Part shown: positions 1 through 64,000 of the stretch, piece after piece
How the letters are laid out: each line of letters opens with the position of its first letter
Numbering within the stretch: the first letter of the stretch is position 1
From: Chaetodon trifascialis
Taxonomy: Eukaryota
Length of the DNA: 64,000 nucleotides
Assembly: GCF_039877785.1 (NCBI RefSeq)
Contig: NC_092066.1
Coordinates: 5,379,152 to 5,443,151, forward strand
Reading direction: 5' to 3'
Program-made: the position numbers and the translations under genes
The notes under the pieces: generated by a model
What the model saw: the letters and a program-made list of their open reading frames with translations, nothing else
Databases searched by the model: none
What the model was told of the DNA's origin: nothing

Positions 1-1068
1 CCTGGGGCCCTTACTCTTCATCATCTACCTCCTTCCGCTCGGCAATATCTTCCGTAAATTCAACATTCATTTTCATTGCTATGCTGATGACACCCAGCTC
101 TACCTCACAACCACACCCTCGTCCTCTCTTCCGCCCACCTCCATTACTGACTGCATCTCTGAAATAAAATCCTGGTTCACCCAAAACTTCCTTAAATTAA
201 ACAGCAATAAAACCGAGGTTCTCCTCATTGGCAGCAAATCCACCTTATCCAAAACCAACAGCTTTTTTATCACCATTGACAACTCCACTGTTTCACCCTC
301 CCCCCAAGTTAAGAGCCTGGGCGTTATCCTGGACAGCACACTATCCTTCCACTCCCACATCAATAACATTACCCAATCTGCCTATTTCCATCTACGAAAT
401 ATGAATTGCCTCCACCCCTCCCTTACCCCTCATACTGCCGCCATCCTTGTTCACAGCCTCGTCACTTCCCGCCTGGACTACTGCAATTCTCTCCTCTTCG
501 GCCTCCCTCACAAATCTCTCCATAAACTTCAACTGGTCCAAAATTCAGCTGCCCGCATCATTACCCAAACTCCCTCCATCCATCACATCACTCCTGTCCT
601 CCAACAGCTCCACTGGCTCCCGGTTCAGTACCGCATACAATTCAAAGTCCTCCTGTTTACATTTAAGGCCATCCACAACCTCGCCCCCCCTTATCTGTCT
701 GATCTCCTCCACATCCCCACTCCATCTCGAACCCTAAGATCCTCCTCCTCCATCCAACTGTCTGTCCCCTCCACTCGTCTCACCACCATGGGGAGCAGAG
801 CATTCAGCCGCTCTGCTCCCCGTCTCTGGAACTCACTACCACCCCAACTCAGGAACATTGACTCTTTTACCCACTTCAAATCACAGCTCAAAACCCATCT
901 GTTCAAGACTGCCTATTGCACTTAACACCCTGTTTGCTGCCTTTTATTGTTTTATTGTTTCATTGTTTTGTCATCGATATTTTTAAAGTTTCTAAATGTC
1001 TTGTACGGTGACCTTGAGTGTCAAGAAAGGCGCCTTTAAATAAAATTTATTATTATTATTATTACTTT
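1..1068 (+). mobile_element. 3' portion of a non-LTR retrotransposon (LINE, L2/CR1-like clade): C-terminal part of the ORF2 reverse-transcriptase ORF (in frame from window start to the stop at 923-925), then a 3'UTR ending in a (TTA)n tail
   Basis: The ORF 401-925 continues upstream in the same frame to position 1. Its translation carries the C-terminal motif typical of fish LINE ORF2 (…[19 protein letters not shown]…[13 protein letters not shown]…[42 protein letters not shown]…[15 protein letters not shown]…[10 protein letters not shown]). A (tta)n microsatellite at about 1050-1066 is typical of an L2-type 3' tail. The element is truncated at the window edge. Confidence 0.7.
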
Positions 1069-2039
1069 CAACACATTTAACACATTTTTCAGCAACAGAT
1101 ATCTCACCAGGCTTGAAGGCTGGAACAGGATCTGCATTGAAGTCGTAATGTTTCATCTGTATTCATGGTACCAGAAAAGGGGTGGAGACAGCCTTGTTAT
1201 TGCCAGATTTGTGCGATCGATTGCATTTAAAGATAAACCAAGATCAAAGAGTTAACTTTATTTGCCATTTGACGTTTAAAGGAAGTTCTGTGAGAGACCT
1301 TGTGCAGCTGTGAGACATCAATGGTAGACATGTAAACACAGCTTATCAGCTAATGCTTTTACAGCTCTGTTATCTACACTGAAGTGCTTCTGTTATATTG
1401 ACAATGAGCCACATCGAGTTCAATAAAAACTCATTAAGTCAATAAAACTATTCCCAGTACAGGACACTGAATTTTACTGGTTTCATCATAGAATTAATAG
1501 AAATCACATAATACTGTTGTAGAATGTTTCAAGCATTGGTTTTTATTTATTTATATTTTTTTAAATATTCCATTATTCCATGACTGGCATGTCTGGCAGT
1601 GTTTACAGGTATTATCCTTTTCCTTTTTCTACATATTCAGTTTGGAAAATTTTGCTTTGCTGATCAAAATTAATGATAATTTACAGGAAGAAAGAAATGG
1701 ATGCATAAAAATTAAAACAAGGCTCAACAAGGATGGAAAAAAATAAACTCTTATATAGGTGAAGAGATGGGTGTACATATGAATATTGAATTTGTTCTTG
1801 TAACTGTGAAAATACACTGAGACCAACTTAAAACAGTCAGATTTGTATGTGTACACATGTCCAATAAAGCTGATTCTGATTCTGAAATACATCTAAAAAG
1901 CACAATGACCAACAATATACAACGTTTGTATACAAATAAGTGTTTCTGAGTATTCAGTGTGCATTCTGTCTGCTCTGGGTCCACTTTATTTTCTCACTTT
2001 TCCAGTGTGAACCTTAGGAATTGGGAGTTAATGTTTTTA

Positions 2040-2116
2040 TAGCGATCGAGGAAACCAATAACAGGAGTTTCCGTGCAGCACTTGAAAGCAGCATCAGGCT
2101 GCTCTCAAGCTCCCAG
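2040..2116 (+). promoter_or_regulatory. putative promoter / non-coding first exon of ApoL-repeat gene 1 (ends at the GTGAGG donor at 2117)
   Basis: There is a CpG-containing stretch followed by a strong donor ...ctcccag|gtgaggcgg at 2116/2117. It lies upstream of the ATG-containing exon at 2296-2490. No TATA box was identified. Confidence 0.3.
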
Positions 2117-2295
2117 GTGAGGCGGACACGCCCTCCTGGGGACGACAGCACAGGTAGAGGAAATAAAAAAAACTGGATTCGCAGGTTTTACTATTGTTAG
2201 CAGGAGGCGTCTGCTTTCTGAAAAGCCGCAGGAGTGACAAGGAGCTGTGGGAAGTGTCTCATCTCTGCCCTAATTTTTCTTTTCCTTTTTTTCAG

Positions 2296-2490
2296 AGAGG
2301 CTCTTTAACTTCACATCTTAGTGTGTGAAAACAACAGTATCGACACGAGACGGACGGAAAGTCTCACTGGGGACTGTAACGTCTCAACAAAACAAAACAA
2401 ATCAACAACAACAGCAAACAATAACAACAACAGCGGAATAACCAAACACTAACGCCAAACAAGGGCGGACTGAGAGAAGCTAACTCAATG
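2296..2490 (+). CDS. 5' exon of ApoL-repeat gene 1: mostly 5'UTR, with the initiator ATG at 2488-2490 immediately followed by a GT donor (atg|gtgagt), phase 0
   Basis: The acceptor is ttttttcag|agaggc at 2295. The sequence ...gctaactcaATG|GTGAGTtaac follows the classic pattern of a first coding exon ending right after the ATG. Phase 0 joins cleanly to exon 4601-4672 (QKAALFGGMFKRSS...). An alternative in-frame ATG lies at 4595-4597. Confidence 0.45.
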
Positions 2491-4600
2491 GTGAGTTAAC
2501 GTTTAAAAACTAGCTAACGTTCGTGTTTAAAGCGCACCATAAACCGAACATGTCGGTTAATGTCTGTGAAAGTAACCGCGAATGACGATGGAAATGCACT
2601 GTTTGACAGGAGCGATACGACAACCTGGATCTGGACTTGGAGTGTGAAGGAGGAGGCGTAGCTGTGAGTGTTATCTGTCCGTTGTCTTTCATGAAAGTTT
2701 AGCCAGCTAACGTTAGTGTTGAAAGGTTTTTTGCGGAGCTGCATTTACAGTTTGCTGAAGTCAGTTAACGACCGTGGTTTACCGAATTTAACCGACCTAA
2801 CCTCAATCTGTGCGACGGAAACTCTCCATGTACAAACACACACTTACACAGTGAAGTCCAAAAGTATGTGCTCATGTTTTCTGTTGTGCTGGCGCATCGG
2901 ATTTAACATCTAACAATGACTATGAGGCTGAAAAGCTGACTCTCAGCTTTGAGTGCTCAGTGTACAAACCGTAGCTCTGTCATCACGGCCGGATTAACCG
3001 ACCAGCATGGTCCAGGGCGAAAATGTGCCACTGGGCCCCCATTAACCCCCCACACCAGATTAGATATATTAATATGAATATCCACAGCACAAGACTGCAT
3101 CAAGTTTGAGAAATTAAAGAATGAGGCTGGTTGCATAGGTTGTTTGCTGTAACTTGATGTTGGATTCAAATGGAGGGCAGGAAGTGAAAACCAATGGACG
3201 AGATGGAGGAAAGTTCGTAATCTGCTAGTTTAGAAGAAATTACAAGAGAAAACTGTACAGAAAATCAGAGAAAATGTTGGATGTGACCTTTATGTTATGA
3301 GGCAGCTGCTATTGAGGCAGTAGATATAACAACTACCTGCTCATTCAGATGTCATTCTGCTCTAGAAACCAAATCAAAGTATTCAAAAGTATGGAGGCAA
3401 ACAACTTTCTTGTTAGCCGTTGGGTGCACAACCTTGGTACCTAGGCTTTCCCCCTTATGGACAACAACTTTTGGTACTCGATCAAGCTCCTTATGGTGTC
3501 TCGGTTTGATCAAATTGACCAACCATAATCACAACACAGCTGCATTTTGAGTGTGTGTTGAAGTGCCTCCTATGCAGAAAATCACTTCCTGCCCTCCATC
3601 TGCAACTCGTGCCACAAAAAAGAGTGATGTGACGATATTTCAACAAATCCCATGAAAAGACCAAAACCAACAACGTGTTGCTACTGACTGACAAAAATCT
3701 TTAAACACAACTTACAAATATATAATTCGTTTTTTAATATAGGCTCAGAAATTTTCTAAAGCAGCTGGGCACTGCAGTTTTTAAAAAACGTTACTTAAGT
3801 TTGGGACTACTTTTAGCAGTGGATTAACACACTTTTTGTGTCAAGTGAGTATTTCCAGCTGCAGAGCAGTTTATGATGGACTGAGTCAAAATAGACTGAA
3901 GTATTCAAGTTATTGTGCTGAAGGAACATGTGCGTATTATTGAAGAGTCTTTCAGTTCAATGATCACAAACCAGTTGACTCATAACACACCTGAAGCTGC
4001 TGGAGCCCTTGAGTCCCTCCTACTTTATTTAATACTGTTATGTAAAGTACAGAAAGGGGTTTGTGTTCTACACTGTTTATTAGTTAAACCTGAAATAAAG
4101 CATCACAGTTTCTGTTTATATCAAGACGATCATCAAGAAACTTACAGACCTTTTTGTTTACAGCTGCATCCTTAGAAAAGGCTTTAAATGTTAAGCTAAA
4201 AAAGGCTAAAATCTGTTTACTGTCCAGTCTGATGTATTGTAGTGCTCCAGTCGTTCTTTAACAGGCTGATCAGTATTATGGTCAGTTTTCACAGAGCTAG
4301 AAACGCACCAATCACCCTAAATTTACTGTCGTCAAGGTTTCAAGTCCAGACATGAAACCAGCTTCAAGTCCGGACTTGAAACCTGGACCGTGGGATGTGA
4401 ACCAGTGAATGCGTCCGCTCATCCATAGAGTCATCTGTGAATTGTCGGTCATTCGAAGCATCTTTTCCGTGCAGGGGCAGATTGATGCTGCTGACTCACA
4501 GGTCATGGCAGCGAACGTTCACCCTCTGTTACTCGCTCACTCTCACTGAAGCTGCTCTGTCAGAACTGAATTAGTTTGCTCTTTTTCGCCCCTCATGCAG

Positions 4601-7600
4601 CAAAAAGCGGCGTTATTCGGTGGAATGTTTAAAAGATCCTCTAAGTCTGCAGAACCGTCTGTCCAAACTCAGGTGAGGTCATAGATTGTTTTTTAACTTC
4701 AATCATCAAATTCATTTGATAAGTTAATACACTGATCGAATGTCTCTTGAATGTTTCATTTAAGATGCTCACCTGTTCTCATGCTGTTCATGTGTGCAGT
4801 AATAAAATCACAATAACTGCTGCTTTGTGAAATCTGCAAATGATGGAATTACAGCATCTGATTCTGCGTCTGCTCACAAAGTTTGTGTGTTGATGTTACA
4901 GGACAGTTTATCAGCCAGCAGTGAACTTTCAAAGAGCAGCGACAGTCTGACTGACAACAGCGCCAAGGTGAGGCTCAGGAAACAGTCCTGGAAATTTAAT
5001 TTTTCTTTTCAAACTTTTTTTCTGGCCATCAGTAACCAAACTGAGGAGCTTTCATTGTGCTATGAATAATGGCAGTGTTTTTTAGCTTATAGACGGACGG
5101 ACTTATTTATTGATATTTCAGGAGAAAGGAGGCGTGTTCAAAGGAATGTTTAAGAAGACGACCAAAGCTGGCAAAGAGGGCCAACCGCAGGTGGGTAGTG
5201 AAATCATTAGTCGATTAATCAATCAGTTGATCAGCGAAAGATCAGTCAAGAGAAAGAAAAATGGGTCTCAGGTTGCCTTTATTTTGACAAATTTTTCATC
5301 ATTTTATTTTCATGTATTATTTATTTACCTTTATTACTCTGTATTTCTGAGTTTATGCTACTGAAAAATCTTTTGTAATCACTTGAATCTGTATTGTACC
5401 CATCAACAAAAATGGGAAGACGTAAAAGAAAAGTGATGGTCATAAAACAATGAAATATTTAAATATGTGTCTCCATAGTTGTTTTGAAATTCACAGATGA
5501 GATTCTAAAGCTTTTCAATCCTTTACAGGACAACCTGTCATTACCGAATCCTGAGCTGTCTGTCAGTACTGACAGTTTAACAGACAACAAGTCGTCAAAG
5601 GTGAGTTTACGTTCTGCTCTGTGAGATTTTTGGTTTTCTCACGTCAGTCTTTGAAAGTGAACCTTTTGTCTGCAGGAAAAGTCAGGCGTGTTCAGTGGGA
5701 TGCTCAAACGATCTCCTAAACCAGGACACGCCCGGAGGCCTTCACAGGTGAACCATTGATCTGCTATCTGCTGTCTGCTGTCAAAGATATGTCCAGAGAG
5801 TAAATCATCATGACATGTAAACTGTTGTGTTATTTCCTGACTGATCATCATGTGTTTCAGGATCTTTTGGAGAACGAGTTCACAGGCAGCAATGACAGTC
5901 CGTCTGAAAACACCACAACTAAAGTGAGTCTCATCAGCCAAACCAGTTTTTTAAATGCAAAAACATTCAAAAACACAAACAACTGGAAACAAATACAAAC
6001 GACGCTCACAAGCCTGTGATGCTGCTGGAGGCAGTTTGTTCTTAACTGTGATTTTAAAGCATTTTAAGCACTTTTTTTTTTTACTCTAAATGACCACAGA
6101 GCTCTTCCTTAGTGTTGACCAGCGACACATGTTGGTGATTCTGAATTGATTTAACCTCCAGTGGTTGTGTAGACCTCGACTCAGTGAATGGTGAGTTTGG
6201 GAAGGGTGTGATTTGTTTTTGTGGCTGTTTGGAAGCTGAACCTGCCTGCATCAGCAGTTTGGATGAGGTGCTGGCCAGCGTGTGAAGCACCAAATCCCCG
6301 TCTGTCCATCTGACAGCTGCATCGGTTCAATAGACAGAACAAAAGGTTTTATTTTCCGTTTCATTTCAGGGAACGTATAAGCAACTAATATGTGACTTTT
6401 TATTTTTCAGGAGTCAGGAGGGATGTTCAGCGGGATGTTTAAAAAATCCTCAAAGCCACTTGGAGCGAGGACACAGTCTCAGGTGAGAACTGCGCGTCTC
6501 ACTTTTACCTGTGTCACATTATTAATCGGTAACGAGTGTTTGTCTCTTGCCTTCAGGATGAGTTGTGGGCACCCTGCGAGCTCTCAGGCAGCAGCGACAA
6601 TCTCTCTGCAAACAGCAACACTAAGGTGGGTTGTGACAGGCAGCTGCTCATCTCCATATTCAGCCGCTGTGACTAACACTTGCTCCCTGTTTTCAGTCTA
6701 AGCTGATGGTACAGTCACATCACACCTCTGTCCTGCATGTATTTGCTCCATTGCTCATTCACTTCATCTAAAATCTGTGTTCAAGCATGCGTTTCTTGTT
6801 TTAGTGCAGCTTCCACACAGCCGCCTGTCAGTTTGCATCTACTGGTGTGAACACTGATGCACTTTGCTTTGAAACAGGAAAGTCATCATTCTTCCATATT
6901 TATTGATCAACCACATGACGATTGTGACATCACATCCTGTTTCAGGGCTGAGCGGTGTCACTGACCTGTGGGATAATGTGACTGTACCTTAATGCTGTTT
7001 GTATAGAGCTCAGCTCATTATATGCAGCGTCTGGGAAAGTGTGTTTCTGTGTTTGTTCTTGTGTGTGTTGGAAGGGCGAGGCAAACCTGCAAGTGTTAGC
7101 GTTTCAGAGGAGGCTACAAGCGGCTGAGTGAAGGGCGTACCGATCCATCGGACATTTGAAACCTAACTTCCTCCATTATGGGCAGAATTTCACAAAACCG
7201 TTCCATGTGACTTTCTTTTTTCCAGGAGTCAGGAGGGATGTTCAGTGGGATGTTTAAGAAATCCCCAAAGCCTTTCGGAGCGAGGACGCAGTCTCAGGTG
7301 AGAGCTCTGCACCTCATTTGTCTCACATATACCTGCGTTAGCTTATTAGGAGATGAAGGTAATAATCAGACGGGGATGTTTGCATCTCGCCTTCAGGATG
7401 ATTTGTCTGCACCTGGCGAGCTCTCAGGCAGCAGCGACAATCTTTCCGTGAACAGCAACACTAAGGTGAGGTCGTGAAAGCGGAGGAATTCCTTACTGAA
7501 CTCCTCCATTTTGGGCCAAATTTCCTTAAACCGCTTTGATGTAACTTTTGTTCCAGGAGGCAGGAGGGATTTTCAGTGGCATGTTTAAAAAAACCCCCAA

Positions 7601-8496
7601 ACCCTTTGGAGCAAGGACGCAGTCTCAGGTGAGAGTCATGGAGTATTGCTGCATCTTACAAATCTCACCGTTAAACCGTCTTACTACAAAGCAATTCAGC
7701 AGGATTAATGTTAATTACTCTGCATTTGTTTCTCGCCTTCAGGATGATTTGTCTGAACCCAGCGAGCTCTCAGGCAGCAACGATAATCTGTCTGAGAATA
7801 ACAACACGAAGGTGAGGTTTCTTAAAGCCAGCCACTGATTCTGCAGCATTAACCATGAGTAGTAAATGAGTGAATGTAGTGATTTGACATGTTGGCTTCA
7901 TATTATTTTCTCAGGAGAAAGGAGGAATCTTTAGTGGTGTGTTCAAAAAAAAAGGTGCCAAATCTCAGTCTCAGGTAAGACGGCTAAGTTTTTCAGACAG
8001 CTAACGAGTGTAAACAAACTGCCAGTCCGCCATTGTTGTTGTTGTTGTTGTTTTAGGCTCATTATACAAAGCAACAATGGGCATGCACAGACTGAGGTGA
8101 TGACACCATTGTTTCCCAGACACTCTATTTTACCTGTCCATGCACGCCTGCTCCTTTCTGCAAACAAAAACATGAAAGATAATCACATAAAAATCAAACA
8201 TGGCACCTTTAACGCTTGTTAAATGTTCGGTGTTTCGGTTGTTTTCTAGTTAACAGTTGCTCCATTTAATTTCTCACCTTTCTTGCTAATAGTCACCCAC
8301 AGTCTGCTTTGCTCCAGTGTCTGCAGTTCTTAAGTGAAATGTTGACATTTCACCTCGAAGTGAAGCTTCTGAGCGTCCTTTTTCGTCTTGGCTGTTGCTT
8401 TCTGACTGTGCGCTGTGTCCCTCTGTTCAGGATGATTTGTCCGTGGGTGGAGATCTCTCTGCCAGCAGCGACAGTCTCATAGAGAAGCCTTCAAAG
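4601..8496 (+). CDS. ApoL-repeat gene 1, N-terminal exon-pair repeat array: 14 short phase-0 exons in strict alternation of type A (basic, GMFKK-xPK) and type B (acidic, SSDSLSEN)
   Basis: Every exon has an AG acceptor and a GT donor, a length that is a multiple of 3, and no stop codon.
- 4601-4672: QKAALFGGMFKRSSKSAEPSVQTQ
- 4902-4967: DSLSASSELSKSSDSLTDNSAK
- 5122-5190: EKGGVFKGMFKKTTKAGKEGQPQ
- 5529-5600: DNLSLPNPELSVSTDSLTDNKSSK
- 5676-5747: EKSGVFSGMLKRSPKPGHARRPSQ
- 5861-5923: DLLENEFTGSNDSPSENTTTK
- 6411-6482: ESGGMFSGMFKKSSKPLGARTQSQ
- 6557-6625: DELWAPCELSGSSDNLSANSNTK
- 7226-7297: ESGGMFSGMFKKSPKPFGARTQSQ
- 7397-7465: DDLSAPGELSGSSDNLSVNSNTK
- 7557-7628: EAGGIFSGMFKKTPKPFGARTQSQ
- 7743-7811: DDLSEPSELSGSNDNLSENNNTK
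- 7915-7974: EKGGIFSGVFKKKGAKSQSQ
- 8431-8496: DDLSVGGDLSASSDSLIEKPSK. Confidence 0.75.
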
Positions 8497-8616
8497 GTGT
8501 GAGACGACGCTCACCGCACTGCACTCCTCTCGTCACGCATCACAGAAACTACTTTACACTGTTGGTCATGTTCTGAGATTAATGACATGCTGCTCATGTG
8601 TAATGTGTTGTAGCAG

Positions 8617-10459
8617 GATAAGGAAAAGGCTGAACGCTCGAGTGAGAATACCTCCACCACAGAGAAGCCCAAAGCCAAGCAGGTGAGTGACTGATCTCCT
8701 CTCTGTTGAAGTAAATCTGCTTTATATCAGCTGTGACGTTAAGGTGAGGGTTAGGGCTGTTTTTAAGTGGACTGCAGCAGTGTCTGTGTCATTTCAGAAC
8801 GGTTTCAGTGCGATGATGAAGAGCACCTTCTACACTGACAAACAGGTAAGAGCGGCAGACTGAACTCTTGACTTTTGCTGCATATCATCAGTTCATCTTC
8901 CCCATCACACGCCCCTGAAGCTAAATAGTATCTCAGTCAGAAACGCCTGAAAACAATAAAAGACAATGATGAAGTCGTCCACAGATGATTGTTGTACTAC
9001 TGTTGTTTATATTTTACTGTAAATTTGGCTCCTTGTGCAGGAGAAGAACCCAGATTCTGACCGTGAGGAGATATTGGACAGTGGAGAGGGCCAGCCCAGT
9101 CAGAAACAGGTTTGTGAGGTTTTCTCTCTGGGTTTCAGTCAGCAATTTATTTTCTTTATTGTTTCCCTATTTCATATTTTTTTTGTCTCTCGTTTGTTTT
9201 GTTTCACATTCAGAGCAAACTCGCTGAGACGATGACAAAGCTGAATCCGTTTCGATCCGCAAACAAGGTAAGGAAGGTTTAGATGTGATAGTGCTCGAGA
9301 GATAAGTAAAGTTTCCTTTGATGAATGGATGTATTGAAGGACCGTAACTGTGCAGCCTCTTTTATGTGTCGTTCATAAAATAATGATTTCTGTCTTCTCG
9401 CTGCAGCCGGAGAAGCAGGCGGGCTCAGACGACGAAGATCCACCTGCGAGCAGCGAGAAGTCATCAGGCAACAAACAGGTGCTTTGATATTTGCTCGTTC
9501 CTGTTTCATAAGTTTGAAGTCATGTTTGTTAGGGGTTGAAAAGCCTCTGCACATTGTTTGTCTGTTGTCAATAAAAAAGGAGAAGCTTGCTGCTTCCTCA
9601 CGTGTTGCTCTATTGCCAATCTTGTGAGTGTGTGTGGGCACATGGGTGAAACAGGCAGCGTGAAGTGCTTTGTTCTGCTTTGGTCAGAAAGTGGAGAGTC
9701 ATGAGCCAAAGGTTTCAGATTTACCCACAGGTTCTGTCCGTCGTCCAGCTTTACTTCTCTTATCTTGTGGATTTATTAGCGGACTCATTGTGGCTGATGG
9801 CAGACAAAGCAGATACTTATCTAAAATGCTGAAGCGTTCCCTTAAATCTTTCCACCTCAGAGCACCGTGGTTGGAGCCATGTCCAAACTCAATCTGTTCC
9901 GCTCTGCAAATAAAGTAACTATGCTCTTGATTGTGTTTGGTCGTGGTGGAGGTGTTGGTGAGATAGTCATGATGATGAGGTTTAAGGTGGCAGGAAGTCA
10001 TCATAGTGGTGGTGGGACTGTGGTAACGGTGATGGAGGTGATGTTTGTAGAATCTTTGGTTCGTTTTAATGAGTTGTAATGGTGTGCTGAAGACTTAAAG
10101 GACCATACCTGTGATTTCTCATGCTGCACCCAGTTTACTACAGAACACATGCACTTAACATCACAGCTAAACCCTGTGATGAATGACACAACTCAAACAG
10201 GTTTCAAGAGAGCAAATGGATTTCTGTAGTACATGGATTGTAGTTAAAGAGTTAAACTAGCAAAAATAACTTGGTACGGTCCTTTAATTGCTGCACAAGT
10301 AATCTGATTTTGGTCGATGCTGTTTAAATGCTAACGCTGAAGTCCTTCGTTCAGAAAGACACTGAAGACACAGAGACGCTCAAGGAGGATGGGAAACAAG
10401 TGGAAGAGAAACCGAAAATGGTCAGTCTATTTTTTGCATCACTCATGAGTCATCAGTGA

Positions 10460-10511
<52 letters not shown>

Positions 10512-13500
10512 CTGATCAGCTTCTGTCAAAAACACCCTCCTCCTCACGCTCCTCCTCATCCCCTTTACCTCCCTTTAAATCCAGCTTGCTCGTCGTCAAA
10601 CCTCACCGTCCTCCTGCTCCGACACACTGTGTGACTGTGTGTGTGTGTGTGTGTGTGTGCGTGTGTGCGTGTGTGTGTCCTTGTCAGGTCAAAGGCAACA
10701 TGATCCAGCGAGAGAGCAAAGAAAGAAGTGAAACGCCGTCGGTCCCACCCAGACCAACTGAAGAGGTTCACAAGCAGTAGAACACAACTGGCACTCAGAG
10801 ACGTGGTCCATGTGAGACTATTCGTCCGTCCCTCTGCTGTGAATTTTATACTTAACGCTGTGATCTTTCCTCAGGAGATGAAGAGCATATCGACATACAG
10901 CAAAGTAAAACCAAGAGGAACTGAGGGTCATCAGGTACAGTTTGCACTTCTCAGATTTGCTCAGTGACTTGTGGGCTGTCTGCACATCTCTGCTTCCTCA
11001 GAGCCTGAATATATTTGAAGATATCTGTTAAAATACAATTAAAAGGAGTTAATGATTTTATATTCCAGCAAGCCACACAATGCTTCTGACTGTCATGCTT
11101 TGTATGGAAAGGTGTCACTAGTTTCTCATACTTTGTCCTCTGCAGGACAACAAGGACGTGAACTCCAGAGAGAAAAAAGCTAAAGCTGCAGAAAGTCCTG
11201 AAGTTCCCGTCAGACCTTCAGATGAGGTAGTTTAAGCTTTCAGCCTTATAGGAAAAAATGTCTGTGTGTCAGTTTGGAGCTGATGTGTGGTTAAAGAAAC
11301 TGCTCTGCTTTAATTTCAGGAGCTGAGCAGAGCAGAGAGACGTGCTCTGCAGAAGCACCATCAGGTACGGACAGTCAGGCCAACATATTGGTTTGTTATT
11401 GAATATCAGCTATTGGATATAATGGAGTTTTTTTCCCCCCTGAGTCAGAAATGTGTTTTGCTTATTGTTCCTTCACTTGATGTTTAACCTTCACTGTGCA
11501 GAACGAAGCATGTGCAGACTTTGACTCTTTGTCGAAAACACTTTTCCTGAGATTACTGTAGTTATAATCTAATGAGTTTAATTTGCTGCAGAGCCAATCA
11601 GATGACGAAGGCCTCAAAAACGAAGAATCTGCTGAAGCCAAAGGGAGAGACGAGAGCAAAACAGTACGTTTATCTCTTCATCACTGTCGATAAGATTGCA
11701 TTAATTGCTAATCAGAGGCTGACTGACTGCAGTATTTATCTTACGTCTGTGTGTGCTGAGCGTGAGACTTTCTCTGTCAGTCTATGTGTGATAGGACTCC
11801 ACATACATGAAGGTGTAAACAAACACAGTATTTGCTCCAACATGTAAACGTTCTAGTTCCTGCTTCCTACTTATCACTTCTTTCATTCAAATGACATGCG
11901 ATACCTCCGGGTTATTGTTACTGTGAGGTTTGTCCAAGCTCGTGGATTGAACTTCTTAACATCAGCTTCATTGTTGTATAATTCATAGACATTTCTCCAA
12001 AGTTCAGCCTGATATATTTGGTATTCCACTTTGGGATATCCGGTAGATTAGAACGATGTTTGGCTGCACAGCATGAATTTCTTTCCCCACAAAGCCACTG
12101 CTTATTGAGGGGCTGTTCAGTGGAAATAGTAAATCTCTCAGTGATGGGAGCAGATGATAATGAGATGAGACATACAGAAATAGAATAGTTACCTGCATGT
12201 TTGAGGGAAGTTATAGCCTCTCATCTAACACATCATCACTGTGCCGTTTCTTTTACAGACCAAGGTGAAAAAGCATCATAATCCGTTTATGCCTCGTGCA
12301 GCTGCTAAGGTTTGTTTTATTTTGATGTTTGCACTTCTTGTAGAGTCATGAAGACATTTGTCTTCTTTGCTCGTCCCTCAGTTTGTGAGACACGATGTTT
12401 GATTCATTACCTCCTCAAATCTTTGGCAAAGGCTGCAGAATGTTAGAATCTAAGTTCATTCACATGCAGCCTTGTGTAACCTCTTTCCTCCGGGCACTGA
12501 TTTGTTTCACTGCTATGCTCACACTTTGTTGTTTACTTCAGGCTCCGTCTGATGATGAGGGGCTGGGAGAAGAAGATGATCCTTCGTCCAAAGAGGAGCA
12601 GAAAGACGAGGAGGGCAAAGACAAAACAGAGGAGGTCTTTTAACTCATTTCCTTCCGCTCCATCTTTGCTTGTTGATTGGTTAAACAGTCAGCTGGAACA
12701 AATGCTTCAAAATCTTCCTCAAAGTAACACAGAAATCCTGATTTTTTTTTTCCTTTTTTTCATTTCAGACAAAAGTCAAGAAACCTAAAAGACACAATCC
12801 CTTCATGCCTCGAGTCAAGGTAACAGTCAAATATGTACCAGCTTGCTTCCTCACGTGTGGACAAAGCCTGCTTGTGTTTTAACACATCAGCTAACTGCAC
12901 TTTGTCCTCATTGAGCAGTTCACATCATTGAGGACAACACGATCGTCCGCATCCTTCCACCCTAAAAACAAAAATCAGGCATTTTTGTTCTCAGACAGCG
13001 GCTCTGTATCAGTCTGCAGCCTGTTCAGCAGACATTGTGTTTCTGCACGTCGCTGAACTGGAGAAACAAGAATCTGAGTGGGCATGATACGTCATCCTGC
13101 AGGTCACGGTCCTGAAGCGCTGTACGCCACATCCACCCATTCCAGGCATCCAGTGCTCGTTATTCTCTGCCAATTAAGTTCATTGATAGGTGCGTGTTGA
13201 ATATATGGAGGAAAAAAGTTGATGTCAGCAGGTGTTAACACAAATGAAACACGCTCCAGTGGAGGATCTGCATCACACCAGCCCACGTCAATACAAAGCT
13301 ACGTCAGAAATGCCCTCCTGTTGGCTGTTTAGTGCACATCGTTTGCTTTTCACTCTGTTCTGGTCTGAAACGTCTCTGTGGAACAAAAGAAGCTGTGTCC
13401 ATATCATGTTCACTTCCTCCTGCCGAATGTTCCACAGTGCAACATTTCTCCTTTGTTATGGGAAAGTTGCAGTTAAGCAACACTTTCACCCGTCACCATC

Positions 13501-16500
13501 ATCTCTCTTTGCTCACTGGAGTGCTCCTCTGTGTGACCTTATTTTGGCGAGGTTGCTAAGTTAGCATAGCTGAAATTTCAAATACTGCCTTTTATGAGCA
13601 CGGCATGAGTTTGTCACCCGGTTACTGTTTTGAAGGGAAGAAGTTATCAGTTATTATGCCCTTTTTTGTCATTTTTAAGATGTTAAAAATGATCACTCTT
13701 ACCTGGTGTTGCTTTTGGCGGCCTGTTTTAATTTTAGTCTTAGTCTAGTCTTTGTGTCAAGCTGTCATTTTAGTTTTTATTAGTTTTAGTCACGTTCATA
13801 CTCTTTTTAGTCTAGTTTCAGTCGACTTAAAGTCTGAGTACTTTAGTCTTATTTTAGTCAGAGTTATCCGGGACTATTTTAGTCTAGTTTTAGTTGATGA
13901 AAATTGTATTTTACTCTCTTTTTAGTAATGCAATTCTATTTAACCCAGTCAATATAGTATAAGTACCTAGTAATATAGACGAAACCAAAATTATCTTTTA
14001 GCCAAACCCATTTCACAATTCAAACAAGGTTGTCTTATTATATATTGTTACCTTATAGAGTCAAGAATACACCCATTCCAGACACCAAGACGCTCTGATG
14101 TGAATTTACAACATATTTATTTTACCAAGCAAAGCCGGCTGGCCATCGGTCCTGTTCTCTGTGTCGGTTGTCTGTCGTTAACATTAACCTACCGCAGCTG
14201 CATCTTCTAAATAACGCCGTGAGTGGGAACTAATGCCGTGATGTCACCTGCGACTGCGCAGTGCGACCTGAAGCAGCCCCTGAAGTGAGACACAGGAAAC
14301 AGAAATACTGCAAAATAATAAGAACAACGCGACTAAACGAGACGAAATAACGTTAGAACATTTTGTCTCGTCTTGTTTTAGGCAACTAAAATAAAGAGAC
14401 ATTTTAGCAGAGTTTTTATTTTGTAAACCACATTTAGTTTCATTTTTATTCGTCATCAATATTTCATTATATATTTAGTTATAGTTATCGCCACATGACC
14501 AGCATTTACGTTGCGTCTCGTCTCCTTTTCGTCACACGATAAAGGTTCGTTGACAACGATATTTAGTCAGAATTTTCGTTGACCAAAGCAGCACTACTCC
14601 TACCTCCAGATCAGCTCTGCCTCTGAATAATGGTTGTGTTGCTGTCTGGACTGTATGGGAACCAATATGAGCCTCAAAGCATGTTTTGATAAAGCTATTG
14701 AAAGTGCTTTAACTGTGTGTTTGTGTTCATTGTTTTAGGGCAAAGTTGTAAAGAAGCCTGCGCAGGACGGAGCTGCAGGCAACACAGCAGAGGTAGAGAA
14801 ACAGATGATCTTCAGGAAGTCTTTCTTTCTTTCCTTCAGTCACCTCGCATTACATTTAGAGCGACTTTTAACCTTTTCCCTCCCAGTCTGTGTCTGTGTA
14901 TTTATCCACCAGTCTGACATGTTGCCGTCTTACTCACTGTGGTTCAGGATTATAAAAGGCCTGTTTCAGTCACCCAACCCATCCCTGAAAACAACCCCTT
15001 TCTGTTGTTTGTCTCCAGGGTCTCCGCTCAGCTCCCAGCAGAGACTATTATAGTTGACATGTTTTTTTTTCCTCCACTCTCAACATGAAACCCACCCCCA
15101 CACCTTGGCTCCACCACACGGTCTTTGTGCATGCATGTGTGGAAGATAAGAGGAGGAGGTTGCAATGTGCCCAGACTTGTTTCTCTGCTTCCCTTTTCAG
15201 CGTGTCCATGGAAGATTTAAGCCCTTTGTACTTCTGCAAAAACAGCAGAAATAAGTCAGTTCAGTCAGAATCCTTTTCCCCTCACTTCCTCCTCTTTATC
15301 TCACCATATACAGTGTAAAAAGTGAAACTATGTGACGCTTGATGAGTTCATTTGACTTCTCGCTCTTTTATATGTCTCTCAGCCTTTTTGTCCTGCTGAC
15401 GTACACTTCAGCTGTAGATCCAGACTTTTGGCTTCACACAGGAAAGCATCTTGATGTTAGTTTTGGATTTTTAAGCAGTATTTTTCCTGTTGTTTCAGAA
15501 TGAAGGTGCAAACAGGTCCTTGTTTGACCAACTGGAAGACTTCCGTATTGATCCAACCCAGCCTGAAGACAGACAGGTTTGGCCTCTGAGAGCAAAATAT
15601 GTCACCATAGTATCATTTCAGCATAATCTGACACATTATCAACTATCTCTCCAACAAATAATCCAAGTTTTAGCTTTAGTGCTCATTCATTGGGTAATGT
15701 AAGAAAACTGCAGGTGGCCAGAATGGGTTCAGAACAGATGATGACGATATTTTTCTGTTACGATAGATTCAGAGTCTCTCTATTTTCTTTGTGTATGTTA
15801 CTTAAATGTTGTCAGTTATTATTGTTTCATGCACAGCGTTATGATGTGTTATATTAGTGTATTGTGATGACCAGAGTGAGTGTGAACTGTGTACAACCCA
15901 TGAAGAAAAGCTGCTAATATACAAAAATCAGGATCTTGATTGAATCTCACGGTGTCTTTCAGGATGTGGAGGATCTTATGGAGTGGTGGAACACAGTGGA
16001 AGGTAAATCATAAATAAAATGTTTTTCACTTTGTTTGGCTTTCTTTGGGCTGTGTTTTAAGAGTGGAAGGCCAGTTTTTTAGTTTAACCTTGAACCACTT
16101 ACACTGTGTGACCAAAATATGTGGACGTGCCTGTTTACATACCCTAGTGTGCTGTTTTTCTTGGTTTGGACCCCTACGTTCCTATTAAAGGAAATCTTAA
16201 TGCTGCAGCATACATTTATATTTTAGAAAATAGTGTTCCTCGTTATAAAGTTTCAACATGATGGTGCTTCTGTGCACAAAGCCAGGCCCATAGAGAAATG
16301 GTTTAGTGGCCTGCTCAGAGCCTTGACCTCAACCCCATCCAACACCTTTGGGATGAACTTGAACGCAGACTGCGAGCCAGACTTTATCTCTCCAATGTCA
16401 GTGTCTATTAAAACAGCATATTCGTGCCCATACTTGTGGAATAATGCACTGGATGTTTTGTGTCCACATACTTTTGGCCATATAATATAAGTAGGATTGT

Positions 16501-16587
16501 GAGAAAGCTAATATCGTTCTTTATTACTCCTTCAGTTTGGGAAGACACGCCTCAAGATGATGACATGACGGAAAAAGAAGAGGCGAA
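8617..16587 (+). CDS. ApoL-repeat gene 1, middle exons: additional repeat modules and linker exons joining the array to the ApoL domain
   Basis: Exons carry AG...GT boundaries and are in frame, phase 0 unless noted.
- 8617-8682: DKEKAERSSENTSTTEKPKAKQ
- 8798-8845: NGFSAMMKSTFYTDKQ
- 9041-9109: EKNPDSDREEILDSGEGQPSQKQ
- 9214-9267: SKLAETMTKLNPFRSANK
- 9407-9478: PEKQAGSDDEDPPASSEKSSGNKQ
- 9861-9914: STVVGAMSKLNLFRSANK
- 10355-10420: KDTEDTETLKEDGKQVEEKPKM
- 10688-10765: VKGNMIQRESKERSETPSVPPRPTEE (weak donor gttcac; an in-frame stop lies 15 nt downstream)
- 10875-10934: EMKSISTYSKVKPRGTEGHQ
- 11146-11226: DNKDVNSREKKAKAAESPEVPVRPSDE
- 11320-11364: ELSRAERRALQKHHQ
- 11592-11663: SQSDDEGLKNEESAEAKGRDESKT
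- 12259-12309: TKVKKHHNPFMPRAAAK
- 12542-12634: APSDDEGLGEEDDPSSKEEQKDEEGKDKTEE
- 12769-12819: TKVKKPKRHNPFMPRVK
- 14739-14792: GKVVKKPAQDGAAGNTAE
- 15499-15576: NEGANRSLFDQLEDFRIDPTQPEDRQ
- 15963-16002: DVEDLMEWWNTVE, ends in phase 1
- 16536-16587: (V)WEDTPQDDDMTEKEEA, ends in phase 2
The 10688-10765 and 25956-26036 exons of the two genes are clear paralogs. Confidence 0.6.
10461..10508. repeat. (CA)n microsatellite
   Basis: A perfect dinucleotide run, with a (GT)n partner at about 10637-10678 on the other side of a short unique segment. Both lie in an intron of gene 1. Confidence 0.95.
13690..14600. repeat. putative non-autonomous DNA-transposon relic, rich in TTTTAGTC/TAGTCT words and with internal palindromes
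   Basis: The words ttagtct/ttttagtc recur densely between 13730 and 13900. A palindromic segment lies at 14330-14390 (cgactaaacgagacgaaataacgttagaacattttgtctcgtc). The element sits within the intron between exons 12819 and 14739. The family is unknown. Confidence 0.3.
16090..16490 (+). mobile_element. internally deleted Tc1/mariner (Tc1-like) DNA transposon relic inside an intron of gene 1
   Basis: The translation contains the Tc1 transposase C-terminal motifs (FQHDGASVHKA...PAQSLDLNPIQHLWDELERRLRARLYLSNVSV, spread over frames because of frameshifts). Inverted terminal repeats are gtgaccaaaatatgtggacgtg (about 16108) and tgtccacatacttttggcc (about 16461). Confidence 0.6.
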
Positions 16588-17078
16588 GTAAGTGAATAGA
16601 TGTTCATATTTATATAACAATAATAATGTAATATTTCACTGTCTGGCATCTTTGCTCTCTCAAAGTGGTATTCAGCCATGCAGATTTCACGTGGAGTGTT
16701 GAGATGTAAAATATCTTCCACGACCTCAATATAATTATGAGAATAAAATTTAATTTGTTCTCTCCTCAAATCTCTGAAACGTCGCATTTGAAAAACTATG
16801 ATTGATAAAAACAGTGACTCAGAAACAATGCCAGCACTCCTCTGGATAATCCACAGAACATGCTGTCAGATGGTTCCTTTATTAGAGTAGCTCCAAAGAA
16901 AAAGCTGATGACAGAAGGTTGTGTGGATTATCAGAAAATCAGAACCTGGTTTCTACGGTTTTGTGGGAGTCGAATGGTTAAATGAAACGATCTGCATGCA
17001 GACGTACACCAGTGGTGAGTGAGAGACGATGACGTTTAAAGATAATGAAGGTTATAACTCTCGTCTTGCTTCTCTCAG

Positions 17079-18021
17079 GGCTTTTGCTGTGACGGCGGAG
17101 AAGGTGCAGAAGGGCATCCGTGTCTTCAACAAACTGTTCTCGGAGCGCGCTGAGAGCCTCTGGCAGCACGTCATCGACCTGAACAGCATCGCAGACGGCC
17201 TGGACAAGTTCAGCAAAAACACAAAGATCGCTCAAATCACCGGCGGCTCCACCAGTGCCATCGGGGGCGTGGCCACCATCGCCGGCCTCGCTCTGGCACC
17301 GGTCACCATGGGAACCTCCTTGATTGTGACAGCGGTGGGACTGGGTGTCGCCACGGCTGGCGGTTTGACGTCGGCAGGCGCCGGCATCTCCAACCAGGTC
17401 AACAACTCTATGGACCGCAAGAAGGTGGAGAAGATCGTGCAGGATTATCAGGAGAAGATGGTCGACCTCAACAAGTGCCTGAAGTTCATCAAGCAGGGAA
17501 TCGAGAACCTGAAGAAGTTCGACCTGATCAAGATGAAAGAACACGCCTACAACCGCGACTTCCCTGTGCTCAGCAGTAGTTTCTACGAGGACGGCGCCAT
17601 GGCAGGAAAGGCCATCCTCATCAACGCAAACGAGATCATGCGCGTGGTGCAGATCGCCAACGTGGCGGGCAGCACGGCGGCCAGAGCGGTCCAGATCGCC
17701 AGCATGGCCACCGGTGTGCTCACCGGACTCTTCGTAGGTATGGACATCTACTTCGTGGCCAAAGACTCCAAAGAACTCAAGAAGGGGGCCAAGTCCGAGT
17801 TTGCCGCCAAAATCAGGGAGGTCGCCACGCAGCTGCACGACGGTCTGGTGGAGCTGAACACGATACGAGAGGAGCTGCAGTGCACCGGGCCGGAAAACAA
17901 GGACGCAGGCGAAGAGAAAGAGAACGAGAAAGAAAACAAATACGACAGTTCAGATGAAGATGAAATCGACCGCATTAAAAAAGCCATTAAAAAGGACATC
18001 GAGAGCCGAGAATACGTTTGA
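17079..18021 (+). CDS. ApoL-repeat gene 1, terminal exon: a complete apolipoprotein-L (ApoL) domain plus a short acidic tail, with the stop at 18019-18021
   Basis: The acceptor is tctctcag|g at 17078, and phase 2 gives K-AFAVTAEKVQKGIRVFNKLF... The translation has the hallmarks of the ApoL family. A glycine/alanine-rich hydrophobic hairpin (KIAQITGGSTSAIGGVATIAGLALAPVTMGTSLIVTAVGLGVATAGGLTSAGAGI) is followed by ...ILINANEIMRVVQIANVAGSTAARAVQIASMATGVLTGLFVGMDIYFVAKDSKELKKGAKSEFAAKIREVATQLHDGLVELN... This matches the long ORF 17029-18021 in the track. An AATAAA at about 19622 could be the polyadenylation signal. Confidence 0.85.
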
Positions 18022-21000
18022 CAGGAACAGGTCAAGGATTCAATGGGAAGTCAGTTTCTCAGTTCCCCCATTTTAAGTGTTTTTGATGTGCCGCACAAAC
18101 CTCAGCATGCTGCTGCTTTGTTAGCATCTGAGAGGTGTTTGGTGCCAGTTTCTTAAAATGGAAAACTAAAATCAGGCCAGTTCTGAAAGCACAAAGACTA
18201 CAGAGGAGGACATACAATGGTTTCTAAAACGTGTGGACTTCTTGAATCACAACAGAGAACAAACAGCATTTATGCGACACTACTACGTGTGAAACAGCCA
18301 CGTTATGTTTAAGAAAATGAGATTCAAATATTTAACTAGCTGATGTATTTGATTATTCCAGTTTTAGATTCATTGAAGAAATAGGTGCAAAGTATTTTTC
18401 AGACTTTTATAATTCAGACTTTAACGTATTGCTTAGAGTTTCATACTGAAAGACAAGGATCAGGTGTGGAGACTGTGTGTACTCTTAGTGATTAGTGCCT
18501 TTATTAGTTATGATGCAGTAGGAAATAACAGTACAATGCAACGTAGCACGAGTCTGTTTCCTTGTGTTTTAACTGGGCTGCAACAAACCACTTCTCCCAG
18601 CTTGAGGCTTGATGATCAATAGGCTTTGTTTTACGTTGTTTTTACAAAAAGAGGCGATGAAATGACCGACTCATGGTGAGAAAGAACCAGGACGAGGTTA
18701 CACCAGCTGCTCGTAAATCCATCACTTTGTGAGTGAAGTCCTTGCTAGCTTGCTTGCTTAGTTCTTACTAGCTGCCATCTACTTTCAAGATAGTGGGTTA
18801 CACATTAAAATTTAAGGAATGGCTCATTTACGAAAGACTTTTTAGTAATTCGTAAATCACTTTTTGGGAAACATCTGTGGCGTCAAAAGTGTGTAAACAG
18901 GAAGCCACAAGCAACACAACTTCCAAACACGCTAATATGACCAGGGTCATGTGGTCGTTTGCTGTAGTTCAATGTTTTAAAGGATTTTTTGGTAATTTGT
19001 TGTATAATGTGTGTTTTTTTTTTAACATAGTTATTAAACAGCATTTCGATCAGGTGTCAGATATGTCAACCATATTTACGTCAGGCTAAACTGGTCATAT
19101 ATTAGCTGGCTAATGTTAGCTTTGACAGGCGGTTCTGCTAGCTTAGCATTTACACCTGGATGCTGCTGGATTTAAATATTTAGTAGCAACTTAACTCTGT
19201 CTGAGAAAGCTTTTGTGGAGCTACTGCTTTTAATTTAGTGACGGGTGAATCTCCACTCAGTAAACACTTTGAAGCACAAGAGTACTTTTAAACGTCTGAA
19301 CGGGTGGTGCGAGCCACAGGTCTTCTGTCATATTAGATGTTTTAATGCTTTCCAGGTGAAAAGGTATCCCTTATTAAACAGCTGACTGTTAAAAACCAGC
19401 CTGGACTGTGTCAGCCGGTCCTGAAAAGACCTGTTTGCTGCTTCCGTTAATGATGGCATTGATTTTTAATAGACTCTTATCTCAAAGTCCATGTTTGATA
19501 TGCCGTCTGATGATGTCAGCTCCGATTAATGAACCTAATATTTATTTTTCAGTCCTATTCTGGGTGTTGTTCAATAATGATACCTTTTAATGTGCAATAT
19601 ATTGTAAAACTCTGTGTGTAATAAATGCAAATGTAAAATTGATAATTAAAGGTCCAAAGAACATTTTCTGCCAGTTTGTGTATTTTGTAAAGTCTGTTTC
19701 CCACCAAGCAAACACTTTATTTCCTTCTGCTGACCGATGTGTGCTTACTGGTGTTACATGCTCAGATAATATCCAGGAGAAACTTCTTTGTCAGTCCTTC
19801 AACACTATTTACTTTTCTTCAGTCATTTCTGTGATGGATGGAAGTCTGCTGGCTGCAAACGTCTCAGTATTTCTGTCATCTGTCACAGTTTTGACATGAT
19901 CAAACCTGTTATCTTGTATAAACACTGTTATGAGAGTACGGTTACATTTATGTTGCCATTACAGGCAATATTTTGCCACCCCCCACACACCACCCAAAAA
20001 AACAAAACAAAACAAAAAAAACCCTGACATATTCATTGTTTTTGTTTTTTCATAGAGACAAAGATGAAATATGTATAATAACACAGATGTAGGGTGACAC
20101 CTGAATGATGGTCAGTACTTCATATTAGAGTGATTTACTAATGTTCAGACCAAATAAAACACTAATACACTCAACAATGACAGTCAAAGCCCATCGTGGC
20201 TTCACACAGGGCCACAGACTACACCCAAGCAGAACAAAGCTGCACCGTGCTGGTCGGGGTTTGGCGCGCACACCCACACCCAACAGGTGTGGTTACAATT
20301 ACATGTGTATATTTATATTTATATGTGCGTGCGTCTGAATTATTTTCCTGTTGTTAGGGGGAGGTTTTGGTTCAAAACATCATTTATTTAGATGATCTAA
20401 TAATATAATTGAACAGTTAAATTATCAAACATAATAATGAAAAATAGAATGTGAGATGTGAAATGATCAGAAAAAATAAAACTTCGTTCACACGTCATTG
20501 TTCTGGTTTCAGGTGAGCGTTGCATTTTTCCTCTCTGTTTTTGACACTGTTGACACTCCTGAAACTGATGAGTCACAGCCAACAGGCACAGGTAGACCTC
20601 AAACTGGCCACGCCCCTTCTCAGGTGCGTCCACAGACACCAGAAACCCAGGACGGAGAACGAATCCGCATCCTCTCGACTGAGGAAACCAGGTGAGATGT
20701 TCGACTTTCGATGCTGCGTTTAATCTTGGGAGCAGTTATCAGACAGACTGAGTGACTAATATTTTTTTTTATTTGGCAGAAAGTCGCCTTGTTATATAAC
20801 AGGTGAGTTCGTTGTGAGGGTTTGAGGCTCAGGAGCTCCCAGGGCGTGTTTTGGTTTGTTTAAGATGCTTTGTTCGACCTGTCAGGAGTGTTGCCTTTGG
20901 GTGGTGTCGGAAATGTTGGTGTAATGTGGAGGTCAGAGAATCATGGGAACAGGTAGCTTGAACATGAGCAGATAAGATTGAAAGCTGCATTGACAGTGAT

Positions 21001-24000
21001 GTGTATATTAATGTTTTACATTTTATGTAAGATAAACTAATAATCTTGCCTGCTTCTATTTCACACATATGCATATTTTTGTAGATATTGCAAAGGCTTT
21101 TCTTTGATGCAGTGCTTATGAGGGTTGACAAATTTCCAGATAAAACAGGACGTTGACACTCGGACTGTTTATTCAAAATATATTGATTTTTTATTTATTT
21201 ATTTATTTTTTGGCTATCTGACTTTAATAAGTATTAAAGACATTATTTAAAAAAAACAAAAAAACAACCCTCCTTTCCTTTTGTGAAATAGACCTAACCT
21301 CTCATATATATAGCTGTGTGCATCTAAATATACACAAAACATAAAATAATTCAGATAAACATAGTAAAATATGTGCTATACTTATAATCAATAAAAAGTT
21401 ATTTTGACAAAAGTAGTTTTTTCGACCCCATGACACCTCCGAATCAGTCTTATTCAGCAATGTGACATTTCTGTGGAAATATATGGAGATATTTTTATCG
21501 GTCATTGTAAATGAATCCAACACTACTTACAAAAACAAGCCAAAGCGCTTGAGCCGGATGCGAGTGAGGCGGTGTGATTTCGGAGTTTTGGAGGAGCCCA
21601 TGAACGCCTCCTGCGTGCAGATGTGCGGGTGTGGTGAAGTTATTAAAAGTCCTGGGAATGTGTTGACAGTGAAGGAGCCGTCTGTGCTCTCATGTAAATT
21701 TGGCACAAACTGAACGTGAAATTTCGCTAAATTGTCTTCAAATCTCCGGTAGGTGAAATTATGACATTAGCGTGACTTTGTTTTGTAGTTTTAAACGTCT
21801 GTAATTGATAATTTAGCGTCGGTTTAAATGAGGAGTTCACTTTTAGCTTTAAATGTTTGCTAGCGTTAGCAAAACGGTGCCAGCCTTCAAGCTAACGTTC
21901 AGTAAGTCAGCGGTGCTGCGTTCAAAGCGGCAGATTTAGGAAATGTGTTGTGATACTTCTCCAAATACTTCATACAGTAACACGAGTTTCTTACAGTATT
22001 AGTTAGTTTTTCTGAGCCGTGGTAAAAAGTTTACAGGCTATGAAATGCAGAAGTAGAAATATAACAAAGTACTTAAGCCAGACTGAAGTGTGTAACAGTT
22101 TTCAGGTACTTAAAAATTGCCATTTTTGTGCCTCGTCATACTGCATTATTTTCACTGCACTGCATACTGCTAGTGATAGCTACTTTACAGGTAAAGGTTT
22201 TGCAAGTAAAACACAATGAACTTCTAAATATGATGTATTCTTATGTAGTACTGAAATGCTAATAATGTGCTGAAAGTACATTATGCTGCTGATAGTACTT
22301 TAGAGTGCAGTATTGTCATCTATTCAATGAATCACTTACTATTGTGATAATTGCTTAATCAGTTTGAATATTTTTAAGGAGGATTTCAGCTTCTTAAATA
22401 TGAATATTTTCTTGTTTCTTTGCTCCTCTGGGACAGTAAACTGAGTGTCTTTGAGTTGTGGACAAAATGAGACGTTTGAGGACGTCACGTTGGGCTTAGG
22501 GAAACACTGATTAACACTTTTCTGACATTTTATAGACAAGACAACAAATGGAAATTAATCAACAAATAATTGCTACTTGCAGCCTCACTTGTTCGGTGTG
22601 TGGTATTTCTGAATGCAACAAAAATTTATTTTATAGATTAAATGATGGATTTTGGCATATTGTATCCAGTACTATATGTAGGAGTTAGTTTGCAGTACTT
22701 CGCTCACTGGAGTCAAAGTAAATAGAAAACAAATGTACGTGAGCCCTTTGATTGATCAATAAAATGTTAACAGGATCACAAAGAGGGAACAAAACGTGGT
22801 TTCTCCACCTGTAAAATGCTGTAATGGAAAGAATGGAGCACATGTTTGATCTGTGTTCAGATGAGACGTCACTCTACATGGCAGTATTTTGTTTTTCAAA
22901 CCCCACGAGAGCCAAAACCAGCAAAGAATTTCTCCTGTTAACAAACGTCTGCGTAGCTAAAACCTGATATGGCTCATAACCAACAACAACAAATGTAAAA
23001 TCTTAAGATATTTAATTAACTGTCATATATGAGATAGACTAAGCAGTTAATCAGCTATTCGTTGCTCCTCTGCAGTGAAGACTGTGTTCGCTGTAGCCGT
23101 TGATAGAAATGCAGTATCACGTGCTTCACAATAAACTGCACTGTAGGCTTTGTTTTAATTAAGGAAGATGTGACAGTGCAACACTTTCATGTGTTTTAAT
23201 GACTGACAGGAGTTTGTTTAATATTGGTAAAAGTTAAAATAATGGCAGCCTTATGTTTGATCCGGGAACTGATTTGCATGTTTCCGTATTTAAACTCATG
23301 CTGTGATCTGCTGCTCTGTGTCTGTGTGCTCTTAATGCTGCACAGCTCACCTGGTGTGAAGGCTGATAAGCTGAACTTGAGATGTTCTCAACACTTTCTC
23401 ACAGTTTAAACTGGGTTTTTATTTTAGAAACACGCTTTTCCTTTAAGGCTGTGAGACATGATATCAGACTTCACGCTGTGACATTTCACCATGATTCATA
23501 GTTAAAGGGTAATGGTGAACGCTGTATATCATAAAACAAATCCAGACTGCTAACAAACCCAAACAGCGACATTAACACCTGTTTTCCATTATTTACCTGC
23601 CGTGACTTTTTGCAGTTTTCTGACATTTAATGGACCAAACAACTAACTAATTGAGAAAATGATGGACAGAAGAGATGGACAGTAGATAATGAAAATGATC
23701 ATTAGCAGCAGCCCAGGTGAAAAGGCAGTTAACTGAATGCTCCAAACGCACAGGTGGATTATGGGAGAAAGGATATAACAGACCTCCAATTGCATTAGAG
23801 GACGACATGTGAAAGAGCTGTTTATCTGACGAAAACCTCTTTCACAGAGAAATGTAACAGTAGGAAAGTTACCAGATGTTAGTGATTACATTAACGATGC
23901 ACACTAAAAACAAGCTTAATGCCTTTTTCCCCCTTTTTTTTAATGAACCTTGGATGCACAATAATATCCTAAGATGCATCACACACAGGAAATGTGGGAG

Positions 24001-24299
24001 CTGCTCACAGCTGCAAAACATTACAAGGAATTGTGGCTGGTGGAGACACGCTGGAGGACGGTGTTAGAAAATGAAAAACAAGCTTTAATTCTTTGGACAA
24101 AGTGCTCTCTGCTTTAAACTGCGTTCACAGCGTGTTGAACGGGCGTAAAGCAGGAAAAGGTTGATCATTAAGACCCCACGTTCAAGACCTGCGAGACAGT
24201 TTTCCAGCTGTGTTATGAGAGAAAATCAGAAACTCATAATAACAGTCGGCATAAATCTGTAAACTGCGTTTATTTTTTGTTTACATGCTGAAAGAGCTT

Positions 24300-24476
24300 C
24301 TAAATAGTACACATACTGTTGAACTGGAATGCAGGCGTCATCGTTACTATCACACCTGTGCTTTTCCTGTCGCGACATGTCGAGCGGTGTGCTGTGAGGA
24401 GCAGTGGGAGCTGCTGAGAGGGTTTCTCTCTTACTTCCATCCTGTCCAGTCGGCTTTTAAAGAGGCGGTCCAAGCG
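24300..24476 (+). other. putative non-coding 5' exon of ApoL-repeat gene 2, with donor c|gtaagc at 24477
   Basis: There is a GTAAGC donor 63 nt upstream of the acceptor of the ATG-containing exon, mirroring the 5' structure of gene 1. The TSS is not identifiable. Confidence 0.25.
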
Positions 24477-24539
24477 TAAGCGCTTCGATCACAAACCTGC
24501 GATCGGTCCTGTTTACGCTGTTTTTTGTCACTCTTACAG

Positions 24540-26441
24540 GCAGGATGGAGGCGTGTATGATGAAGCCAGAAGTCAAAAAGAAGCCGAAGCTGGTGAGAAC
24601 AGTCACAGGTTTACTGAATATTGTAGAACGTGTAAAAAAACACAGATGGAAATATGAATTACTGCATCATCACTCAAAGAGCCTCATGTTTTCTTCTCTG
24701 CTCGCAGCCTAAACCTCCTCCAAAGCCCACAGAGGTACTGTAACAACCCTTTGATCAGTCAATCATTAGCTTGAGTGGTTGTTTATGTGCGACTTCAGGA
24801 TGTTACAGCGAGTTAAACTGTCGTTACAGAGACAAAGAAATGACCCAGAGAGACCAGCTCCTCTGGTGCCCCCCCGACCTGCAGACACTGTGAGTGCTCA
24901 CCGACCTGGAAGACGTCCTGATCTTTTACAGACCAGAGGTGTTTCTCTGAAGGGTCTGCCATATGTTTTTATTATGTTTACCTTCTACTGGAGGAGCAGT
25001 GTGCCAACATTTCTAAAGATCTGCTAATGTTGAAATAGATTGCATAAGCTGGGTTCCAGTGGAGAGATGTTTTCCACTCTGTGAGGTGGAAAACTGAAAG
25101 ATAATCCACAAAATCCAGATCAGCAACAAAGATATATGTAGTTTTTATGCTGCACACGCATTAAAACTTAACACAGGTGTACCTACAGGCCAGTCTAAAA
25201 CCAGTATGACAAAGTGCTCCACCACTGAACGTGACTGCTTTTAGCTGTGTTCTGTTGTCATAAGTTTTCTTTGAGGAAATGCCCTCTTTGGTTCTTTAAA
25301 TAAAGGTTGAATGAATGAACATTAACACAAGCTGACGTCTGTAATTAGCCACTGATCAGGACTGATATGAGCAGTAAAAACAACAAACTCTCGTAAAGCC
25401 GCTGAAGACACAGAGGAAATATGGAGCACAGGCCACTTTATAAGATTTACTTGGAGACGAAAATATTTTAACCATTCGTGTTTTCTGTGCAGGAGCTGAG
25501 TCAGACACAATACCGCATGAAAAGAGCAGCAATGAACAATGAGGTACCTTCTTTTTTTACATTTCCATTATTTCTGTTTTACTCGATAGTTTCCTGTAAA
25601 GAGAGATCGAAGCGGGGGAGGGGATGATGTGTGAGAATATCCTGGTAAATGTTGAGGACAACCAGACTTTTCTTGATTTAAATACAAGTAAAACAGGGAT
25701 TTGTGATGGCGAAGTGGTTCAGACACATGCTGTGAAAAAAATCATCTTTGAACAAAGAAAAACAAAATGAGATATGAAAGATCATGTGACAAAAATGATG
25801 CTACAGACGCACCACCAAAAAGATCAGTGCTTTAAACATCAGTGTCATGATTTAATATGTGGGTTTACATGTCCAAACTATATTCTGACGTACCAAAAAC
25901 ACTCTTATTATGGCTGCCTTCAGGTGTTTTTCCTCACTTTTTTTGTGTGTTTCAGACCAAAGGAAACTTGATCCAAACAGAGACAAAAGAGAAACCGACT
26001 GAATCTCCCGTGGTTCCACCCAGACCCACAGAAAAGGTACGAAACACCCAAACACTCATCATATCATGATACTCAGCAGTACTAGTATTGTCGTATTTTA
26101 GAGCAGTGAGAACAATTTACAGTGAAGAACCGACCAGAGCTGCACGAGGTTCCACGTTTCTGTTCCTGTTCCAGATCTCTTTTGTTATTGTTCCCTCGTG
26201 TGTGTGTGTTTGTGTGTGTGTGTATGTGTGTTTGTAGGAACTGAATGCCACAACCAGATACAGTGAGCGCAGGAGGGTACAAGCTGAGGACACACAGGTA
26301 CACACACACACACACAATGAAATACTTTGTTCCTCCTTGCTTGGTTTTATAAATCACAGTTATCGTCCTTCCTCTTCCTCATCAGACTTCCAGAGAAAAC
26401 AACCAATCAGAAGCGCCCAAAGATGAGGCAGACTTCAAACA
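24540..26441 (+). CDS. ApoL-repeat gene 2, N-terminal exons: putative start ATG at 24545, then proline/basic-rich VPPRP modules
   Basis: Exons are phase 0 with AG/GT boundaries.
- 24540-24592: ATG at 24545, MEACMMKPEVKKKPKL
- 24708-24734: PKPPPKPTE
- 24830-24889: RQRNDPERPAPLVPPRPADT
- 25493-25543: ELSQTQYRMKRAAMNNE
- 25956-26036: TKGNLIQTETKEKPTESPVVPPRPTEK
- 26238-26297: ELNATTRYSERRRVQAEDTQ
- 26385-26441: TSRENNQSEAPKDEADFKQ
The 25493, 25956 and 26238 exons are paralogous to gene 1 exons 11320, 10688 and 10875. The true initiator could lie further upstream. Confidence 0.5.
26197..26234. repeat. (TG)n microsatellite (imperfect)
   Basis: A gtgtgt run immediately upstream of the acceptor of exon 26238, in an intron of gene 2. 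Confidence 0.9.
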
Positions 26442-26593
26442 GGTATTTCAGCTGGAGCTGTTATCGGCTGTCACGTAGTGCAGTTCAACCCTGATCCCAG
26501 AAACGACGGGACGCTGTGTAAAACATTTCAGAAGTCGGTGATCAGCGAATCCTTCTAATGCTCAATTATTATTATTCCGTGTGCTTTGTTCAG

Positions 26594-29500
26594 AGTGATC
26601 CGACGGTCCTGACTGGGATGTTTCGGCGGAGCCAAAAAGGCCAAACGCCTTCGTTCACTGTAAGCGATGCAGCTGCAGCTCGTCTCTGCTCCGTAAATCA
26701 CACATGACCTCTCTAAGTTAAAACCAGAGGCTCAGTTCAAAACATCATCTGCTTTTTGAAGGTTTTTAGAGTCAGTGTAACTTGTCGTTTGTGTTTGCTT
26801 CACCTGCAGAGGACAATTTTGAAACAACAAAATCTTGATATGTAGGCCTACATGATCTCATAGATGTTGATTCAAGAACTTAAATATACTAATACTCAGT
26901 CACATAAAGCATAAACGTGTGTTTTAGAGCTTTGAATCAGCAGCTGTTGAGTGTCTGTCTGGTTTTCTTTCTTCCTCAGAGCTATCTGATCGACAGCTGC
27001 GCTGAGGAGGAAAAGTCTGACGATGCCCCGGCCAAACAGGCTCCTGGCAGCAAACCGGTGTGTGCGTATGTACATTATGCGTGTGCGTCACTGTTGATGT
27101 TCTCAGCTGGTTTGTGACATGTGACTGCGTTCAACAGAGTGCTCTGAAGGGAGTAATGAAAGGATTACAGTTCAAGTCATCACCGAAGGTATGAAGCACC
27201 GCCTGCCTCGGTGTTTTCTGCTGGTGGCGGCTGCAGTGTTACAGCGTCTTACACCTGTAAAAAGTACCCTCTCCTGTGTGGTGGCGGTGGTAGTAGTAAC
27301 GACATGTGGTTTTATTTTTCTCTGCTGGCACATCCCTGTTGAAGAATCAGTGCATTACATCCTATTTTTTTACATTTCTGTATCAAAATGTTCATATCTT
27401 TCAGTGTTTTACCTCCTGGATTTATTTTAATGTTTATTTTTTATCGGACTCCTTTGGTGGCTTCAGGGTCTTTCGTCCAGTCTGGGACTTTGGTTGCGTG
27501 TCGTTCTCTGTCTGCACTCACTTCCTGTCATCTCTCGGCTTGGAAACATTCTCTCACTGTCAGCATTTAAAACCTGCAGCGTCACAGCTTCACACAGTGA
27601 CACATGTGGGCTTACGGTTACGCGCTGCTGCCTGACGTTGAAATAAAGATAGAGCACAGTAGAAAGCATAAAAGAAGTAAAATACAACATTTTGAAAGGA
27701 GTGCAGCAGCGCAGACTGTGAGTGCAGTCTGGATCTGGAAAGTCATAAAAGCTAAAGTGAAGACACGTTTTTAGCTTTCCTTTAAAAATATTTAGCAGGT
27801 GAGATCTGCCTGTGATCCACAAAGGCTGCTGCTGGGAACACTGGTCAGAATTTATTCTGTTTATTTTAAGTTTTAAATTAAATTTCTCAGTAAGGTCACC
27901 TGAAACTTTGAGGACTTTTGGCTTTTAACTTTAAGATGTTCATCCTCCTTCATCCACAAAGCAGTTGTAAATACGGACGATGAGGTGACTGGAAGCAACA
28001 GGACGATCTTTATGAAACGTTAAGCAGTCAAAATGTCTGTCTGTTCTCTCGTCTGCTTGTACTGATGATAAAATCAGGATGATCATAATGTCGCTGAAGA
28101 TTGGTGTCTCTTCTCTAAGGCCAGTGTGGAGCCAAGTCCAGGCGGCGTCACGGAGGACGCAGGCGCAGAAAAGGAACAACCTGCAGAAAGAAACAAGCAG
28201 GAGAAGAACGCAGAACCCAAACAGGTAAGAGACGAATGACAGCGTCTGACTGCCGTCGCTAATATGTGCTTTCACAGTGTGTTCACTTAACGGCGTTAAC
28301 ATCTGATTTTTTGTGTCAACCTCTCCGTCAGGACTTCGGAGGTCTGATCGCCGGAATGTTTCGGAAAACTCCCAAAGAGAAAACGCCATCTCCCGCGCTG
28401 ACGGTACCATCGAGTCTTCTGCTCGTTTTCTGGTCCAACGTTCTGACTTTCAGCCTCTGACTCTCTGTTTTGCTCACTGACAGGTCAGCAAAGCAGACAG
28501 CGACCCTGAAGATGCAGAAGAAGCAGAGGAGAAAACATCTGAACAATCCCACGTAGGTCTTCTATTTATTTCTTCTTTTTTCGCTCTTCTGAAACATAAG
28601 AACATTTGGAGTGGAGGGGGGTTTTAAGGATGGATCCAGGCCCCCGCTATGTGTGGCTATGAGCTTCTCACTATCAGCAGATCTGTGAGGGGATTCAGTA
28701 ATCAGCGTCTGCAGTCAGTCAGCTGACGACGGTTTGACCTCGTCAGCGGCACAGAGCTCAAACTGTAATCTCTTCAGTTGTCACTCACTTGTTTAGTGTT
28801 TGGATTCCCAGAAAAAGTCAGAGTCAGATAAGCGTCCTGTGTCTGAACATCCCAGCCACTTTCAGGCGGCGTGTCTTCTGTTTCCTTTATTTGTATCATC
28901 ACAAACTGAAATCTTTTGCAGGAAAAAGGAGGCTTCTTCTCCGGCATCCTTAAAAAACCCAACAAAGCACCAGAGGAGACTCCTGCACAGGTGAGGGACA
29001 AAAAGTGGCTTCTTCCTCCTTAAAACACAACAGAAAAGTTAATGTTGGTGTTTTTCATTTCACTGTGTGTGTTTCTTGCTTCCCGGTGGTGTTTCAGGAG
29101 AATCTGAGTGTCAGCAGCGAGCTGTCCGCCAGCAGTGACAGTCTGTCTGAAAACAAGGTGAGCAGCTCTGCGTCACCGTCCCAAACTTATCTTTAATGAC
29201 AGTGTACACACAGACGCCTCACTGACCTGACCTTGACCAAAATAAATCCTCCATTACTGAACGTGTGCTCGTGTCTGTCTCAGGAAAAAGGAGGAATATT
29301 CAGCGGGTTGTTCAAGAAGTCTCCGAAAGCGGCAGAAGCGGCTCAGACCGACGAGGTGATGGAGCTGAAAACAAGTCAGCAAGATAAATAACGTCATCAG
29401 TTTAATCCACACTCACACTGAACCAGCTCGTGTTGTGTTGCAGGACCAACAGTCTCTACATGACAGTCTGTCAGGCAGTAACGACAATCTGTCTGAAAAC

Positions 29501-32500
29501 TCAAAGGTGAGCTCAGCAGTGTTCGTATGACAGCAGCATCGTCAGTGTTATCACATGCAGCAGTCACTGACCCTGCAAATCTGCCTGATGTCAGCAGGAG
29601 AAAGGAGGATTTTTCAGCGGGATCCTCCGGAAGTCTCCCAAGATTCCCGGAGAGGGAACACCTGGGCAGGTAAAAACGGTTTTGCACATGTTTTAGATGC
29701 TCAGTAACAAAACAAACAGATGGAGTTCGGCGTGTGAGTACATGAAAGATCAGAGTAATCGAAGTGGTCAGCGACGGGGATCTTCACTTTCTGTCAAACC
29801 GCTGAGACTTTGTTGTTTATGTTTGTTTCAGGATAAACAGCAGCTGCAAACGGACCCATCAGACAGTAAAGAGACTGAGAACAACAGCACGAACGTAAGG
29901 AACCCAGAGTGACTGAGTTAAGGAGGAGGCTGACTCTTATATCCACTTTGAACACTCCTCTTTTCCTGCTAACGACTGACTTCAAGCCTGATGTGTTAAT
30001 AGAAGCTGATTTGTAGCTTTACGTATTTCTTTCCTCCTTCCTGTATTTCCTGTACCAATAACTGAAAGAAAGAAAAGGTTTTTGCGAGCGAGTTCTTCTC
30101 TTCTTCACGTTATCAGGAGAAAGGAGGCGTTTTCAGCGGCATGTTCAAGAAATCTCCCAAACTGTCAGAGAAACCCCGACTGGAGGAGGTAAAGATTTAT
30201 AATCTGAGCATCTGCAGAATGGATGAAGTCATCTGAAAAGTAACTAAAGCTCTCAGACAAATGTAGTGGAGTAAGGTTACATTTCTATTACTCTAGTAAA
30301 GTACAAGTACCTTGAATTTTGTACTTAAGTACAGTCTGAATTGTGGCTCACGGCCTCCTCAGCCTTCCTGTCAATCTTCAGTCTTCATACTCTCACAGGT
30401 GCAGTAACTCTTGTGTTGCTCGTGTTGTGTTCAGGGTGCAGAGTCGTTGCACGGCGAGCTCTCCATTAGCTCCGACAGCCTGTCGGAGAACAAGGTGAGT
30501 CCTCATGATGGAAGAATATCTGCAGCTCCGGAGGAGGATCGGCCTCCTGATGCTGAAATGAAAGAAAAGAGGTCGTCGGTTTGCCTCAATGTGTTTTCTG
30601 CTCTCTGTAGGAGAAAGGCAGTTTGTTCAGCGGACTCCGGAGAAAGACTCCCAAAGCAGCCGGAGAGGTACGGCTCCTCAAACACGAGCAGGTGTCATGA
30701 GCATGACCACATGCAGCGCAGCCAGTTCGATGGATGTTCTTGAATGTGCTCACAGGCTGTAACATGAGTCATTGAAGTATTGAAGCATCTTCTGTTTCCT
30801 GGAGCTGCTCTCTGTTTCTGACTGTTTTATTCTCATTTCAGGAGAATCTGTCGGCACAGAAAGATCTGTCAGCCAGTAACGACAGTCTGTCTGAGGCTGC
30901 CAACACCAAGGTCAGCTTTTGCTGTAAAAGGAAGATTTGATTTCATTGTGTACATTTTCTATATTTCTTCATTAATTCGTTGTTGTCTTTCTGATTGTAG
31001 TAGTATGACGTGTCTCCATGTGTTTCCACATATGTTCTATGTCTGGAAGACTGAATTTAACTGTGACGTGTAAAATAAATGACTGTGTTTCAGGAGAAAG
31101 GAGGCGCCTTCAGTGGAATATTCAAGAAGTCGACCAGGCTTGCAGACAGTCCTCCCACAGAGGAAGTAAGACGTCCTCTCTGTTTGTCCCATCCAGTCTT
31201 CCTTTAATATTCTTAAACAGGTGTCAAGTGTCTCATAGGTAGTTCCTTTTAATCTCAGGTGTAAAAGAGCAGTCAGGGAGCTGGGCTCAGTGTTAATGAT
31301 GAAACATACTGTGGCTCTGACTGTTGTCGTCTTTCCTCAGGACAAACAGCCACCAGGCGATGAGCTCTCAGGTAGCAGTGAAGCTCCGTCTGAGAGCAGC
31401 GCCAAGGTGAGTTTTTCTTTTCTGCTTCATTCAGAAAACGGTCCTGAATAACTTCAGCTGAAGAGAGAGCACCCACTGCATGAACATGTGTGTTTCAGGA
31501 AAAAGGAGGAATATTTAGTGGAATATTTAAGAAGGCTCCAAAACCTGCAGACGCTGCTCAACCGGAGGAGGTAAAACTGTCATTTACAGCAAAGTCGACC
31601 TGTTTCATTACCTGTTTGTTGGTGGAAAATTAGGAACAAAAACTCAAGTGATTAGACGTTGGTGCAGATTCAGTATTTGAGCATTTTTTTTAACATTTTC
31701 ACATGATCGTCATGTATCCCATGACCATCTGTTATCAAGATATACTAATGCAAAACCTTTTATCACTTCTCACAGGACGAGTCTCCTGACAAAGAGCTCT
31801 CAACCAGCAGCGAAAATCTATGTGAGAACAAACAGGTGAGCGAGTTTAAGACGATGAATGACTTTGTTTCGTAAATGCTTCACACTCTCGCAGCTCATCC
31901 TGAAGCCTTTTTCTTGTCTGTCTCATCAGGAGAAAGGTGGACGGCTGCTCAGCGGACTCCTGAAAAAGACTCCCAAAGCGTCTGGAGAAAAGACGGAGTC
32001 GCAGGTGAGTTAGTGTTTACAGGACGTGAGATCAGTTTCCAAACCTGCACACAAATTCACCTGTTTCATAAAACATCAACGGGCCTGTTTCAGGACAGAG
32101 AGGCTCAGAGCGAACTGTCGGCCAGCAACGACGACCTGTCTGAGGGCAGCAGCACCAAGGTGAGCAGCGCAGCAACAAAAAGCTCCAGGTACACGTCTTC
32201 TGAGGGAGCGTTCACTGACACCCTGCTCTCTTTCAGGAGAAAAATATCTTTAGCAACATGTTTAAGAAGCCGCAGAAAGCAGCAGAGGGTGCTGCAGCAG
32301 ACAAGGTACCGAGATTTGATTCGGCCCATTAAATCAGCGTTATTTTAGTAAGTGTAGTGGATTTTTACTGTCGTCTGGTCTGAATGCAGGAGCTGGAGGA
32401 GAACAGTAAAGATCGGTTATCAGGCAGCTGTGAAAATCTGTCCGACGCCGCCCCGAAGGTACTTCAGCATCAAAAGAAAGCCTCTTCTTCTCTGTTTTTC

Positions 32501-35423
32501 TGTGTGCTGCTGTCACATGAACACGGACTGAAACCTGATCACAGAGATCAGATTGAGGATGAGATGATATCTGTGTGTTCAACTAGAACAGATTACAAAT
32601 ACAGATAGGCACATCCTCGAGTGTGAGTGCGTCAGTTTGAGTCAGGTTGAGCTGACTTCCTTTGGGAGCGGCAGTAACTTCTGACTCTTGATTCACTCTG
32701 AATGTGTTCACTTGAGAAAATTGACAAAGATCTGTGTTTCAGGAGAAAAAAGGAGGCCTGGCTGGCATCTTCAAAAGGTCATCCAGCATCGATAACCTTT
32801 TCGATGAGGTGAGTGTCGGCCCTGTGCGGCCTCTGTTACGCCTGACGATAACGTCACTTTGACATGAATGAAATGAAACCGTGTTAATGGCTTTTTATCC
32901 CTGGTCTTAAATCAGGAGAAAGGTGGGCTGTTCAGTGGACTTCAGAGGAAGAAAACACCCAAAGCGTCTGGAGATGAAGCAGCTGCAGAGGTGAGTTTTA
33001 TGTTACGCTGCGAGCATCACTGTCTGTGGTTATCGTCCGCATTAATACAACGTCCATTGCTATTTTTTCAGGACAAAGACGACCAGAAGGAGCTGATGGC
33101 AAGTAATGACAGTCTGTCTGAAAACAACACCACCAAGGTACAGTGTTTATTTAAATTCACTTTAACATGCAGCAGACTTTCTCATGTACATAAAAAACAC
33201 ATTTTAGAATATTTTAGTTTGTTTTTGCTTCAGTTTGCACTTAAAAAATGAACATTTCGACATGCCAGTGCTGTTTTGTTTTATTTTTAACTGTGTTCAA
33301 TGTCTGTTTGCAGGAGAAAAGTATTTTCAGTGGCATGTTCAAGAAGACTTCCAAACCAGCAGAGGAGACGACAGCAGACGAGGTACAGTAATGACTCCTT
33401 CACATGAAGTTTATACTTTTGCTCTTAGTTTTGCTCTTTCTTATGTTTTATTTTCGGTTCAGGAATTAAACGCCGGTGATGATCAGATGTTCTCTGCCAG
33501 TTGTGAAAATCTGTTAGAAGCGACCACATCAAAGGTGTGAATGATGTCCGACCATCACACACAGCCTGTTTTTCTCTGTTCTGCCACTTACGATTGATTG
33601 TTTACGTGTGGATGTTTCGTCCGTTTCAGGAGAAAACTGGAGGACTGGCAGGGATCTTCAAGAAGTCTCCCAAGCCGGCTCCACGCTCCATTGTTACTAA
33701 GGTGACCGGAGGAGCTCGCTTTGTTTGATCTCATTTCTGTTTTTTATGGTAAAATTCTTCAGAAATAACCTTCAGCAAGTTGAAAAAAAAGTTCCTTTTT
33801 GTCCTCCAGGATCCGCTGAGCGACTCAAAGGAGCTGTCCGCCAGCTGCGACAGCCTCGTAGAAACCGCTGAGGTGAGACCTGAAGTCTGTGGATGCACTT
33901 GGTGACACTCAGAACAGAAAGCACGAGAAAGAAACGCTCAGCACACTTAAACCCTGCTGGACCAGCACTACCAGGAGACCTCGTGATTTAGACATTAGCC
34001 GCCACATCTGTACTTTATGTGGTGCATTCACACAAAATAAATTAAATCTGTATTTCAGTTTTATACTTTGTCCTCCAAGTACGACGTTGAAGCCCTGCGT
34101 GGCATCAGTGTTTCATTAGACGAGCGTCCATTCAGCAGCCACATTAATGACACAGTTTAGGGTTGTTTTTCCGACTTTCTTCATGTGTTACAAGCATAAA
34201 TACATGTTTGCAGCTCGTTCACATCAAGCAACAGCTGCTTTGCGGCTGTGCTTTAATGCGACAAACTGTTGTTGTCTGTCGTCGCTCATTTCAAATCTCA
34301 GCGAAGCCGCTGCTGCTCAACATGCAGCGAGCTGCGATCAAATCTCGTGTTCGTTCAGTTCAGCTTTAACGTCTGTTTCCTGACAACAGAAAACAGATGT
34401 TAAAAGAGCATTTGAAGCTCAGTTTGCAGAGCCTTCCTCTCTCCTGATCCTCTGCCAGCAAACATATAAGACAGATTGTCGGTGCCATTATTTACAGCTT
34501 TACATTTACTTTTTAACATCCCAGTTGGTTTTTGAGCTGCGACCCAGATGTTTCAGTGTCAGTAGCTGCGTTTCCATTACAGTTGTTCGCAAAATAAAAG
34601 CGATATTTCTGAAATTTCGACAAAGTTCAAGTGCTACTTGCAGGTGTTTCCATTGAACGGTGTTTTGCGAACTAACCGAAATTCTCGTAAATTCTCGGCC
34701 GTCCCGCGAGACTGGAAGATGGCCGAAAGCGTTATGCGTCTCGGTACACTGATCTCAGGAGCTGGTACGGCTGTTGCTGTCCTTATTATGAACAGAAGGC
34801 GGAGGCAACGTATAACTGTTCAAAGGCGAAGCCCTTATGTGTGGCAGCGGCCACGAATAAGGGATTTCTGGGAGAAGATTGTAAATGAGGAATTCACAGA
34901 CGAACTGTGGATACAACATTTTCGGATGACCCGGGCCACGTTCAACGAGCTTTGCGATGTTCTTGAACCTCTTGTGGCACCAGATGCGACATGTAAATGC
35001 GAAAAAAGTGTTTCCATTACACTTTTGCGATACGCTTTTATATTGACACGTCTGAAAAACCACCTCATGAGAGCGTAAAAATGTTTTTGCGATATTTGAG
35101 AGGATTTTCGAAATATAGGTGTTTCCATTACCAGTATTTTATTGCGATATTTAGGTTTTGCGCATTTCTAGGGGTAATGGAAACGCAGCTACTGACTCCA
35201 AACACTGAAATTTATTTCATTTTATTTTGCAGGAGGATCAACTGTTTACTAGTCAGGATAATCTGTTGGAAGCTGTGAGCGCCTCAAAGGTGAGTCTTGT
35301 AGAGTGTATTATTATTCTGTCAGCTCGTTCGGACTTTCAATGAATGCTTCATGTTTTATCTGTTGAACAGGAGAAAAAAGGAGGGTTTGGTGGAATTTTC
35401 AGGAGGACGCCCAAAACACATCA
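26594..35423 (+). CDS. ApoL-repeat gene 2, exon-pair repeat array: about 33 short phase-0 exons, mostly alternating type A (EKGG-FSG-FKK-PK) and type B (D--ELS-S-DSLSEN--K)
   Basis: All exons have AG/GT boundaries and lengths that are multiples of 3.
- 26594-26659: SDPTVLTGMFRRSQKGQTPSFT
- 26980-27057: SYLIDSCAEEEKSDDAPAKQAPGSKP
- 27138-27188: SALKGVMKGLQFKSSPK
- 28120-28224: ASVEPSPGG...EKNAEPKQ (AAG acceptor)
- 28332-28403: DFGGLIAGMFRKTPKEKTPSPALT
- 28484-28552: VSKADSDPEDAEEAEEKTSEQSH
- 28922-28990: EKGGFFSGILKKPNKAPEETPAQ
- 29098-29157: ENLSVSSELSASSDSLSENK
- 29284-29355: EKGGIFSGLFKKSPKAAEAAQTDE
- 29444-29506: DQQSLHDSLSGSNDNLSENSK
- 29598-29669: EKGGFFSGILRKSPKIPGEGTPGQ
- 29832-29894: DKQQLQTDPSDSKETENNSTN
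- 30117-30188: EKGGVFSGMFKKSPKLSEKPRLEE
- 30435-30494: GAESLHGELSISSDSLSENK
- 30611-30667: EKGSLFSGLRRKTPKAAGE
- 30842-30910: ENLSAQKDLSASNDSLSEAANTK
- 31094-31165: EKGGAFSGIFKKSTRLADSPPTEE
- 31341-31406: DKQPPGDELSGSSEAPSESSAK
- 31499-31570: EKGGIFSGIFKKAPKPADAAQPEE
- 31776-31835: DESPDKELSTSSENLCENKQ
- 31930-32004: EKGGRLLSGLLKKTPKASGEKTESQ
- 32094-32159: DREAQSELSASNDDLSEGSSTK
- 32237-32305: EKNIFSNMFKKPQKAAEGAAADK
- 32390-32458: ELEENSKDRLSGSCENLSDAAPK
- 32743-32808: EKKGGLAGIFKRSSSIDNLFDE
- 32916-32990: EKGGLFSGLQRKKTPKASGDEAAAE
- 33072-33137: DKDDQKELMASNDSLSENNTTK
- 33314-33382: EKSIFSGMFKKTSKPAEETTADE
- 33463-33534: ELNAGDDQMFSASCENLLEATTSK
- 33630-33701: EKTGGLAGIFKKSPKPAPRSIVTK
- 33810-33872: DPLSDSKELSASCDSLVETAE
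- 35233-35289: EDQLFTSQDNLLEAVSASK
- 35370-35423: EKKGGFGGIFRRTPKTHQ. Confidence 0.7.
34551..35209. mobile_element. non-autonomous Harbinger (PIF/Harbinger superfamily) miniature DNA transposon in an intron of gene 2, carrying a remnant of the HARBI1-like transposase N-terminus
   Basis: Terminal inverted repeats are tttcagtgtcagtagctgcgtttccattac (34551-34580) and gtaatggaaacgcagctactgactccaaacactgaaa (35173-35209). Sub-terminal gtgtttccatta(c) repeats occur at 34644, 35010, 35121 and 35170. The internal ORF 34638-35078 encodes ...RRRRQRITVQRRSPYVWQRPRIRDFWEKIVNEEFTDELWIQHFRMTRATFNELCDVLEPLVAPDATC..., the conserved N-terminal region of Harbinger/HARBI1-type transposases. The DDE core is absent. 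Confidence 0.65.
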
Positions 35424-35640
35424 GGTACGATTTTCGAGAGCGACAGACCAAGTGAGGGGAGCAGTCACATTCTTGAACACAAATAAAGAACACAGTTAGC
35501 AGCGTGATGTGAAATGATGCTAATAACAGGTATAAATGCAGAGAGCTAGCATTTTGAGTGCATTAACTGATCCCTATAAACTCCTGAATCCTGCACAGCT
35601 GTTAAACATTTATCTCTGCTGCCAATCTCTTCTTCTGCAG

Positions 35641-37342
35641 GAGAGTGAGGACATGGAGGCCCCGGAGGGAGGCGGGCTGAGACGCAGGAGAACCATCAAG
35701 AAAAAAAGACGGGTGAGCTGTCTGTTGTCCACGTTAAACACAGCTCGTCTTCAAAGTCGTGAAAGTTTGGAAAATGCCTCATTTTAACCGTTATGTTTTC
35801 AAGGCTGCAGTAGGAATGTGCTTGAATCTGAATATAGTCCTTGCACAGTGCTTGATTTTCAGCATGATTGTGTTAAAGGTCTTTCCTCATCGACGAACCC
35901 TTCTTCTCTCGGTTTGTTTTCTCAGGTCGTGTCATTCCGAGTCAAGACAACTCTTCCCAAAATACCGAAGATAAGTTTAACTTCTCAGGTAAGTGCTGAG
36001 CTCTTCCAGCTGATCCTTAGTTAACACTCACTGCGCTGTTTTCTACCTCGATCCTGTTCTTTGACTGCGTCACCACAGAGAGAAACATGCCTCATCCGCT
36101 TTTTATTCATATTTCCTTTGTTTTCTGTTTTTAGTATTAACAAGTGCTAAATTTCTCTAATGACATCAATTATTCTCTCCCCCGCCCCTACAGAGTTCAG
36201 ACCAGATGCCCATTATTGAGGAGGCCGTTGAGCTGCAGGACATGAGCCCAGCTCAGGTAACATGATATTATAATGCAGACATTTAGTGATGTTCACAAAC
36301 ATCCAATCAAGACTCAAACTGAGCCCAGATGTTCACTGAACATCTGTGTATGAATGCCTTGTTTCATTAGCCAGTTATTAAAATTTTACAAACGTAACAT
36401 CATATAAGAATCAGCAAATTAAATCCCTTATGCAAAGCTCAGCGCTGCTCATAAGAATCTCAGCCTGCACAAACAGGAACATGCTCAAAGCATTATGGGT
36501 GTTTTTAATAATATTGTTGGTAGTGTGATTCAATTAGTCATTTAATCGTGTATTTCTTTTGTAAAGCACAGCCTTTAGTACCAGTCACCACTCCACACCT
36601 GCAGCCTGTGAAGAATTAGCATTTAGCTTTTAGTTAGCTTAGTTTGAAGTGATCATGAGCGATGTGTGTGACAGTGAACACACTGGAAGAAGAAACCCTT
36701 TGCTGAACGTCAGCTATATAAAACCATACCGACAGTCAGCTGGTGATGGTTTATGGGATGCTGACAGGCACACAGAGGGAAGGGTCGTGGCAGATGCTAA
36801 CTCTTCACACTGAATTGTTTTCCAGGAGAGCTCAGTGGAGGTCCAGCCTGTGGAGATGGCTGCTTACCCCTCTGAAGACGACCCCCATGAACTTCAGGAG
36901 GTGTGTTTCTGGGACACTTTCACACCTGGAGTGTGGTTCATTTAGTCCAGAAAAGAGGCAAAATTAGATACTGTCGCAAACAAATAACTGATAATAAGTA
37001 CTATTAATATTACTACACTGCAAATTAGCTTTTCATTGACAGAGGTGTCTGTTTTCAGGAGAGTGATGAGTTGATGGAGTGGTGGAACACAGTCAAAGGT
37101 TGGTTTGATTGTTTTCACCCTTTGTTTGTTTGGACTGTTTGTTTAGCTGCTCCACCAGGAGAGTTATCACGGATGTCAGTGAAGACACACACAAAAATAA
37201 ACATAATAATTTGAGTGTAAAAGTCATAAAAAGATAAAAGAACCAGACACAAAACACTGTTTTACATATTTGCTTGCTGGTGGTTTCCAGGCTGGGCAGA
37301 GTGGAACGAGACATCCAATTTCCAGGAGGATGAGGAGGAGAT
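35641..37342 (+). CDS. ApoL-repeat gene 2, linker exons between the repeat array and the ApoL domain
   Basis: - 35641-35712: ESEDMEAPEGGGLRRRRTIKKKRR, a basic cluster that looks like a nuclear localisation signal (NLS)
- 35926-35988: VVSFRVKTTLPKIPKISLTSQ
- 36194-36256: SSDQMPIIEEAVELQDMSPAQ
- 36826-36900: ESSVEVQPVEMAAYPSEDDPHELQE
- 37059-37098: ESDELMEWWNTVK, phase 1 out
- 37291-37342: (G)WAEWNETSNFQEDEEE, phase 2 out
The last two are paralogous to gene 1 exons 15963-16002 and 16536-16587, with the same EWWNTV / W-E-- motifs and the same phases. Confidence 0.6.
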
Positions 37343-37541
37343 GTGAGTCTCATTTATGCTTAAAAAGTCTTACATTCATCGTGGTGAACCCTGCAGAAAC
37401 ATGTTGTTCTGTATTTGTCAGCTTTGGGGTTTAAATGTAAATATATTAAGACTCCATGTTTTGCTTTGTTCCTCAAATTTTGAACATTAGAACTTTAAAC
37501 TGCACCTCGTGAGTCTCACGCCTTCACTCGTGTCTCTCCAG

Positions 37542-37956
37542 GGCGCTGGAGCAGGCAGCTGATCGCGTCTACATGGCAGCTCGTCTGTTTGTGCGCCTTT
37601 TCAACCAGCGGGGGGCGTCCTTACAGCATCGCATCCTGGAGCTTTTGGCTCTGGCCGACGCTGCGGATCAGTTCCACAAGAAAACGGTGACGGCTGCGGT
37701 GGGGGGAGGGGTGGCCAGCGTCGCGGGCAGCGTGGCAACCATCACGGGGCTCATCCTGGCGCCGTTCACATTCGGTGCCTCCATCATTGTCATGGCGGTG
37801 GGCATCAGTGTGGCGACGGCGGGCAGCATCGCCTCAGCGACAGCCAATATCACAGATACAGTTCACTCCAACATGGACCGAAAGAAGCTGGAGAAGATGA
37901 TCCAGAGCTACCAGGAGGAGATCAAAGACATCAGAGAGTGTCTGGAGTTCGTGCAG
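37542..37956 (+). CDS. ApoL-repeat gene 2, ApoL domain part 1 (the hydrophobic G/A-rich hairpin region)
   Basis: The acceptor is ctctccag|g at 37541. Phase 2 gives M-ALEQAADRVYMAARLFVRLFNQRGASLQHRILELLALADAADQFHKKTVTAAVGGGVASVAGSVATITGLILAPFTFGASIIVMAVGISVATAGSIASATANITDTVHSNMDRKKLEKMIQSYQEEIKDIRECLEFVQ, and the donor is cag|gtgagg at 37957. The region is collinear with gene 1 residues of the 17079-18021 exon. It overlaps track ORF 37573-37998, whose read-through into the intron hits a stop. Confidence 0.85.
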
Positions 37957-38059
37957 GTGAGGAACCTCAGGTGTTACACATATCCGGTGTTTATGTGAGT
38001 GTGTACTGACAGACAGAGGTCCATCATAGTCAGATATGATCAGATCAGACAGTGAAGTT

Positions 38060-38460
38060 TGGCTCATCTCTCTCTGTGTCTCTTTCCCTCGCGCTCTCTC
38101 TCTCTCTCCCTCTGTGTGTTTCTCTCACTCCCTCTCTCTCTCTGTTTGTGTCTCTCTGTCTGTCTCGTTCTCTCTTGCTTCCCCCCCTTTCTGTGTGTGT
38201 CTCTCTCCCTCCTTCCCTCCCTCCCCCACTGTGTCTCTCTCTCCCTGTGTGTCTACCTCTCTCTTTCTGTGTGTGTGTGTCTCTGTCTCTCCCCCTCTCC
38301 ACCTCCCTCCCTCCCTGTGTCCTTCTCTCCCTGTGTGTCTCTCTCTCCCTCCTTCCCTCCCTCCCTCTCTGTGTCTCTCTCTCTCTTTTTCTGTGTGTGT
38401 CTGTCTCTGTCTCTGTCTCTCCCTCTCCCTCTTCGCCTCCCTCCCCTTGAGGTTTCTGCC
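38060..38460. repeat. TC-rich simple/low-complexity sequence ((CT)n, (CTCC)n and (CTGT)n variants) filling the intron that splits the ApoL domain of gene 2
   Basis: About 400 nt are almost entirely C/T, with interspersed tgtg. This generates spurious long ORFs on both strands (38036-38536 +, 38045-38632 -). Confidence 0.9.
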
Positions 38461-38585
38461 TGTTAAAAGGAAGTTTTTCCTCTCTGTAGATAAAGATTTT
38501 GGGGTCTGTCCCAGCTCTATATGGAAAGTGTCCTGAGACAACTTCTGTAGTGATTTGGTGCTGTATTGTCTCTGTGCGTCTTGTA

Positions 38586-40233
38586 GGCCGGTATGGACAC
38601 CCTGCAGGAGTGGGACTTTGAGAAATACTCACAGAGTGCTGCCAAAAAGGCTCTGAACCACAACCTGAAGCACGTGATGAAGGAGGGCGGCCGTGCCGGA
38701 AAAGCCCTGATGATCAACACCGATAAGCTCATCAGCACTGTGCAGGTTTTGGGCGCTGCAGGAGGCGCCGCCAAAGCCGCCCAGGCCATCAGCGTCACCA
38801 CAGGGGTCATGTCGGCCCTCTTCCTGGCTCTGGATGTTTTCTTCCTCGCCAAAGACTCCCACGAGCTCCGCAAGGGCGCCAAAACTAAGTTTGCCAAAAA
38901 GATCCGGGACGTCTGTAAAGAACTTCAAGACGGCCTCCTGGAGCTGAACAAGGTGAAGACGCAGCTGCAGAAGACCATGGACGGCATAGAGGTGGAGGAG
39001 TACGAGGAGATTGAGGAGGTGGAGGTGGAGGTGGACGAAGATTTAGAGTCGGATCCGAAGAAGCTGGCCGAGTTGGAAAAGGAGCTGGACATCCTGGAGG
39101 AGAAACTGGACAGGAAGGTCGAAGAGGAGCAGAAGAAGAGTAAAGAGATGGAGAAGGAAAACTTGAAAAATAAGACTGAGAAAAAGGAGGAGAAGAGCGT
39201 TAAGGAAAAAGGAGAGCCACAGGAAAAGAAGAAGGAAGAGGAAACGGGAGAAAAAGACGCTAAGAAAGAGGGAAAGAAGGAAAATAAGAAGGGGAACAAA
39301 GGTGAAGAAGAAAGCAAGCTTGAGATCCCTGACATGGAAAAAGAGCAGAAAAATGAGACCCTCAAAGAGGCCAAAGAGGAAGTTTTAAAGGAACAATCTC
39401 AGAAAGGAAAGAAGAAGGACAAAGACACCGAGAACCGAATTACAGCTTCAAAAGAAAAGGACGAGAGCGAGAGAGACACAATGAGAGACAGCGGAGCAAA
39501 TAAAAAGACAGACGAGAAGGGAAAAGAGGGCGTTAAGAGCAGATCAGGTGACTCCAAAAAGGAGGACTGGGGAGGAAAAGCAAGTTCTGAGAGGGTCAAG
39601 ACAGAGAGAGACAGTGAAAGGAGTCAGAGCAGGAGAGAGGAGGAAAGAGTGATGAACAAAGAGAAGGAGGAGGAGAGCGGGAGCACGAGGAGGCACAGCA
39701 GCAGGAGCGACAAAGACAGACCCCACAGGAGTGAAAGAGGGAGCAAACATGATGAGGAAAGAGGCACCAGCAAATACAGCGACAGGACGGAGAGCCGGAG
39801 GATGGAGGAGGAGAGAGGAGTGAGGGACTGGAGAGCTGAGATGGCAAAAAGCAGAGAGGAGAAGAGAGAAAGCAAGGGAGGACAAGAAGCTAAGAGAGAG
39901 ACGGCGAGGGAGGATTCGCATCGGAGTCACGGAGCGGCGTCGAGGAGGGAGCATCCGGAGAGAGAGGAGAGGAGTCACTACAGGAGAGGAGCAGCCCCGC
40001 ATGATGACCAGAGGGAGAGAGACGAGAAACGAGGGAGCAGGATCGAGAGTGCGAGGAGGCAGTTTGAGAGGGCGGAGGAGGAGGAGAGGGCGAAGAGGAG
40101 AGAGGATGGAGAGTGTCAGAGGAGGGATCAGCAGAGGAGAGGAGGTGAGGAGAGAGACAGGGAGCACGGACACAGCCGGCGAGGATCCCGAGCGCGATCC
40201 AGCGTGCTGCTGGAAGACGGACTGTACATTTAG
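38586..40233 (+). CDS. ApoL-repeat gene 2, terminal exon: ApoL domain part 2, then a long K/E-rich and a long R/E/D/S-rich low-complexity tail of about 400 aa, with the stop at 40231-40233
   Basis: The acceptor is cttgtag|gcc at 38585, and phase 0 gives AGMDTLQEWDFEKYSQSAAKKALNHNLKHVMKEGGRAGKALMINTDKLISTVQVLGAAGGAAKAAQAISVTTGVMSALFLALDVFFLAKDSHELRKGAKTKFAKKIRDVCKELQDGLLELNKVKTQLQ... This is homologous to the second half of the gene 1 ApoL exon. The tail continues as EVEEYEEIEEVEVEVDED...KKEEKSVKEKGE...RSDKDRPHRSERGSKHDEERG...RRGSRARSSVLLEDGLYI*. It corresponds to track ORF 38593-40233. An AATAAA lies at about 40532. Confidence 0.85.

Positions 40234-64000: not shown

Follow-up and report, generated by a model that had tools for sequence, protein, structure and literature searches.

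The window analysed here, a 64,000-nucleotide stretch of the Chaetodon trifascialis genome (GCF_039877785.1 NC_092066.1:5379152-5443151), raises the question of what is encoded by two genes that end in apolipoprotein-L (ApoL) domains and begin with long arrays of mini-exons, and whether, as an earlier note on this DNA had proposed, their architecture belongs to no described or annotated family. We are highly confident that they are two ordinary, expressed, tandem paralogous protein-coding genes of C. trifascialis, gene 1 being the teleost 'apol1' and gene 2 being of the 'apold1a' type; expression is judged here from Logan RNA-type contigs. The mini-exons carry either a basic motif A (G-G-phi-F-S-G-phi-F-K-K-S/T-P-K-P) or an acidic serine motif B (E-L-S-x-S-x-D-S-L-S-E), and the features of the locus are as follows.

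2488..18021, + strand: gene 1, teleost 'apol1' (RefSeq here: protein starmaker-like); 36 coding exons, 1048 aa, all junctions GT..AG
2488..2663, + strand: start of gene 1; an exon ending directly after the ATG (2488-2490, donor GTGAGT), then an acidic exon (2610-2663) encoding ERYDNLDLDLECEGGGVA
4601..8496, + strand: gene 1 A/B array; 14 phase-0 exons of 60-72 nt in strict A/B alternation
8617..15576, + strand: gene 1 linker; 17 more phase-0 exons of 45-93 nt
15963-16002 (40 nt) and 16536-16587 (52 nt), + strand: small gene 1 exons outside phase 0, encoding DVEDLMEWWNTVE/VWEDTPQDDDMTEKEEA(K)
17079..18021, + strand: gene 1 terminal exon; entire ApoL domain, putative hydrophobic hairpin without an acidic residue, C-terminus REYV
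24545..40233, + strand: gene 2, teleost 'apold1a' type (zebrafish si:rp71-1g18.13); 47 coding exons, about 1667 aa, all junctions GT..AG
24545..28224, + strand: N-terminal part of gene 2, exons 1-10, all in phase 0; PxxPPRP occurs twice, and exons 26594-26659 and 27150-27188 are degenerate A-like ones
28332..35424, + strand: gene 2 A/B array; 29 exons in phase 0, each of 54-75 nt; about 15 are clearly A and 13 are B exons
34638..35078, + strand: ORF (from the ORF listing) within a gene 2 intron, outside the gene product
35641..36900, + strand: gene 2 linker exons; GGLRRRRTIKKKRR, VVSFRVKTTLPK..., and an acidic VQPVEMAAYPSE exon
37059-37098 and 37291-37342, + strand: gene 2 counterparts of the 40-nt and 52-nt exons, encoding ESDELMEWWNTVK/GWAEWNETSNFQEDEEE
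37542..40233, + strand: gene 2 ApoL domain and tail; ApoL domain over two exons, 37542-37956 and 38587-40233
38067..38432, no strand: TC-rich low-complexity tract (Tandem Repeats Finder) in the intron dividing the gene 2 ApoL domain
57370-57735, - strand: ORF of an RRM gene (Pfam RRM_1), the sole neighbouring gene identified

Pfam searches and the spliced models together bore out two same-strand paralogs, each with a complete ApoL domain at its end. PF05461 matched the terminal ORFs (17029-18021, E 5e-37; 37573-37998, E 1e-21; 38593-40233, E 1e-8), and gene 1 scored 128.4 bits over profile positions 44-297 of 298, placing it in the ApoL family at a gathering score of 25.9 bits. Once spliced, gene 2 gave one continuous domain over residues 988-1240 (the same profile span, 44-297 of 298; 108.6 bits, E 5e-31).

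The spliced model of gene 1 agrees with the earlier proposal of an ATG at 2488, a stop at 18021 (stop codon 18019-18021), about 1050 residues and 14 A/B mini-exons. Its exons 2-33 form a run of 32 consecutive phase-0 exons of 45-93 nt, every length being divisible by 3. In the linker, basic exons with NPF/NLF motifs (KLNPFRSANK, HNPFMPR) mostly alternate with acidic SDDE exons, and two PxxPPRP-type proline motifs are present. The 120 gene 1 orthologs listed, of about 610-1140 aa and with PF05461, have medians of 5 A, 4 B and 4 NPF motifs; their most frequent N-terminus is M[EDN]RYDNLDLDLE, and 109 of them end in REYV.

For gene 2, the ATG at about 24545 and the stop at 40233 likewise hold, whereas the protein is about 1667 aa long and not about 1900 as first estimated. 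Its exons 1-43 are consecutive, in phase 0 and 39-105 nt long. The array itself was confirmed, but the expected 'about 33' motif exons proved too many: exons 1-43 include about 17 A-type and 13 B-type, i.e. about 30 A/B exons. Alternation within the array is mostly regular, with exon 28484-28552 being acidic without matching B. For each of the 47 exons, an annotated long ortholog from at least one species shows some identity; exon 29832-29894, the weakest, is at most 38% identical to any ortholog, and the linker motifs recur in the relatives P0145, P0151, P0153 and P0162. Beyond the ApoL domain, the protein continues into a tail of about 400 residues rich in E, K and R, which ends in LLEDGLYI. 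Within the introns, the ORF at 34638..35078, which resembles a transposase fragment, gave no match in a Pfam search, and the TC-rich tract produces spurious ORFs on both strands.

Both N-terminal halves thus consist, as proposed, of phase-0 mini-exons in which basic and acidic motifs alternate. Motif scans and tblastn placed the A/B peptides of the window on the + strand only, and each A/B mini-exon follows a polypyrimidine-AG acceptor and precedes a GT donor, most often GTGAG or GTAAG. Each gene holds 6-11 motif matches, compared with 0.01-0.06 in shuffled protein sequences. The net charge switches sign exon by exon along the arrays (+3 to +5 for A and -2 to -5 for B in gene 1). HMMs built from the window's exons were run on 339 teleost relatives and recovered 1144 copies of A and 959 of B from about 240 of them. 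Conservation is 98% at S12 and 95% at L16 of motif B, 92% at G8, and 90% at the D of motif B.

The arrays grew as two-exon A-B units were duplicated in tandem. Three such units of gene 1 (6390-6628, 7205-7468 and 7536-7814) are duplicates at the DNA level, with the similarity reaching into the introns, and in one catfish the array has re-expanded independently. Since all units are in phase 0, skipping an exon leaves the reading frame intact, and the isoforms in the annotation differ by exact whole exons. The RefSeq isoforms in C. trifascialis omit exons 12 and 13 of gene 1 (7397-7465, 7557-7628), both of which are intact in the window, and isoforms X1 and X2 are distinguished by a NAGNAG acceptor at 8614/8617. 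No Pfam family matches the repeat array of either gene. Array-like sequences amounted to 66 cluster representatives among 1.84 billion, and the array looks restricted to teleosts on the basis of these sequence searches; in line with the proposed lineage restriction, the named relatives sampled are teleosts without exception.

The proposal of an undescribed architecture failed at the level of the sequence databases, where RefSeq holds the same protein with the same architecture in C. trifascialis itself. Of the two RefSeq isoforms of gene 1 in this species, XP_070830720.1 and XP_070830722.1, the latter ("protein starmaker-like isoform X2") is identical to our gene 1 model at 1001 of 1001 residues, the two skipped exons aside. 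The Chaetodon auriga apolipoprotein L1 isoform X2 (P0023) matches gene 1 at 1008 of 1050 residues (96%). This near-identity, together with collinearity from the N-terminus through REYV, places gene 1 in the teleost apol1 orthogroup, whose models share the same order of acidic N-terminus, A/B array, NPF/acidic linker, WWNTV, ApoL domain and REYV. Models named 'apolipoprotein L1 isoform Xn', of about 900-1140 aa and with array, linker and ApoL domain, occur in more than 100 teleost species. Gene 2 is collinear over its whole length with annotated apold1a proteins, with which it has in common the A/B array, RRRTIKKKRRVVSFRVK, VQPVEMAAYP, LMEWWNTVKGW, the ApoL domain and the E/K-rich tail. Its orthologs, annotated as 'apold1a', si:rp71-1g18.13 or 'Apolipoprotein L domain containing 1a', have isoforms of up to 1703 aa; no database entry is an exact counterpart of the gene 2 model. 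Most of the best 25 annotated models listed are 54-69% identical to gene 2 by best local alignment (range 51-79%), and the Solea senegalensis protein P0268 (1627 aa) covers 1517 residues, of which 1085 are identical. The zebrafish si:rp71-1g18.13 isoform P0215 (667 aa) has few, degenerate repeats, in contrast to the long array of gene 2. The genes and their full architecture are therefore already in RefSeq and UniProt, for C. trifascialis and more than 100 other teleosts.

Genes 1 and 2 have in common the 40-nt and 52-nt exons, the phases of these exons and the WWNTV motif, which makes them paralogous. In an alignment of 61 sequences of both paralog types, the L, W, W and V of the WWNTV region are invariant. 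Locus tags revealed the same tandem pairing in Etheostoma, Tautogolabrus, Megalops and Albula. RefSeq uses about twenty names for the orthogroup, inconsistently between species and including piccolo, titin homolog, neurofilament heavy and RBBP6; such unrelated names within one orthogroup indicate that naming was driven by composition. No zebrafish ortholog of gene 1 was found among the retrieved teleost proteins.

Transcript contigs connect the array with the ApoL domain. The Logan contig L001, of RNA type and 4159 nt long, aligns exon by exon to the window from 2609 to 18028 and contains an upstream in-frame stop followed by MERYDNLDLDLECEGGG and a complete ORF of 992 aa with both array and ApoL domain, which contradicts the possibility that the mini-exons are not spliced to ApoL. 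The contigs L002 and L003 also contain arrays in spliced form.

Within the ApoL domain, the putative hairpin includes an uncharged stretch of about 55 residues (ITGGSTSAIGGVATIAGLALAPVTMGTSLIVTAVGLGVATAGG...), many positions of which are invariant. Its core has no D or E in gene 1, while gene 2 has a single acidic residue at the hairpin end. The lack of acidic hairpin residues has been described as an APOLD1 trait that permits insertion at neutral pH (Pays 2024, PMC11726835), and the hairpins of both genes fit this description. The gene 1 ApoL domain is 85-99% identical among the gene 1 orthologs of the alignment and about 84% identical between Aldrovandia (Elopomorpha) and C. trifascialis (a percomorph), indicating strong constraint and not arms-race evolution. 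Direct reading of the N-termini by eye detected no hydrophobic core in MERYDNLDLDLECEGGG or MEACMMKPEVKKKPKL, in agreement with the proposed absence of a signal peptide and unlike secreted APOL1-type proteins. AlphaFold2 assigned no secondary structure to residues 1-638 and a pLDDT below 50 to nearly all of residues 8-600 (the exceptions being three single residues). Both models are of low confidence, ApoL domain included (mean pLDDT about 41), and in them the hairpin stretch is coil with a pLDDT of about 25-30.

Several other explanations were weighed against that of two ordinary paralogous genes. The most probable of them, though in our view fairly unlikely, holds that array and ApoL domain belong, in part or entirely, to different products: an array-only protein would come from an alternative 3' end or a retained intron, or the array would be a gene of its own, which is how some pipelines annotate it. 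Array-only models exist in Tautogolabrus (LKV04_009016, 481 aa) and Etheostoma (FQN60_016627), a Pseudoliparis isoform X3 terminates just upstream of ApoL, and L003 is collinear from exon 10355-10420 into the next intron, where it ends. However, L003 has no poly(A) tail and may be merely an unspliced fragment, the split models stem from ab initio pipelines, and more than 100 Gnomon/Ensembl models unite the array with ApoL, as does the mRNA-like and complete L001, which joins N-terminus, array, linker and ApoL. That the locus represents a previously undescribed protein family or architecture is improbable: although the array lies outside all Pfam models, apold1a, apold1b and rp71-1g18.13 are named in none of the open-access literature searched, and the zebrafish apol1 literature, in its accessible text, deals with a 2.6-kb locus and a short protein, RefSeq and UniProt already contain full-length proteins, identical or orthologous, from C. 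trifascialis and over 100 further species. No description of the repeat array was found in the literature searched; it is the repeat region alone that is unstudied, the genes themselves being conserved and annotated.

A fast-evolving, immune-induced pore-forming effector like primate APOL1/APOL3, with the array as a lineage-specific innovation for targeting pathogens, would fit the Pfam ApoL membership, the lineage-by-lineage expansion of the arrays and a weak similarity between the hairpin and ClyA-family toxins that falls short of significance (E 0.12). We regard it as very unlikely, since purifying constraint on the gene 1 orthologs is strong (ApoL identities of 84-99%), acidic residues of the sort linked to pH-gated APOL1 pore activity (PMC11726835) are missing from the hairpin, and the phenotypes published for zebrafish are renal and structural; the earlier hint at an immune effector thus gained no support. 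The least probable reading takes the product for an acidic phosphoprotein secreted into the matrix, of the starmaker or dentin sialophosphoprotein (SCPP) kind, and is suggested by the names 'protein starmaker-like', 'dentin sialophosphoprotein' and 'dentin matrix acidic phosphoprotein 1-like' and by Ser/Asp/Glu-rich repeats encoded by small exons. Yet half of the repeats are basic where uniformly acidic ones would be expected, the N-terminus appears by eye to have no hydrophobic signal sequence, the C-terminus carries an ApoL hairpin domain, and the names occur beside piccolo and titin homolog in a single orthogroup whose naming follows composition.

For the two ordinary paralogous genes, we tentatively propose a hairpin-anchored, multivalent, charge-patterned scaffold, a mechanism read from the sequences that, taken as a whole, is plausible but falls short of probable. 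As has been suggested for mammalian APOLD1, the ApoL hairpin would at neutral pH anchor the protein in a membrane that faces the cytoplasm, and the disordered N-terminal tail would act as a multivalent membrane and adaptor scaffold. Motif A would use its Phe and Lys residues to attach to acidic membranes, much as a MARCKS effector segment does, and motif B, as a CK2-type phosphoserine cluster, would neutralise or mask adjacent A units. Partners with EH, SH3 and PDZ domains would be drawn to the gene 1 protein by its NPF, PxxPPRP and C-terminal REYV motifs, and valency would be set by splicing. Array-only products without ApoL, found in some annotations (P0001, P0003) and in contig L003, suggest that the tail may also act unanchored. 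More doubtful, and on balance improbable, is the further reading of the A/B array as a teleost-specific module, a multivalent polyampholyte that binds membranes, is tuned by splicing and regulated by phosphorylation, and was grafted onto an ancestral anchor resembling APOLD1; the array could possibly form membrane-associated condensates or scaffolds.

The likeness to MARCKS, whose effector segment binds membranes by a basic-hydrophobic mechanism, is one of analogy only. Both combine clustered Lys/Arg and Phe in an unstructured segment beside phosphorylatable Ser, but motif A has no sequence homology to MARCKS and occurs in 7-17 copies interleaved with acidic serine clusters. Tropoelastin, titin PEVK and the fibrillar collagens are likewise built from arrays of short, symmetric, module-per-exon units with alternating exon types or modules, grown by duplication and spliced as cassettes; these extracellular or sarcomeric elastic elements are unrelated in sequence and function to the arrays of genes 1 and 2. 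Mammalian APOLD1 (VERGE) resembles both genes in its ApoL-type domain, the absence of an evident signal peptide and a hairpin essentially without acidic residues. Human APOLD1, a short protein of about 279 aa, differs in having no A/B array, NPF linker or E/K tail, and the putative APOLD1 affinity of both genes rests on source annotation names and hairpin composition. Human APOL1-6 share PF05461 but are short, single-domain proteins; they are primate- or placental-specific expansions, and APOLD1-like genes have been proposed as ancestors of the APOL family (PMC8557400). Human APOL1 is secreted, with acidic residues in its hairpin and pH gating (PMC11726835).

A patterned disordered array without a Pfam model makes up two-thirds of this conserved protein of about 1000-1700 aa, and a curated family and name would help to tidy its annotation. 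According to the accessible text of the published reports, zebrafish apol1 served as a stand-in for human APOL1 in nephropathy as a short protein from a 2.6-kb locus (PMC4492502), this 'APOL1 ortholog' is only 38% identical to human APOL1, and its knockdown disturbed podocytes and filtration (PMC4492502, PMC4854397). The apol1 product of the retrieved teleosts is much larger, and it carries NPF and proline-rich motifs, putative PDZ ligands and a hairpin like that of APOLD1. If zebrafish apol1 is also long, this bears on how the knockdown and rescue experiments are read. Were the reading of the array as a polyampholyte on an APOLD1-like anchor true, the zebrafish 'apol1' kidney-disease work would have used a truncated model of a protein nearer to APOLD1 than to APOL1.

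Pfam searching of the window, which is vertebrate (teleost) genomic DNA, located the apolipoprotein-L domain (ApoL, PF05461) in three plus-strand ORFs, at 17029-18021 (E 5e-37), 37573-37998 (E 1e-21) and 38593-40233 (E 1e-8). Since a bacterial-style ORF listing catches terminal exons only, splice-aware modelling was used instead, and exon models of both genes were built with orthologous proteins as a guide. The two mini-exon peptides that alternate ahead of ApoL, the basic motif A and the acidic, serine-rich motif B, were confined to two intervals of the plus strand in a six-frame regular-expression scan, and a sensitive tblastn search with eight exon peptides as query returned 14 significant matches between 4.6 and 8.5 kb, with about 25 more between 28.3 and 35.4 kb. 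When each match was lengthened in its reading frame up to the closest AG and GT, the resulting exon always had a length divisible by three; with few exceptions the acceptors combine a polypyrimidine tract with CAG, and the donors are mostly GTGAG or GTAAG. The motif scan, the tblastn matches and the splice-bounded, multiple-of-three exons together establish that the A/B mini-exon array proposed in the earlier note is real, and its gene calls were judged nearly exact.

Coding features of the two ApoL genes
2488-18021, plus strand: gene 1 (teleost apol1 type), 36 coding exons, GT..AG at every junction
2488-2490, plus strand: gene 1 initiator exon, donor GTGAGT directly after the ATG
after the initiator exon, plus strand: 32 consecutive phase-0 exons of gene 1, 45-93 nt
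after the 32 phase-0 exons, plus strand: gene 1 exons outside phase 0, 40 nt and 52 nt long
17079-18021, plus strand: gene 1 terminal exon, 943 nt, with the entire ApoL domain inside
24545 (ATG) to 40233 (stop), plus strand: gene 2 (teleost apold1a type), 47 exons
within gene 2, plus strand: 43 phase-0 exons, 39-105 nt each
after the gene 2 phase-0 series, plus strand: 40-nt and 52-nt exons, counterparts of the 40-nt and 52-nt exons of gene 1

The gene 1 product measures 1048 aa, in line with the roughly 1050 aa first estimated, while gene 2 encodes 1667 aa rather than the proposed 1900 or so. The gene 2 ApoL domain is interrupted by one additional intron, absent from gene 1 at that position, which holds a TC-rich low-complexity tract (38067-38432) with long spurious ORFs on both strands; the final exon additionally codes for an E/K/R-rich tail of about 400 aa. 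In the spliced gene 2 protein, Pfam recovered one continuous ApoL domain (residues 988-1240, E 5e-31) and no other match. For each of the 47 gene 2 exons, one or more annotated long orthologs share some identity with it; exon 29832-29894 is the least well matched (at most 38%).

Transcript evidence came from Logan RNA-type contigs. L001 (SRR27393481, 4159 nt) has an in-frame upstream stop followed by MERYDNLDLDLECEGGG, continues as an uninterrupted 992-aa ORF spanning array, linker and ApoL, and ends in a 3' UTR of about 1 kb; it matches the window exons block by block from 2609 to 18028. Array and ApoL domain are thus joined in a single ORF, contradicting the possibility that the mini-exons are left out of the ApoL transcripts. 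The gene 2-type contig L002 is spliced in part, with several B-A-B-A exons joined. In L003, the array is spliced and the contig then continues from exon 10355-10420 into the next intron, which makes it a fragment that escaped splicing or else an isoform limited to the array. Among annotated isoforms, the differences are exact whole exons; a finer difference, one Gln, separates RefSeq X1 (1002 aa) from X2 (1001 aa) at a tandem CAG-CAG (NAGNAG) acceptor (8614/8617) at the start of gene 1 exon 17.

Comparison of the gene 1 protein with XP_070830722.1, annotated in C. trifascialis as "protein starmaker-like isoform X2", revealed identity at 1001 of 1001 residues, and on this identity the window is assigned to C. 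trifascialis and gene 1 is already present in RefSeq. Our model carries 47 further residues, encoded by exon 12 (7397-7465, one B) and exon 13 (7557-7628, one A), which are absent from RefSeq X1-X3. The omission could reflect genuine exon skipping, or an artefact of mapping reads to repeats that are nearly identical; both exons have intact reading frames, canonical splice sites and counterparts in the Chaetodon auriga model (apolipoprotein L1 X2, 1050 aa), to which the gene 1 protein is 96% identical. An exact sequence look-up found neither the 1048-aa nor the 1667-aa model among the collection entries, the deposited isoforms differing by skipped exons.

Concatenated gene 1 mini-exons returned teleost proteins only, and one Etheostoma model named "Apolipoprotein L, 1" combines a single A and a single B exon with the N-terminus, the linker and ApoL in one protein. 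The linker (the phase-0 exons between array and ApoL) queried together with ApoL matched 490 proteins at or below E 1e-20; the best 120 of these are teleost models, mostly about 900-1140 aa (range 613-1142), and every one of them carries PF05461. The majority of the 120 are named "apolipoprotein L1 isoform Xn", and the remaining names are composition-driven (starmaker-like, dentin sialophosphoprotein, piccolo, titin homolog, neurofilament heavy). Gene 2 relatives are called "apold1a", "Apolipoprotein L domain containing 1a" or si:rp71-1g18.13, and species of Osmerus, Sardina, Solea, Oncorhynchus, Takifugu and others have annotated isoforms as long as 1300-1703 aa. Because teleost annotations routinely include both this very gene and its paralog, the proposal that the architecture is undescribed fails at the level of sequence databases.

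Its proposed lineage restriction fared better. An array-only protein query (phmmer) gave 66 matches at E 1e-3 or better among 1.84 billion cluster representatives, and every named match sampled (20 from this search and 22 from an earlier one) was from a teleost, suggesting that the array is absent from non-teleosts. Teleost groups with the array include Elopomorpha, Clupeiformes, Siluriformes, Salmoniformes and Osmeriformes. The two genes themselves are, by sequence, tandem paralogs: the exons around an invariant LMEWWNTV motif agree in size and phase between them, their ApoL regions give a good local alignment (BLOSUM62 score 691), and either ApoL domain, set against the other paralog's orthologs, is identical at about 120 of 265-280 positions. 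Locus tags, rather than inspected loci, place the same tandem pairing in Etheostoma, Tautogolabrus, Megalops and Albula, which suggests that the duplication is older than the teleost radiation.

In about 240 of 339 collected teleost proteins, HMMs built from the window's exons detected motif A 1144 times and motif B 959 times. The A consensus is E-K-G-G-[VMI]-F(86%)-S-G(92%)-[MIV]-[FL]-[KR]-[KR]-[ST]-P-K-P, and that of B is D-D-L-S-x-x-S-E-L(87%)-S(90%)-[AG]-S(98%)-[NS]-D(90%)-[SN]-L(95%)-[ST]-[ED]-N. Net charge in gene 1 flips from exon to exon over exons 2-16 and on to exon 23, save for the adjacent +1 exons 17-18. The linker largely keeps this alternation with other modules, basic NPF/NLF exons (KLNPFRSANK, HNPFMPR) against acidic SDDE-rich ones, with a median of four NPF motifs per ortholog. 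Each gene also encodes two PxxPPRP motifs. The gene 1 C-terminus, REYV (18007-18018), is kept in 109 of the 120 listed orthologs and is a candidate PDZ-binding terminus; gene 2 ends in DGLYI, with kindred endings (GLYI, GLNI, GLDI, QFYI) in some orthologs. Readings of the motifs as FFAT or phospho-FFAT, clathrin box, LIR, pLxIS, LC8 TQT or kinesin W-acidic were dropped owing to mismatches at key consensus positions.

Within gene 1, three A-B units are duplicated at the DNA level, with similarity that reaches into the introns. The array of the gene 1-type protein P0291 of the catfish Neoarius graeffei is independently re-expanded from a unit of A (SGGVLSGFFRRSPKPAQN), B (DSLSVDGESHSSSADLSEK) and an ETPxVPPRPSEEE exon, and shows lineage-specific, concerted-looking turnover.

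AlphaFold2 was run on the RefSeq gene 1 isoform P0024 with a 61-sequence alignment; the two AlphaFold2 jobs of the analysis both gave models of low confidence (mean pLDDT 41.4 and 41.5), which are used here solely as evidence that the array lacks predicted structure. In the isoform model, residues 1-638 showed no secondary structure and pLDDT stayed under 50 across nearly all of 8-600, which, in a model that is poor as a whole, is consistent with intrinsic disorder of the array. Between an elopomorph and the percomorph C. trifascialis, the gene 1 ApoL domain retains 84% identity, and the ApoL hairpins contain no acidic residue in gene 1 and one in gene 2. The APOLD1 hairpin, without acidic residues, should insert at neutral pH (Pays 2024, PMC11726835). 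The gene 1 hairpin (17220-17490) gave only weak, non-significant PDB sequence matches (E 0.12), aligned to the hydrophobic hairpin of the ClyA-family toxins NheL1 (6tao) and MakE (6w08).

The N-terminal regions are modular, made of phase-0 exons, charge-alternating and largely without confident predicted structure, and they precede a very conserved ApoL domain. We propose that the hairpin would serve as an anchor in a cytoplasm-facing membrane, with the Phe and Lys residues of A units contacting acidic lipids, in the manner of MARCKS-like basic-hydrophobic segments. In the B units there are putative CK2-type sites (S15 with E at +3, and S12, which would be primed by phospho-S15), and their charge could mask neighbouring A units; the S/T-P site closing the A core would be a second putative phospho-switch. 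NPF, PxxPPRP and REYV could draw in EH-, SH3- and PDZ-domain proteins, respectively, and exon skipping would set the number of units. As a whole, this picture of anchor, A/B switch and adaptor, derived from established knowledge of short linear motifs, is tentative, and we give it rather less than an even chance.

Elsewhere in the window, a minus-strand RRM gene lies in 55900-57750, its ORF 57370-57735 matching Pfam RRM_1 (E 8e-14); its N-terminus and the minus-strand ORF 55912-56496 have what we take to be an hnRNP C / RALY look. No Pfam match was obtained for ORFs 401-925, 34638-35078, 46960-47391, 48720-48980, 48758-49165, 52388-52732 and 55912-56496. Among these, the plus-strand 174-aa ORF 401-925 holds a motif that we assume to be typical of vertebrate retroelement ORFs, and the plus-strand 146-aa ORF 34638-35078, in a gene 2 intron, contains FWEKIVNEEFTDELWIQHFRMTRATFNELCDVLEP and presumably resembles the N-terminus of a HARBI1/PIF-type transposase. 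The plus-strand ORF 48720-48980 contains CGVTKLCVATPDGCDPTGNTSCLFLSV and VELRGDSMGYVAMGL and may belong, as an exon, to a gene lying downstream. Microsatellites, (CA)n / (TG)n, lie in a gene 1 intron (10461-10508) and downstream of gene 2 (42669-43027). In Chanos, the apold1a model P0173 includes a fused DOMON domain (PF03351), a hint that a DOMON-type gene is the neighbour.

The names "apold1a", "apold1b" and "rp71-1g18.13" did not occur in the open-access literature searched. Müller et al. 2021 (PMC8557400) argue that the APOL family descends from an APOLD1-like gene. Zebrafish apol1 has been defined as a 2.6-kb locus (NP_001025309.1) with 38% identity to human APOL1 (PMC4492502); podocytes and filtration were disturbed upon its knockdown (PMC4492502, PMC4854397), and the apol1 passages of these two papers make no mention of an N-terminal repeat region. 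The architecture is real, lineage-restricted and already known in databases, and is uncharacterised in the literature searched; its value lies in an unstudied, highly patterned repeat module and in the implications for work on zebrafish apol1.

Follow-up and report, generated by a model that had tools for sequence, protein, structure and literature searches.

The forward strand of a window of 64,000 nucleotides from Chaetodon trifascialis (the whole stretch of DNA that was analysed) carries fourteen short exons between positions 4601 and 8496, in which two kinds of exon, A and B, follow one another in the strict order A-B seven times. The arrangement raises the question of which protein carries such an array, how the array has grown and what it might do. 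Very probably it is the N-terminal cassette-exon region of teleost apol1, which has grown by tandem duplication of A+B exon pairs and for which composition and analogy suggest a role as a tether.

Each array exon is preceded by a pyrimidine tract and CAG and followed by GT[AG], that is, by canonical splice sites, and the lengths (72, 66, 69, 72, 72, 63, 72, 69, 72, 69, 72, 69, 60 and 66 nt) are all multiples of three. L001, a spliced RNA-seq contig of a related species with a continuous 517-aa ORF, has HSP ends that coincide with the array exon borders. The first exon, A1 (QKAALFGGMFKRSSKSAEPSVQTQ, 4601-4672, net charge +3), has a one-to-one orthologue in L001 and in other percomorphs, and is followed by B1 (DSLSASSELSKSSDSLTDNSAK, 4902-4967, net -2), A2 (EKGGVFKGMFKKTTKAGKEGQPQ, 5122-5190, net +4), B2 (DNLSLPNPELSVSTDSLTDNKSSK, 5529-5600, net -2), A3 (EKSGVFSGMLKRSPKPGHARRPSQ, 5676-5747, net +5), whose position is conserved, and B3 (DLLENEFTGSNDSPSENTTTK, 5861-5923, net -4). 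A4 (ESGGMFSGMFKKSSKPLGARTQSQ, 6411-6482, net +3) opens the 'ARTQSQ' unit class and is paired with B4 (DELWAPCELSGSSDNLSANSNTK, 6557-6625, net -3), then come A5 (ESGGMFSGMFKKSPKPFGARTQSQ, 7226-7297, net +3), B5 (DDLSAPGELSGSSDNLSVNSNTK, 7397-7465, net -3), A6 (EAGGIFSGMFKKTPKPFGARTQSQ, 7557-7628, net +3) and B6 (DDLSEPSELSGSNDNLSENNNTK, 7743-7811, net -5), and the array closes with A7 (EKGGIFSGVFKKKGAKSQSQ, 7915-7974, net +4), the positionally conserved last A unit, and B7 (DDLSVGGDLSASSDSLIEKPSK, 8431-8496, net -3). The fourteen phase-0 exons and seven A-B alternations listed in a preliminary description of this DNA are all present at these coordinates, and their borders are backed by the related-species transcript. 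The coding pieces before the array, namely the ATG at 2488-2490 with its GTGAGT and then 2610-2663, set it in phase 0, and the phase table reads 0-0 for the 14 array exons, the preceding exon and 12 downstream exons.

The A motif is basic-hydrophobic (E-K-G-G-phi-F-S-G-phi-F-K-K-S/T-P-K-P), the B motif is acidic and Ser-rich (E-L-S-A/G-S-N/S-D-S/N-L-S-E/D-N), and variable linkers separate the two. Regular expressions for A and B match 16 and 14 times in the whole window, always on the + strand and never on the - strand, while shuffled windows give 0.17 (A) and 1.9 (B) matches on both strands together, thus the A/B pattern is not due to chance. Self-BLAST shows the periodicity that had been predicted for a dot-plot, and a comparison of the array with a second one in the window yields 35 HSPs, all plus/plus and all exonic, in which A pairs with A and B with B. 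Among 492 repeat instances in 109 proteins, ranging from Elopomorpha to Percomorpha and drawn from two paralogous genes, conservation exceeds 3 bits at G4, F6, G8, F10, K11, K12, K15, S34, S36 and L40 and equals 3.0 bits at D38, with E-L-S, S at position 36, D at 38 and L at 40 invariant in B, whereas linker positions stay below 1.3 bits. Conserved cores amid unconserved linkers therefore indicate purifying selection on two short linear motifs. A repeat search of 1.84 billion representative proteins returned only 99 matches, and PF05461 is present in 31 of the 36 long ones, hence the A/B repeat is a hallmark of proteins with an ApoL domain. The repeat is without a Pfam model of its own, and a Pfam search of the array gave no match to MARCKS or any other family at E<=10, bar a chance hit to ImmE5; the PDB holds no sequence relative or solved-structure relative of the array, and the repeat is not described in the literature searched.

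The gene that carries the array (gene 1) is identified by sequence comparison as the orthologue of genes annotated apol1 ('apolipoprotein L, 1') in other teleosts. Its model is a 947-aa ORF that starts at an isolated ATG (2488-2490), passes through 28 consecutive phase-0 coding pieces, all 14 A/B exons among them, and ends in the ApoL exon. The start codon stands alone at the 3' end of the 5' exon, with the donor GTGAGT next to it, and is supported by homologues, which start M-[DE]RYDNLDLDLECDGGG; in the window, an in-frame stop lies upstream of ERYDNL and an acceptor immediately before it. The conserved N-terminus is encoded by ERYDNLDLDLECEGGGVA (2610-2663, phase 0-0), located by tblastn, by blastn with transcript L001 and by the model. 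Downstream of the array, 12 further phase-0/phase-0 coding exons of the disordered region lie between 8617 and 15576 (8617-8682, 8798-8845, 9041-9109, 9214-9267 with an NPF motif, 9407-9478, 9861-9914, 10355-10420, 10688-10765, 10875-10934, 12542-12634, 12769-12819 with another NPF motif, and 15499-15576), as placed by tblastn with homologues, splice-site/ORF enumeration and full-length orthologues. They are followed by DVEDLMEWWNTVE (15963-16002, phase 0 to 1, from splice-site/ORF enumeration and the model), (V)WEDTPQDDDMTEKEEA(K) (16536-16587, phase 1 to 2, from the gene model) and the terminal coding exon with the ApoL domain and the stop codon (17079-18021), which rests on Pfam PF05461, teleost identity and hydropathy; all of these pieces are on the + strand. 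The model probably lacks a few small exons, perhaps two to four, which would lie in 10.9-12.5 kb and 12.8-15.5 kb. The terminal exon region (17032-18018) matches PF05461 with E=5e-37 and 128.4 bits (gathering cutoff 25.9 bits) over profile positions 44-297 of 298, and its ApoL domain is 72-94% identical to 'apolipoprotein L1' of many teleosts, as compared to ~45% for the apold1a-type domain of gene 2. Kyte-Doolittle(19) values above 1.2 are confined to residues 687-737 and 834-862 of the protein, the hydrophobic hairpin segments, the former (~687-737) being a Gly/Ala/Thr-rich double segment, and a hydrophobic helix hairpin with transmembrane potential is the hallmark of the ApoL family (PMC11726835). 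The preliminary description, correct as to the array, had not recognised the ApoL-domain gene, teleost apol1, and had missed the phase-0 chain that continues well past 8496.

The apol1 models of Poecilia reticulata (X1-X7), Alosa alosa (X1-X7), Hypomesus transpacificus (X1-X3) and Synchiropus splendidus (XP_053740238-40) agree with gene 1 in the N-terminus M-D/E-RYDNLDLDLECEGGG, in an A/B repeat region whose units 1, 2, 3 and last correspond by position, in the NPF exons and WWNTVE.WED segment, and in an ApoL domain at 80-89% identity; the number of middle units differs by species. Automatic names met among such genes are misleading, such as 'titin homolog' (Synchiropus splendidus), 'dentin matrix acidic phosphoprotein 1-like' and 'HDGF-related protein 2-like'. 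Gene 2 of this window is apold1a, a symbol that NCBI uses in Sardina, Pungitius and Osmerus. Here too, small exons in phase 0 that carry the same A and B motifs precede an ApoL domain; however, this domain is intron-split, the N-terminus reads MEACMMKPEVKKKPKPP..., the C-terminal tail is long and acidic, and the alternation is broken in places where A follows A or B follows B. apol1 adjoins this paralogue (about 26-40 kb), an adjacency seen inside the window. The ApoL domain of Pfam, hydrophobic hairpin included, is present in mammalian APOL1-6 and APOLD1, which have no A/B repeat region; human APOLD1 comprises ~279 aa, and APOL1 has a signal peptide, which gene 1 lacks by hydropathy. The mammalian proteins act in membrane insertion and remodelling (PMC11726835, PMC8557400). 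In cypriniforms, including zebrafish, apol1 encodes ~464 aa with an orthologous ApoL domain (82-83% identity), the WWNTVEQWED...MTEKEEA segment and one NPF-type motif before the domain, but lacks the A/B array. The array is therefore missing from the only experimentally studied fish apol1, the 'zApoL1' that serves as a model of human APOL1 (PMC4854397, PMC4492502).

The array grew out of A+B exon pairs that were duplicated in tandem along with their introns, accompanied by unequal exchange, as had been proposed: units 4-6 share intron sequence, in an alignment that exceeds the shuffle null, and unit number differs among species. Spacing between units is 815 bp (U4 to U5) and 331 bp (U5 to U6), in agreement with the earlier estimate of roughly 330-800 bp. 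The sequence quoted as common to the introns before the B exons, 'tctcgccttcag', is exact at 7397 and 7743, but 6557 has 'tctcttgccttcag'. Between species, the middle 'ESGG...ARTQSQ' class (units 4-6) is present in about 0-4 copies and is the part that expands and contracts between lineages. Units 1, 2, 3 and 7, the outer ones, are old, and their position is conserved across percomorphs. Arrays of two alternating module types, each on one small exon of uniform phase that can serve as an in-frame cassette, are also found in tropoelastin and titin-PEVK and likewise grow by tandem exon duplication, but their sequences and functions are unrelated to those of the A/B array, and tropoelastin exons uniformly split codons instead of being in phase 0.

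Any subset of the exons stays in frame because every array exon is 0-0, and predicted RefSeq models of orthologues and paralogues in other fish do differ by exactly such exons, in keeping with the symmetric cassettes first described. Isoform X5 of Pseudoliparis swirei lacks the B7 orthologue, Entelurus isoform X4 lacks an 85-aa B-A-B-A block, and A/B blocks of 45, 40+47 and 185 aa are absent from apold1a isoforms of Osmerus. In addition, five A exons (A2, A4, A5, A6 and A7) have tandem CAG|GAG acceptors of the NAGNAG type, alternative use of which can drop one Glu, and NAGNAG acceptor use appears in annotated isoforms, again predicted RefSeq models, of other fish.

The array might instead be an independent upstream gene made of repeats only, with apol1 proper lying downstream under its own promoter. 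Separate annotations on the same contig in Tautogolabrus (P0001, P0144), Stigmatopora argus (P0005, P0160) and Lampris (P0011, P0166/P0169) speak for it, and so do Pseudoliparis isoforms X1-X7, which stop just short of the ApoL exon and have no ApoL domain, and L001, which never reaches the ApoL exon and runs into the intron after 10355-10420, where there is an in-frame stop and the read-through stretch is 91% conserved. However, in at least eight species the N-terminus, the array and an ApoL domain of the gene-1 type lie in one and the same model (P0042, P0051, P0052, P0056, P0058, P0064, P0039 and P0043, from RefSeq and others), the full-length RefSeq models of Alosa, Hypomesus, Poecilia and Synchiropus (898-1045 aa) combine the same three parts, and gene 1 is collinear with P0042, P0051 and P0058 from the N-terminus through A/B units, NPF exons and WWNTVE segment to the ApoL exon. 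Furthermore, the short 'apolipoprotein L1' models begin at differing, arbitrary internal Met residues within the exon chain, as truncated predictions would, the Pseudoliparis models run through the exons directly upstream of the ApoL exon, the ORF of the window is uninterrupted across all gene 1 pieces, and L001, which has no poly(A) signal or tail, ends in low-complexity intron sequence, as would be expected of an assembly break or of intron retention. Two separate genes are, on this evidence, quite unlikely, and a single apol1 gene is the preferred reading. Within it, units 4-6 had been taken for very recent duplications, which on that reading might still be copy-number polymorphic within the species, and they are indeed the most similar units in the array, have intron sequence in common and form the class whose number varies among species. 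Such recency is highly improbable, since the units are 83-87% identical in protein and 81-90% in exon DNA (10-19% of nucleotides differ), the A-B intron inside the units matches at 69-82% with indels of 25-40 nt, and in the long introns upstream identity drops to only 63% over 118 nt. All seven units, units 4-6 among them, recur in the related species from which L001 comes, and identity among units 4-6 inside the window (82-89%) is similar to, and does not exceed, the 75-89% seen between the two species. With 10-19% exon divergence, and all being shared with another species, the three middle copies in this window are themselves old.

At the protein level, A exons have a net charge of +3 to +5 and B exons of -2 to -5, and charge alternates with a dominant period of 45.9 residues, which bears out the alternating positive and negative patches noticed initially. 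The patches had further been linked to kinases, with B motifs as hierarchical CK2-type (S-x-x-E/D) phosphorylation clusters and the protein as a string of kinase-switched charge patches. This would suit B exons that are 26-45% Ser/Thr and net acidic, the single S-x-x-D/E site in each of B1, B2, B3 and B7, and the SSDSLSE commonly read in gene-2 B exons. Nevertheless, S/T-x-x-D/E is depleted, not enriched: the seven B exons hold 4 sites as compared to 9.1 +/- 2.3 in composition-matched shuffles, 99.5% of which hold at least as many, and B4-B6, in which Asn takes the place of the key Ser (SSDNLS) and so removes the site, have none. Among the 492 repeat instances, Ser occupies this position in only 39% and Asn in 21%, and the CK2 reading is thus unlikely. 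The A/B region has neither a signal peptide nor a hydrophobic segment (maximum KD(19) 0.57 in residues 1-620), it has the composition of a disordered segment, its net charge per residue is ~0 with a charged fraction of 0.26, and it is predicted to be disordered, with a mean pLDDT of 47.5, no residue at or above 70 and no secondary structure in a model built on a shallow alignment of 10 sequences. Predicted disorder, together with variable copy number and the array-less cypriniforms, might suggest a sequence-unspecific spacer, in which length and composition alone matter and the motifs are leftovers of duplication; the contrast between motif cores of at least 3.0 bits and linkers below 1.3 bits across the two paralogues makes such a spacer very doubtful.

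What the conserved array might do we infer from composition and analogy only. The MARCKS effector domain is an unstructured cluster of Lys and Phe that binds acidic lipids electrostatically, and its binding is reversed by added negative charge. The ...LSGFSFKK... of MARCKS resembles the ...FSGMFKK... of the A motif, although no sequence homology was detected with Pfam, and with a net charge of only +3 to +5, two Phe/Met pairs and predicted disorder, the A motif would share a compositional likeness with MARCKS-type segments. ApoL-family proteins are involved in membrane insertion and membrane remodelling (PMC11726835). The array could face the cytosol at the membrane entered by the ApoL hairpin and form a multivalent, charge-patterned tether for the membrane-inserting domain. 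A motifs, basic and aromatic, would then bind weakly to acidic lipid surfaces or to a shared partner, similarly to the MARCKS effector, and B motifs would be acidic counter-charges, perhaps tuned by phosphorylation. EH-domain trafficking proteins may be recruited by the conserved NPF motifs downstream. Avidity and reach would depend on how many units duplication, loss and exon skipping leave in the protein. Core ApoL function does not require the array, because cypriniform apol1, including that of Danio, lacks it. A more far-reaching proposal, tentative and rather unlikely as it stands, is that the A/B unit is a teleost-wide bipartite short-linear-motif module, hundreds of millions of years old and present in 3-16 copies in apol1 and apold1a, that docks the membrane-inserting domain to a specific surface or partner, with avidity adjusted via exon number and skipping. 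An A-like core, SGIFSGIFGKK, is found in ~12 copies in a giant ankyrin of a beetle, a recurrence that hints that the A core may be a general, convergently evolved membrane- or cytoskeleton-binding peptide.

APOL1 is implicated in kidney disease and trypanolysis, and APOLD1 in a bleeding disorder, while the cellular mechanism of ApoL proteins is still debated. In most teleosts, apol1 and apold1a carry a large, conserved and alternately charged repeat that has no Pfam model and is missing from the zebrafish model gene. Annotation pipelines often split or misname the genes with the array ('titin homolog', 'dentin matrix protein 1-like'), which a profile of the A-B unit would correct. The apol1 locus also illustrates cleanly that a disordered region encoded by symmetric exon pairs in phase 0 can grow, shrink and undergo alternative splicing, and, if the A/B unit is indeed a docking module, the array-less zebrafish would be an atypical model for the ApoL biology of fish.

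The window is teleost genomic DNA, of vertebrate type. On its + strand, 14 open segments lie within positions 4601-8496, each preceded by a pyrimidine tract and CAG and followed by GT[AG], and their lengths are, in order, 72, 66, 69, 72, 72, 63, 72, 69, 72, 69, 72, 69, 60 and 66 nt. Two segment types, a basic-hydrophobic A type (for example ESGGMFSGMFKKSPKPFGARTQSQ) and an acidic, Ser-rich B type (for example DDLSAPGELSGSSDNLSVNSNTK), alternate strictly along this array and thereby form seven A-B units. Regular expressions for the A and B motifs matched 16 and 14 times, respectively, on the + strand of the 64-kb window and never on the - strand, against 0.17 (A) and 1.9 (B) matches in shuffled sequence with both strands summed. 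With its canonical borders, strict alternation and a phase 0 that is anchored upstream, the exon array of the preliminary description is real, and self-BLAST recovered the periodicity that had been foretold. At the DNA level the array escaped Tandem Repeats Finder, its units being too diverged and too irregularly spaced.

The phase of the array is fixed by an upstream ATG and the exon at 2610-2663. The ATG (2488-2490) occupies the last three bases of its exon and abuts the donor GTGAGT, leaving a first coding piece of 3 nt, and the exon at 2610-2663 specifies ERYDNLDLDLECEGGGVA; joined, the two pieces give the N-terminus M-[DE]RYDNLDLDLECDGGG that is conserved among the homologues, and they run in frame into A1. 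So short an initial piece (ATG|GTGAGT) would escape a gene finder that requires an initial exon of greater length, and the isolated ATG may explain the internal-Met starts of many annotated models. Within this acidic N-terminus (YDNLDLDLEC-D/E-GGG) the window has LECE-G and most species have LECD|G, which by its sequence resembles a caspase-type cleavage site. Further upstream, part of a non-LTR retrotransposon reverse transcriptase (…CYADDTQLY…; Pfam RVT_1, E=1e-10) occupies positions 1-~1000 (+) and explains why the GC skew in the first 2 kb is so strongly negative (-0.30).

Every homologue of the concatenated array is a teleost protein, in most cases labelled 'uncharacterized' or given a misleading name, and mapping them back onto the window revealed that the array is just one part of a far longer gene. 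A complete ORF of 947 aa was assembled from the isolated ATG and exon 2610-2663 (+), the repeat region of 14 A/B exons (4601-8496, +), 12 more phase-0/phase-0 exons downstream (8617-15576, +), two short exons of phases 0-1 and 1-2, and a single large terminal exon (17079-18021, +). The terminal exon matches the Pfam ApoL domain (PF05461, E=5e-37) and is 72-94% identical to teleost proteins named 'apolipoprotein L1' or 'Apolipoprotein L, 1'. The same N-terminus, A/B units and ApoL domain are joined in full-length RefSeq models of four genera, which are named apolipoprotein L1 in Alosa, Hypomesus and Poecilia (842-1037 aa) and 'titin homolog' in Synchiropus (1044 aa). The ApoL terminal exon and these full-length models identify the gene as teleost apol1 and the array as its N-terminal repeat region. 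Judging from the orthologue alignment, the model is probably short of two to four small exons in the 10.9-12.5 and 12.8-15.5 kb intervals.

The closest available substitute for a splice-aware transcript alignment is L001, a spliced RNA-seq contig from a related species (Logan SRR28040489), whose uninterrupted ORF of 517 aa shares 77% identity with the array protein of the window. The pieces of its alignment to the window end at the predicted exon borders, in agreement with the borders that had been proposed. L001 1580-1747 reads beyond the donor at 10420 into the intron (window 10421-10687); the read-through ORF (VSLF..SLMSH*) and the first ~50 nt are conserved, with 91% identity over 10355-10471, above most exons, and this intron contains (CA)n and (GT)n microsatellites. 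Intron retention might explain this read-through, as might an alternative end that yields a repeat-only protein lacking the ApoL domain. Two separate genes, with the array gene apart from apol1, would be in line with this entry into the intron and with the splitting of the locus in some annotations. However, at least eight single models in other species unite the parts, the start of each short model falls on one or another arbitrary internal Met, and L001, which ends within low-complexity intron sequence, shows no poly(A) signal. Two genes are therefore quite unlikely, and a single apol1 gene is the preferred reading.

In the apol1 protein, the first ~620 residues contain no hydrophobic segment (maximum KD(19) 0.57), and thus neither a signal peptide nor a transmembrane helix, and hydrophobic stretches are confined to the ApoL domain (residues 687-737 and 834-862). 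The array is composed of 19% Ser, 11% Lys and 10% Gly, and has a fraction of charged residues of 0.26 and a net charge per residue of ~0. The alternating positive and negative charge patches of the preliminary description are borne out, as the A exons carry a net charge of +3 to +5 and the B exons -2 to -5, with a dominant charge period of 45.9 residues. An AlphaFold2 run on P0002, the closest orthologous array protein, with a shallow 10-sequence alignment, yielded a mean pLDDT of 47.5, with every residue below 70 and secondary structure absent, which is consistent with an intrinsically disordered array, the shallow alignment being a caveat to this prediction.

A profile of 492 repeat instances from 109 proteins showed that the motif cores, but not the linkers, are high in information. 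The A core reads E-K-G-G-phi-F-S-G-phi-F-K-K-S/T-P-K and the B core E-L-S-A/G-S-N/S-D-S/N-L-S-E/D-N, and the contrast between cores and linkers is the signature of two short linear motifs under selection. The same contrast contradicts the idea that the array is a mere spacer, which is accordingly given little credence. The B motif had been likened to CK2-type phosphorylation clusters, and this idea fared poorly for apol1. The seven B exons contain only 4 S/T-x-x-D/E sites, none of them in B4-B6, where composition-matched shuffles gave 9.1 +/- 2.3 (99.5% of the shuffles reached at least the observed number), and in the family-wide profile the would-be target position is occupied by Ser in a mere 39% of instances and by Asn in 21%. 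Because the sites are too few and the target Ser is poorly kept, CK2 clusters are not supported and are unlikely; phosphorylation of the putative B-serine sites by some kinase is possible. By eye, the B motif resembles PLK-, CK1- or Fam20C-type sites and the A motif is WH2-like, and neither resemblance is claimed here.

The preliminary description had further proposed that units of ~330-800 bp were duplicated in tandem, and very recently. Units 4, 5 and 6, the middle 'ESGG...ARTQSQ' class, align mutually through their internal intron and upstream flank, which indicates that whole A+intron+B units were duplicated, and their spacings of 331 and 815 bp and shared intron sequence uphold tandem duplication. 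Their exons are 81-90% identical and their A-B introns 69-82% with indels of 25-40 nt, while the long introns that precede units 4 and 5 are collinear at 63% identity over 118 nt, above the shuffle null. These exon and intron identities, together with the presence of the same seven units in the species of L001, speak against a very recent duplication, which is the least probable of the alternatives considered. Units 1, 2 and 7 are one-to-one orthologues of those in L001 (81-86% nucleotide identity), unit 3 is only 66% identical because it is shortened in L001, and units 4-6 are 75-89% identical between the two species, about as similar as within the window (82-89%). Among percomorphs, the first three units and the last keep their positions, and the copies of the 'ESGG...ARTQSQ' class range from ~0-1 (Poecilia, Stigmatopora) to 4 (Tautogolabrus, Pseudoliparis) and share species-specific residues within one species. 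This pattern fits repeated mid-array unequal exchange or gene conversion, which would have acted over long periods and not as a very recent event.

The in-frame exon skipping that had been anticipated is found in annotated isoforms of other fish, which drop whole A/B exons. In Pseudoliparis swirei, X5 lacks exactly the B7 orthologue and X4 a further small exon downstream; an 85-aa B-A-B-A block is missing from Entelurus X4, and apold1a isoforms of Osmerus lack A/B blocks of 45, 40+47 and 185 aa. Several annotated isoforms differ only in one E, Q or K residue at the beginning of an exon. The window has CAG/GAG NAGNAG acceptors at A2, A4, A5, A6 and A7 (5119-5124, 6408-6413, 7223-7228, 7554-7559 and 7912-7917), as well as TAG/CAG at 8614/8617 (8611-8616) and CAG/GAG at 9041 (9038-9043), which would yield one-residue variants and match the single-residue (E/Q/K) differences annotated in Pseudoliparis, Entelurus, Synchiropus and Poecilia.

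Downstream of the array, phase-0 exons of NPF type are located at 9214-9267, 9861-9914 and 12769-12819, with KLNPFRSANK and RHNPFMPRVK as motifs and NLF in the middle copy. Pseudoliparis, Poecilia and Synchiropus share the NPF motifs, as does even zebrafish-type apol1, and NPF-containing exons of 17-18 aa are left out of some Hypomesus and Poecilia isoforms. The conserved motifs at 9214-9267 and 12769-12819 suggest recruitment of EH-domain trafficking proteins, and are candidate EH-domain ligands.

A second ApoL-domain gene, of apold1a type, follows in tandem (25950-40233, +). Its array consists of ~21 A/B-type phase-0 exons (~26.6-35.4 kb), in which A and B mostly alternate, save for a few A-A and B-B neighbours, and its ApoL domain is encoded at 37558-37977 and ~38587-38976 with a GT..AG intron between them. 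A long, acidic, Glu-rich tail continues as one ORF to 40233 and accounts for the GC- and A-rich composition at 38-40 kb. The ApoL domain is 77-92% identical to relatives that bear the NCBI symbol apold1a in Sardina, Pungitius and Osmerus. The two arrays are similar in exon sequence only, and each of the 35 HSPs between them is plus/plus and matches like with like, A to A or B to B. Further along the window, a 194-aa ORF at 55912-56496 (-) has no Pfam match.

The 47-aa A-B unit profile has only 99 matches among 1.84 billion representative proteins, and an ApoL domain is present in 31 of the 36 long matches. All matches with a source name but two are teleost, from Elopomorpha (Gymnothorax, Aldrovandia, Albula, Anguilla and Conger) to Percomorpha. 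Both exceptions match the A part only: P0074, an 'ankyrin-2-like' giant protein of the beetle Dalotia/Atheta coriaria (...SGIFSGIFGKK...), has ~12 tandem repeats of ~106 aa at residues ~2370-3880, each with EKEKRKSGIFSGIFGKKDKGKESEDEK (E=6e-13 against the A-B profile), and P0076, from the nematode Bursaphelenchus xylophilus, has repeats with KIGKIVGMFKRTPAHEDY. Outside fish, the A-like core may be a basic-hydrophobic motif that arose by convergence. A/B units are absent from cypriniform apol1 (Danio aesculapii, carp; ~464 aa), catfish apol1 contains a single A-like motif, and for gar and sturgeon the recorded ApoL proteins are short. The repeat is also missing from the one fish ApoL that has been studied experimentally, zebrafish apol1 (PMC4854397).

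The array thus has conserved motifs, cassette-like exons and a variable copy number, and this structural and evolutionary description is held with high confidence. Tandem cassette-exon arrays encoding disordered repeats are well known from tropoelastin and titin PEVK, and RefSeq predictions for other fish already include this gene with its repeat region. The A/B repeat itself appears undescribed, since Pfam returned no match to the concatenated array but one by chance (E=6.6) and the searchable literature (ApoL, apold1a/apold1b and motif strings) does not mention it. PDB sequences gave nothing significant, whether the query was the unit profile or the ApoL domain.

A disordered, signal-less N-terminal array of alternating charge is joined to a membrane-inserting ApoL domain. 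The array would lie in the cytosol beside the membrane that holds the ApoL hairpin and act as a multivalent tether, a functional picture that is offered tentatively. The A motifs (Lys/Phe/Met), which can be likened to the basic-aromatic segments of MARCKS type, would bind weakly and additively to acidic lipid surfaces or a common partner, and the B motifs would provide acidic counter-charge, perhaps tuned by phosphorylation. Avidity and reach would then depend on how many units evolution and splicing provide. That the A/B unit serves as a conserved bipartite docking module of ApoL-domain proteins is more doubtful still. The tether picture is compatible with the membrane-remodelling roles that have been proposed for ApoL proteins (PMC11726835).

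What the first reader, a model, noticed from the sequence alone, without database searches (positions are those of the whole stretch)
9214..12819. Second and third families of internal repeat modules in gene 1
Beyond the GMFKK/SSDSLSEN pairs, gene 1 carries two copies of a (S)xxxxMxKLNxFRSANK exon (9214, 9861), each followed by an acidic exon (9407, 10355). It also carries two copies of a TKVKKxxxNPFMPRxxK exon (12259, 12769), each preceded by an S-x-S-DDEGL acidic exon (11592, 12542). Three exons end in V-P-P/V-R-P-S/T-E/D-E (10688, 11146, and 24830 and 25956 in gene 2). The protein is therefore built from at least three independent duplicated basic-plus-acidic exon-pair families. This suggests a general mechanism or selective pressure for alternating charge modules.
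Basis: seen in the sequence. Interest (0 to 1): 0.55.

Follow-up and report, generated by a model that had tools for sequence, protein, structure and literature searches.

The report
Duplicated motif mini-exons in fish ApoL gene
The repeats are real. They are small duplicated exons in the disordered front half of a fish apolipoprotein-L-like membrane protein, and what they conserve is short docking motifs (mainly Asn-Pro-Phe) rather than charge alone; this is an ordinary kind of gene evolution seen in an unusually clean example.

Summary
All exons named in the finding exist at the stated coordinates. Each has AG/GT borders and a length divisible by three.

**What the gene is.** Gene 1 is a teleost "apolipoprotein L1-like" gene. 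About 32 phase-0 mini-exons encode a roughly 700-aa region that I take to be disordered, followed by an ApoL domain (PF05461, E=1e-35).

**Which repeats beat chance**:
- KLNxFRSANK exons: z=11.
- TKVKK…NPFMPR exons: z=8.4.
- VPxRP exons: z=5.7.
- SDDEGL exons: z=2.5, plus an identical hexapeptide at the same offset.
- The acidic exons that follow the KLN exons are not similar to each other (z=0.4).

**Support from RNA and other species.** Transcript contigs from related fish confirm most of the splice junctions. Conger and smelt have the same one-module-per-exon layout. Annotated isoforms differ by exactly these exons.

**What is conserved.** Families 2 and 3 are both NPF modules. In 28 orthologue IDRs there are 87 NPF against 0 for the other five orderings of N, P and F.

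**Function.** My best reading is a multivalent array of docking motifs (NPF for EH domains, PxxPxR for SH3 domains), built by tandem exon duplication and adjusted by cassette splicing. Binding is inferred, not shown.

**Charge.** Charge alternation between exons is statistically real, but it rests on only a few independent units.

**Verdict.** This is a new member of a known kind, of moderate to low interest.

The parts
4601..8496 (+). Context: array of GMFKK (basic) and SSDSLSEN (acidic) mini-exons, E3-E16 of gene 1 (family 1, the subject of another finding).
   Evidence: The younger copies share 68-86% nucleotide identity, and this similarity runs about 20 nt into the introns.
8617..8682 (+). 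E17: mixed-charge spacer exon DKEKAERSSENTSTTEKPKAKQ, ending in KQ just before a class-1 exon.
   Evidence: It is present in transcript contig L001.
8798..8845 (+). E18: degenerate third copy of the class-1 family, NGFSAMMKSTFYTDKQ, with the NPF lost.
   Evidence: It matches the transcript at 92% nucleotide identity. It is most similar to the poeciliid exon SGFGAIFKNPF... (z=5.6). Eel orthologues have NGVMNGILKNPFRSG at the corresponding position in the exon order.
9041..9109 (+). E19: acidic spacer exon (net charge -4), ending in QKQ.
9214..9267 (+). E20: class-1 NPF exon SKLAETMTKLNPFRSANK (54 nt, phase 0-0).
   Evidence: (z=11 against E22).
9407..9478 (+). E21: acidic spacer exon PEKQAGSDDEDPPASSEKSSGNKQ (net charge -3).
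   Evidence: The smelt orthologous exon is QDNETRTDSEEPPASSEKPSSHKQ.
9861..9914 (+). E22: class-1 exon STVVGAMSKLNLFRSANK, in which the motif Pro has become Leu (CCG to CTG).
   Evidence: Relatives also read NLF (P0002, P0031) or NIF (Symphorus P0122). It is a cassette exon in annotated Seriola, Alosa and Oryzias isoforms.
10355..10420 (+). E23: acidic spacer exon KDTEDTETLKEDGKQVEEKPKM (net charge -3).
   Evidence: It is not similar to E21 (z=0.4).
10688..10765 (+). E24: PxxPxR exon ...SETPSVPPRPTEE.
   Evidence: The Pfam p47_phox_C hit is weak and below threshold.
10875..10934 (+). E25: follower exon EMKSISTYSKVKPRGTEGHQ.
11146..11226 (+). E26: second PxxPxR exon ...ESPEVPVRPSDE.
   Evidence: (z=5.7 against E24).
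11320..11364 (+). E27: follower exon ELSRAERRALQKHHQ.
   Evidence: Its orthologue is a cassette exon in Seriola.
11592..11663 (+). E28: acidic exon SQSDDEGLKNEES... (S-D-D-E fits the CK2 consensus S-x-x-E/D).
   Evidence: Together with E29 it is absent from transcript L004.
12259..12309 (+). E29: class-2 (polybasic) NPF exon TKVKKHHNPFMPRAAAK.
12542..12634 (+). E30: acidic exon APSDDEGLGEEDD... (net charge -11).
12769..12819 (+). E31: class-2 NPF exon TKVKKPKRHNPFMPRVK, the best conserved exon of the whole disordered region.
   Evidence: Columns K648, K650, N653, P654, F655, P657 and K660 are at least 90% conserved in 40 teleost sequences. Mean identity to the window residue is 0.77.
14739..15576 (+). 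E32 (14739-14792) and E33 (15499-15576, NEGANRSLFDQLEDFRIDP...): the last two phase-0 exons of the disordered region.
15963..18021 (+). Three 3' exons (15963-16002, 16536-16587, 17079-18021) that encode LMEWWNTVE.WED, the ApoL domain and the stop codon.
   Evidence: PF05461, residues 741-995, E=1.1e-35.
24830..26297 (+). Gene 2 (a tandem ApoL paralogue): two PxxPxR exons (24830-24889, 25956-26036), each followed by an E-L... exon (25493-25543, 26238-26297).
   Evidence: E24 against 25956: z=12.5.

Best explanation
**What it is (shown).** Positions 8.6-12.8 kb of the window encode the middle of the roughly 700-residue N-terminal region of a teleost apolipoprotein-L-domain protein. I take this region to be intrinsically disordered. 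It is encoded by about 32 mini-exons of 45-93 nt, all phase 0-0. Each exon carries either one short conserved motif or a charged spacer.

The 'second' and 'third' families are two flavours of Asn-Pro-Phe (NPF) module:
- Class 1: hydrophobic-K-L-NPF-R-S-A-x-K. It has three copies here: one degenerate, one intact and one reading NLF.
- Class 2: polybasic K-V-K-K-P-K-R-H-NPF-M-P-R. It has two copies, each preceded by an SDDEGL acidic exon.

The VPxRP exons are PxxPxR (class II SH3-ligand-type) modules. They are shared with the neighbouring paralogue, gene 2.

**How it arose (shown or strongly inferred).** The copies came from tandem duplication of single exons or two-exon units. Phase symmetry keeps such duplications in frame. 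The duplicates in this region are ancient: introns and synonymous sites have diverged, and copies are present in eels, smelt, shad and percomorphs. Copy number still changes between lineages, and annotated isoforms include or skip exactly these exons.

**How it most likely works (inferred, not shown).** There is no signal peptide, so the N-terminal region probably faces the cytosol. There it would act as a multivalent docking strip. Several NPF motifs with basic or neutral flanks suit the EH domains of Eps15, intersectin or REPS-type proteins rather than those of EHD proteins. Together with SH3 ligands, they would couple the membrane-embedded ApoL domain to endocytic or sorting machinery. Exon number and splicing would set the valency. 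On this reading the acidic exons are spacers, possibly phosphorylated by CK2.
For: **Gene identity.** One search returned 153 teleost hits, most carrying PF05461. One search places ApoL at residues 741-995 (E=1.1e-35). No Pfam family matches the N-terminal region.

**Exon structure.** Searches give the exon table.
- Transcript contigs L001, L004 and L005 from related fish align exon by exon at 72-97% nucleotide identity, mostly above 77%. The alignments break at the predicted junctions. L001 and L004 each also run through one retained intron.
- The same one-module-per-exon layout is found in Conger and Osmerus.

**Repeat statistics.**

**NPF as the selected core.**
- The window's N-terminal region has 3 NPF against 0.08 expected (p=5e-5).
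- 28 orthologue regions hold 87 NPF, against 0 for each of the other five orderings of N, P and F (about 1 expected).
- In a motif-blind alignment of 40 sequences, the only columns at least 90% conserved before the last exon of this region are K648, K650, N653, P654, F655, P657 and K660.
- NPF exons are better conserved than acidic exons.

**Age.** No intron or synonymous-site similarity remains between the copies. By contrast, the GMFKK units still share flanking intron sequence.

**Cassette use.** Isoforms of Seriola, Oryzias, Alosa and Sander differ by exactly one module exon or one pair. Transcript L004 lacks the E28+E29 pair.

**Literature.**
- NPF is the canonical EH-domain ligand, and valency governs EPS15 binding (PMC12808100).
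- EHD-type EH domains prefer NPF followed by acidic residues (PMC13282721).
- Other EH domains disfavour acidic flanks (PMC2238750).
- Symmetric exons that encode disorder are known to promote modular evolution (PMC3632108).

**Structure prediction.** AlphaFold2 on the Seriola orthologue predicts no secondary structure and pLDDT below 50 across this region. Small bumps sit at the NPF, PxxP and SLFDQ sites.
Against: - No binding, localisation or topology data exist for this protein, so the link to EH and SH3 domains rests on motif matching alone.
- Copy C has lost the motif Pro (NLF here and in two relatives, NIF in a snapper), yet the rest of the exon stays conserved. This suggests class-1 exons also do something other than canonical NPF-EH binding.
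- The class-2 flank KKPKRH could equally be a lipid-binding or NLS-like polybasic patch.
- The AlphaFold2 model is poor overall (pTM 0.25), so it adds little.
- Isoform evidence comes from database predictions and from transcript contigs of other species, not from this organism.
- Non-teleost orthologues were not recovered, so the origin of the array is unknown.
Confidence: 0.6

Rival explanations
1. The selected feature is the alternation of basic and acidic blocks itself. On this view the region is a blocky polyampholyte tuned for compaction, self-association or condensation, and the shared motifs are incidental relics of duplication.
For: - Net charge changes sign at 27 of 31 exon junctions (p<=1e-5). 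Outside the GMFKK array it changes at 12 of 16 (p=0.011).
- Exon borders fall close to the charge transitions.
- Acidic exons keep their charge while their sequence drifts.
Against: - The best conserved residues are uncharged or motif-specific: N, P and F, PxxP, and G-L in SDDEGL.
- Alternation is inherited whenever a pair is duplicated, so only about four independent units exist.
- The acidic partners in family 2 are not homologous.
- Eels replace the PxxPxR exons with [PL]PxY exons, which swaps one motif for another without changing a charge block.
Confidence: 0.2
2. The basic and hydrophobic exons (GMFKK, KLNxFRSANK, KVKKPKRH...) are membrane-binding patches for acidic lipids. The adjacent Ser/Asp/Glu exons switch them off intramolecularly or through phosphorylation. 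On this view NPF is not read by EH domains.
For: - Copy C keeps SKLN-L/I-FRSANK without the Pro in at least four species.
- Class-1 'A-type' exons occupy a GMFKK slot and resemble GMFKK exons.
- Each basic exon has an acidic neighbour with S-x-x-E/D sites.
Against: - N-P-F is kept with near-total fidelity in class 2, and there are 87 NPF against 0 permuted tripeptides. A charge-plus-hydrophobe patch would not need that.
- No amphipathic helix is predicted for these exons, although the model is of low confidence.
Confidence: 0.15
3. The similarities are compositional chance, or the segments are not real coding exons.
For: - The peptides are short (17-18 aa) and lie in a compositionally biased region.
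- The SDDEGL exon pair reaches only z=2.5.
Against: - The pairs reach z=8-12.5, and no shuffle out of 2000-3000 reached the observed score.
- Transcript contigs of relatives confirm the splice junctions.
- Exon-for-exon orthologues exist in Conger and Osmerus.
- More than 100 annotated teleost proteins contain the modules.
Confidence: 0.01

Closest known systems
NPF-motif arrays in endocytic and sorting proteins that bind EH domains. Examples are SYNJ1 with three NPFs and Dab2 (PMC12808100, PMC12370899). From my own knowledge, epsins, Hrb/AGFG1, stonin-2 and the N-terminal NPF repeats of SCAMP membrane proteins also belong here.
   Same: - Several NPF tripeptides are spread along a disordered, probably cytosolic region.
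- The flanks are non-acidic.
- Multivalency is the likely determinant of binding.
- As in SCAMPs, the array sits N-terminal to a membrane-embedded domain.
   Different: - Here every NPF has its own phase-0 mini-exon.
- The copy number changes through exon duplication, exon loss and cassette splicing.
- The partner domain is an ApoL domain.
- No binding has been tested.
EHD-type ligands, in which NPF is followed by an acidic cluster. Examples are MICAL-L1 (NPFEEEEED), Rabenosyn-5 and Rab11-FIP2 (PMC13282721).
   Same: - The core NPF tripeptide is shared.
- An acidic cluster lies about 8-10 residues downstream, in the next exon.
   Different: Positions +1 to +3 are R-S-A or M-P-R, which are basic or neutral rather than acidic. 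The defining EHD preference is therefore not met.
Modular evolution through phase-symmetric exons that encode disordered segments (PMC3632108). Classic cases from my own knowledge are the titin PEVK exons and the acidic/basic repeat exons of TCOF1 (treacle) and NOLC1.
   Same: - The exons are phase 0-0.
- They have duplicated in tandem.
- They encode disordered sequence.
- They alternate between acidic and basic units.
- They are used as cassettes in splicing.
   Different: - The units are much shorter (15-31 aa).
- Several different motif types (NPF, PxxPxR, SDDEGL and, in eels, [PL]PxY) are strung together in one region.
Apolipoprotein L family (Pfam PF05461): human APOL1-6 and APOLD1, and the zebrafish 'apol1' used as a nephropathy model (PMC4492502).
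   Same: The C-terminal 300 residues are a clear ApoL domain.
   Different: - From my own knowledge, mammalian APOLs have no such N-terminal mini-exon array.
- The zebrafish morpholino target sequence translates to MEWLDD. This aligns with the conserved LMEWWN that sits just before the ApoL domain here. The studied zebrafish model therefore appears to start after the disordered region. This is an inference and was not checked on zebrafish sequence.
Class II SH3 ligands (PxxPxR), for example the p47phox C-terminal proline-rich region (Pfam PF08944).
   Same: The motif P-x-V-P-x-R-P is conserved in gene 1, in gene 2 and across Clupeocephala.
   Different: - The Pfam hit is far below threshold (12-13 bits against a cut-off of 27).
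- The resemblance covers only the motif, so this is not family membership.

Membership tests
Apolipoprotein L domain proteins (PF05461) | A match to the ApoL profile above Pfam's gathering score. | tested here: met
   124 bits against a cut-off of 25.9, E=1.1e-35, residues 741-995 of the 1048-aa conceptual protein. Most homologues also carry PF05461.
EH-domain ligand (NPF short linear motif) | An Asn-Pro-Phe tripeptide in an accessible, disordered region. | tested here: met
   There are three NPFs, in E20, E29 and E31. No Pfam domain covers the region. AlphaFold2 predicts no secondary structure and pLDDT below 50 in the orthologue.
EH-domain ligand (NPF short linear motif) | The motif is conserved and over-represented relative to composition. 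| tested here: met
   87 NPF against 0 for the five permuted tripeptides in 28 orthologue regions, with about 1 expected. N653, P654 and F655 are at least 90% conserved.
EH-domain ligand (NPF short linear motif) | The motif is exposed to the cytosol, in the same compartment as EH-domain proteins. | tested here: inconclusive
   The N-terminus MERYDNLDLDLECEGGG has no hydrophobic signal sequence, so a cytosolic location is likely. The membrane topology of the ApoL domain was not determined.
EH-domain ligand (NPF short linear motif) | Physical, NPF-dependent binding to an EH domain. | not testable with these tools
   This needs peptide binding assays or co-immunoprecipitation.
EHD-type (C-terminal EH domain) ligands | Acidic residues directly after NPF, at positions +1 to +3. 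| tested here: not met
   The sequences read NPFRSA and NPFMPR. The orthologue profile shows R/S/A and M/P/R at +1 to +3. The rule comes from PMC13282721.
Tandem duplication of phase-symmetric exons | Both copies have the same symmetric phase and lie next to each other in the same orientation. | tested here: met
   All 32 exons of the N-terminal region have lengths divisible by 3 and AG/GT borders. The copies lie 510-650 bp apart.
Tandem duplication of phase-symmetric exons | Sequence similarity between the copies is above chance. | tested here: met
   z=11, 8.4 and 5.7. The exception is the pair of acidic exons 9407 and 10355 (z=0.4).
Tandem duplication of phase-symmetric exons | Residual similarity of the flanking introns, which would mark a recent event. 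| tested here: not met
   Searches find none for the NPF exons. By contrast, the GMFKK units retain intron similarity. The NPF-exon duplications are therefore old, which agrees with copies being present in eels and smelt.
Class II SH3 ligand (PxxPxR) | A conserved PxxPxR motif in a disordered region. | tested here: met
   the motif E[TS]PxVPxRP[ST][DE]E recurs in most Clupeocephala orthologues and in gene 2 orthologues. Binding was not tested.
CK2 phospho-acidic cluster | The S-x-x-[DE] consensus within an acidic run, and actual phosphorylation. | tested here: inconclusive
   The S-D-D-E sequence in E21, E28 and E30 fits the consensus. Phosphorylation cannot be tested here.

The most novel reading that the evidence does not exclude
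Teleost ApoL1-like proteins may be membrane-anchored trafficking scaffolds rather than plain ApoL proteins. On this reading, an ApoL membrane domain is fused to a roughly 700-residue cytosolic strip in which every docking motif has its own mini-exon. The motifs are NPF, PxxPxR, [PL]PxY in eels, and GMFKK. Valency would be set on evolutionary time by exon duplication and motif birth (for example KPF becoming NPF inside a GMFKK exon in poeciliids) and on physiological time by cassette splicing. The zebrafish 'apol1' model used for APOL1 nephropathy work would then have left out this entire regulatory half of the protein.
Probability: 0.3. Interest if true: 0.55.

Novelty: new member of a known kind. 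Interest (0 to 1): 0.35.

Why it matters
- **A clean natural example.** It shows that short docking motifs can be packaged one per symmetric mini-exon. They can then be multiplied, lost, degraded (NPF to NLF or STF) or newly created within a repeat array.
- **A testable function.** It gives a concrete hypothesis for an uncharacterised half of a protein family: recruitment of EH-domain and SH3-domain partners. The best-known member of that family, APOL1, matters for human kidney disease.
- **A caution for the zebrafish model.** The zebrafish apol1 model studied so far probably starts after this region.
- **Limits.** The principle is already known, the gene is already annotated in many fish genomes, and the function is only inferred.

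Tried and rejected
**Lines that led nowhere.**
- DNA-level repeat search across 8400-13000 found only microsatellites and short chance matches. The 19-20-nt stretches around the NPF codons were the sole exception.
- Pfam searches of the N-terminal region found no family. They gave only a sub-threshold p47_phox_C hit on VPPRP.
- A second homology search, using the Conger N-terminal region to reach non-teleost fish, returned only three teleost hits. It says nothing about gar, sturgeon or tetrapods.
- Look-ups of the Alosa and Anguilla isoforms P0038 and P0109 found no record. Conger and Osmerus were used instead.
The Seriola orthologue gave a poor model (pLDDT 39, pTM 0.25). That model is usable only as weak support for disorder.
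- No paper in the held library mentions both apolipoprotein L and an NPF motif.

**Ideas considered and dropped.**
- Homology of the acidic exons 9407 and 10355: rejected at z=0.4.
- Common origin of class-1 and class-2 NPF exons: not supported beyond the NPF itself (z=1.7 and -0.4).
- The NPF receptor POLE2 (PMC12808100): set aside as unlikely, because from my own knowledge it is a nuclear replication protein while this is a membrane protein.
- A resemblance of the GMFKK and class-1 motifs to BCAS1 repeats: recalled from memory only, not tested and not used.
- The ORF at 34638-35078 as a Harbinger-like relic: no Pfam hit.

Full report
**1. What the window is**

The sequence is vertebrate genomic DNA. 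It has short exons with AG/GT borders, polypyrimidine tracts and CA/TG microsatellites. I joined the candidate exons of 'gene 1' and searched them against the large protein collection. The search returned 153 hits, and all 120 listed were teleost proteins. Most carry the Pfam ApoL domain and are named 'apolipoprotein L1', or carry arbitrary low-complexity names such as starmaker-like, midasin-like or dao-5-like.

Back-alignment of the best hit (Clinocottus, 949 aa) completed the model.
- After an upstream exon that supplies the ATG (not located in the window), 32 consecutive phase-0 mini-exons of 45-93 nt (E2-E33, 2610-15576) encode about 700 residues.
- Three further exons (15963-18021) encode an invariant LMEWWNTVE.WED segment and the ApoL domain.
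- The ApoL match is PF05461, residues 741-995 of 1048, E=1.1e-35.
- No Pfam family matches the N-terminal 700 residues.
- 'Gene 2' (24545-40233) is a tandem paralogue with its own ApoL domain. The same two-gene arrangement is seen in smelt.

**2. The observation**

The table gives local alignment scores against composition-preserving shuffles.

| Pair | z | Note |
|---|---|---|
| E20 (9214) vs E22 (9861) | 11 | no shuffle reached the score |
| E29 (12259) vs E31 (12769) | 8.4 | no shuffle reached the score |
| E24 (10688) vs E26 (11146) | 5.7 | |
| E24 vs gene-2 exon 25956 | 12.5 | |
| E28 (11592) vs E30 (12542) | 2.5 | share SDDEGL at residues 3-8 |
| E21 (9407) vs E23 (10355) | 0.4 | similar in composition only |

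All three exons that precede class-1 exons (E17, E19, E21) end in KQ. This is a post-hoc observation. Four of the 32 exons end in KQ and three of them hold these positions. E19 vs E21 reach only z=1.8.

**3. Are they real exons?**

- A 1747-nt transcript contig from a related fish (L001, Logan SRR28040489) encodes E2 to E23 in the predicted order. It aligns to the window exon by exon at 76-96% nucleotide identity, and it then reads into the E23 intron.
- Two further transcript contigs (L004, L005) cover E20 through the ApoL exons and the 3' UTR, with breaks at my exon borders. L004 retains the E19-E20 intron.
- L004 lacks the E28+E29 pair, whereas the protein encoded by L005 contains both class-2 NPF modules.
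- In Conger conger (an eel, from the earliest teleost branch sampled here) and Osmerus eperlanus (smelt), mapping the annotated protein onto genomic DNA shows the same layout. Each module is one exon of 51-57 nt, and the spacers are exons of their own.

**4. What is conserved**

- Class 1 reads ...G-A-M-S-K-L-NPF-R-S-A-x-K. It includes older 'A-type' relatives such as GG-x-M-G-K-I-L-K/R-NPF-x-S, and occurs in up to four copies.
- Class 2 reads T-K-V-K-K-P-K-R-H-NPF-M-P-R-x-K, in one to three copies.
- Orthologues of gene 2 have no NPF.

Tests that do not presuppose the motif agree.
- The window's N-terminal region has 3 NPF where 0.08 are expected (p=5e-5).
- 28 orthologue regions hold 87 NPF and none of NFP, PNF, PFN, FNP or FPN, with about 1 expected for each.
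- In a MAFFT alignment of 40 sequences, the only columns at least 90% conserved in the whole region before E33 are K648, K650, N653, P654, F655, P657 and K660, all in E31.
- Exon-wise conservation ranks E31 (0.77), E33 (0.62), E20 (0.54) and E24 (0.53) highest. The acidic spacers score 0.33-0.43.
- The VPxRP exons carry a conserved PxxPxR motif, E[TS]PxVPxRP[ST][DE]E, in Clupeocephala and in gene 2. Eels instead have two or three [PL]PxYE[DN]V exons at that place.

**5. History**

The duplicates in this region are old. Only the motif codons align between copies, and the introns do not. Copies are shared by eels, shad, smelt and percomorphs. The array is nevertheless dynamic.
- Class-2 units number one in eels, salmonids and cichlids, two in many percomorphs and shad, and three in cyprinodontiforms.
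- The A-type exon present in Seriola, stickleback and a snapper is missing between E16 and E17 here.
- E18 has lost its NPF.
- E22 reads NLF. The codon change is CCG to CTG. Relatives also read NLF, or NIF in a snapper.
- The GMFKK units at 6390-7814 still share 68-86% nucleotide identity that extends into the introns, so they are younger.

The families are probably not independent.
- A-type class-1 exons follow an SSDSLSE-type exon, exactly as GMFKK exons do.
- Some A-type exons score above chance against GMFKK exons (z up to 4.8).
- Poeciliids carry, inside the GMFKK array, an exon SGFGAIFKNPFGARAPSQ. Its tail FGAR..SQ is that of the window's GMFKK exons (z=5.1), and an NPF stands where the GMFKK exons read KPF.
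- E18 is most similar to that poeciliid exon (z=5.6).

With about 40 comparisons made, this link is suggestive rather than proven.

**6. Splicing**

Annotated isoforms within one species differ by exactly one module exon or one pair.
- Seriola isoforms differ by NAMIGAMSKLNPFRSANK or by EMNRAPTRGLQKQKNNHQ.
- Oryzias latipes isoforms differ by a class-1 exon, or by an acidic-plus-class-1 pair.
- Alosa isoforms differ by copy C and by a PxxP-type exon (VPPKP).
- Sander isoforms differ by the E26- and E27-type exons.

These are database predictions from other species. They fit cassette use of the modules.

**7. Charge**

Exon net charges run -5, +3, -2, +4, -2, +5, -4, +3, -3, +3, -3, +3, -5, +4, -3, +1, +1, -4, +3, -3, +3, -3, 0, +2, -1, +2, -4, +5, -11, +7, +1, -4.
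- The sign changes at 27 of 31 junctions (permutation p<=1e-5).
- From E17 onward it changes at 12 of 16 (p=0.011; lag-1 product p=0.0003).
- Exon borders sit near the charge transitions.

However, duplicated pairs inherit it, which leaves roughly four independent units. The residues under strongest constraint are not the charged ones.

**8. Mechanism**

*Shown:*
- the mini-exon architecture
- duplication as the source of the copies
- the great age of the duplicates in this region
- NPF and PxxPxR as the conserved cores

*Supported only by database predictions and transcripts of other species:* cassette use of the modules.

*Inferred:*
- There is no signal peptide, so the N-terminal region probably faces the cytosol.
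- NPF is the canonical EH-domain ligand.
- EPS15 binding depends strongly on motif valency (PMC12808100).
- EHD-type EH domains prefer NPF followed by acidic residues (PMC13282721). Other EH domains disfavour acidic flanks (PMC2238750).
- The flanks here (NPFRSA, NPFMPR) are basic or neutral. If these motifs are EH ligands, Eps15, intersectin or REPS-type partners are more likely than EHDs.
- The KLNPF of class 1 also occurs in the EHD2 loop KPFRKLNPF (PMC4398442), which is a resemblance only.
- The acidic exons contain S-D-D-E (the CK2 consensus) and may be regulated spacers.

The main doubt is that copy C is conserved without its Pro. That points to an additional or different role for class-1 exons, for example membrane binding.

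AlphaFold2 on the Seriola orthologue predicts no secondary structure in this region. The only pLDDT values above 50 fall at NPF, EEPP, the residues after VPPRP, and SLFDQ. The model is poor overall.

**9. Comparison and novelty**

The principle is established: symmetric exons that encode disorder are duplicated and alternatively spliced (PMC3632108). NPF arrays are typical of endocytic accessory proteins. The gene is annotated in many fish genomes, but the held literature has no paper linking ApoL proteins with NPF motifs.

The zebrafish 'apol1' used in nephropathy studies spans only 2.6 kb. Its morpholino target translates to MEWLDD (PMC4492502). This corresponds to the LMEWWN that lies just before the ApoL domain here, so the studied model probably lacks the whole motif strip. 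That is an inference and was not checked on zebrafish DNA.

**10. Verdict**

- The feature is a new member of a known kind, of moderate to low interest.

Noticed in passing
window 24545-40233 (+): Gene 2 is a tandem ApoL-domain paralogue, with ApoL exons at about 37056-39174. It has its own GMFKK/SSDSLSEN array and two PxxPxR exons but no NPF. It ends in a K/E/R-rich low-complexity tail of about 350 aa (ORF 38593-40233). Its Chanos orthologue, P0070, is named apold1a.
   Followed up: partly
P0044, P0060 and P0027 (poeciliid and goodeid orthologues); window 8798-8845: Inside the GMFKK array these fish have an exon SGFGAIFKNPFGARAPSQ. It is a GMFKK-type exon in which an NPF stands where the window's GMFKK exons read KPF, which looks like the birth of an NPF motif. 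Window exon E18 (NGFSAMMKSTFYTDKQ) is most similar to it (z=5.6).
   Followed up: partly
L002 19195-19679 (Conger conger); P0109 and P0051: Eel orthologues carry two or three tandem exons with [PL]PxYE[DN]V motifs (WW-domain or YxxPhi type). These sit where other teleosts have the PxxPxR exons, so one motif type has been swapped for another at the same position.
   Followed up: partly
window 15963-16587 (+): The invariant Trp-rich segment LMEWWNTVE.WEDTPQDDD lies immediately before the ApoL domain (W712, W713 and W719 are invariant in 40 sequences). The published zebrafish apol1 morpholino target translates to MEWLDD. The studied zebrafish model therefore seems to begin here and to lack the disordered region.
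   Followed up: partly
window 6390-7814 (+): Three GMFKK+SSDSLSEN units share 68-86% nucleotide identity, and the similarity runs about 20 nt into the flanking introns. They are much younger duplications than those of the NPF exons, so unequal crossing-over in this gene appears to be ongoing.
   Followed up: partly
window 8497-8616 (the E16-E17 intron): The 'A-type' NPF exon (GGxAAKILKNPFTSSSQ) lies between the orthologous exons in Seriola, stickleback and Symphorus. It is absent here and in the close transcript L001, which indicates a lineage-specific exon loss.
   Followed up: partly
window 57370-57735 (-): This exon encodes an RNA recognition motif (Pfam RRM_1, E=8e-14). The sequence looks like hnRNP C or RALY. 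The smelt locus L003 has a TEP1-like gene upstream of the ApoL pair.
   Followed up: partly
window 10448-10510 and 10620-10686: A long (CA)n and a long (TG)n microsatellite lie in the intron between E23 and E24.
   Followed up: no
window 34638-35078 (+), inside a gene 2 intron: A 146-aa ORF (...FWEKIVNEEFTDELWIQHFRMTRATFNELCDVLEPLV...) recalls the N-terminal part of Harbinger/PIF-derived proteins. This rests on memory only, and Pfam gave no hit.
   Followed up: partly

Follow-up and report, generated by a model that had tools for sequence, protein, structure and literature searches.

Two neighbouring genes of the butterflyfish Chaetodon trifascialis carry related proline-rich exons on opposite sides of a long array of short exons, which raises the question of how one module has come to occupy different places in two paralogs. 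The preliminary description of the window (the whole stretch of 64,000 nt analyzed here) offered two answers: either a block of exons was transposed after the gene duplication, or the 5' region of gene 2 represents a partial duplicate joined to a new promoter. As shown below, the difference in module order is real and old, and ordinary reshuffling of frame-neutral exons is its probable cause.

Two Tandem Genes Encoding ApoL-Domain Proteins

The window contains two tandem genes on the same strand, both encoding ApoL-domain proteins with a long N-terminal region made of 45–105-nt phase-0 exons (Table 1). The ApoL domain (PF05461) is matched in gene 1 with 124 bits (E 1e-35, above the gathering score), and partial ApoL domains score 85 bits in gene 1 and 77 bits in gene 2, the cut-off being 25.9. 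In the N-terminal regions no Pfam domain was identified, the p47_phox_C match being sub-threshold. Exon positions given in the preliminary description hold within 1 nt, all of these exons being phase 0 with AG/GT splice sites.

Gene 1 belongs to the teleost apol1 orthogroup, judging by full-length collinear identity and matching module order. It agrees exon for exon, over 33 exons and with 100% identity, with P0003 (Chaetodon trifascialis "protein starmaker-like isoform X2"), and is 64–96% identical to 24 orthologs. The RefSeq isoform X2 skips array exons 7397–7465 and 7557–7628. The names that RefSeq gives to gene 1, such as starmaker-like, piccolo, and titin homolog, were assigned automatically because of the repetitive region. 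A gene-1 5' end outside the window, with a hidden N-terminal PxxP block, was considered and rejected, as the RefSeq start at 2607–2663 splices straight to the array.

Gene 2 belongs to the teleost orthogroup labelled si:rp71-1g18.13 or "apold1a", with collinear similarity along the full length, from the N-terminus to the charged tail. Its 48-exon model was built in the present analysis, a Chaetodon gene-2 protein being absent among the matches; it is covered completely by proteins of Larimichthys, Xiphias, Clinocottus, Solea, and Alosa at 46–77% identity (P0123 from Larimichthys, 77% identity and 100% coverage). Splicing of gene 2 as one transcript is suggested by predicted protein models of other species, RefSeq included. 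We found no publication on gene 2 in the literature. An acceptor at 24539/24540 precedes the ATG. The preliminary description had proposed that 20.5–24.5 kb be checked for further exons of gene 2, and there proved to be no coding ones; a first exon that is probably non-coding ends at 20692, and 20547–20692 shows weak similarity to the leader as translated in the Lycodopsis model P0001. In the region of 18–24.5 kb as a whole, neither coding exons nor RNA genes were found.

Orthologs and syntenic loci, whose comparison had also been proposed earlier, were examined: the tandem order of gene 1 and gene 2 recurs in turbot and cunner, the module order at the turbot locus L001 is, at the DNA level, the same as in the window, and each of the two arrangements is conserved across most of its orthogroup.

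Table 1. Positions of the main features of gene 1 and gene 2 in the window.
Feature	Position	Strand	Comment
Gene 1	2607–18021	+	Exact match to RefSeq "apolipoprotein L1/starmaker-like" protein
First coding exon (MERYDNLDLDLECEGGGVA)	2607–2663	+	Exact match to P0003 aa 1–19; without proline-rich module
Array	4601–8496	+	14 alternating phase-0 exons, GMFKK type and SSDSLSEN type
Post-array NPF exons	9214–9914	+	9214–9267 SKLAETMTKLNPFRSANK; 9861–9914 STVVGAMSKLNLFRSANK
Acidic exon	9407–9478	+	Between the two post-array NPF exons
Proline-rich exon 1 (VKGNMIQRESKERSETPSVPPRPTEE)	10688–10765	+	blastn E 2.7e-8 to 25952–26038
Companion exon (EMKSISTYSKVKPRGTEGHQ)	10875–10934	+	
Proline-rich exon 2 (DNKDVNSREKKAKAAESPEVPVRPSDE)	11146–11226	+	DNKD..PEVPVRPSDE
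Companion exon 2 (ELSRAERRALQKHHQ)	11320–11364	+	
HNPFMPR exons	12259–12819	+	12259–12309 and 12769–12819, acidic exon 12542–12634 in between
MEWWNTVE exon, next exon, ApoL-domain exon, to stop codon	15963–18021	+	PF05461, E 1e-35
Gene 2	24545–40233	+	Ortholog of about 1500–1700-aa "si:rp71-1g18.13/apold1a"-labelled proteins
Probable non-coding first exon	20547–20692	+	Inferred; 3' end at donor CAG/GTGAGA, 5' end uncertain
First coding exon (MEACMMKPEVKKKPKL)	24540–24592	+	ATG at 24545
PKPPPKPTE exon	24708–24734	+	
Proline-rich exon a (RQRNDPERPAPLVPPRPADT)	24830–24889	+	..LVPPRPADT
Companion exon a (ELSQTQYRMKRAAMNNE)	25493–25543	+	
Proline-rich exon b (TKGNLIQTETKEKPTESPVVPPRPTEK)	25956–26036	+	Paralog of 10688–10765
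Companion exon b (ELNATTRYSERRRVQAEDTQ)	26238–26297	+	
Exon TSRENNQSEAPKDEADFKQ	26386–26442	+	Last exon of the interval treated in the preliminary description
First GMF-type exon	26594–26659	+	
SYLIDS exon	26980–27057	+	
NPF-like relic exon (SALKGVMKGLQFKSSPK)	27138–27188	+	
Main array	28332–35424	+	About 29 phase-0 exons, GMFKK and SSDSLSEN types
Exons encoding ..RRRRTIKKKRR / VVSFRVKTTLPK	35641–35988	+	RVxF-like motif across exon junction (slash)
MEWWNTVKG exon, ApoL-domain exons, E/K/R-rich tail of roughly 400 aa, to stop codon	37059–40233	+	

A Proline-Rich Module on Opposite Sides of the Array

The two paralogs share a conserved two-exon module, N[ML]IQ...VPPRPTE followed by E[ML]...T.Y, with the consensus N[ML]IQRE.KE..ETP.VPPRPTE + E[ML]K.T..Y (peptide form ETPVVPPRPTEKE[LM]K..T.Y). 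In gene 1 all four proline-rich and companion exons are located 3' of the GMFKK/SSDSLSEN array, yielding the order array–NPF–PxxP–NPF–ApoL, whereas in gene 2 all seven exons from 24545 to 26442 are 5' of both the first GMF exon and the main array. The difference in order noticed in the preliminary description is upheld by blastn, by reciprocal HMM searches, and by counts in protein sets (see below).

When 9–12 kb was compared with 24.4–27.3 kb by blastn, the sole significant match was between 10684–10767 and 25952–26038 (72% over 87 nt, E 2.7e-8); it ends at the exon edges, and no intron similarity remains. An HMM built from the N-termini of gene-2 orthologs matches 18 out of 25 gene-1 orthologs, hitting only post-array modules (best E 1e-11, compared to E 5.8 for the best of 500 shuffled decoys). 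Conversely, the HMM of the gene-1 module matches gene 2 of the window at aa 64–109 (E 1e-8) and 40 of the 121 gene-2-set proteins, at a median relative position of 0.04, with none of 605 decoys matched. Outside the array and the ApoL region, this module is the only part significantly common to both paralogs.

The two proline-rich units of gene 1 look like mutual tandem duplicates, and both resemble the second unit of gene 2. A swap or circular permutation of the units, in which unit 2 of gene 1 would correspond to unit 1 of gene 2 (as RPSD[AE]ELSR had suggested), is unsupported, because in basal acanthomorphs the gene-1 units are both tandem duplicates of the NMI[QP]RER type resembling gene 2's second unit. 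The ELS-(R/Q) exons paired in the preliminary description are present at their sites; the specific pairing of 11320 with 25493 is not established. A full reversal of three module classes (PxxP–NPF–array versus array–NPF–PxxP) was also rejected: homology between the NPF exons of the paralogs is not significant, only Megalops reaching E 0.3, and the post-array NPF exons of gene 1 have no significant counterpart in gene 2.

Age and Spread of the Two Arrangements

Both arrangements are ancient. In the gene-1 set, PxxP follows the last GMFKK unit in 72 proteins and precedes the first unit in none; in the gene-2 set, it precedes the first unit in 55 proteins and follows the last one in a single protein, a chimeric Lota model. 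The gene-2 arrangement, with PxxP at the N-terminus, is observed in Megalops and Anguilla (tarpon and eel, Elopomorpha), Alosa, Osmerus, and percomorphs, as well as in a mudskipper paralog labelled "apold1b", and the MExC..KP.VKK N-terminus of gene 2 is kept from Megalops to percomorphs. The gene-1 arrangement extends from shad to percomorphs, Alosa and Hypomesus already having array–NPF–PxxP–NPF–ApoL. The N-terminal arrangement is the more widely distributed of the two, being found from Elopomorpha to percomorphs, and this does not support the suggestion that the gene-2 5' region is a partial duplicate on a new promoter.

In catfishes the position of the module is fluid. The apol1 of Silurus, a gene-1 ortholog, has PxxP at aa 17–37 and no array, and gene-1-type proteins of Neoarius contain repeated [GMF – PxxP/ELRN – acidic – NPF] super-units, in which the module is interleaved with array units. 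The gene-1-type protein of one elopomorph, Aldrovandia, combines the array with NPF units and lacks the PxxP module.

The closest relatives in gar, paddlefish, and bichir (300–420 aa) have neither the array nor the PxxP module, and six-frame translation of the gar locus, including 10-kb flanks, revealed no array or PxxP exons. Outgroups without the modules do not polarize the order change. Dating the arrays relative to the duplication by a phylogeny of array exons also failed, these exons being too short, with nearest neighbours mostly within a gene and a few across genes.

Exon Symmetry and Tandem Duplication

All 43 exons of gene 2 from 24708 to 36900 and 30 exons of gene 1 from 4601 to 15576 are multiples of three in length and are flanked by AG/GT sites. 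Both N-terminal regions thus consist of symmetric exons with one phase at both ends, and homologous exons occupy non-collinear positions in the two related genes, as is typical of exon shuffling. Since none of the exons disturbs the reading frame, the protein stays intact when units are duplicated, lost, skipped, or moved. Tandem duplication of two-exon units is visibly ongoing: in gene 1, the units 6390–6628, 7205–7468, and 7536–7814 are 68–86% identical, introns included. Around the PxxP exons we observe no surviving junction, no transposon signature, and no homology past the exon edges.

Probable Reshuffling of Exons and Its Alternatives

We consider it probable that the difference arose by ordinary exon reshuffling, in which symmetric cassette exons were duplicated, lost, and rearranged in the teleost stem. 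Such shuffling is generally promoted by exon symmetry, by disorder, and by SH3 motifs (Schad et al., 2013; PMC3632108). In the proteins of both ancient paralogs, the ApoL membrane domain is C-terminal, and the long N-terminal region, probably disordered, is made of dozens of phase-0 exons, whose classes encode short linear motifs: basic/hydrophobic GMFKK-type units, acidic serine-rich SSDSLSEN units, NPF units in gene 1, an RVxF-like unit in gene 2, and the two-exon proline-rich unit. The different sites of the module would most likely go back to the teleost stem lineage. There, super-units of several exons would have been duplicated in tandem and then lost differentially, or else the array would have grown on opposite sides of the proline-rich unit, each arrangement being subsequently fixed. 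Neither orthogroup yielded an intermediate that has the module at both ends, so that differential loss has no direct witness.

An unlikely alternative is a single genomic translocation, or a duplicative insertion with loss of the source, that moved the proline-rich block in one paralog after the duplication. The proline-rich module alone being significantly common outside the array and ApoL, at opposite ends, and the stability of each arrangement across most of its own orthogroup agree with such an event, but homology stops at the exon edges with no junction or transposon signature, and the catfish orthologs show the position changing via tandem duplication and loss of super-units. Being too old for junctions to survive, a translocation would be indistinguishable from stepwise shuffling. 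Of the block transposition proposed in the preliminary description, the difference in order stands; a recent translocation is unsupported and a single transposition is not required, given that all exons are symmetric phase-0 cassettes, two-exon units duplicate in tandem, the order varies in catfishes, and the change is ancient. The Aldrovandia protein without the module fits equally well a secondary acquisition by gene 1: originally devoid of the module, this gene would have received it through ectopic recombination or gene conversion with neighbouring gene 2 after the Elopomorpha split. Both genes lie side by side in one orientation, their common repeat exons could mediate the exchange, and elopomorph gene-2-type proteins do carry the N-terminal module; still, we regard this transfer as quite improbable, as it relies on one unreviewed annotation from one elopomorph, in which the module may be lost or skipped, simple unequal crossing-over between arrays would not put the module after the gene-1 array, and no intron similarity is left.

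Two further explanations would remove the phenomenon itself. If the 24.5–26.4 kb exons stood apart from gene 2, as a small gene or transcript in their own right or as a partial duplicate under a promoter of their own, the order difference would be an annotation illusion. Two GenBank annotations indeed split the 5' exons off (P0001 from Lycodopsis and P0002 from Tautogolabrus, the remainder of the latter being a separate 1020-aa gene starting 940 bp downstream). However, P0002 itself includes the first GMF exon together with the SY.. exon; splice sites are canonical and all in phase, with the first array-type exon 151 bp past 26442; the MExC..KP.VKK N-terminus is conserved as described above; and 35 of the 120 gene-2-set predicted proteins have this N-terminus, N-terminal PxxP, array, and ApoL within a single chain, in agreement with the joining of these exons to the array assumed in the preliminary description. 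A separate gene is accordingly very improbable. Convergence, or chance likeness of proline-rich motifs with no homology, is hardly credible at all: while PxxP motifs are short and common, and tblastx within the window alone yields only E 0.2, the likeness spans about 45 aa in two exons of matching length (78/81 and 60/60 nt), and is accompanied by the 72% DNA identity (E 2.7e-8) and by profile E-values of 1e-11 to 1e-14 with zero decoy matches.

Motifs and Possible Function

The consensus of class II SH3 ligands is PxxPx[RK]. This pattern is present in the module, as PVVPPR/PSVPPR conserved across both orthogroups, and the proline-rich unit fits a candidate class II SH3 ligand (PxxPxR). Other motif patterns are paralog-specific. 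NPFRS and NPFMPR are characteristic of gene 1, and RRVVSFRV, of gene 2; the RVxF-like motif of the latter (VSFRVK; RRVVSFRV within KKRRVVSFRVK) is found in 99 of 120 gene-2-set proteins versus none of 120 gene-1-set proteins. By pattern only, we take the gene-1 NPF to be a putative EH-domain ligand and the gene-2 RVxF to be a putative PP1-docking motif. Together with these paralog-specific motifs, the proline-rich module of about 45 residues likely provides the functional handles of both ApoL-domain proteins.

It is conceivable, though rather unlikely, that both genes encode uncharacterized teleost-specific membrane-anchored adaptors, combining ApoL with cassette mini-exons that bear SH3-, EH-, and PP1-type docking motifs in a functionally important order. 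If true, this would explain why two permuted orders have stayed fixed over a span of probably hundreds of millions of years, beside an expanding and contracting array.

The genes themselves are already annotated, the kind of event is already known, and the re-ordering reveals no new mechanism. It provides a clean, datable example of a disordered region of frame-neutral mini-exons re-ordered between paralogs without damage. It is also of use for annotation, as the gene-2 5' exons split off in Lycodopsis and Tautogolabrus should be joined to the rest of the gene.

Comparison With Known Systems

Gene 1 is a member of the teleost apol1 orthogroup and has no differences from P0003. The large teleost "si:rp71-1g18.13"/"apold1a" proteins (P0123 from Larimichthys, P0211 from Alosa, and P0183 from Osmerus) have the N-terminal MExC..KP.VKK and PxxP as in gene 2, and likewise agree with it in their long array, RRRTIKKKRRVVSFRVK motif, ApoL domain, and charged tail. 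Among non-teleosts, the nearest relatives identified were "apolipoprotein L6-like" P0265 from gar, P0263 from paddlefish, and P0301 from bichir, which share the LLDWW..EGW motif. In gar and paddlefish the ApoL domain has an identity of about 52% with gene 1 and about 49.5% with gene 2; in bichir the values are about 45 and 40%, respectively. Unlike genes 1 and 2, these proteins are short and lack the GMFKK/SSDSLSEN array and PxxP.

The proline-rich region of p47phox, an SH3 ligand (Pfam p47_phox_C), has the core ..P.VPPRP[ST].. in common with the module; the match to gene 2 aa 78–87 (E 0.2) is below the Pfam cut-off and represents a resemblance of motifs only, with no family relationship. The locus is also similar to the genes described by Schad, Kalmar and Tompa (2013; PMC3632108) in its uniform phase 0-0 exons, SH3-ligand-type motifs, tandem duplication, and skipping of cassettes in isoforms, as well as in its repetitive, low-complexity sequence, which would be expected to be disordered. 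While that study deals with human genes generally, here two ancient paralogs retain different, long-frozen orders of one module.

Two Tandem ApoL-Domain Genes with Opposite Module Order

The window consists of genomic DNA from a vertebrate (teleost), its exons being short and its introns canonical (AG/GT). Its first 41 kb holds two same-strand genes, each with an N-terminal part formed by a long series of very short exons and each ending in an ApoL domain (Pfam PF05461). Gene 1 corresponds, residue for residue and exon for exon, to the Chaetodon trifascialis RefSeq protein P0003 (labeled "protein starmaker-like isoform X2," orthogroup "apolipoprotein L1"), and, as the two are identical from the ATG at 2607, the 5' end of gene 1 lies inside the window; the window therefore comes from this species or a very near relative. 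The gene 2 model was assembled from splice-site and homology evidence; its Larimichthys ortholog shows 100% coverage and 77% identity, and proteins of Xiphias, Clinocottus, Solea, Cyprinodon, Antennarius, and three Alosa species also cover it end to end. The orthologs bear automatic names such as "si:rp71-1g18.13," "apold1a," "titin-like," and "futsch."

The preliminary description had claimed that a block of exons, among them those of the two-exon proline-rich (PxxP) module, lies on opposite sides of the array of GMFKK- and SSDSLSEN-type exons in the two genes. This observation is real and correctly located: in gene 1, whose protein begins with MERYDNLDLDLECEGGGVA and at once enters the array, the four module exons lie 3' of the array, and in gene 2 the module precedes both the first GMF-type exon and the main array. 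The positions of the ELS exons hold as well, but their specific pairing is insecure, because in basal acanthomorphs the two gene 1 units are clearly tandem duplicates of each other (NMI[QP]RER...ETP.VP.RP.EEE[LM]) and both resemble the second unit of gene 2.

Features of the two genes and their surroundings (positions within the window)
Feature	Position	Strand	Remark
Truncated LINE-like retroelement	2-922	+	RVT_1 ORF (Pfam RVT_1, E 6e-10)
Gene 1	ATG 2607 to stop 18021	+	33 coding exons
Gene 1 GMFKK/SSDSLSEN array	4601-8496	+	
Gene 1 NPF-type exons	9214-9267, 9861-9914, 12259-12309, 12769-12819	+	
Gene 1 post-array exons of the preliminary description	10688-10765, 10875-10934, 11146-11226, 11320-11364	+	
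(CA)n/(TG)n microsatellites	10461-10508, 10636-10679, 26199-26232, 26300-26316		
Gene 2	24545-40233	+	48 coding exons, 1683 aa
Gene 2 module exons	24830-24889, 25493-25543, 25956-26036, 26238-26297	+	After start exon, before array
Gene 2 first GMF-type exon	26594-26659	+	
Gene 2 main array	28332-35424	+	
Gene 2 RVxF-like motif	35641-35712 / 35926-35988	+	RRRRTIKKKRR / VVSFRVKTTLPK, spanning exon junction
Gene 2 last exon	38587-40233	+	~400-residue E/K/R-rich tail after ApoL domain
RRM-domain ORF, exon-sized	57370-57735	-	Pfam RRM_1, E 8e-14

Homology of the Module

Comparing 9-12 kb with 24.4-27.3 kb, blastn gives a single significant match, that of 10684-10767 to 25952-26038 (72% over 87 nt, E 2.7e-8), which stops at the exon borders; as protein, this exon pair has 17 of 27 residues in common. 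A profile HMM of 17 gene-2-type N-termini matched 18 of 25 gene 1 orthologs (E <= 2e-4, best 1e-11), always at post-array modules, the best E on 500 composition-matched shuffles being 5.8. Reciprocally, the gene 1 module HMM matched 40 of 121 homologs gathered for gene 2 (median relative position 0.04), none of the 605 decoys, and aa 64-109 of gene 2 in the window (E 1e-8), and when the first 41 kb was scanned in six frames, the module turned up only at its places in genes 1 and 2. The module similarity is homology, chance being discounted. For the other gene 1 post-array modules (NPF, SDDEG, and FDQLEDF), gene 2 shows no significant equivalent.

In each gene, microsatellites directly adjoin exons of the proline-rich block: those of gene 1 lie immediately 5' of exon 10688, and those of gene 2 flank exon 26238-26297. 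This may be coincidental, such repeats being frequent in the introns of fishes.

Conservation and Age of the Two Orders

Both orders are old and conserved. Among the best 120 proteins gathered for gene 1, the proline-rich motif follows the last GMFKK unit in 72 and precedes the first in none; in the 120 gene 2 homologs it precedes the first unit in 55 and follows the last in one, a chimeric Lota model. The order array, NPF, PxxP, NPF, ApoL is already present in gene 1 of Alosa (Clupeiformes) and Hypomesus (Osmeriformes), and in Alosa, Osmerus, Megalops, and Anguilla gene 2 carries the module at the N-terminus. The tandem layout, gene 1 followed by gene 2, recurs at the turbot (L001) and cunner (L002) loci, the turbot module lying at 13.8 kb and the gene 2 array after it, at 17.3-30.5 kb. 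No intron similarity is left between genes 1 and 2 (9-12 kb vs. 24.4-27.3 kb), and therefore no recent exchange has taken place. Downstream of gene 2 in turbot (L001, 40831-48518) is a 286-aa gene with no Pfam match, which may be the true apold1a and the source of the gene 2 model names.

Origin of the Two Orders

All exons of both N-terminal regions are multiples of three in phase 0, so that the reading frame survives the duplication, loss, skipping, or re-ordering of any of them. Many RefSeq isoforms exist and P0003 skips 7397-7465 and 7557-7628, hence the exons act as cassettes. Tandem duplication is visibly active, the two-exon array units of gene 1 at 6390-6628, 7205-7468, and 7536-7814 being recent tandem duplicates, 68-86% identical with introns included. 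Within the gene 1 orthogroup the module position is fluid: in Silurus "apolipoprotein L1" it occupies residues 17-37 and the array is absent, and two gene-1-type proteins of Neoarius carry repeated super-units (GMF unit, PxxP/ELRN, acidic stretch, NPF), in which the module alternates with array units up to five times. Either order can result if a super-unit is duplicated and one array or one module is then lost; the module was not found at both ends of any protein. A simple translocation of the exon block, or fusion of a partial duplicate to a new promoter, as initially suggested, is not favoured. The N-terminal order of gene 2 (MExC..KP.VKK start) is the more widespread one and is shared by a mudskipper paralog, labeled "apold1b," with a gene-2-type ApoL domain, which argues against the 5' end of gene 2 as a late add-on.

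Outside the teleosts, the nearest relatives found are proteins of 300-420 aa from gar, paddlefish, and bichir. Both array and module are missing from them, so these outgroups cannot tell which order came first. The ApoL domains of gar and paddlefish are about equally similar to genes 1 and 2. Scanning the gar locus and 10 kb of flank to either side in every frame revealed neither element, the same scan being positive in the window and in turbot; array and module look like teleost-stem additions. The sole elopomorph gene-1-type protein, from Aldrovandia, has the array and NPF units and lacks the proline-rich module, which fits either loss there or later gain by gene 1, perhaps from the neighboring gene 2. 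The shortness of the array exons prevents a decisive phylogeny. In a third group of large ApoL-domain proteins of teleosts ("si:cabz01007807.1"-like; P0259 and P0262 from Megalops and Anguilla, P0274, P0284, and others) the N-terminal repeat arrays are quite unlike these, e.g., DLFQTTPSDSKH repeated ~30 times, hence tandem mini-exon arrays seem to have been joined to ApoL domains on repeated occasions.

Other Features of the Genes and the Window

No further coding exon of gene 2, a possibility raised in the preliminary description, and no RNA family was found at 20.5-24.5 kb. A splice acceptor at 24539/24540 opens the first coding exon five bases 5' of the ATG. Gene 2 probably has its non-coding first exon at ~20547-20692, a segment with a strong donor (CAG/GTGAGA) at its end and a weak match to the translated leader in the Lycodopsis model P0001. 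In Tautogolabrus (L002, 10001-13441 and 14382-23441) and Lycodopsis, GenBank presents the gene 2 5' exons as a separate "gene" of 142-167 aa, probably an annotation error; the P0001 translation takes in the probable 5' leader exon as well.

In gene 2 the ApoL domain is split by an intron that is filled with a long TC-rich low-complexity tract (38045-38448), and that of gene 1 is a single exon (17080-18021), lacking an intron at this point. The E/K/R-rich tail, absent from gene 1, is conserved in outline in gene 2 orthologs, ending with ..DGL.I. The gene 1 exon PEKQAGSDDEDPPASSEK.. (9406-9462), read in another frame, gives GEAGGLRRRRSTCEQREV, which resembles APEGGGLRRRRTIKKKRRV of gene 2 at 35659-35715 (tblastx, 58% over 19 aa, 26 bits) and may represent a frame-shifted remnant of the RVxF exon or a chance match. 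Upstream of gene 1 the LINE-like retroelement is cut by the window edge; downstream of gene 2 the RRM ORF, which we take to resemble hnRNP C/RALY-type proteins, represents an unrelated minus-strand gene.

Predicted Functions and Relation to Known Systems

The ApoL domain is presumably the membrane anchor, and the N-terminal regions, judged by sequence patterns, look like strings of putative docking motifs. The P.VPPRP core matches the class-II SH3-ligand pattern and is a predicted ligand; its match to the p47phox proline-rich region is sub-threshold (E 0.2). Conservation of ~45 residues around this core in both orthogroups suggests a specific partner. The NPF-type exons of gene 1 carry three NPF motifs plus an NLF variant, which are possible EH-domain ligands, and fall into two types, M.KLNPFRSANK (KLNLFRSANK at 9861-9914) and K.HNPFMPR; as a short paddlefish relative has a single RRNPFMK right before the ApoL domain, the latter type may be ancestral. 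Gene 2 has the RVxF-like motif KKKRRVVSFRVK, a putative PP1-docking-type motif that occurs in 99 of 120 gene 2 homologs and in none of 120 gene 1 homologs.

Gene 1 is already annotated in C. trifascialis, and gene 2 orthologs in many other species; no published literature on gene 2 was found, and that on zebrafish apol1 deals with kidney phenotypes, not with exon-module architecture. No new kind of element is involved. Genes 1 and 2 are a tidy case of exon-level reshuffling between ancient paralogs, and the use of symmetric exons for disordered, SH3-motif-rich modules belongs to a well-known class of mechanisms (Schad et al., 2013, PMC3632108).

What the first reader, a model, noticed from the sequence alone, without database searches (positions are those of the whole stretch)
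26594..35423. Gene 2 array: about 33 mini-exons with irregular A/B order and divergent units, suggesting an older, expanded and shuffled version of the gene 1 array
This array is more than twice as long as the one in gene 1. It contains irregularities: two A exons in a row at 32743 and 32916, degenerate A-like exons (27138, SALKGVMKGLQFKSSPK), and non-motif acidic exons (26980, 28120, 28484). Together with gene 1 this points to ongoing birth and death of exon units, which makes the locus a natural experiment in exon-array evolution. Repeat number may be polymorphic between individuals.
Basis: seen in the sequence. Interest (0 to 1): 0.7.

Follow-up and report, generated by a model that had tools for sequence, protein, structure and literature searches.

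The report
Ancient mini-exon array in fish ApoL gene
The 33 tiny alternating exons are real and encode a long floppy, alternately charged arm on a teleost apolipoprotein-L-domain protein, but the array is old, orderly and conserved exon by exon between fish orders, not a recently shuffled or unstable repeat.

Summary
Observation confirmed. Window 26594-35424 (+) holds 33 canonical AG..GT, phase-0/0 mini-exons (51-105 nt) with the stated sequences. They belong to a gene spanning 24545-40233 that ends in a Pfam ApoL domain; NCBI names its orthologs apold1a. Gene 1 upstream is the apol1-type paralog.

Interpretation partly supported. The units are old. Similarity between them stops at the exon borders, and the longest exact repeat is 21 nt. 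At least 28 of the 33 exons have collinear one-to-one orthologs in Cottoperca gobio, including every "irregular" exon (dN/dS 0.22). The A-A junction is the seam of an ABABA block duplication (exons 21-25 ~ 26-30). The "non-motif acidic" exons sit in B positions. This argues for inherited order, not shuffling, and makes an assembly artefact or unequal-crossover copy-number polymorphism here unlikely.

Turnover does occur elsewhere: fresh duplicates in the Scomber, salmonid and Dissostichus proteins and in gene 1, and near-loss in cyprinids.

AlphaFold2 predicts the orthologous array to be fully disordered. A cores carry +3/+4 and are aromatic; B exons carry -2 to -5 and are serine-rich. RefSeq isoforms skip single exons.

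The module matches no Pfam family. I found no paper describing it, and every named true hit is a teleost. It is a new member of a known kind (tandem exon-duplication arrays). Function is inferred only.

The parts
24545..24592 (+). Gene 2 first coding exon (MEACMMKPEVKKKPK..); 3' boundary approximate
   Evidence: tblastn of Scomber P0001 and Cottoperca P0007 N-termini
24708..26442 (+). Gene 2 pre-array exons: 24708-24734, about 24845-24889, 25493-25543, 25956-26036, 26238-26297, 26386-26442 (proline/lysine-rich N-terminus)
26594..26659 (+). Array exon 1, A-like: SDPTVLTGMFRRSQKGQTPSFT
   Evidence: ortholog in L001 at 12701; skipped in Girardinichthys isoform X7
26980..27057 (+). Array exon 2, acidic, in a B position: SYLIDSCAEEEKSDDAPAKQAPGSKP
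27138..27188 (+). Array exon 3, degenerate A: SALKGVMKGLQFKSSPK
   Evidence: 81% score to the Cottoperca ortholog
28120..28224 (+). Array exon 4, acidic, in a B position (35 aa)
28332..28403 (+). Array exon 5, A-like: DFGGLIAGMFRKTPKEKTPSPALT
28484..28552 (+). Array exon 6, acidic, in a B position: VSKADSDPEDAEEAEEKTSEQSH
   Evidence: ortholog skipped in Girardinichthys isoform X8
28922..28990 (+). Array exon 7, A
29098..29157 (+). Array exon 8, B
29284..29355 (+). Array exon 9, A
29444..29506 (+). Array exon 10, B
29598..29669 (+). Array exon 11, A (peptide identical to the Cottoperca ortholog)
29832..29894 (+). Array exon 12, degenerate B: DKQQLQTDPSDSKETENNSTN
30117..30188 (+). Array exon 13, A
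30435..30494 (+). Array exon 14, B
30611..30667 (+). Array exon 15, A (LFSGL..KTPKA subtype, as in exons 21 and 26)
30842..30910 (+). Array exon 16, B (peptide identical to the Cottoperca ortholog)
31094..31165 (+). Array exon 17, A
31341..31406 (+). Array exon 18, B
31499..31570 (+). Array exon 19, A (no ortholog found in the Cottoperca locus; present in Scomber and Dissostichus proteins)
31776..31835 (+). Array exon 20, B (same distribution as exon 19)
31930..32004 (+). Array exon 21, A; first exon of block copy 1 (21-25)
32094..32159 (+). Array exon 22, B; block copy 1
32237..32305 (+). Array exon 23, A (EKNIFSNMFKK subtype); block copy 1
32390..32458 (+). Array exon 24, B (..SCENLSD subtype); block copy 1
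32743..32808 (+). Array exon 25, A with its own acidic B-like tail (EKKGGLAGIFKRSSSIDNLFDE); last exon of block copy 1
   Evidence: (97% score to Cottoperca)
32916..32990 (+). Array exon 26, A; first exon of block copy 2 (26-30), which creates the A-A seam
33072..33137 (+). Array exon 27, B; block copy 2
33314..33382 (+). Array exon 28, A (EKSIFSGMFKK); block copy 2
   Evidence: ortholog skipped in Girardinichthys isoform X5
33463..33534 (+). Array exon 29, B (..SCENLLE); block copy 2
33630..33701 (+). Array exon 30, A (EKTGGLAGIFKK); block copy 2
33810..33872 (+). Array exon 31, B
   Evidence: conserved in salmonid, Chanos and cyprinid proteins
34558..35196 (.). 639-nt MITE-like transposon with perfect 23-nt terminal inverted repeats, inside the long intron 31; not part of the coding array
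35233..35289 (+). Array exon 32, B (forms the B-B pair with exon 31)
35371..35424 (+). Array exon 33, A (EKKGGFGGIFRRTPKTHQ); last unit, recognisable in Anguilla, Chanos-lineage and salmonid proteins
35641..37343 (+). Linker exons between array and ApoL domain: 35641-35712 (basic RRRRTIKKKRR), 35926-35988, 36194-36256, 36826-36900, about 37059-37103 (EWWNTVKGW), about 37287-37343
37542..37956 (+). ApoL domain, first exon (includes the glycine/alanine-rich hydrophobic hairpin)
   Evidence: (PF05461, E = 5e-31)
38587..40233 (+). ApoL domain, second half, plus a roughly 420-aa Glu/Lys/Arg-rich tail ending ..EDGLYI and the stop codon

Best explanation
Shown. The region is the N-terminal coding array of a teleost ApoL-domain gene (window 24545-40233, + strand; orthologs carry the name apold1a). 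Thirty-three symmetrical phase-0 mini-exons encode about 750 residues. Basic, aromatic 'A' cores (EKGG-[IVFL]-F-S-G-[ILM]-F-K-K-S-P-K, net +3/+4) alternate with acidic, serine-rich 'B' segments (..ELSASNDSLSEN..K, net -2 to -5).

The array grew long ago by tandem duplication of AB exon pairs and of larger blocks; ABABA exons 21-25 were copied to give 26-30. The introns then diverged completely, while each exon acquired its own identity and has been held by purifying selection. The 'irregularities' are inherited features of this fixed architecture, shared with other percomorph orders.

Inferred. Because every exon is phase 0/0, any of them can be skipped without breaking the frame, so splicing can vary the number of motifs per protein. 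The product is most likely a disordered, multivalent arm attached to the membrane-inserting ApoL domain. The A cores would act as short membrane- or partner-binding stickers. The B segments would act as acidic spacers phosphorylated by casein-kinase-type enzymes, which could switch those contacts off.
For: Exon structure: (33 of 33 exons AG/GT, length divisible by 3, one frame).

Gene identity: PF05461 ApoL, E = 5e-31. There were 187 homologs; all 120 listed are teleost and nearly all carry ApoL. Gene-2-type proteins are named apold1a in Sardina, Pungitius, Chanos and Pelmatolapia.

Age of the units: similarity between units is 60-86% and confined to exons, with no intron similarity. The longest exact repeat is 21 nt.

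Stability: collinear one-to-one orthologs for at least 28 of 33 exons in the Cottoperca locus L001. Exon nucleotide identity is about 85%, against 60-80% in the alignable parts of orthologous introns. dN/dS = 0.22 over 1200 nt.

Block duplication: five consecutive exon pairs with spacings of 887-1077 nt, reciprocal best hits, and p about 5e-5 against random same-type partners.

Expression and splicing in relatives: all 32 junctions are spanned by annotated teleost proteins. An intron-free Logan RNA-derived contig, L002, carries a salmonid-like gene-2-type ORF of 1118 aa. Girardinichthys RefSeq isoforms differ by single array exons.

Disorder: AlphaFold2 on the Scomber ortholog with an alignment gives pLDDT < 50 and no secondary structure across the whole array, while the ApoL helices reach 70-77.

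Charge alternation.
Against: There are no transcript data from the window's own species. The best database relative is only 64-69% identical, so exon use here is inferred from orthologs and sequence signals.

RefSeq isoforms are model predictions, and repeated exons can mislead read alignment.

The functional part (membrane or partner binding, phospho-switch) rests only on composition and on the known behaviour of ApoL domains. No tool here tests it.

Cyprinids, including zebrafish, keep only 1-3 degenerate units, so a long array is not indispensable.

The dN/dS estimate used only equal-length exon pairs, which favours the better-conserved exons.
Confidence: 0.72

Rival explanations
1. The array is an evolutionarily restless, shuffled and expanded derivative of the gene 1 array. 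Unit birth and death is ongoing at this locus, and copy number probably varies between individuals.
For: Unit numbers and recent duplicates differ between lineages. The Scomber protein has two identical copies of the exon 9-10 unit. Salmonid and Dissostichus proteins repeat larger blocks. Gene 1 of the window holds three AB units that are 82-93% similar. Cyprinids have nearly lost the array. Megalops paralogs share almost identical units.
Against: In the window's gene 2 no two units share intron sequence, and none exceeds 86% identity over 86 nt or less. Order and identity of at least 28 of 33 exons, including every irregular one, are shared with Cottoperca. The A-A seam is a block-duplication junction also present in Scomber, Notothenia, Dissostichus and the P0152 protein. 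Gene-1-type and gene-2-type are distinct paralogs, both present in Elopomorpha and in Clupeiformes.
Confidence: 0.15
2. Assembly artefact. The array is inflated or collapsed because repeats were mis-assembled.
For: The region is repetitive at the protein level, and I could not inspect read-level data.
Against: There are no Ns. The longest exact repeat is 21 nt. Every unit and every intron is unique. The same exon series exists independently in the Cottoperca chromosome assembly and in the Scomber protein.
Confidence: 0.02
3. The mini-exons are not real coding exons. They would be chance open segments or decayed pseudo-exons strung together by eye.
For: No RNA evidence from this species was available. 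A few exons (2, 4, 6, 12, 32) are poorly conserved in sequence.
Against: dN/dS is 0.22. Exons are more conserved than introns. All junctions are found in annotated orthologous proteins. An intron-free transcript contig joins orthologous units in a salmonid-like fish. Motif occurrence is strand- and frame-specific.
Confidence: 0.03
4. The 20-25-residue units are amphipathic lipid-binding helices, analogous to the 11/22-mer repeats of exchangeable apolipoproteins. On this view the arm is a structured lipid-binding domain, not a disordered one.
For: Unit length is about 22 residues. The protein carries an apolipoprotein-L domain. A cores contain paired hydrophobic residues next to lysines.
Against: AlphaFold2 predicts no helix anywhere in the array. 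Units are rich in Gly, Pro and Ser (composition). No Pfam apolipoprotein family is hit even at E <= 1.
Confidence: 0.07

Closest known systems
APOLD1 / apolipoprotein L family (Pfam PF05461), specifically the teleost genes annotated apold1a (gene 2 type) and apol1 (gene 1 type)
   Same: The C-terminal ApoL domain, with its hydrophobic Gly/Ala-rich hairpin, scores well above the Pfam cut-off. Orthologs carry these names in NCBI and UniProt. An APOLD1-like gene is regarded as the ancestor of the family (PMC8557400).
   Different: From memory, mammalian APOLD1 and the APOLs have short N-termini. The roughly 750-residue A/B arm has no counterpart in any named non-teleost hit. It is not mentioned in the zebrafish apol1 paper read here or in the APOL evolution paper.
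Titin PEVK and collagen-type arrays of short symmetrical exons
   Same: Many small phase-0 exons of similar length arose by tandem exon duplication. They encode a disordered or extended repetitive segment and can be used as cassettes.
   Different: Here the repeat unit is a pair of unlike exons (basic A plus acidic B) with a higher-order ABABA block. The array sits on a membrane-inserting ApoL domain and is limited to teleosts. The comparison rests on my general knowledge and was not tested here.
Two-exon repeat units with higher-order blocks: NBPF Olduvai doublets and LPA kringle IV-2
   Same: The unit of duplication is two exons, and larger blocks are duplicated as well.
   Different: Those human arrays consist of near-identical multi-kb units including introns, and they vary in copy number between people. 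Here the introns are unrelated and the longest exact repeat is 21 nt, so the feature that drives their instability is absent.
Basic-aromatic membrane-binding motifs (MARCKS effector domain) and FxFG-type Phe repeats in charged spacers
   Same: A cores combine Phe, Leu or Met with a Lys cluster and nearby Ser. They recur many times in a disordered chain with charged spacers.
   Different: This is a resemblance of composition only, recalled from memory. There is no sequence homology, no family-model hit and no binding data.

Membership tests
Apolipoprotein L domain family (PF05461) | Significant match to the ApoL profile above the curated cut-off | tested here: met
   Gene 2: E = 5.1e-31, 108.6 bits against a cut-off of 25.9. 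Gene 1: E = 5.1e-37.
Teleost apold1a orthology group | Closest full-length relatives are the genes named apold1a, with the same architecture: proline-rich N-terminus, A/B array, RRRTIKKKRRVVSFRVK linker, EWWNTVxGW motif, ApoL domain, charged tail ending EDGL[YN]I | tested here: met
   Scomber P0001 is 69% identical over 100% of the array query. Sardina P0151 and P0152 share every element. Names are given. The names come from automated pipelines.
Orthology to mammalian APOLD1 | Conserved synteny and reciprocal best match with human APOLD1 | not tested
   No tetrapod sequences or synteny were examined. Only the gene symbol suggests this relationship.
Tandem exon-duplication array | Adjacent exons of the same phase and similar length that are detectably homologous to each other | tested here: met
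   33 of 33 exons are phase 0/0 and 51-105 nt long. Exon-to-exon DNA identity is 60-86%. Protein similarity matrix.
Tandem exon-duplication array | Higher-order (multi-exon) duplication blocks | tested here: met
   Exons 21-25 against 26-30: five collinear pairs, p about 5e-5.
Copy-number-variable exon macrosatellites (LPA KIV-2 / NBPF type) | Near-identical repeat units that include intron sequence and so permit unequal recombination | tested here: not met
   There is no intron similarity between units. The longest exact repeat is 21 nt. Tandem Repeats Finder reports nothing in 26.6-35.4 kb.
Copy-number-variable exon macrosatellites (LPA KIV-2 / NBPF type) | Observed unit-number differences between individuals | not testable with these tools
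   No second assembly or reads of the species were found. Look-ups of window proteins returned nothing.
Alternatively spliced cassette array | Transcripts or isoforms that differ by whole array exons | tested here: inconclusive
   This is seen in orthologs only. Girardinichthys isoforms X5, X7 and X8 each lack one array exon. Epinephelus and Gymnodraco gene-1-type isoforms lack whole AB units. These are RefSeq models, and no data exist for the window species.
Exchangeable-apolipoprotein amphipathic helix repeats | Predicted helical 11/22-mers and a match to apolipoprotein repeat families | tested here: not met
   No helix is predicted in the array. No Pfam hit at E <= 1.
FAM21/WASHC2 CAP-ZIP or LFa repeat proteins (suggested by some database names) | Match to the corresponding Pfam model | tested here: not met
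   No such hit for the window array, for P0079 or for P0044 at E <= 1. The names appear to be driven by low sequence complexity.
Intrinsically disordered region | Low predicted order, no secondary structure and a biased polar/charged composition | tested here: met
   pLDDT is below 50 over residues of about 32-937 of the Scomber ortholog. Ser+Lys+Glu+Asp+Gly+Pro make up 59% of residues.

The most novel reading that the evidence does not exclude
The A/B arm is a teleost-specific invention that turns an ApoL pore or membrane domain into a multivalent, phosphorylation-tunable tether or scaffold. Its valency would be set by cassette splicing and by lineage-specific unit gain and loss. If the gene names reflect true orthology, the zebrafish 'apol1' used to model human APOL1 kidney disease belongs to this long-armed gene pair and is not a simple APOL1 counterpart, so those orthology claims would need revisiting.
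Probability: 0.2. Interest if true: 0.55.

Novelty: new member of a known kind. Interest (0 to 1): 0.4.

Why it matters
The locus gives a clean, datable example of how a two-exon unit multiplies, forms higher-order blocks and then freezes into individually conserved exons. The neighbouring paralog and other fish lineages keep duplicating or losing units, so stable and unstable states of one array type can be compared directly.

It also flags an undescribed protein module that matches no Pfam family. I found no paper on it, and the AB-unit profile hits only 102 cluster representatives among 1.84 billion. The module sits on genes carrying the names apol1 and apold1a. The short zebrafish apol1 model has been used as a stand-in for human APOL1, and the 2015 paper read here does not mention such an N-terminal arm.

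The practical consequence is modest. Better gene models are needed, because many annotations split or mis-name these genes (claspin-like, titin homolog, dao-5-like). The arm also yields a testable hypothesis about how it regulates an ApoL domain.

Tried and rejected
Genomic locus of the closest ortholog: Scomber P0001 is not on record, so I used Cottoperca instead.

Species identification or a second assembly: exact look-up of two window ORFs found nothing. The third homology search, with the gene 2 last exon, gave at best 64% identity.

AB-unit profile in the word-indexed database: it returned only 10 tiny fragments. The exhaustive representative search replaced it.

I predicted the Scomber ortholog instead.

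Pfam on the array gave nothing, even at E <= 1. This rejects the database names hinting at FAM21/CAPZIP, nucleoporin, titin, claspin, dao-5 or starmaker.

Literature: 'apold1a' returned 0 papers. Searches on APOL evolution and zebrafish apol1, and the three papers read, gave no description of an N-terminal exon array.

Non-teleost hits of the AB profile (a Bursaphelenchus protein, Grimontia adhesins, a beetle ankyrin-2-like protein) are partial, low-complexity matches. I rejected them as relatives.

I considered whether a decayed A exon hides in the long intron between exons 31 and 32. The orthologous Cottoperca intron is only 212 nt, and almost half of the window's intron is a transposon, so I rejected this.
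Full report
**What is in the sequence.** The window is eukaryotic and fish-like, with CA/GT microsatellites and short introns. Reading 26.4-36.5 kb shows a series of short open segments on the + strand, each preceded by a pyrimidine tract and AG and followed by GT.

After fixing two boundaries, there are 33 exons of 51-105 nt between 26594 and 35424. All are phase 0/0 and all lie in one reading frame.
- A exons in a row at 32743 and 32916;
- a degenerate A exon at 27138;
- acidic exons at 26980, 28120 and 28484;
- an array more than twice the size of gene 1's 14 exons (4601-8496).

Loose A and B motifs occur 20 and 19 times, only on the + strand. Codon shuffles give 0.1 and 0.5.

**Which gene it is.** Downstream of the array lie three linker exons and then an ApoL domain (PF05461, E = 5e-31). 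The domain is split by one intron and followed by a long Glu/Lys/Arg-rich tail that ends at 40233. Gene 1 has the same domain in a single exon, 17029-18021. Mapping orthologous proteins places the start codon of gene 2 at 24545.

A search with the array found 187 relatives. All 120 listed are teleost proteins, and nearly all carry the ApoL domain. The best is a Scomber scombrus protein, 69% identical over the whole query. Source names are mostly artefacts of low sequence complexity (claspin-like, titin homolog, dao-5-like, starmaker-like). The consistent names are apold1a for the gene 2 type and apolipoprotein L1 / 'apolipoprotein L, 1' for the gene 1 type.

Both types occur in Megalops, under consecutive locus tags on one contig, and in clupeiforms. 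The Cottoperca locus also shows an ApoL gene directly upstream of the gene 2 ortholog. The tandem pair therefore predates the teleost radiation, and gene 2 is not a derivative of gene 1.

**Are the exons real?** No RNA data for this species could be found, so the evidence is comparative.

The Cottoperca gobio locus (L001) carries the same series. At least 28 of the 33 exons find their best match in collinear order. Exon nucleotide identity averages about 85%. Several orthologous introns still align in part at 60-80%, which confirms positional orthology. Across 1200 nt of equal-length exon pairs, dN/dS is 0.22; A-type and B-type exons behave alike.

Every one of the 32 exon-exon junctions is spanned by at least one annotated teleost protein, with 57-91% identity across the junction. 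One Logan contig from a sequencing run (L002, 4743 nt) carries an uninterrupted 1118-aa gene-2-type ORF. It is therefore a spliced transcript, and it joins orthologous units.

**Is it an assembly artefact?** No. There are no Ns. Tandem Repeats Finder reports nothing in the array. The longest exact repeat is 21 nt. Each unit and each intron is unique.

**How old and how orderly the array is.** Within gene 2, DNA similarity between units is 60-86% and stops at the exon borders. This means old duplications followed by selection on the exons only.

The similarity matrix shows structure, not shuffling:
- Exons 21-25 (A B A B A) pair one by one with exons 26-30. Spacings are 887-1077 nt, with p about 5e-5 against random same-type partners.
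- The A-A junction at 32743/32916 is the seam between these two block copies.
- Exon 25 also carries its own acidic tail (SSSIDNLFDE).
- The pairs (24,25), (29,30) and (32,33) share a B(..CENL..)/A(EKxGGxxGIF) subtype.
- The three 'non-motif' acidic exons sit in B positions between A-like exons, so exons 1-24 keep a strict basic/acidic alternation.

These features, including the seam, are present in the Scomber, Notothenia, Dissostichus and Cottoperca proteins and in part in Girardinichthys. The last four exons can be followed into salmonid, Chanos and cyprinid proteins.

**Where turnover does happen.**
- Gene 1 of the window has three AB units that are 82-93% similar, including about 20 nt of flanking intron.
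- Gene-1-type proteins of other fishes carry from three to at least five such units.
- The Scomber protein has an identical duplicate of the exon 9-10 unit and lacks exons 12-13. Salmonid and Dissostichus proteins repeat larger blocks.
- Megalops paralogs share almost identical units.
- Cyprinids, zebrafish included, retain only one to three degenerate units.

The family is therefore a fair 'natural experiment', but the array in this finding is its stable state.

**What it probably does.** AlphaFold2, run on the Scomber ortholog with a 20-sequence alignment, gives pLDDT below 50 and no secondary structure for the whole arm. The ApoL helices are modelled at 70-77. The composition is 59% Ser, Lys, Glu, Asp, Gly and Pro. 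A cores carry +3/+4 with one or two aromatic residues. B exons carry -2 to -5 with four to eight Ser/Thr residues in S-x-x-E/D contexts.

RefSeq isoforms of the Girardinichthys ortholog differ by single array exons. Gene-1-type isoforms in groupers and dragonfishes differ by whole AB units. The universal phase-0 symmetry allows exactly this.

My inference is a disordered multivalent arm on a membrane-inserting domain. The basic-aromatic cores would act as stickers for acidic membranes or a partner. The acidic serine-rich spacers would be regulated by phosphorylation. Valency would be adjustable by splicing and, over evolutionary time, by unit gain and loss. This step is inference only. The amphipathic-helix alternative is disfavoured by the absence of any predicted helix and by the lack of a match to apolipoprotein repeat models.

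**How new it is.** The arm matches no Pfam family. An exhaustive profile search of 1.84 billion cluster representatives finds only 102 hits. All 20 named hits that are true matches are teleosts, and the three non-fish hits are low-complexity noise.

I found no paper describing the arm. The 2015 zebrafish apol1 study worked from a 2.6-kb locus model (PMC4492502).

The proteins themselves are already in public databases as predictions. Arrays of duplicated symmetrical exons are a familiar kind of gene architecture. I therefore rate this as a new member of a known kind and of moderate interest.

Noticed in passing
window 34558-35196: A 639-nt MITE-like DNA transposon with perfect 23-nt terminal inverted repeats (GTCAGTAGCTGCGTTTCCATTAC) lies in the 1360-nt intron between array exons 31 and 32. 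It explains most of that intron's unusual length. The internal ORF fragment (..FRMTRATFNELCDVLEPL..) resembles Harbinger-type transposases from memory, but it gave no Pfam hit.
   Followed up: partly
window 6390-7816 (gene 1): Three AB exon units (6411-6625, 7226-7465, 7557-7811) are 82-93% similar, and the similarity extends about 20 nt into the flanking introns. These are the youngest duplicates in the window and the most plausible place for copy-number variation.
   Followed up: partly
window 9214-9267, 9861-9914, 12259-12309, 12769-12819 (gene 1): Gene 1 contains two further repeated mini-exon types, ..KLNPFRSANK and TKVKKxxRHNPFMPR... Both are conserved in gene-1-type proteins of other fishes, and one copy behaves as a cassette in grouper and dragonfish isoforms.
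   Followed up: partly
window 37957-38586, especially 38067-38432: The ApoL domain of gene 2 is interrupted by an intron that holds a 366-nt CT-rich low-complexity tract. In gene 1 the whole domain is one exon (17029-18021).
   Followed up: no
window 38950-40233: Gene 2 ends in a roughly 420-residue Glu/Lys/Arg-rich tail. Its last residues (..EDGLYI) are conserved in full-length orthologs from Takifugu and Channa (..DGLYI) and, as ..GLNI, from Cottoperca and sardine.
   Followed up: partly
window 32790-32945 (exon 25/26 junction): Splicing exon 25 to exon 26 creates ..IDNLFDE|EKGGLFSG.., an LF-acidic-LF arrangement that is highly conserved (97% score to Cottoperca). This may be why some databases name relatives after FAM21/WASHC2. 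The Pfam model itself is not matched.
   Followed up: partly
window 57370-57735, minus strand: An exon encodes an RNA-recognition motif (Pfam RRM_1, E = 8e-14). From memory the sequence looks like the RALY/hnRNP-C group. It belongs to a neighbouring gene on the opposite strand.
   Followed up: partly
window 401-925: A 174-aa ORF (..LDYCNSLL..LQxVQNxAAR..) looks from memory like the C-terminal tail of a retrotransposon reverse-transcriptase ORF. It gave no Pfam hit.
   Followed up: partly
proteins P0342, P0325 (Danio rerio, Ctenopharyngodon idella): Cyprinid apold1a-type proteins are only about 670-720 aa long and keep one to three degenerate A/B units. The long arm is therefore largely lost in the main fish model organism.
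   Followed up: partly
proteins P0031 and P0095 (Megalops atlanticus): The two paralogs in tarpon carry almost identical AB units (EKGGMLSGMFRRSPKPAE..DNLSTHSELSASNDSLTD..). This suggests exchange or concerted evolution between the neighbouring genes in that lineage, unlike the pattern in percomorphs.
   Followed up: no
locus L001 (Cottoperca gobio), 10001-30875: The public annotation splits the gene 2 ortholog into two gene models (P0007, 571 aa, without ApoL; P0014, 1029 aa). A fused or partly deleted copy of exons 22/23 lies at about 21293. Such arrays are evidently hard for annotation pipelines.
   Followed up: partly

Follow-up and report, generated by a model that had tools for sequence, protein, structure and literature searches.

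An intronic element that is very probably a non-autonomous, internally deleted copy of a teleost PIF/Harbinger transposon

What is the inverted-repeat element that lies in an intron of a gene built from repeated mini-exons (EK.GG..GIFKK), and how did it come to be so short? A preliminary description of this stretch of DNA (the window, 64 kb in all) had called it a Harbinger-family miniature transposon of 659 bp, at 34551-35209, and had placed it in the intron 33873-35232 of the repeat array. The splice signals (donor GT at 33873, acceptor AG at 35231-35232) and the reading frames confirm that location. We have little doubt that the element derives from a teleost PIF/Harbinger DNA transposon and is a non-autonomous copy, deleted internally but with its ends kept. 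It is an ordinary member of a known transposon superfamily, and in that sense routine. The extent first given is too generous: the element is about 630 bp long (627-639 bp, depending on whether its boundaries are set at 34564/35190 or 34558/35196). It lies in the sense orientation relative to the host gene. What is left of it comes from the two ends, about 430 bp from the left and about 200 bp from the right. Its features, in window coordinates, are:

33873..35232, + strand: host intron holding the element, flanked by phase-0 mini-exons at 33811-33872 and 35233-35289
34552..34560: left arm of an outer repeat, tttcagtgt; host flank outside the element, absent from every other copy
34558..34560: outer triplet GTC; either the left half-site (GWC) of a palindrome preferred as target, or the outer 3 bp of the terminal inverted repeat (TIR)
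34561..34563: AGT, candidate left copy of a 3-bp duplication, from family comparison
34564..34580, + strand: left TIR core, AGCTGCGTTTCCATTAC; fully complementary (100%) to 35174-35190, and also conserved in L001, L004, L005, L006, and L008
34581..34718, + strand: subterminal region at the 5' end, with the 5' UTR of the transposase; matches L005 5844-6000 and L006 4633-4793, and has a GTGTTTCCATTG motif at 34644-34655
34719..34986, + strand: fossil transposase N-terminus, about 90 codons (MAESV…LVAPD); protein matches are 66-90% identical
34987..34993: internal-deletion junction, a short microhomology zone, placed by aligning L005, L006, and the short copies
34994..35173, + strand: 3' subterminal region; 88.7% to L005 7477-7667; in full elements it lies upstream of the convergent Myb-like gene
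35174..35190, - strand: right TIR core, complementary to the left core
35191..35193: ACT, candidate right copy of the 3-bp duplication; its middle base is unlike that of the left copy
35194..35196: outer triplet GAC; target half-site or outermost TIR bases

The inverted repeat has two arms of 23 nt (34558-34580 and 35174-35196) that are 100% complementary. Its 21-mer core occurs only at these two sites in the 64 kb, and none would be expected (100 shuffles). The same termini are found in the related loci L001, L004, L005, L006, L008, and L135, and L134 carries a related variant. A TIR of 30-37 bp had been claimed, which requires a 7-bp indel and takes in 34552-34560 and 35201-35209. We rejected the outer pairing (tttcagtgt/acactgaaa) as TIR because the similarity of five independent copies stops exactly at the 23-bp block, so the outer stretch is flank. 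Since no other copy shares this pairing, the real TIR is 17-23 bp. (Strictly outside the 23-bp block, the pairing is 7 bp, or 9 bp if GT is borrowed from the block. Empirically, the frequency of such pairings in the window is about 2% for at least 7 bp and 0.07-0.2% for at least 9 bp.)

The related loci share a layout of TIR, DDE_Tnp_4 transposase, convergent Myb/SANT-like gene, and TIR. In L006, an ORF at 4785-5516 has the homologous N-terminus and continues into the DDE domain, and a Myb_DNA-bind_4 (PF13837) gene lies on the opposite strand to the transposase (7092-8710, minus strand). L134 has a Myb_DNA-bind_4 partner gene (4198-4578, minus strand), and L005 has a fragment of one (E = 1.4e-9). 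The autonomous relatives have a DDE_Tnp_4 (PF13359) transposase that is contiguous with the window-type N-terminal region. The second, Myb/SANT-like gene is confined to the relatives. The window copy lacks it, which is what one would expect of a non-autonomous element, and neither DDE nor Myb sequence was found anywhere in the 64 kb. Other DNA transposon superfamilies are rejected by this architecture. We infer a parent with a TIR, a transposase gene (an N-terminal DUF8040/HTH region and a DDE_Tnp_4 core, with one intron), a convergent Myb/SANT-like gene, and a second TIR.

At the nucleotide level, 34558-35194 matches L001 at 83.5% over 673 columns. The left part of the element aligns to L005 5844-6284 and to L006 4633-5068, and the right part to L005 7477-7667. 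In several fish assemblies, homologous copies that end in the same way are surrounded by unrelated sequence. The full right end of L006, which is the best autonomous-like relative, was not recovered, and L129, L130, L131, L132, L133, and L135 are diverged or truncated copies with no usable end pairs. A 28-mer of the left end had no matches in viral_contigs or genome_contigs. (We also scanned metagenomes with the 14-mer TGCGTTTCCATTAC. None of the resulting 120 loci aligned to the element and all were chance matches; for a database such as this, 14 nt is too short.)

The 146-codon ORF that was first reported as a transposase N-terminal region does exist (34638-35078) and is homologous to transposases, but it begins at a TTG under bacterial rules and only about 90 of its codons are derived from transposase. 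The start that is homologous to those of the relatives is the ATG at 34719. This gives 119 codons, of which roughly codons 1-90 are transposase-derived, and the tail of the ORF (…CEKSVSITLLRYAFILTRLKNHLMRA) is read-through into 3' non-coding sequence. The ORF matches P0001 (71%), P0002 (66%; labelled "ALP1-like", from Scomber scombrus), and P0003 (90%). P0002 leads in turn to P0008 (Epinephelus coioides); there are DDE_Tnp_4 domains in P0008 (E = 1.2e-27) and in P0012 (E = 1.1e-30). Using tblastn with the L006 transposase, the Epinephelus N-terminus matched 34740-35036 at 67% over 104 amino acids (E = 7e-41). A search of 1.84 billion representatives gave 266 matches, and DDE_Tnp_4 lay downstream of the matched segment in 8 of the 10 long ones that were scanned. 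(P0036 and P0044, which ranked high in that search, were rejected as unrelated tandem-repeat proteins for which many weak matches had been summed.) By itself, the ORF had no significant match in Pfam or PDB, and a precomputed DUF8040 label was not reproduced in a search of our local copy of Pfam.

Much of the preliminary description survives these comparisons. The superfamily was correct, the ORF is a fossil transposase N-terminus, and it lacks the DDE nuclease core, which is present in longer relatives. The boundaries and the TIR length were too generous, the expected TWA duplication is absent, and a miniature family is not supported. Two observations had been named as fatal to it, namely no further copies with these TIRs and a best match of the ORF in an unrelated family. 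Other copies do share the TIRs, and the best matches are Harbinger transposases. "HARBI1-like" holds in the loose sense of a Harbinger transposase, but not in the sense of the domesticated HARBI1 gene.

At the junction, the HTH/DDE core is missing in its entirety, together with the intergenic region and the gene for the Myb-like protein. A single internal deletion removed everything from about codon 90 of the transposase to roughly 50-60 bp upstream of the start of the Myb gene, perhaps by interrupted gap repair or by microhomology-mediated joining. The four short copies (the window copy, L001, L004, and L008) have different breakpoints on both the 5' and the 3' sides, and none of them shares its junction with a second copy. 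(L001, L002, and L003 are one locus that was sampled three times.)

When did the deletion occur? It is quite possible, if somewhat short of probable, that a full-length element inserted here and decayed in place, so that the deletion was local, came after insertion, and the element never moved in its short form. Junctions that are unique to every copy fit a one-off deletion at each locus, and in cut-and-paste elements, it is at the donor locus that gap repair can be interrupted. However, with two identical 23-bp arms and an ORF that has stayed open, this copy is not old or heavily decayed. Also, the short copies all keep exactly the motif-bearing ends, as selection for mobility would leave.

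Another possibility is a true amplified MITE family, in which a single deletion gave a derivative of about 630 bp that then multiplied with the same junction. The window copy does resemble a MITE: it is under 800 bp and has TIRs and no functional transposase. Its small size, perfect TIRs, and retention of all five cis motifs would fit, as would the short relatives of 660-760 bp in other samples. Nevertheless, we consider amplification unlikely. Many near-identical copies with one junction were not found: there is one copy in the 64 kb, no junction is common to any two of the four short copies, and L001-L003 count as one locus only. Because each short relative has its own breakpoints, amplification of a "miniature transposon family", as originally implied, is not borne out. 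For most pairs of copies, dN/dS over the N-terminal codons is 0.12-0.27, so most of the divergence accrued in functional transposase lineages; values well below 1 between short copies argue that they were derived separately from coding masters.

That the inverted repeat and the ORF arose by chance, or belong to an exon of the host or to a HARBI1-type gene that was domesticated, is extremely improbable: the ORF has no Pfam match of its own and is in the same orientation as the host gene, but shuffles predict no such repeat, copies with these ends recur in several fish assemblies with unrelated sequence around them, the related loci are Harbinger elements with two genes, the region sits between well-formed splice sites of unrelated phase-0 exons, and Rfam and tRNA searches gave no match (which also rejects a tRNA- or ncRNA-derived element).

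What, then, has this internally deleted Harbinger copy kept? Sub-terminal repeats had been noticed, and they are real: the element contains five GTTTCCATT motifs. Allowing at most one mismatch, GTGTTTCCATTA occurs five times in the window, all within the element, with 0.55 occurrences expected. Two of these are in the 3' subterminal region (35008-35019 and 35119-35130), at a spacing of 111 bp. The L134 family, although diverged, has this spacing too, and its motif, GTTTCCATC, co-varies. Among the copies, 52 of 54 motif columns are invariant, versus 211 of 297 other non-coding columns (Fisher p = 1.3e-5). The motifs may be binding sites by which the Myb-like protein recruits the transposase, and the copy could then be mobilised in trans, given an active autonomous partner. 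Together, the copies form a natural series of deletions, if a small one, which delimits the cis sequences that are apparently required by this Harbinger family.

PIF/Harbinger elements require two genes, make 3-bp target-site duplications, and have extended palindromic targets (PMC2836001). The preliminary description could not see a clean TWA duplication, and we agree: TWA is rejected at every register. There are five complete copies in all, and the 3-mers at their left and right ends are ATT/ATT (L001), ATA/ATA (L005), AGT/AGT (L134), TAT/AGT (L008), and AGT/ACT (the window). In three of the five, the 3-mers directly outside AGCTGCG… are identical (ATT, ATA, and AGT), and none of these is TWA. 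One of the remaining complete copies matches at two of three bases and the other at one of three. If the element ends are set 3 bp further out on each side, none of the five copies match. Given the ANT constraint, the chance of at least three matches at the centre among the five complete copies is about 0.1. GWC-like triplets were found at nine left ends and five right ends in the family, and lie on both sides of the candidate duplication in most copies, but these sites are too few to tell a target preference from outer TIR bases.

Integration might take place at palindromic GWC-ANT-GWC sites and duplicate the central 3-bp ANT. There is a hint in these copies that the target differs from those published for Harbinger elements. 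We think it conceivable, although rather improbable, that this lineage uses GWC-ANT-GWC as an undescribed target and duplicates ANT, instead of TWA (as in plants) or the CWG centre of AAACACCWGGTCTTT, which is the target of Harbinger3_DR (PMC3016246), and that derivatives are constrained to keep the five GTTTCCATT motifs at fixed spacing as docking sites for the Myb protein. The N-terminal reading frame of about 90 codons is still open in several derivatives. Even more speculatively, this peptide could be a trans-dominant inhibitor that titrates the Myb-like partner.

The closest known system is Harbinger3_DR and Harbinger3N_DR of zebrafish (Sinzelle et al. 2008, as cited in PMC3016246 and PMC2836001). 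This is also a vertebrate two-gene cut-and-paste system with a DDE_Tnp_4 transposase and a Myb-like DNA-binding protein, and Harbinger3N_DR is likewise a non-autonomous deletion derivative that keeps its TIRs and subterminal repeats. The zebrafish elements duplicate 3 bp in the middle of an extended palindromic target, to which the candidate duplication and target described above would correspond. The Harbinger3_DR target differs from the apparent GWC-ANT-GWC, and its TIR appears to differ from AGCTGCGTTTCCATTAC. Unlike Harbinger3N_DR, the window copy keeps about 90 transposase codons, and its mobility is a prediction. Plant PIF/Pong elements and their Tourist MITEs (such as mPing) are similar in that a short element formed by internal deletion of an autonomous two-ORF parent; they are mobilised in trans, as the window copy may be, and their 3-bp duplication and extended palindromic target preference (PMC2836001) would have a counterpart in the candidate sites here. 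But the plant duplication is TTA/TAA, while no TWA is found in the window copy or its relatives, and mPing is an amplified high-copy family with one shared junction, whereas the short copies here each have their own. HARBI1 and the "ALP1-like" gene models belong to the same DDE_Tnp_4 fold family and share the N-terminal region. HARBI1, however, is a single-copy host gene that has no TIRs and an intact DDE core, whereas the window element is a TIR-flanked intronic remnant from which the DDE domain is absent.

As for the host gene, the 82 amino acids of joined mini-exons gave only three marginal matches, with E of 3e-3 or weaker. No paralogous empty site was found in other introns of the repeat array, and the flanks in the intron are unique in the window. 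It had been proposed that the element could promote ectopic recombination in the array; it is the only copy in the window, so local recombination would have no partner there. The element is of little importance beyond annotation. It should be masked as an intronic DNA-transposon remnant, to keep its ORF from being called a gene. The "ALP1-like" labels are automatic names put on transposon ORFs, and several database "proteins" are just such miscalls, including the chimeric model P0094, which carries a Laminin G domain.

The intron at 33873-35232 holds a PIF/Harbinger element that is bounded by perfect inverted repeats. Its main features in the window are:

33873-35232, host intron: donor gag/gtgaga at 33873 and acceptor ttttgcag/ at 35232, with phase-0 mini-exons on either side
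34558-35196, element: perfect 23-nt inverted repeat at both ends, GTCAGTAGCTGCGTTTCCATTAC / GTAATGGAAACGCAGCTACTGAC
34638-35078, ORF: 146 codons counted from TTG (bacterial table)
34644, 35008 and 35119, + strand: motif GTGTTTCCATTA, which is also present once in each terminal inverted repeat (TIR)

The 21-nt core of the TIR has no further occurrence in the 64-kb window, and the number of such pairs expected by shuffling is zero. With up to one mismatch, GTGTTTCCATTA occurs five times in the window (0.55 expected), and all five occurrences are within the element. The 146-codon ORF of the preliminary description is present, but the start of its relatives corresponds to the ATG at 34719, which leaves 119 codons.

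We then asked what this ORF encodes. By itself it matched no Pfam family, and PDB gave nothing meaningful; both libraries model the catalytic core, which is missing from the ORF. A search of 5.8 billion proteins found teleost-type proteins at 90% (P0003), 71% (P0001), and 66% identity (P0002, from Scomber scombrus, with the database name "ALP1-like, partial"). P0002 in turn matches P0008 from Epinephelus coioides and P0012/P0013 from Oryzias melastigma ("ALP1-like"), in which DDE_Tnp_4 scores at E = 1e-27 to 1e-30 and Plant_tran is matched too. At an Epinephelus locus (L006), a single ORF (4785-5516) joins the corresponding N-terminal segment (MDALRFHGF…RPRIRDFWERIVNEEFTDELWIQNFRMTRDTFNELC) to the DDE domain; compared to the window by tblastn, it matches 34740-35036 (67% identity over 104 amino acids, E = 7e-41). 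The rest of the transposase and the Myb protein have no tblastn match anywhere in the window. The window copy can encode neither a transposase nor a Myb partner.

With HMMER, run without an index on 1.84 billion cluster representatives, we obtained 266 matches at E ≤ 1e-3. We scanned ten of the long matches, and in eight DDE_Tnp_4 lies downstream of the matched segment; the other two are a protein without a Pfam match and a gene model that is a chimera containing a Laminin G domain. (P0094, a 401-amino-acid protein from this search, is a Harbinger N-terminal fragment fused to a Laminin G domain, and is probably a gene-model chimera caused by a member of this transposon family that is intronic or exonised.) P0036 and P0044 rank highly by summing weak matches; they are unrelated tandem-repeat proteins and should be ignored. 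We also reject HARBI1 as the identity of the element; "ALP1-like" is no more than an automatically assigned name.

The homology to transposon copies elsewhere covers the element's DNA as well as the ORF. L001-L003 (a single locus sampled in three sequencing runs) are 83.5% identical to 34558-35194, and the set includes two more short copies, L004 and L008. In a 1.8-kb copy from Scomber (L005), 5844-6284 corresponds to the left 430 bp of the window's element and 7477-7667 to the right 200 bp; the DNA between them carries the frameshifted remains of a transposase, with a Myb_DNA-bind_4 fragment (E = 1.4e-9) in the reverse orientation. In L006, the left end is present together with a transposase gene, which has a single intron, and a Myb_DNA-bind_4 gene of 290 amino acids that is convergent with it; a search for the right end of L006 found none. 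A complete 3.7-kb element of a more diverged sister lineage (L134, 1089-4833) would be a useful reference for reconstructing an autonomous element:

1089-1112 and 4810-4833: TIRs of L134
+ strand: transposase exons
minus strand: Myb-like ORFs

PIF/Harbinger elements are defined by a convergent two-gene layout of DDE_Tnp_4 and a Myb-like partner (PMC2836001). The relatives share this layout, so the assignment of the window's element to this superfamily is secure. A scan of metagenome contigs with a 14-mer gave chance matches only, longer patterns had no matches in viral and prokaryotic genome collections, and no Rfam families or tRNAs overlap the element region. (A diverged copy at L133, in GCA_977065575.1, lies in a transposon-rich region, with a Tc1/mariner-type transposase (HTH_Tnp_Tc3_2 and DDE_3) and a reverse-transcriptase fragment beside it, at 8199-9169 (-) and 16013-16543 (+).)

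The full-length copies also indicate how the short element arose. The left end, the 5' UTR, and the first ~90 transposase codons are collinear with 34560-34993, and the last ~200 bp, upstream of the Myb gene's start in full copies, are collinear with 34988-35191. The two homologies overlap by 6-7 bp of partial microhomology at 34987-34993, which on these alignments is the internal-deletion junction. The ORF's tail past the junction (…CEKSVSITLLRYAFILTRLKNHLMRA) is non-coding DNA that is read in frame. The 5' breakpoints vary: relative to the window, L001 keeps ~12 extra codons, L004 keeps ~35, and L008 has its own pattern. The 3' breakpoints also vary, within a ~50-bp zone. Since the breakpoints are unlike at both sides, the short copies appear to be independent deletions rather than a clonal MITE family. 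The data examined do not contain the amplified, uniform family that a strict MITE implies. dN/dS for the N-terminal codons is 0.12-0.27 in most pairs of copies (~0.6 in pairs with L005). These low values imply that most of the divergence arose in coding-competent lineages, before each deletion. The window's copy either arrived already short or was shortened in place; one possible route for the latter is gap repair that was interrupted following an attempted excision.

Next, we considered the boundaries. The preliminary description gave TIRs of 30-37 bp, but the outer pairing (34552-34560 with 35201-35209) needs a 7-bp indel, and in copies with unrelated flanks, similarity ends exactly at the 23-bp block, so this pairing belongs to the host flank. 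Strictly beyond the block it is 7 bp; in the window, 7-bp pairing occurs at about 2% of random sites and 9-bp pairing at 0.07-0.2%. It may reflect chance, a small local palindrome, or a preference of the family for palindromic DNA. (The uninterrupted target would form a small hairpin-like palindrome, tttcagtgt…acactgaaa.)

The expected TWA target-site duplication is absent from the flanks in every register. If the element ends at the block's outer edge, the 3-mers just beyond it match in none of the five complete copies. In a second register, in which the element starts at AGCTGCG…, the 3-mers directly outside (left / right) are:

L001: ATT / ATT
L005: ATA / ATA
L134: AGT / AGT
window: AGT / ACT
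L008: TAT / AGT

GWC-like triplets border these candidate duplications on the left and right. L005 is the most telling case: its ATA/ATA repeats in direct orientation and departs from inverted symmetry at each of the three positions. Together, these observations favor a 3-bp ANT duplication at the center of a palindromic GWC-ANT-GWC target. This is suggestive: with five complete copies, the chance probability is ~0.1 for the center base alone. The model is in line with the extended palindromic targets on record for the superfamily, which span 9 bp in plants and 15 bp in vertebrates, with AAACACCWGGTCTTT for Harbinger3_DR (PMC2836001, PMC3016246). The element resembles Harbinger3N_DR and the Tourist/mPing-type derivatives in its origin, but its TIR sequence and apparent target differ from theirs.

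Could the element still move? All of the short copies retain five of five GTTTCCATT motifs, and motif columns are more often invariant (52/54) than other non-coding columns (211/297; Fisher p = 1.3e-5). The 111-bp gap between the two right-hand + strand motifs recurs in L134, with the variant GTTTCCATC. (The L134 lineage's own motif variant is GTTTCCATCCA.) We infer that GTTTCCATT motifs are putative cis sites required for mobilisation, and their binder is probably the Myb-like protein, by analogy with Harbinger3_DR (PMC2836001). With perfect TIRs and intact motifs, the element could still be mobilised in trans, provided that the genome harbors an active autonomous relative. The proposal that it promotes ectopic recombination in the exon array lacks a partner, as the window has no second copy or fragment. 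We found no paralogous empty site in the window. The element is otherwise routine; its only mildly novel aspects are a target pattern other than TWA and the natural series of deletions, which marks out the ends that the element seems to require.

A protein search did not identify the host gene, whose module EK.GG..GIFKK recurs at 31103, 32752, 33639, and 35380. The gene (31103-35434, +) consists of short phase-0 exons in which EK(K/T)GG(L/F/A)(A/G/S)GIF(K/R)(K/R)… modules alternate with acidic or serine-rich mini-exons, and the introns between the module exons are mutually dissimilar. Elsewhere in the window, a long imperfect (TC)n or CT-rich microsatellite (38067-38432) has a higher-order period of 86 bp and falls on a peak of GC and AT skew at 38-40 kb.

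What the first reader, a model, noticed from the sequence alone, without database searches (positions are those of the whole stretch)
37957..38585. Paralog-specific intron inside the ApoL domain, filled with TC-rich simple sequence and sitting at a proto-splice site
Gene 1 encodes its ApoL domain in one uninterrupted exon (17079-18021). Gene 2 has a 629-nt intron at the homologous position, with exonic context cag|gtgagg ... tag|gcc. In gene 1 the uninterrupted sequence at that point is ...aagcag|ggaatc..., an MAG|G proto-splice site. About two thirds of the intron is CT-rich low-complexity repeat. This is either an intron gain by simple-repeat expansion or insertion at a proto-splice site in gene 2, or a precise intron loss in gene 1. 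Both are uncommon and informative events in vertebrates.
Basis: partly seen in the sequence, partly recalled or inferred. Interest (0 to 1): 0.7.

Follow-up and report, generated by a model that had tools for sequence, protein, structure and literature searches.

The report
Old teleost intron swollen by LINE fragment
The intron that splits the ApoL domain of the second gene is real, but it is an old intron shared by this gene's relatives in every teleost lineage sampled, and its TC-rich filling is a later retrotransposon fragment that landed inside it, so it is an ordinary though tidy case of fish intron gain.

Summary
Gene 2, the apold1a / si:rp71-1g18.13 orthologue, has a phase-0 GT..AG intron at 37957-38586. 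It splits the ApoL domain between ...EFVQ and AGMD.... Gene 1, the apol1 orthologue, encodes the same region in one exon.

The intron is neither recent nor made of simple repeats. A same-position, same-phase intron occurs in Megalops (80 nt), Paramormyrops (292 nt), an unidentified relative (135 nt) and Micropterus apold1b (1137 nt). It is absent from Albula apol1, two gar genes, and one gene each from sturgeon, bichir and caecilian. The intron-bearing genes form one clade with 100% bootstrap support. The best reading is therefore a single gain before the living teleosts diverged, with gene 1 keeping the ancestral state.

About 500 of the 630 nt (38067-38566) come from the 3' UTR of a LINE, meaning its TC-rich stretch plus conserved tail. 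This fragment inserted into an intron of about 130 nt.

This is a new example of a known kind of event. Interest is low to moderate.

The parts
17079..18021 (+). Gene 1 (teleost apol1 orthologue), last coding exon. The whole ApoL domain and the stop codon lie in one exon. The point homologous to the gene 2 intron lies between 17493 and 17494 (ATC AAG|CAG GGA).
   Evidence: ORF 17029..18021. tblastn with Eleginops apol1 P0124 aligns aa 154-475 to 17077-18018 in a single HSP. Pfam ApoL 4e-37. Codon alignment.
37542..37956 (+). Gene 2 (apold1a / si:rp71-1g18.13 orthologue), exon encoding the first half of the ApoL domain. It ends ...GAG TTC GTG CAG.
   Evidence: Acceptor ...ctctccag|G at 37540-37541. 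tblastn of g2 aa 1-138 matches 37543-37956. The transcript contig L001 is colinear over 37549-37957.
37957..38586 (+). Phase-0 GT..AG spliceosomal intron, 630 nt, splitting the ApoL domain between Q and A.
   Evidence: Sequence. The exon HSPs abut at 37956 and 38587. A transcript from a relative joins the two exons exactly. Same position and phase in L002, L004, L007 and L009.
37957..38066 (+). 5' part of the original short intron, with donor gtgagg and the in-frame TGA at 37996-37998.
   Evidence: No other copy in the window or in the fetched loci. Together with 38567-38586 it makes 130 nt, against 135 nt in L007. The two align weakly (z 3.6), best at the two ends.
38067..38432 (+). TC-rich low-complexity block: 87% C+T, only 4 A, with an internal 86-nt period. 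Interpreted as the TC-rich region of a LINE 3' UTR, possibly expanded further.
   Evidence: TRF rows 38067-38432 and 38198-38385. Composition. Many copies of the same repeat family carry a TC-rich stretch at the same place, just upstream of the conserved tail.
38446..38566 (+). Conserved 3' tail of a LINE family, in sense orientation, with an internal deletion of about 85 nt. The matching blocks are 38446-38482 and 38500-38566.
   Evidence: The 23-mer at 38459-38481 is unique in the window and none is expected by chance. The 21-mer is found on 41 metagenome contigs. Block matches are 77-100% identical. Consensus alignment. Copies L039, L017 and L031 have a 782-1032 aa ORF upstream on the same strand; for L039, Pfam finds Exo_endo_phos and RVT_1.
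38567..38586 (+). Remaining 3' end of the original intron: pyrimidine tract and acceptor (tgtctctgtgcgtcttgtAG).
   Evidence: Aligns with the L007 intron end ttttgtgcctcttgcAG.
38587..40233 (+). Gene 2 last exon: second half of the ApoL domain, followed by a long E/K/R-rich tail and the stop codon.
   Evidence: ORF 38593..40233. tblastn of g2 aa 139-279 matches 38587-39009. Pfam ApoL on profile positions 222-297. Orthologues are 92-97% identical across the junction.

Best explanation
The feature is a normal U2-type GT..AG intron in phase 0. It was gained once, at a CAG|G point inside the ApoL-domain exon, in the common ancestor of the teleost apold1a/apold1b genes. That ancestor lived before the living teleost lineages diverged and after this gene lineage separated from the apol1 lineage, to which gene 1 belongs. 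Gene 1 simply keeps the ancestral one-exon ApoL domain.

The intron was originally short, about 80-135 nt. In the lineage of the window species, a 5'-truncated LINE copy inserted about 20 nt upstream of the acceptor, in sense orientation. The copy carried only the 3' UTR, made up of a TC-rich low-complexity stretch and the conserved tail. It accounts for about 500 of the 630 nt.

Shown:
- the intron position and phase;
- its distribution across homologues;
- the absence of any gap at the site;
- splicing in a relative's transcript;
- the repeat identity of 38446-38566.

Inferred:
- the polarity (gain), from parsimony on an unrooted tree combined with the species tree;
- that the TC block arrived with the LINE rather than growing in place;
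- that the branch point now lies in LINE-derived sequence.
For: 1. Junction. The exon HSPs end at 37956 and start at 38587 with canonical gt..ag. A 1202-nt Logan contig from a relative (L001, SRR28040467) carries an uninterrupted 383-aa ORF and is colinear with four window exons. It joins ...GAGTTCGTACAG to GCGGGTATGGAC.

2. Same site, same phase, GT..AG in other apold1 genes:
- Megalops L002 8056-8135, 80 nt;
- genomic contig L007 816-950, 135 nt;
- Micropterus apold1b L004, 1137 nt;
- Paramormyrops L009 5951-6242, 292 nt.
In addition, at least 26 cluster representatives are fragments that break at query residues 137-141.

3. One-exon ApoL domain in genes outside the clade:
- window gene 1;
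- Albula apol1, L051 15868-16686;
- gar P0269, L005 14312-15169, and a second gar gene at L005 3566-4276;
- sturgeon, L003 10091-10903;
- bichir, L006 44380-45192;
- caecilian, L008 62852-63682.

4. Neighbour-joining tree with 200 bootstraps. The teleost apold1 genes (a, b, osteoglossomorph and Albula sequences) form one clade at 100%. Teleost apol1 plus gar P0237 form another at 100%.

5. There is no indel at the site in any of 44 homologues.

6. LINE origin of the filler. The residual 130 nt compares with 135 nt in L007.
Against: - The non-teleost orthologue of apold1a/b is not firmly identified. Gar P0269 is 51% identical to gene 2 and 54% to gene 1, the deep nodes have only 40-56% bootstrap support, and the fetched flanks gave no synteny evidence.
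- The tree is neighbour-joining and unrooted.
- The exon structure of gar P0237 could not be examined.
- There is no transcript from the window species itself. The window ORFs are not in the protein collection.
- No target-site duplication or A-rich end is visible for the LINE fragment, and the roughly 55 nt that precede the tail in the consensus (CAACCCAACCGG...GCCGCCCACC) are missing or degenerate in the window.
- The TC block could therefore have expanded partly in place. The short Megalops intron is itself 74% C+T.
- The metagenome contigs used as repeat copies are only presumed to be fish host DNA.
Confidence: 0.8

Rival explanations
1. The intron is ancestral to the ApoL genes of bony vertebrates. 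It was then lost precisely, for example by recombination with a cDNA, in gene 1's lineage and in the other intronless genes.
For: On the unrooted tree, the presence/absence pattern is explained by a single change on one branch. If the root lay on that branch, a single loss would fit as well as a single gain. The deep nodes are weakly supported, at 40-56%.
Against: Rooting on that branch would require the apold1 lineage to predate the split between ray-finned and lobe-finned fishes, and then to have been lost from gar, sturgeon, bichir and amphibians. No such gene appeared in the searches. Gene 2 is closer to the gar and sturgeon genes (48-51%) than to the amphibian genes (34-38%). All seven genes sampled outside the clade, from five distant lineages, lack the intron.
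Confidence: 0.08
2. The intron was created in gene 2 by insertion or expansion of the TC-rich element at a proto-splice site, giving a transposon-borne or repeat-borne intron.
For: About 80% of the intron is repeat-derived. Transposon-made introns have been reported in fish, in notothenioid slc26a2 (PMC12357937).
Against: Orthologues and the apold1b paralogue have an intron at the identical site without this element: 80, 135, 292 and 1137 nt, with no blastn similarity to it. The repeat is nested. It leaves 110 nt of unrelated intron on its 5' side and 20 nt on its 3' side, and that 3' remnant aligns with the L007 intron end. The splice sites themselves lie outside the repeat.
Confidence: 0.02
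3. The intron was gained independently at the same site in apold1a and apold1b, or in several teleost lineages, because the site is a hot spot.
For: Convergent intron insertion sites are reported for fish slc26 genes (PMC12357937). Intron sequences are not alignable between the distant species.
Against: Five of five apold1-clade genes sampled have the intron at the same codon boundary and in the same phase: the window, L007, Megalops, Paramormyrops and Micropterus apold1b. These cover Elopomorpha, Osteoglossomorpha and Percomorpha. One gain in the stem of a clade with 100% support is simpler. Introns this old are not expected to remain alignable.
Confidence: 0.04
4. Gene 2 is a pseudogene or is read through. 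On this view 37957-38586 is an insertion that disrupts the exon, and translation stops at the TGA at 37996-37998.
For: There is no transcript from this species. A plain ORF caller splits the gene at this point.
Against: Both halves are 92-97% identical to orthologous proteins, with no frameshift. The downstream exon keeps a 546-codon open frame. The splice sites are canonical. A relative's transcript is spliced exactly here.
Confidence: 0.02

Closest known systems
Lineage-specific intron gains in ray-finned fish genes: serpins (Ragg et al. 2009, PMC2746811), melanocortin receptors (PMC3151243), slc26a1/slc26a2 (Torii et al. 2025, PMC12357937) and mtnr1b (PMC7541902)
   Same: A spliceosomal intron appears inside a formerly continuous coding exon. 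It is restricted to one fish clade, with no indel in the protein, and the flanking exon sequence fits MAG|N (here CAG|G). Tetrapod and early-branching ray-finned genes lack it.
   Different: Those cases are mostly confined to Eurypterygii or to fishes with compacted genomes. This intron is shared by elopomorph, osteoglossomorph and percomorph genes and by both apold1 paralogues, so it is older, dating to the teleost stem or earlier. No trace of the mechanism that made it survives. The ApoL family was not among the cases I found.
Transposon-made introns (notothenioid slc26a2 in PMC12357937; 'introner' elements)
   Same: Most of the intron's length is transposable-element sequence.
   Different: Here the element is nested inside a pre-existing intron. 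The splice sites and both intron ends lie outside it, and relatives have the intron without the element.
Retroelement insertions in introns of mammalian APOL genes (AluJ in APOL1-4; MER41G exonisation in APOL4; PMC8557400)
   Same: A retroelement lies in an intron of an ApoL-family gene and has the potential to offer extra splice sites.
   Different: The host lineage and element class differ (a fish LINE 3' UTR rather than a primate SINE or LTR), and the intron is not homologous. No exonisation is shown here.

Membership tests
U2-type GT-AG spliceosomal intron | GT at the 5' end and AG at the 3' end, with a pyrimidine tract before the acceptor | tested here: met
   CAG|gtgagg ... tgtctctgtgcgtcttgtag|GCC.
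U2-type GT-AG spliceosomal intron | Removing it restores a continuous reading frame that matches homologous proteins without a gap | tested here: met
   The exon HSPs abut at aa 138/139. The alignment with 9 and with 43 homologues is ungapped at the site.
U2-type GT-AG spliceosomal intron | It is absent from mature transcripts | tested here: inconclusive
   Met for a relative: transcript contig L001 joins the two exons exactly. No transcript of the window species was available.
Lineage-specific intron gain | Present at the same position and phase throughout one monophyletic group of genes | tested here: met
   Five of five apold1-clade genes have it. The clade has 100% bootstrap support.
Lineage-specific intron gain | Absent from paralogues and from outgroup species | tested here: met
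   Window gene 1, Albula apol1, two gar genes, and sturgeon, bichir and caecilian genes all have a one-exon ApoL domain.
Lineage-specific intron gain | The outgroup gene is the true orthologue, so that the polarity is secure | tested here: inconclusive
   Gar P0269 is the candidate, but the deep nodes have 40-56% support and the fetched flanks gave no synteny evidence.
Proto-splice-site insertion (MAG|R) | Intronless homologues carry MAG|R at the homologous point | tested here: inconclusive
   Gene 1 AAG|C, gar P0269 AAG|C, second gar gene CAG|G, sturgeon CAG|A, bichir AAC|A, caecilian CAC|C. MAG is present in four of six, and the full MAG|R in two of six.
Transposon-borne intron / introner | The intron ends coincide with the element ends, and the element is present wherever the intron is | tested here: not met
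   The element occupies 38067-38566, inside 37957-38586. Relatives have the intron without it.
5'-truncated LINE insertion | Sequence matches the 3' end of a dispersed repeat whose full copies encode an endonuclease and a reverse transcriptase | tested here: met
   41 contigs carry the 21-mer. Consensus match to 38446-38482 and 38500-38566. The L039 ORF hits RVT_1 at 2.5e-36 and Exo_endo_phos at 2.1e-13.
5'-truncated LINE insertion | Target-site duplication and an intact 3' terminus | tested here: not met
   No flanking duplication is visible. The consensus end ATAAATAAAATT is not recognisable after 38566. This is expected if the insertion is old, but it leaves the boundaries approximate.
ApoL domain proteins (Pfam PF05461) | Match above the Pfam gathering score | tested here: met
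   Gene 2 scores 112.5 bits and gene 1 scores 128.7 bits, against a cut-off of 25.9.

The most novel reading that the evidence does not exclude
Since the gain, the intron has constrained the protein at the exon junction. In all 15 apold1-clade proteins examined, the residue before the intron is Q. It is encoded by CAG in the five genes read at DNA level. The residue after the intron is A, E or V, all of which have G-initial codons. Intronless homologues vary freely at both positions: K/Q/E/N/H before and Q/H/T/K/S after. If this holds, it would be a clean, datable example of splice-site requirements fixing two amino-acid positions inside a conserved membrane-protein domain for the whole history of the living teleost lineages. 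In the window lineage, the LINE insertion 20 nt from the acceptor may additionally have replaced the branch point and placed a 366-nt pyrimidine tract plus a decoy AG (38450-38451) upstream of the real acceptor.
Probability: 0.35. Interest if true: 0.4.

Novelty: new member of a known kind. Interest (0 to 1): 0.3.

Why it matters
Intron gains are rare in vertebrates but are known to be more frequent in ray-finned fishes. This case adds a well-bounded and unusually old example to that list. There is no indel at the site, both paralogues carry the intron, and non-teleost fishes and an amphibian lack it. The intron can also serve as a simple character that separates the apold1a/b genes from apol1 in the confusingly named fish ApoL family.

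The case is also a caution for readers of raw sequence. The striking TC-rich content says nothing about how the intron arose, because it is a nested LINE fragment. No open question becomes testable from this finding, and the mechanism of the original gain can no longer be recovered.

Tried and rejected
1. I looked for other copies of the intron's 5' flank (110 nt) and 3' part (153 nt) in the window and in the fetched fish loci. There were none, so the window alone could not show a repeat.
2. A scan of viral contigs for a second tail motif found nothing.
3. I tested synteny between the window flanks and the gar, sturgeon, bichir, Megalops, Micropterus and caecilian loci by tblastx. Only repeat exons and a LINE matched, so this gave no help with orthology.
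4. The second gar ApoL gene upstream of P0269 is not the gar apol1 gene P0237, at only 39% identity.
5. I tested for origin by tandem duplication of exon sequence, comparing each intron with its flanking exons in four species. No score exceeded the shuffled controls; z ranged from -1.2 to 2.0.
6. Exact look-ups of three window ORFs, intended to identify the species or find its transcripts, found nothing in the collection.
7. Look-ups of P0025 (Misgurnus) and P0002 (Boleophthalmus) found no gene on record.
8. A first tree run with Biopython timed out and was replaced by my own neighbour-joining code.
9. A literature search for 'apold1a' returned nothing. The APOL evolution paper PMC8557400 does not state the exon layout of the ApoL domain in its text.
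10. Pfam found nothing for the ORFs at 401-925 and 34638-35078.

Full report
**What is in the sequence**

The window carries two tandem ApoL-domain genes on the + strand.

Gene 1 encodes its ApoL domain and stop codon in one exon, 17079-18021. This rests on ORF 17029..18021 and on a single tblastn HSP with Eleginops apol1, aa 154-475.

Gene 2 encodes the same domain in two pieces:
- 37542-37956, ending GAG TTC GTG CAG;
- 38587 onward, starting GCC GGT ATG, in an ORF that runs to 40233.

Between the two pieces lies gtgagg...cttgtag. The acceptor AG sits at 38585-38586, so the intron is 37957-38586. Read-through would stop at the TGA at 37996-37998.

Both products match Pfam ApoL. They are 44% identical, with no gap near the junction. 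The intron is 73% C+T. A 366-nt block at 38067-38432 is 87% C+T and contains only four A.

**A correction to the proto-splice argument**

In the ungapped alignment, gene 2's ...C L E F V Q | A G M D... pairs with gene 1's ...C L K F I K | Q G I E.... The homologous point in gene 1 is therefore ATC AAG|CAG GGA (17493|17494), not AAG CAG|GGA.

At the true site, the intronless homologues read as follows:

| Gene | Site |
|---|---|
| Window gene 1 | AAG\|C |
| Gar P0269 | AAG\|C |
| Second gar gene | CAG\|G |
| Sturgeon | CAG\|A |
| Bichir | AAC\|A |
| Caecilian | CAC\|C |

The site is often MAG, but the full proto-splice consensus is not a general feature.

**Which genes these are**

Gene 2 is the orthologue of the fish genes that sources call "apolipoprotein L domain containing 1a" or si:rp71-1g18.13. 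Identity is 92-97% in percomorphs and 82-83% in Danio and Megalops. A second group at about 77% identity is called apold1b or si:cabz01007802.1.

Gene 1 is the orthologue of fish "apolipoprotein L, 1". Identity is 70-94% across teleosts and 58-59% to gar and sturgeon proteins.

Full-length apold1a proteins are 785-1703 aa, with the ApoL domain in the middle. In the window this corresponds to many short repeated upstream exons and a long charged tail.

**Is the junction really spliced?**

All annotated orthologues read straight through ...CLEFVQ(A/E)GM... without an insertion. A 1202-nt Logan contig from a relative (L001) holds an uninterrupted 383-aa ORF. It is 85-91% identical in nucleotides to four successive window exons and joins them exactly at 37956|38587. 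No transcript of the window species itself could be found.

**Distribution of the intron**

I fetched genomic loci for homologues and mapped the exons by tblastn.

An intron at the same codon boundary, in phase 0 and with GT..AG ends, is present in these genes:

| Gene | Locus and coordinates | Length |
|---|---|---|
| Megalops atlanticus apold1 | L002 8056-8135 | 80 nt |
| Unidentified relative, genomic contig | L007 816-950 | 135 nt, AT-rich |
| Paramormyrops kingsleyae | L009 5951-6242 | 292 nt |
| Micropterus salmoides apold1b | L004 | 1137 nt |

In the representative search, at least 26 cluster representatives are fragments that begin or end at query residues 137-141. This is what ORF callers produce when an intron interrupts genomic contigs.

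The ApoL domain is a single exon in these genes:

| Gene | Locus and coordinates |
|---|---|
| Window gene 1 | 17079-18021 |
| Albula glossodonta apol1 | L051 15868-16686 |
| Gar P0269 | L005 14312-15169 |
| Second gar ApoL gene | L005 3566-4276 |
| Sturgeon P0236 | L003 10091-10903 |
| Bichir P0375 | L006 44380-45192 |
| Caecilian P0377 | L008 62852-63682 |

**Polarity**

I built a neighbour-joining tree of 44 ApoL domains from 269 columns, with 200 bootstraps. All teleost apold1 genes (a, b, osteoglossomorph and Albula sequences) fall in one clade at 100%. Teleost apol1 plus gar P0237 form another clade at 100%. The remaining nodes are weak, at 40-56%.

The intron therefore maps to a single branch. 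For that change to be a loss, the root would have to lie on that branch. The apold1 lineage would then have to be older than the split between ray-finned and lobe-finned fishes, and missing from every non-teleost sampled. Nothing or 34 suggests this. Gene 2 is also closer to gar and sturgeon genes (48-51%) than to amphibian ones (34-38%).

I conclude that there was one gain in the stem of apold1a/b, before the last common ancestor of the sampled teleosts (Elopomorpha, Osteoglossomorpha, Percomorpha) and before the a/b split. Gene 1 shows the ancestral state. My confidence is about 0.8. The main weakness is that the non-teleost orthologue is not pinned down: the flanks gave no synteny evidence and the structure of gar P0237 is unknown.

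**What the filler is**

The intron's 5' 110 nt and its last 153 nt have no other copy in the window. However, the 21-mer TGTTAAAAGGRAGTTTTTCCT (38461-38481) occurs on 41 metagenome contigs. I presume these contigs are fish host DNA.

Aligning the copies gives a consensus tail:

...GAGGTTTCTGCCTGTTAAAAGGAAGTTTTTCCTCGCCACTGTCGCC...GGTCTAGACCTACTCTATATGTAAAGTGTCTTGAGACAACTTATGTTGTGATTTGGCGCTATATAAATAAAATT

This matches window 38446-38482 (up to 100% identity) and 38500-38566 (77-90%). About 85 nt between the two blocks are deleted in the window.

Three contigs carry a 782-1032 aa ORF upstream of the tail on the same strand. The ORF on L039 hits the endonuclease family Exo_endo_phos and the reverse transcriptase family RVT_1. 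The tail is therefore the 3' end of a LINE.

Many copies have a TC-rich stretch, from plain (CT)n to ctctccctcc-type sequence, immediately upstream of the tail. This is the arrangement seen in the window. I therefore read 38067-38566 as one 5'-truncated LINE 3'-UTR insertion in sense orientation, possibly with further slippage.

What remains of the intron is 110 + 20 = 130 nt. This is close to the 135 nt in L007, and the two align best at their ends (z 3.6).

Caveats: no target-site duplication is visible, the very end of the element is not recognisable, and part of the consensus just upstream of the tail is missing. The short Megalops intron is itself 74% C+T, so some in-place growth cannot be excluded.

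**How it works**

The intron is an ordinary spliceosomal intron, and its removal is required for a full-length ApoL domain.

The following points are inference only. The LINE tail ends about 20 nt from the acceptor, so the present branch point probably lies in LINE-derived sequence. The 366-nt pyrimidine block is followed by an AG at 38450-38451, and further AGs lie at 38488-38489 and 38549-38550. These could act as decoy acceptors.

In the 15 apold1-clade proteins, the residue before the intron is always Q, and the one after is A, E or V, all with G-initial codons. Intronless homologues vary at both positions. This is consistent with splice-site constraint on the protein, but it is confounded by the high overall conservation of the clade.

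**Origin of the old intron**

No signal of the original mechanism is left. The introns show no similarity to their flanking exons, so there is no sign of tandem duplication. The introns of distant species do not align with one another.

**Comparison with what is known**

Intron gains are reported as rare in vertebrates but recurrent in ray-finned fishes. Examples are serpins, where the flanks fit MAG|N (PMC2746811), melanocortin receptors (PMC3151243), mtnr1b (PMC7541902) and slc26a1/2, including transposon-made introns in notothenioids (PMC12357937).

The present case belongs to this kind. It differs in being older and shared across the teleost lineages sampled, and in having its transposon nested rather than causal. 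I found no paper on it. The intron is already present in public gene models, since the annotated proteins are spliced correctly here.

**Verdict**

The proposed mechanism, simple-repeat or transposon birth of the intron, is rejected. This is a new member of a known kind, with interest of about 0.3.

Noticed in passing
window 4600-8000 and 28100-33900 (+): Both ApoL genes are preceded by arrays of short repeated exons encoding ...GG(I/L)FSGMFKK(S/T)PK...-type units. These match the N-terminal repeats of full-length apold1a proteins (785-1703 aa) and the Megalops locus. Gene 1 may therefore start well upstream of 10 kb.
   Followed up: partly
window 39000-40233 (+): The last exon of gene 2 continues for about 400 codons as an E/K/R-rich low-complexity tail after the ApoL domain. 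The tail is conserved in outline in orthologues such as P0244.
   Followed up: no
window 401-925 (+): A 174-aa ORF resembles the C-terminal part of a non-LTR retrotransposon protein. It has no Pfam hit but a strong tblastx match to bichir locus L006 8656-9559. It belongs to a different element from the LINE tail in the intron.
   Followed up: partly
window 57370-57735 (-): An exon encodes an RNA-recognition motif (Pfam RRM_1, 7.8e-14). By eye it resembles RALY or hnRNP C. It belongs to a neighbouring gene on the opposite strand.
   Followed up: partly
window 42788-42912: A perfect (AC)62 microsatellite. Other CA/GT runs lie at 10461-10508, 10628-10678, 26198-26235 and 54586-54628.
   Followed up: no
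window 37954-37956 / 38587-38589, and alignment columns: In the apold1 clade the codon before the intron is always Q (CAG), and the codon after it starts with G (A, E or V). Intronless homologues vary at both positions. This may reflect splice-site constraint on the protein.
   Followed up: partly
window 38450-38451, 38488-38489, 38549-38550: AG dinucleotides lie inside the LINE-derived part of the intron. The first follows the 366-nt pyrimidine block directly. They are candidate decoy acceptors, and using any of them would add stop-containing sequence.
   Followed up: no
L003 1-746 (-) and L005 3566-4276 (+): In sturgeon, a KIAA1755-like RhoGEF gene lies upstream of the ApoL gene. In gar, a third and more divergent intronless ApoL gene lies 6 kb upstream of P0269.
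   Followed up: no
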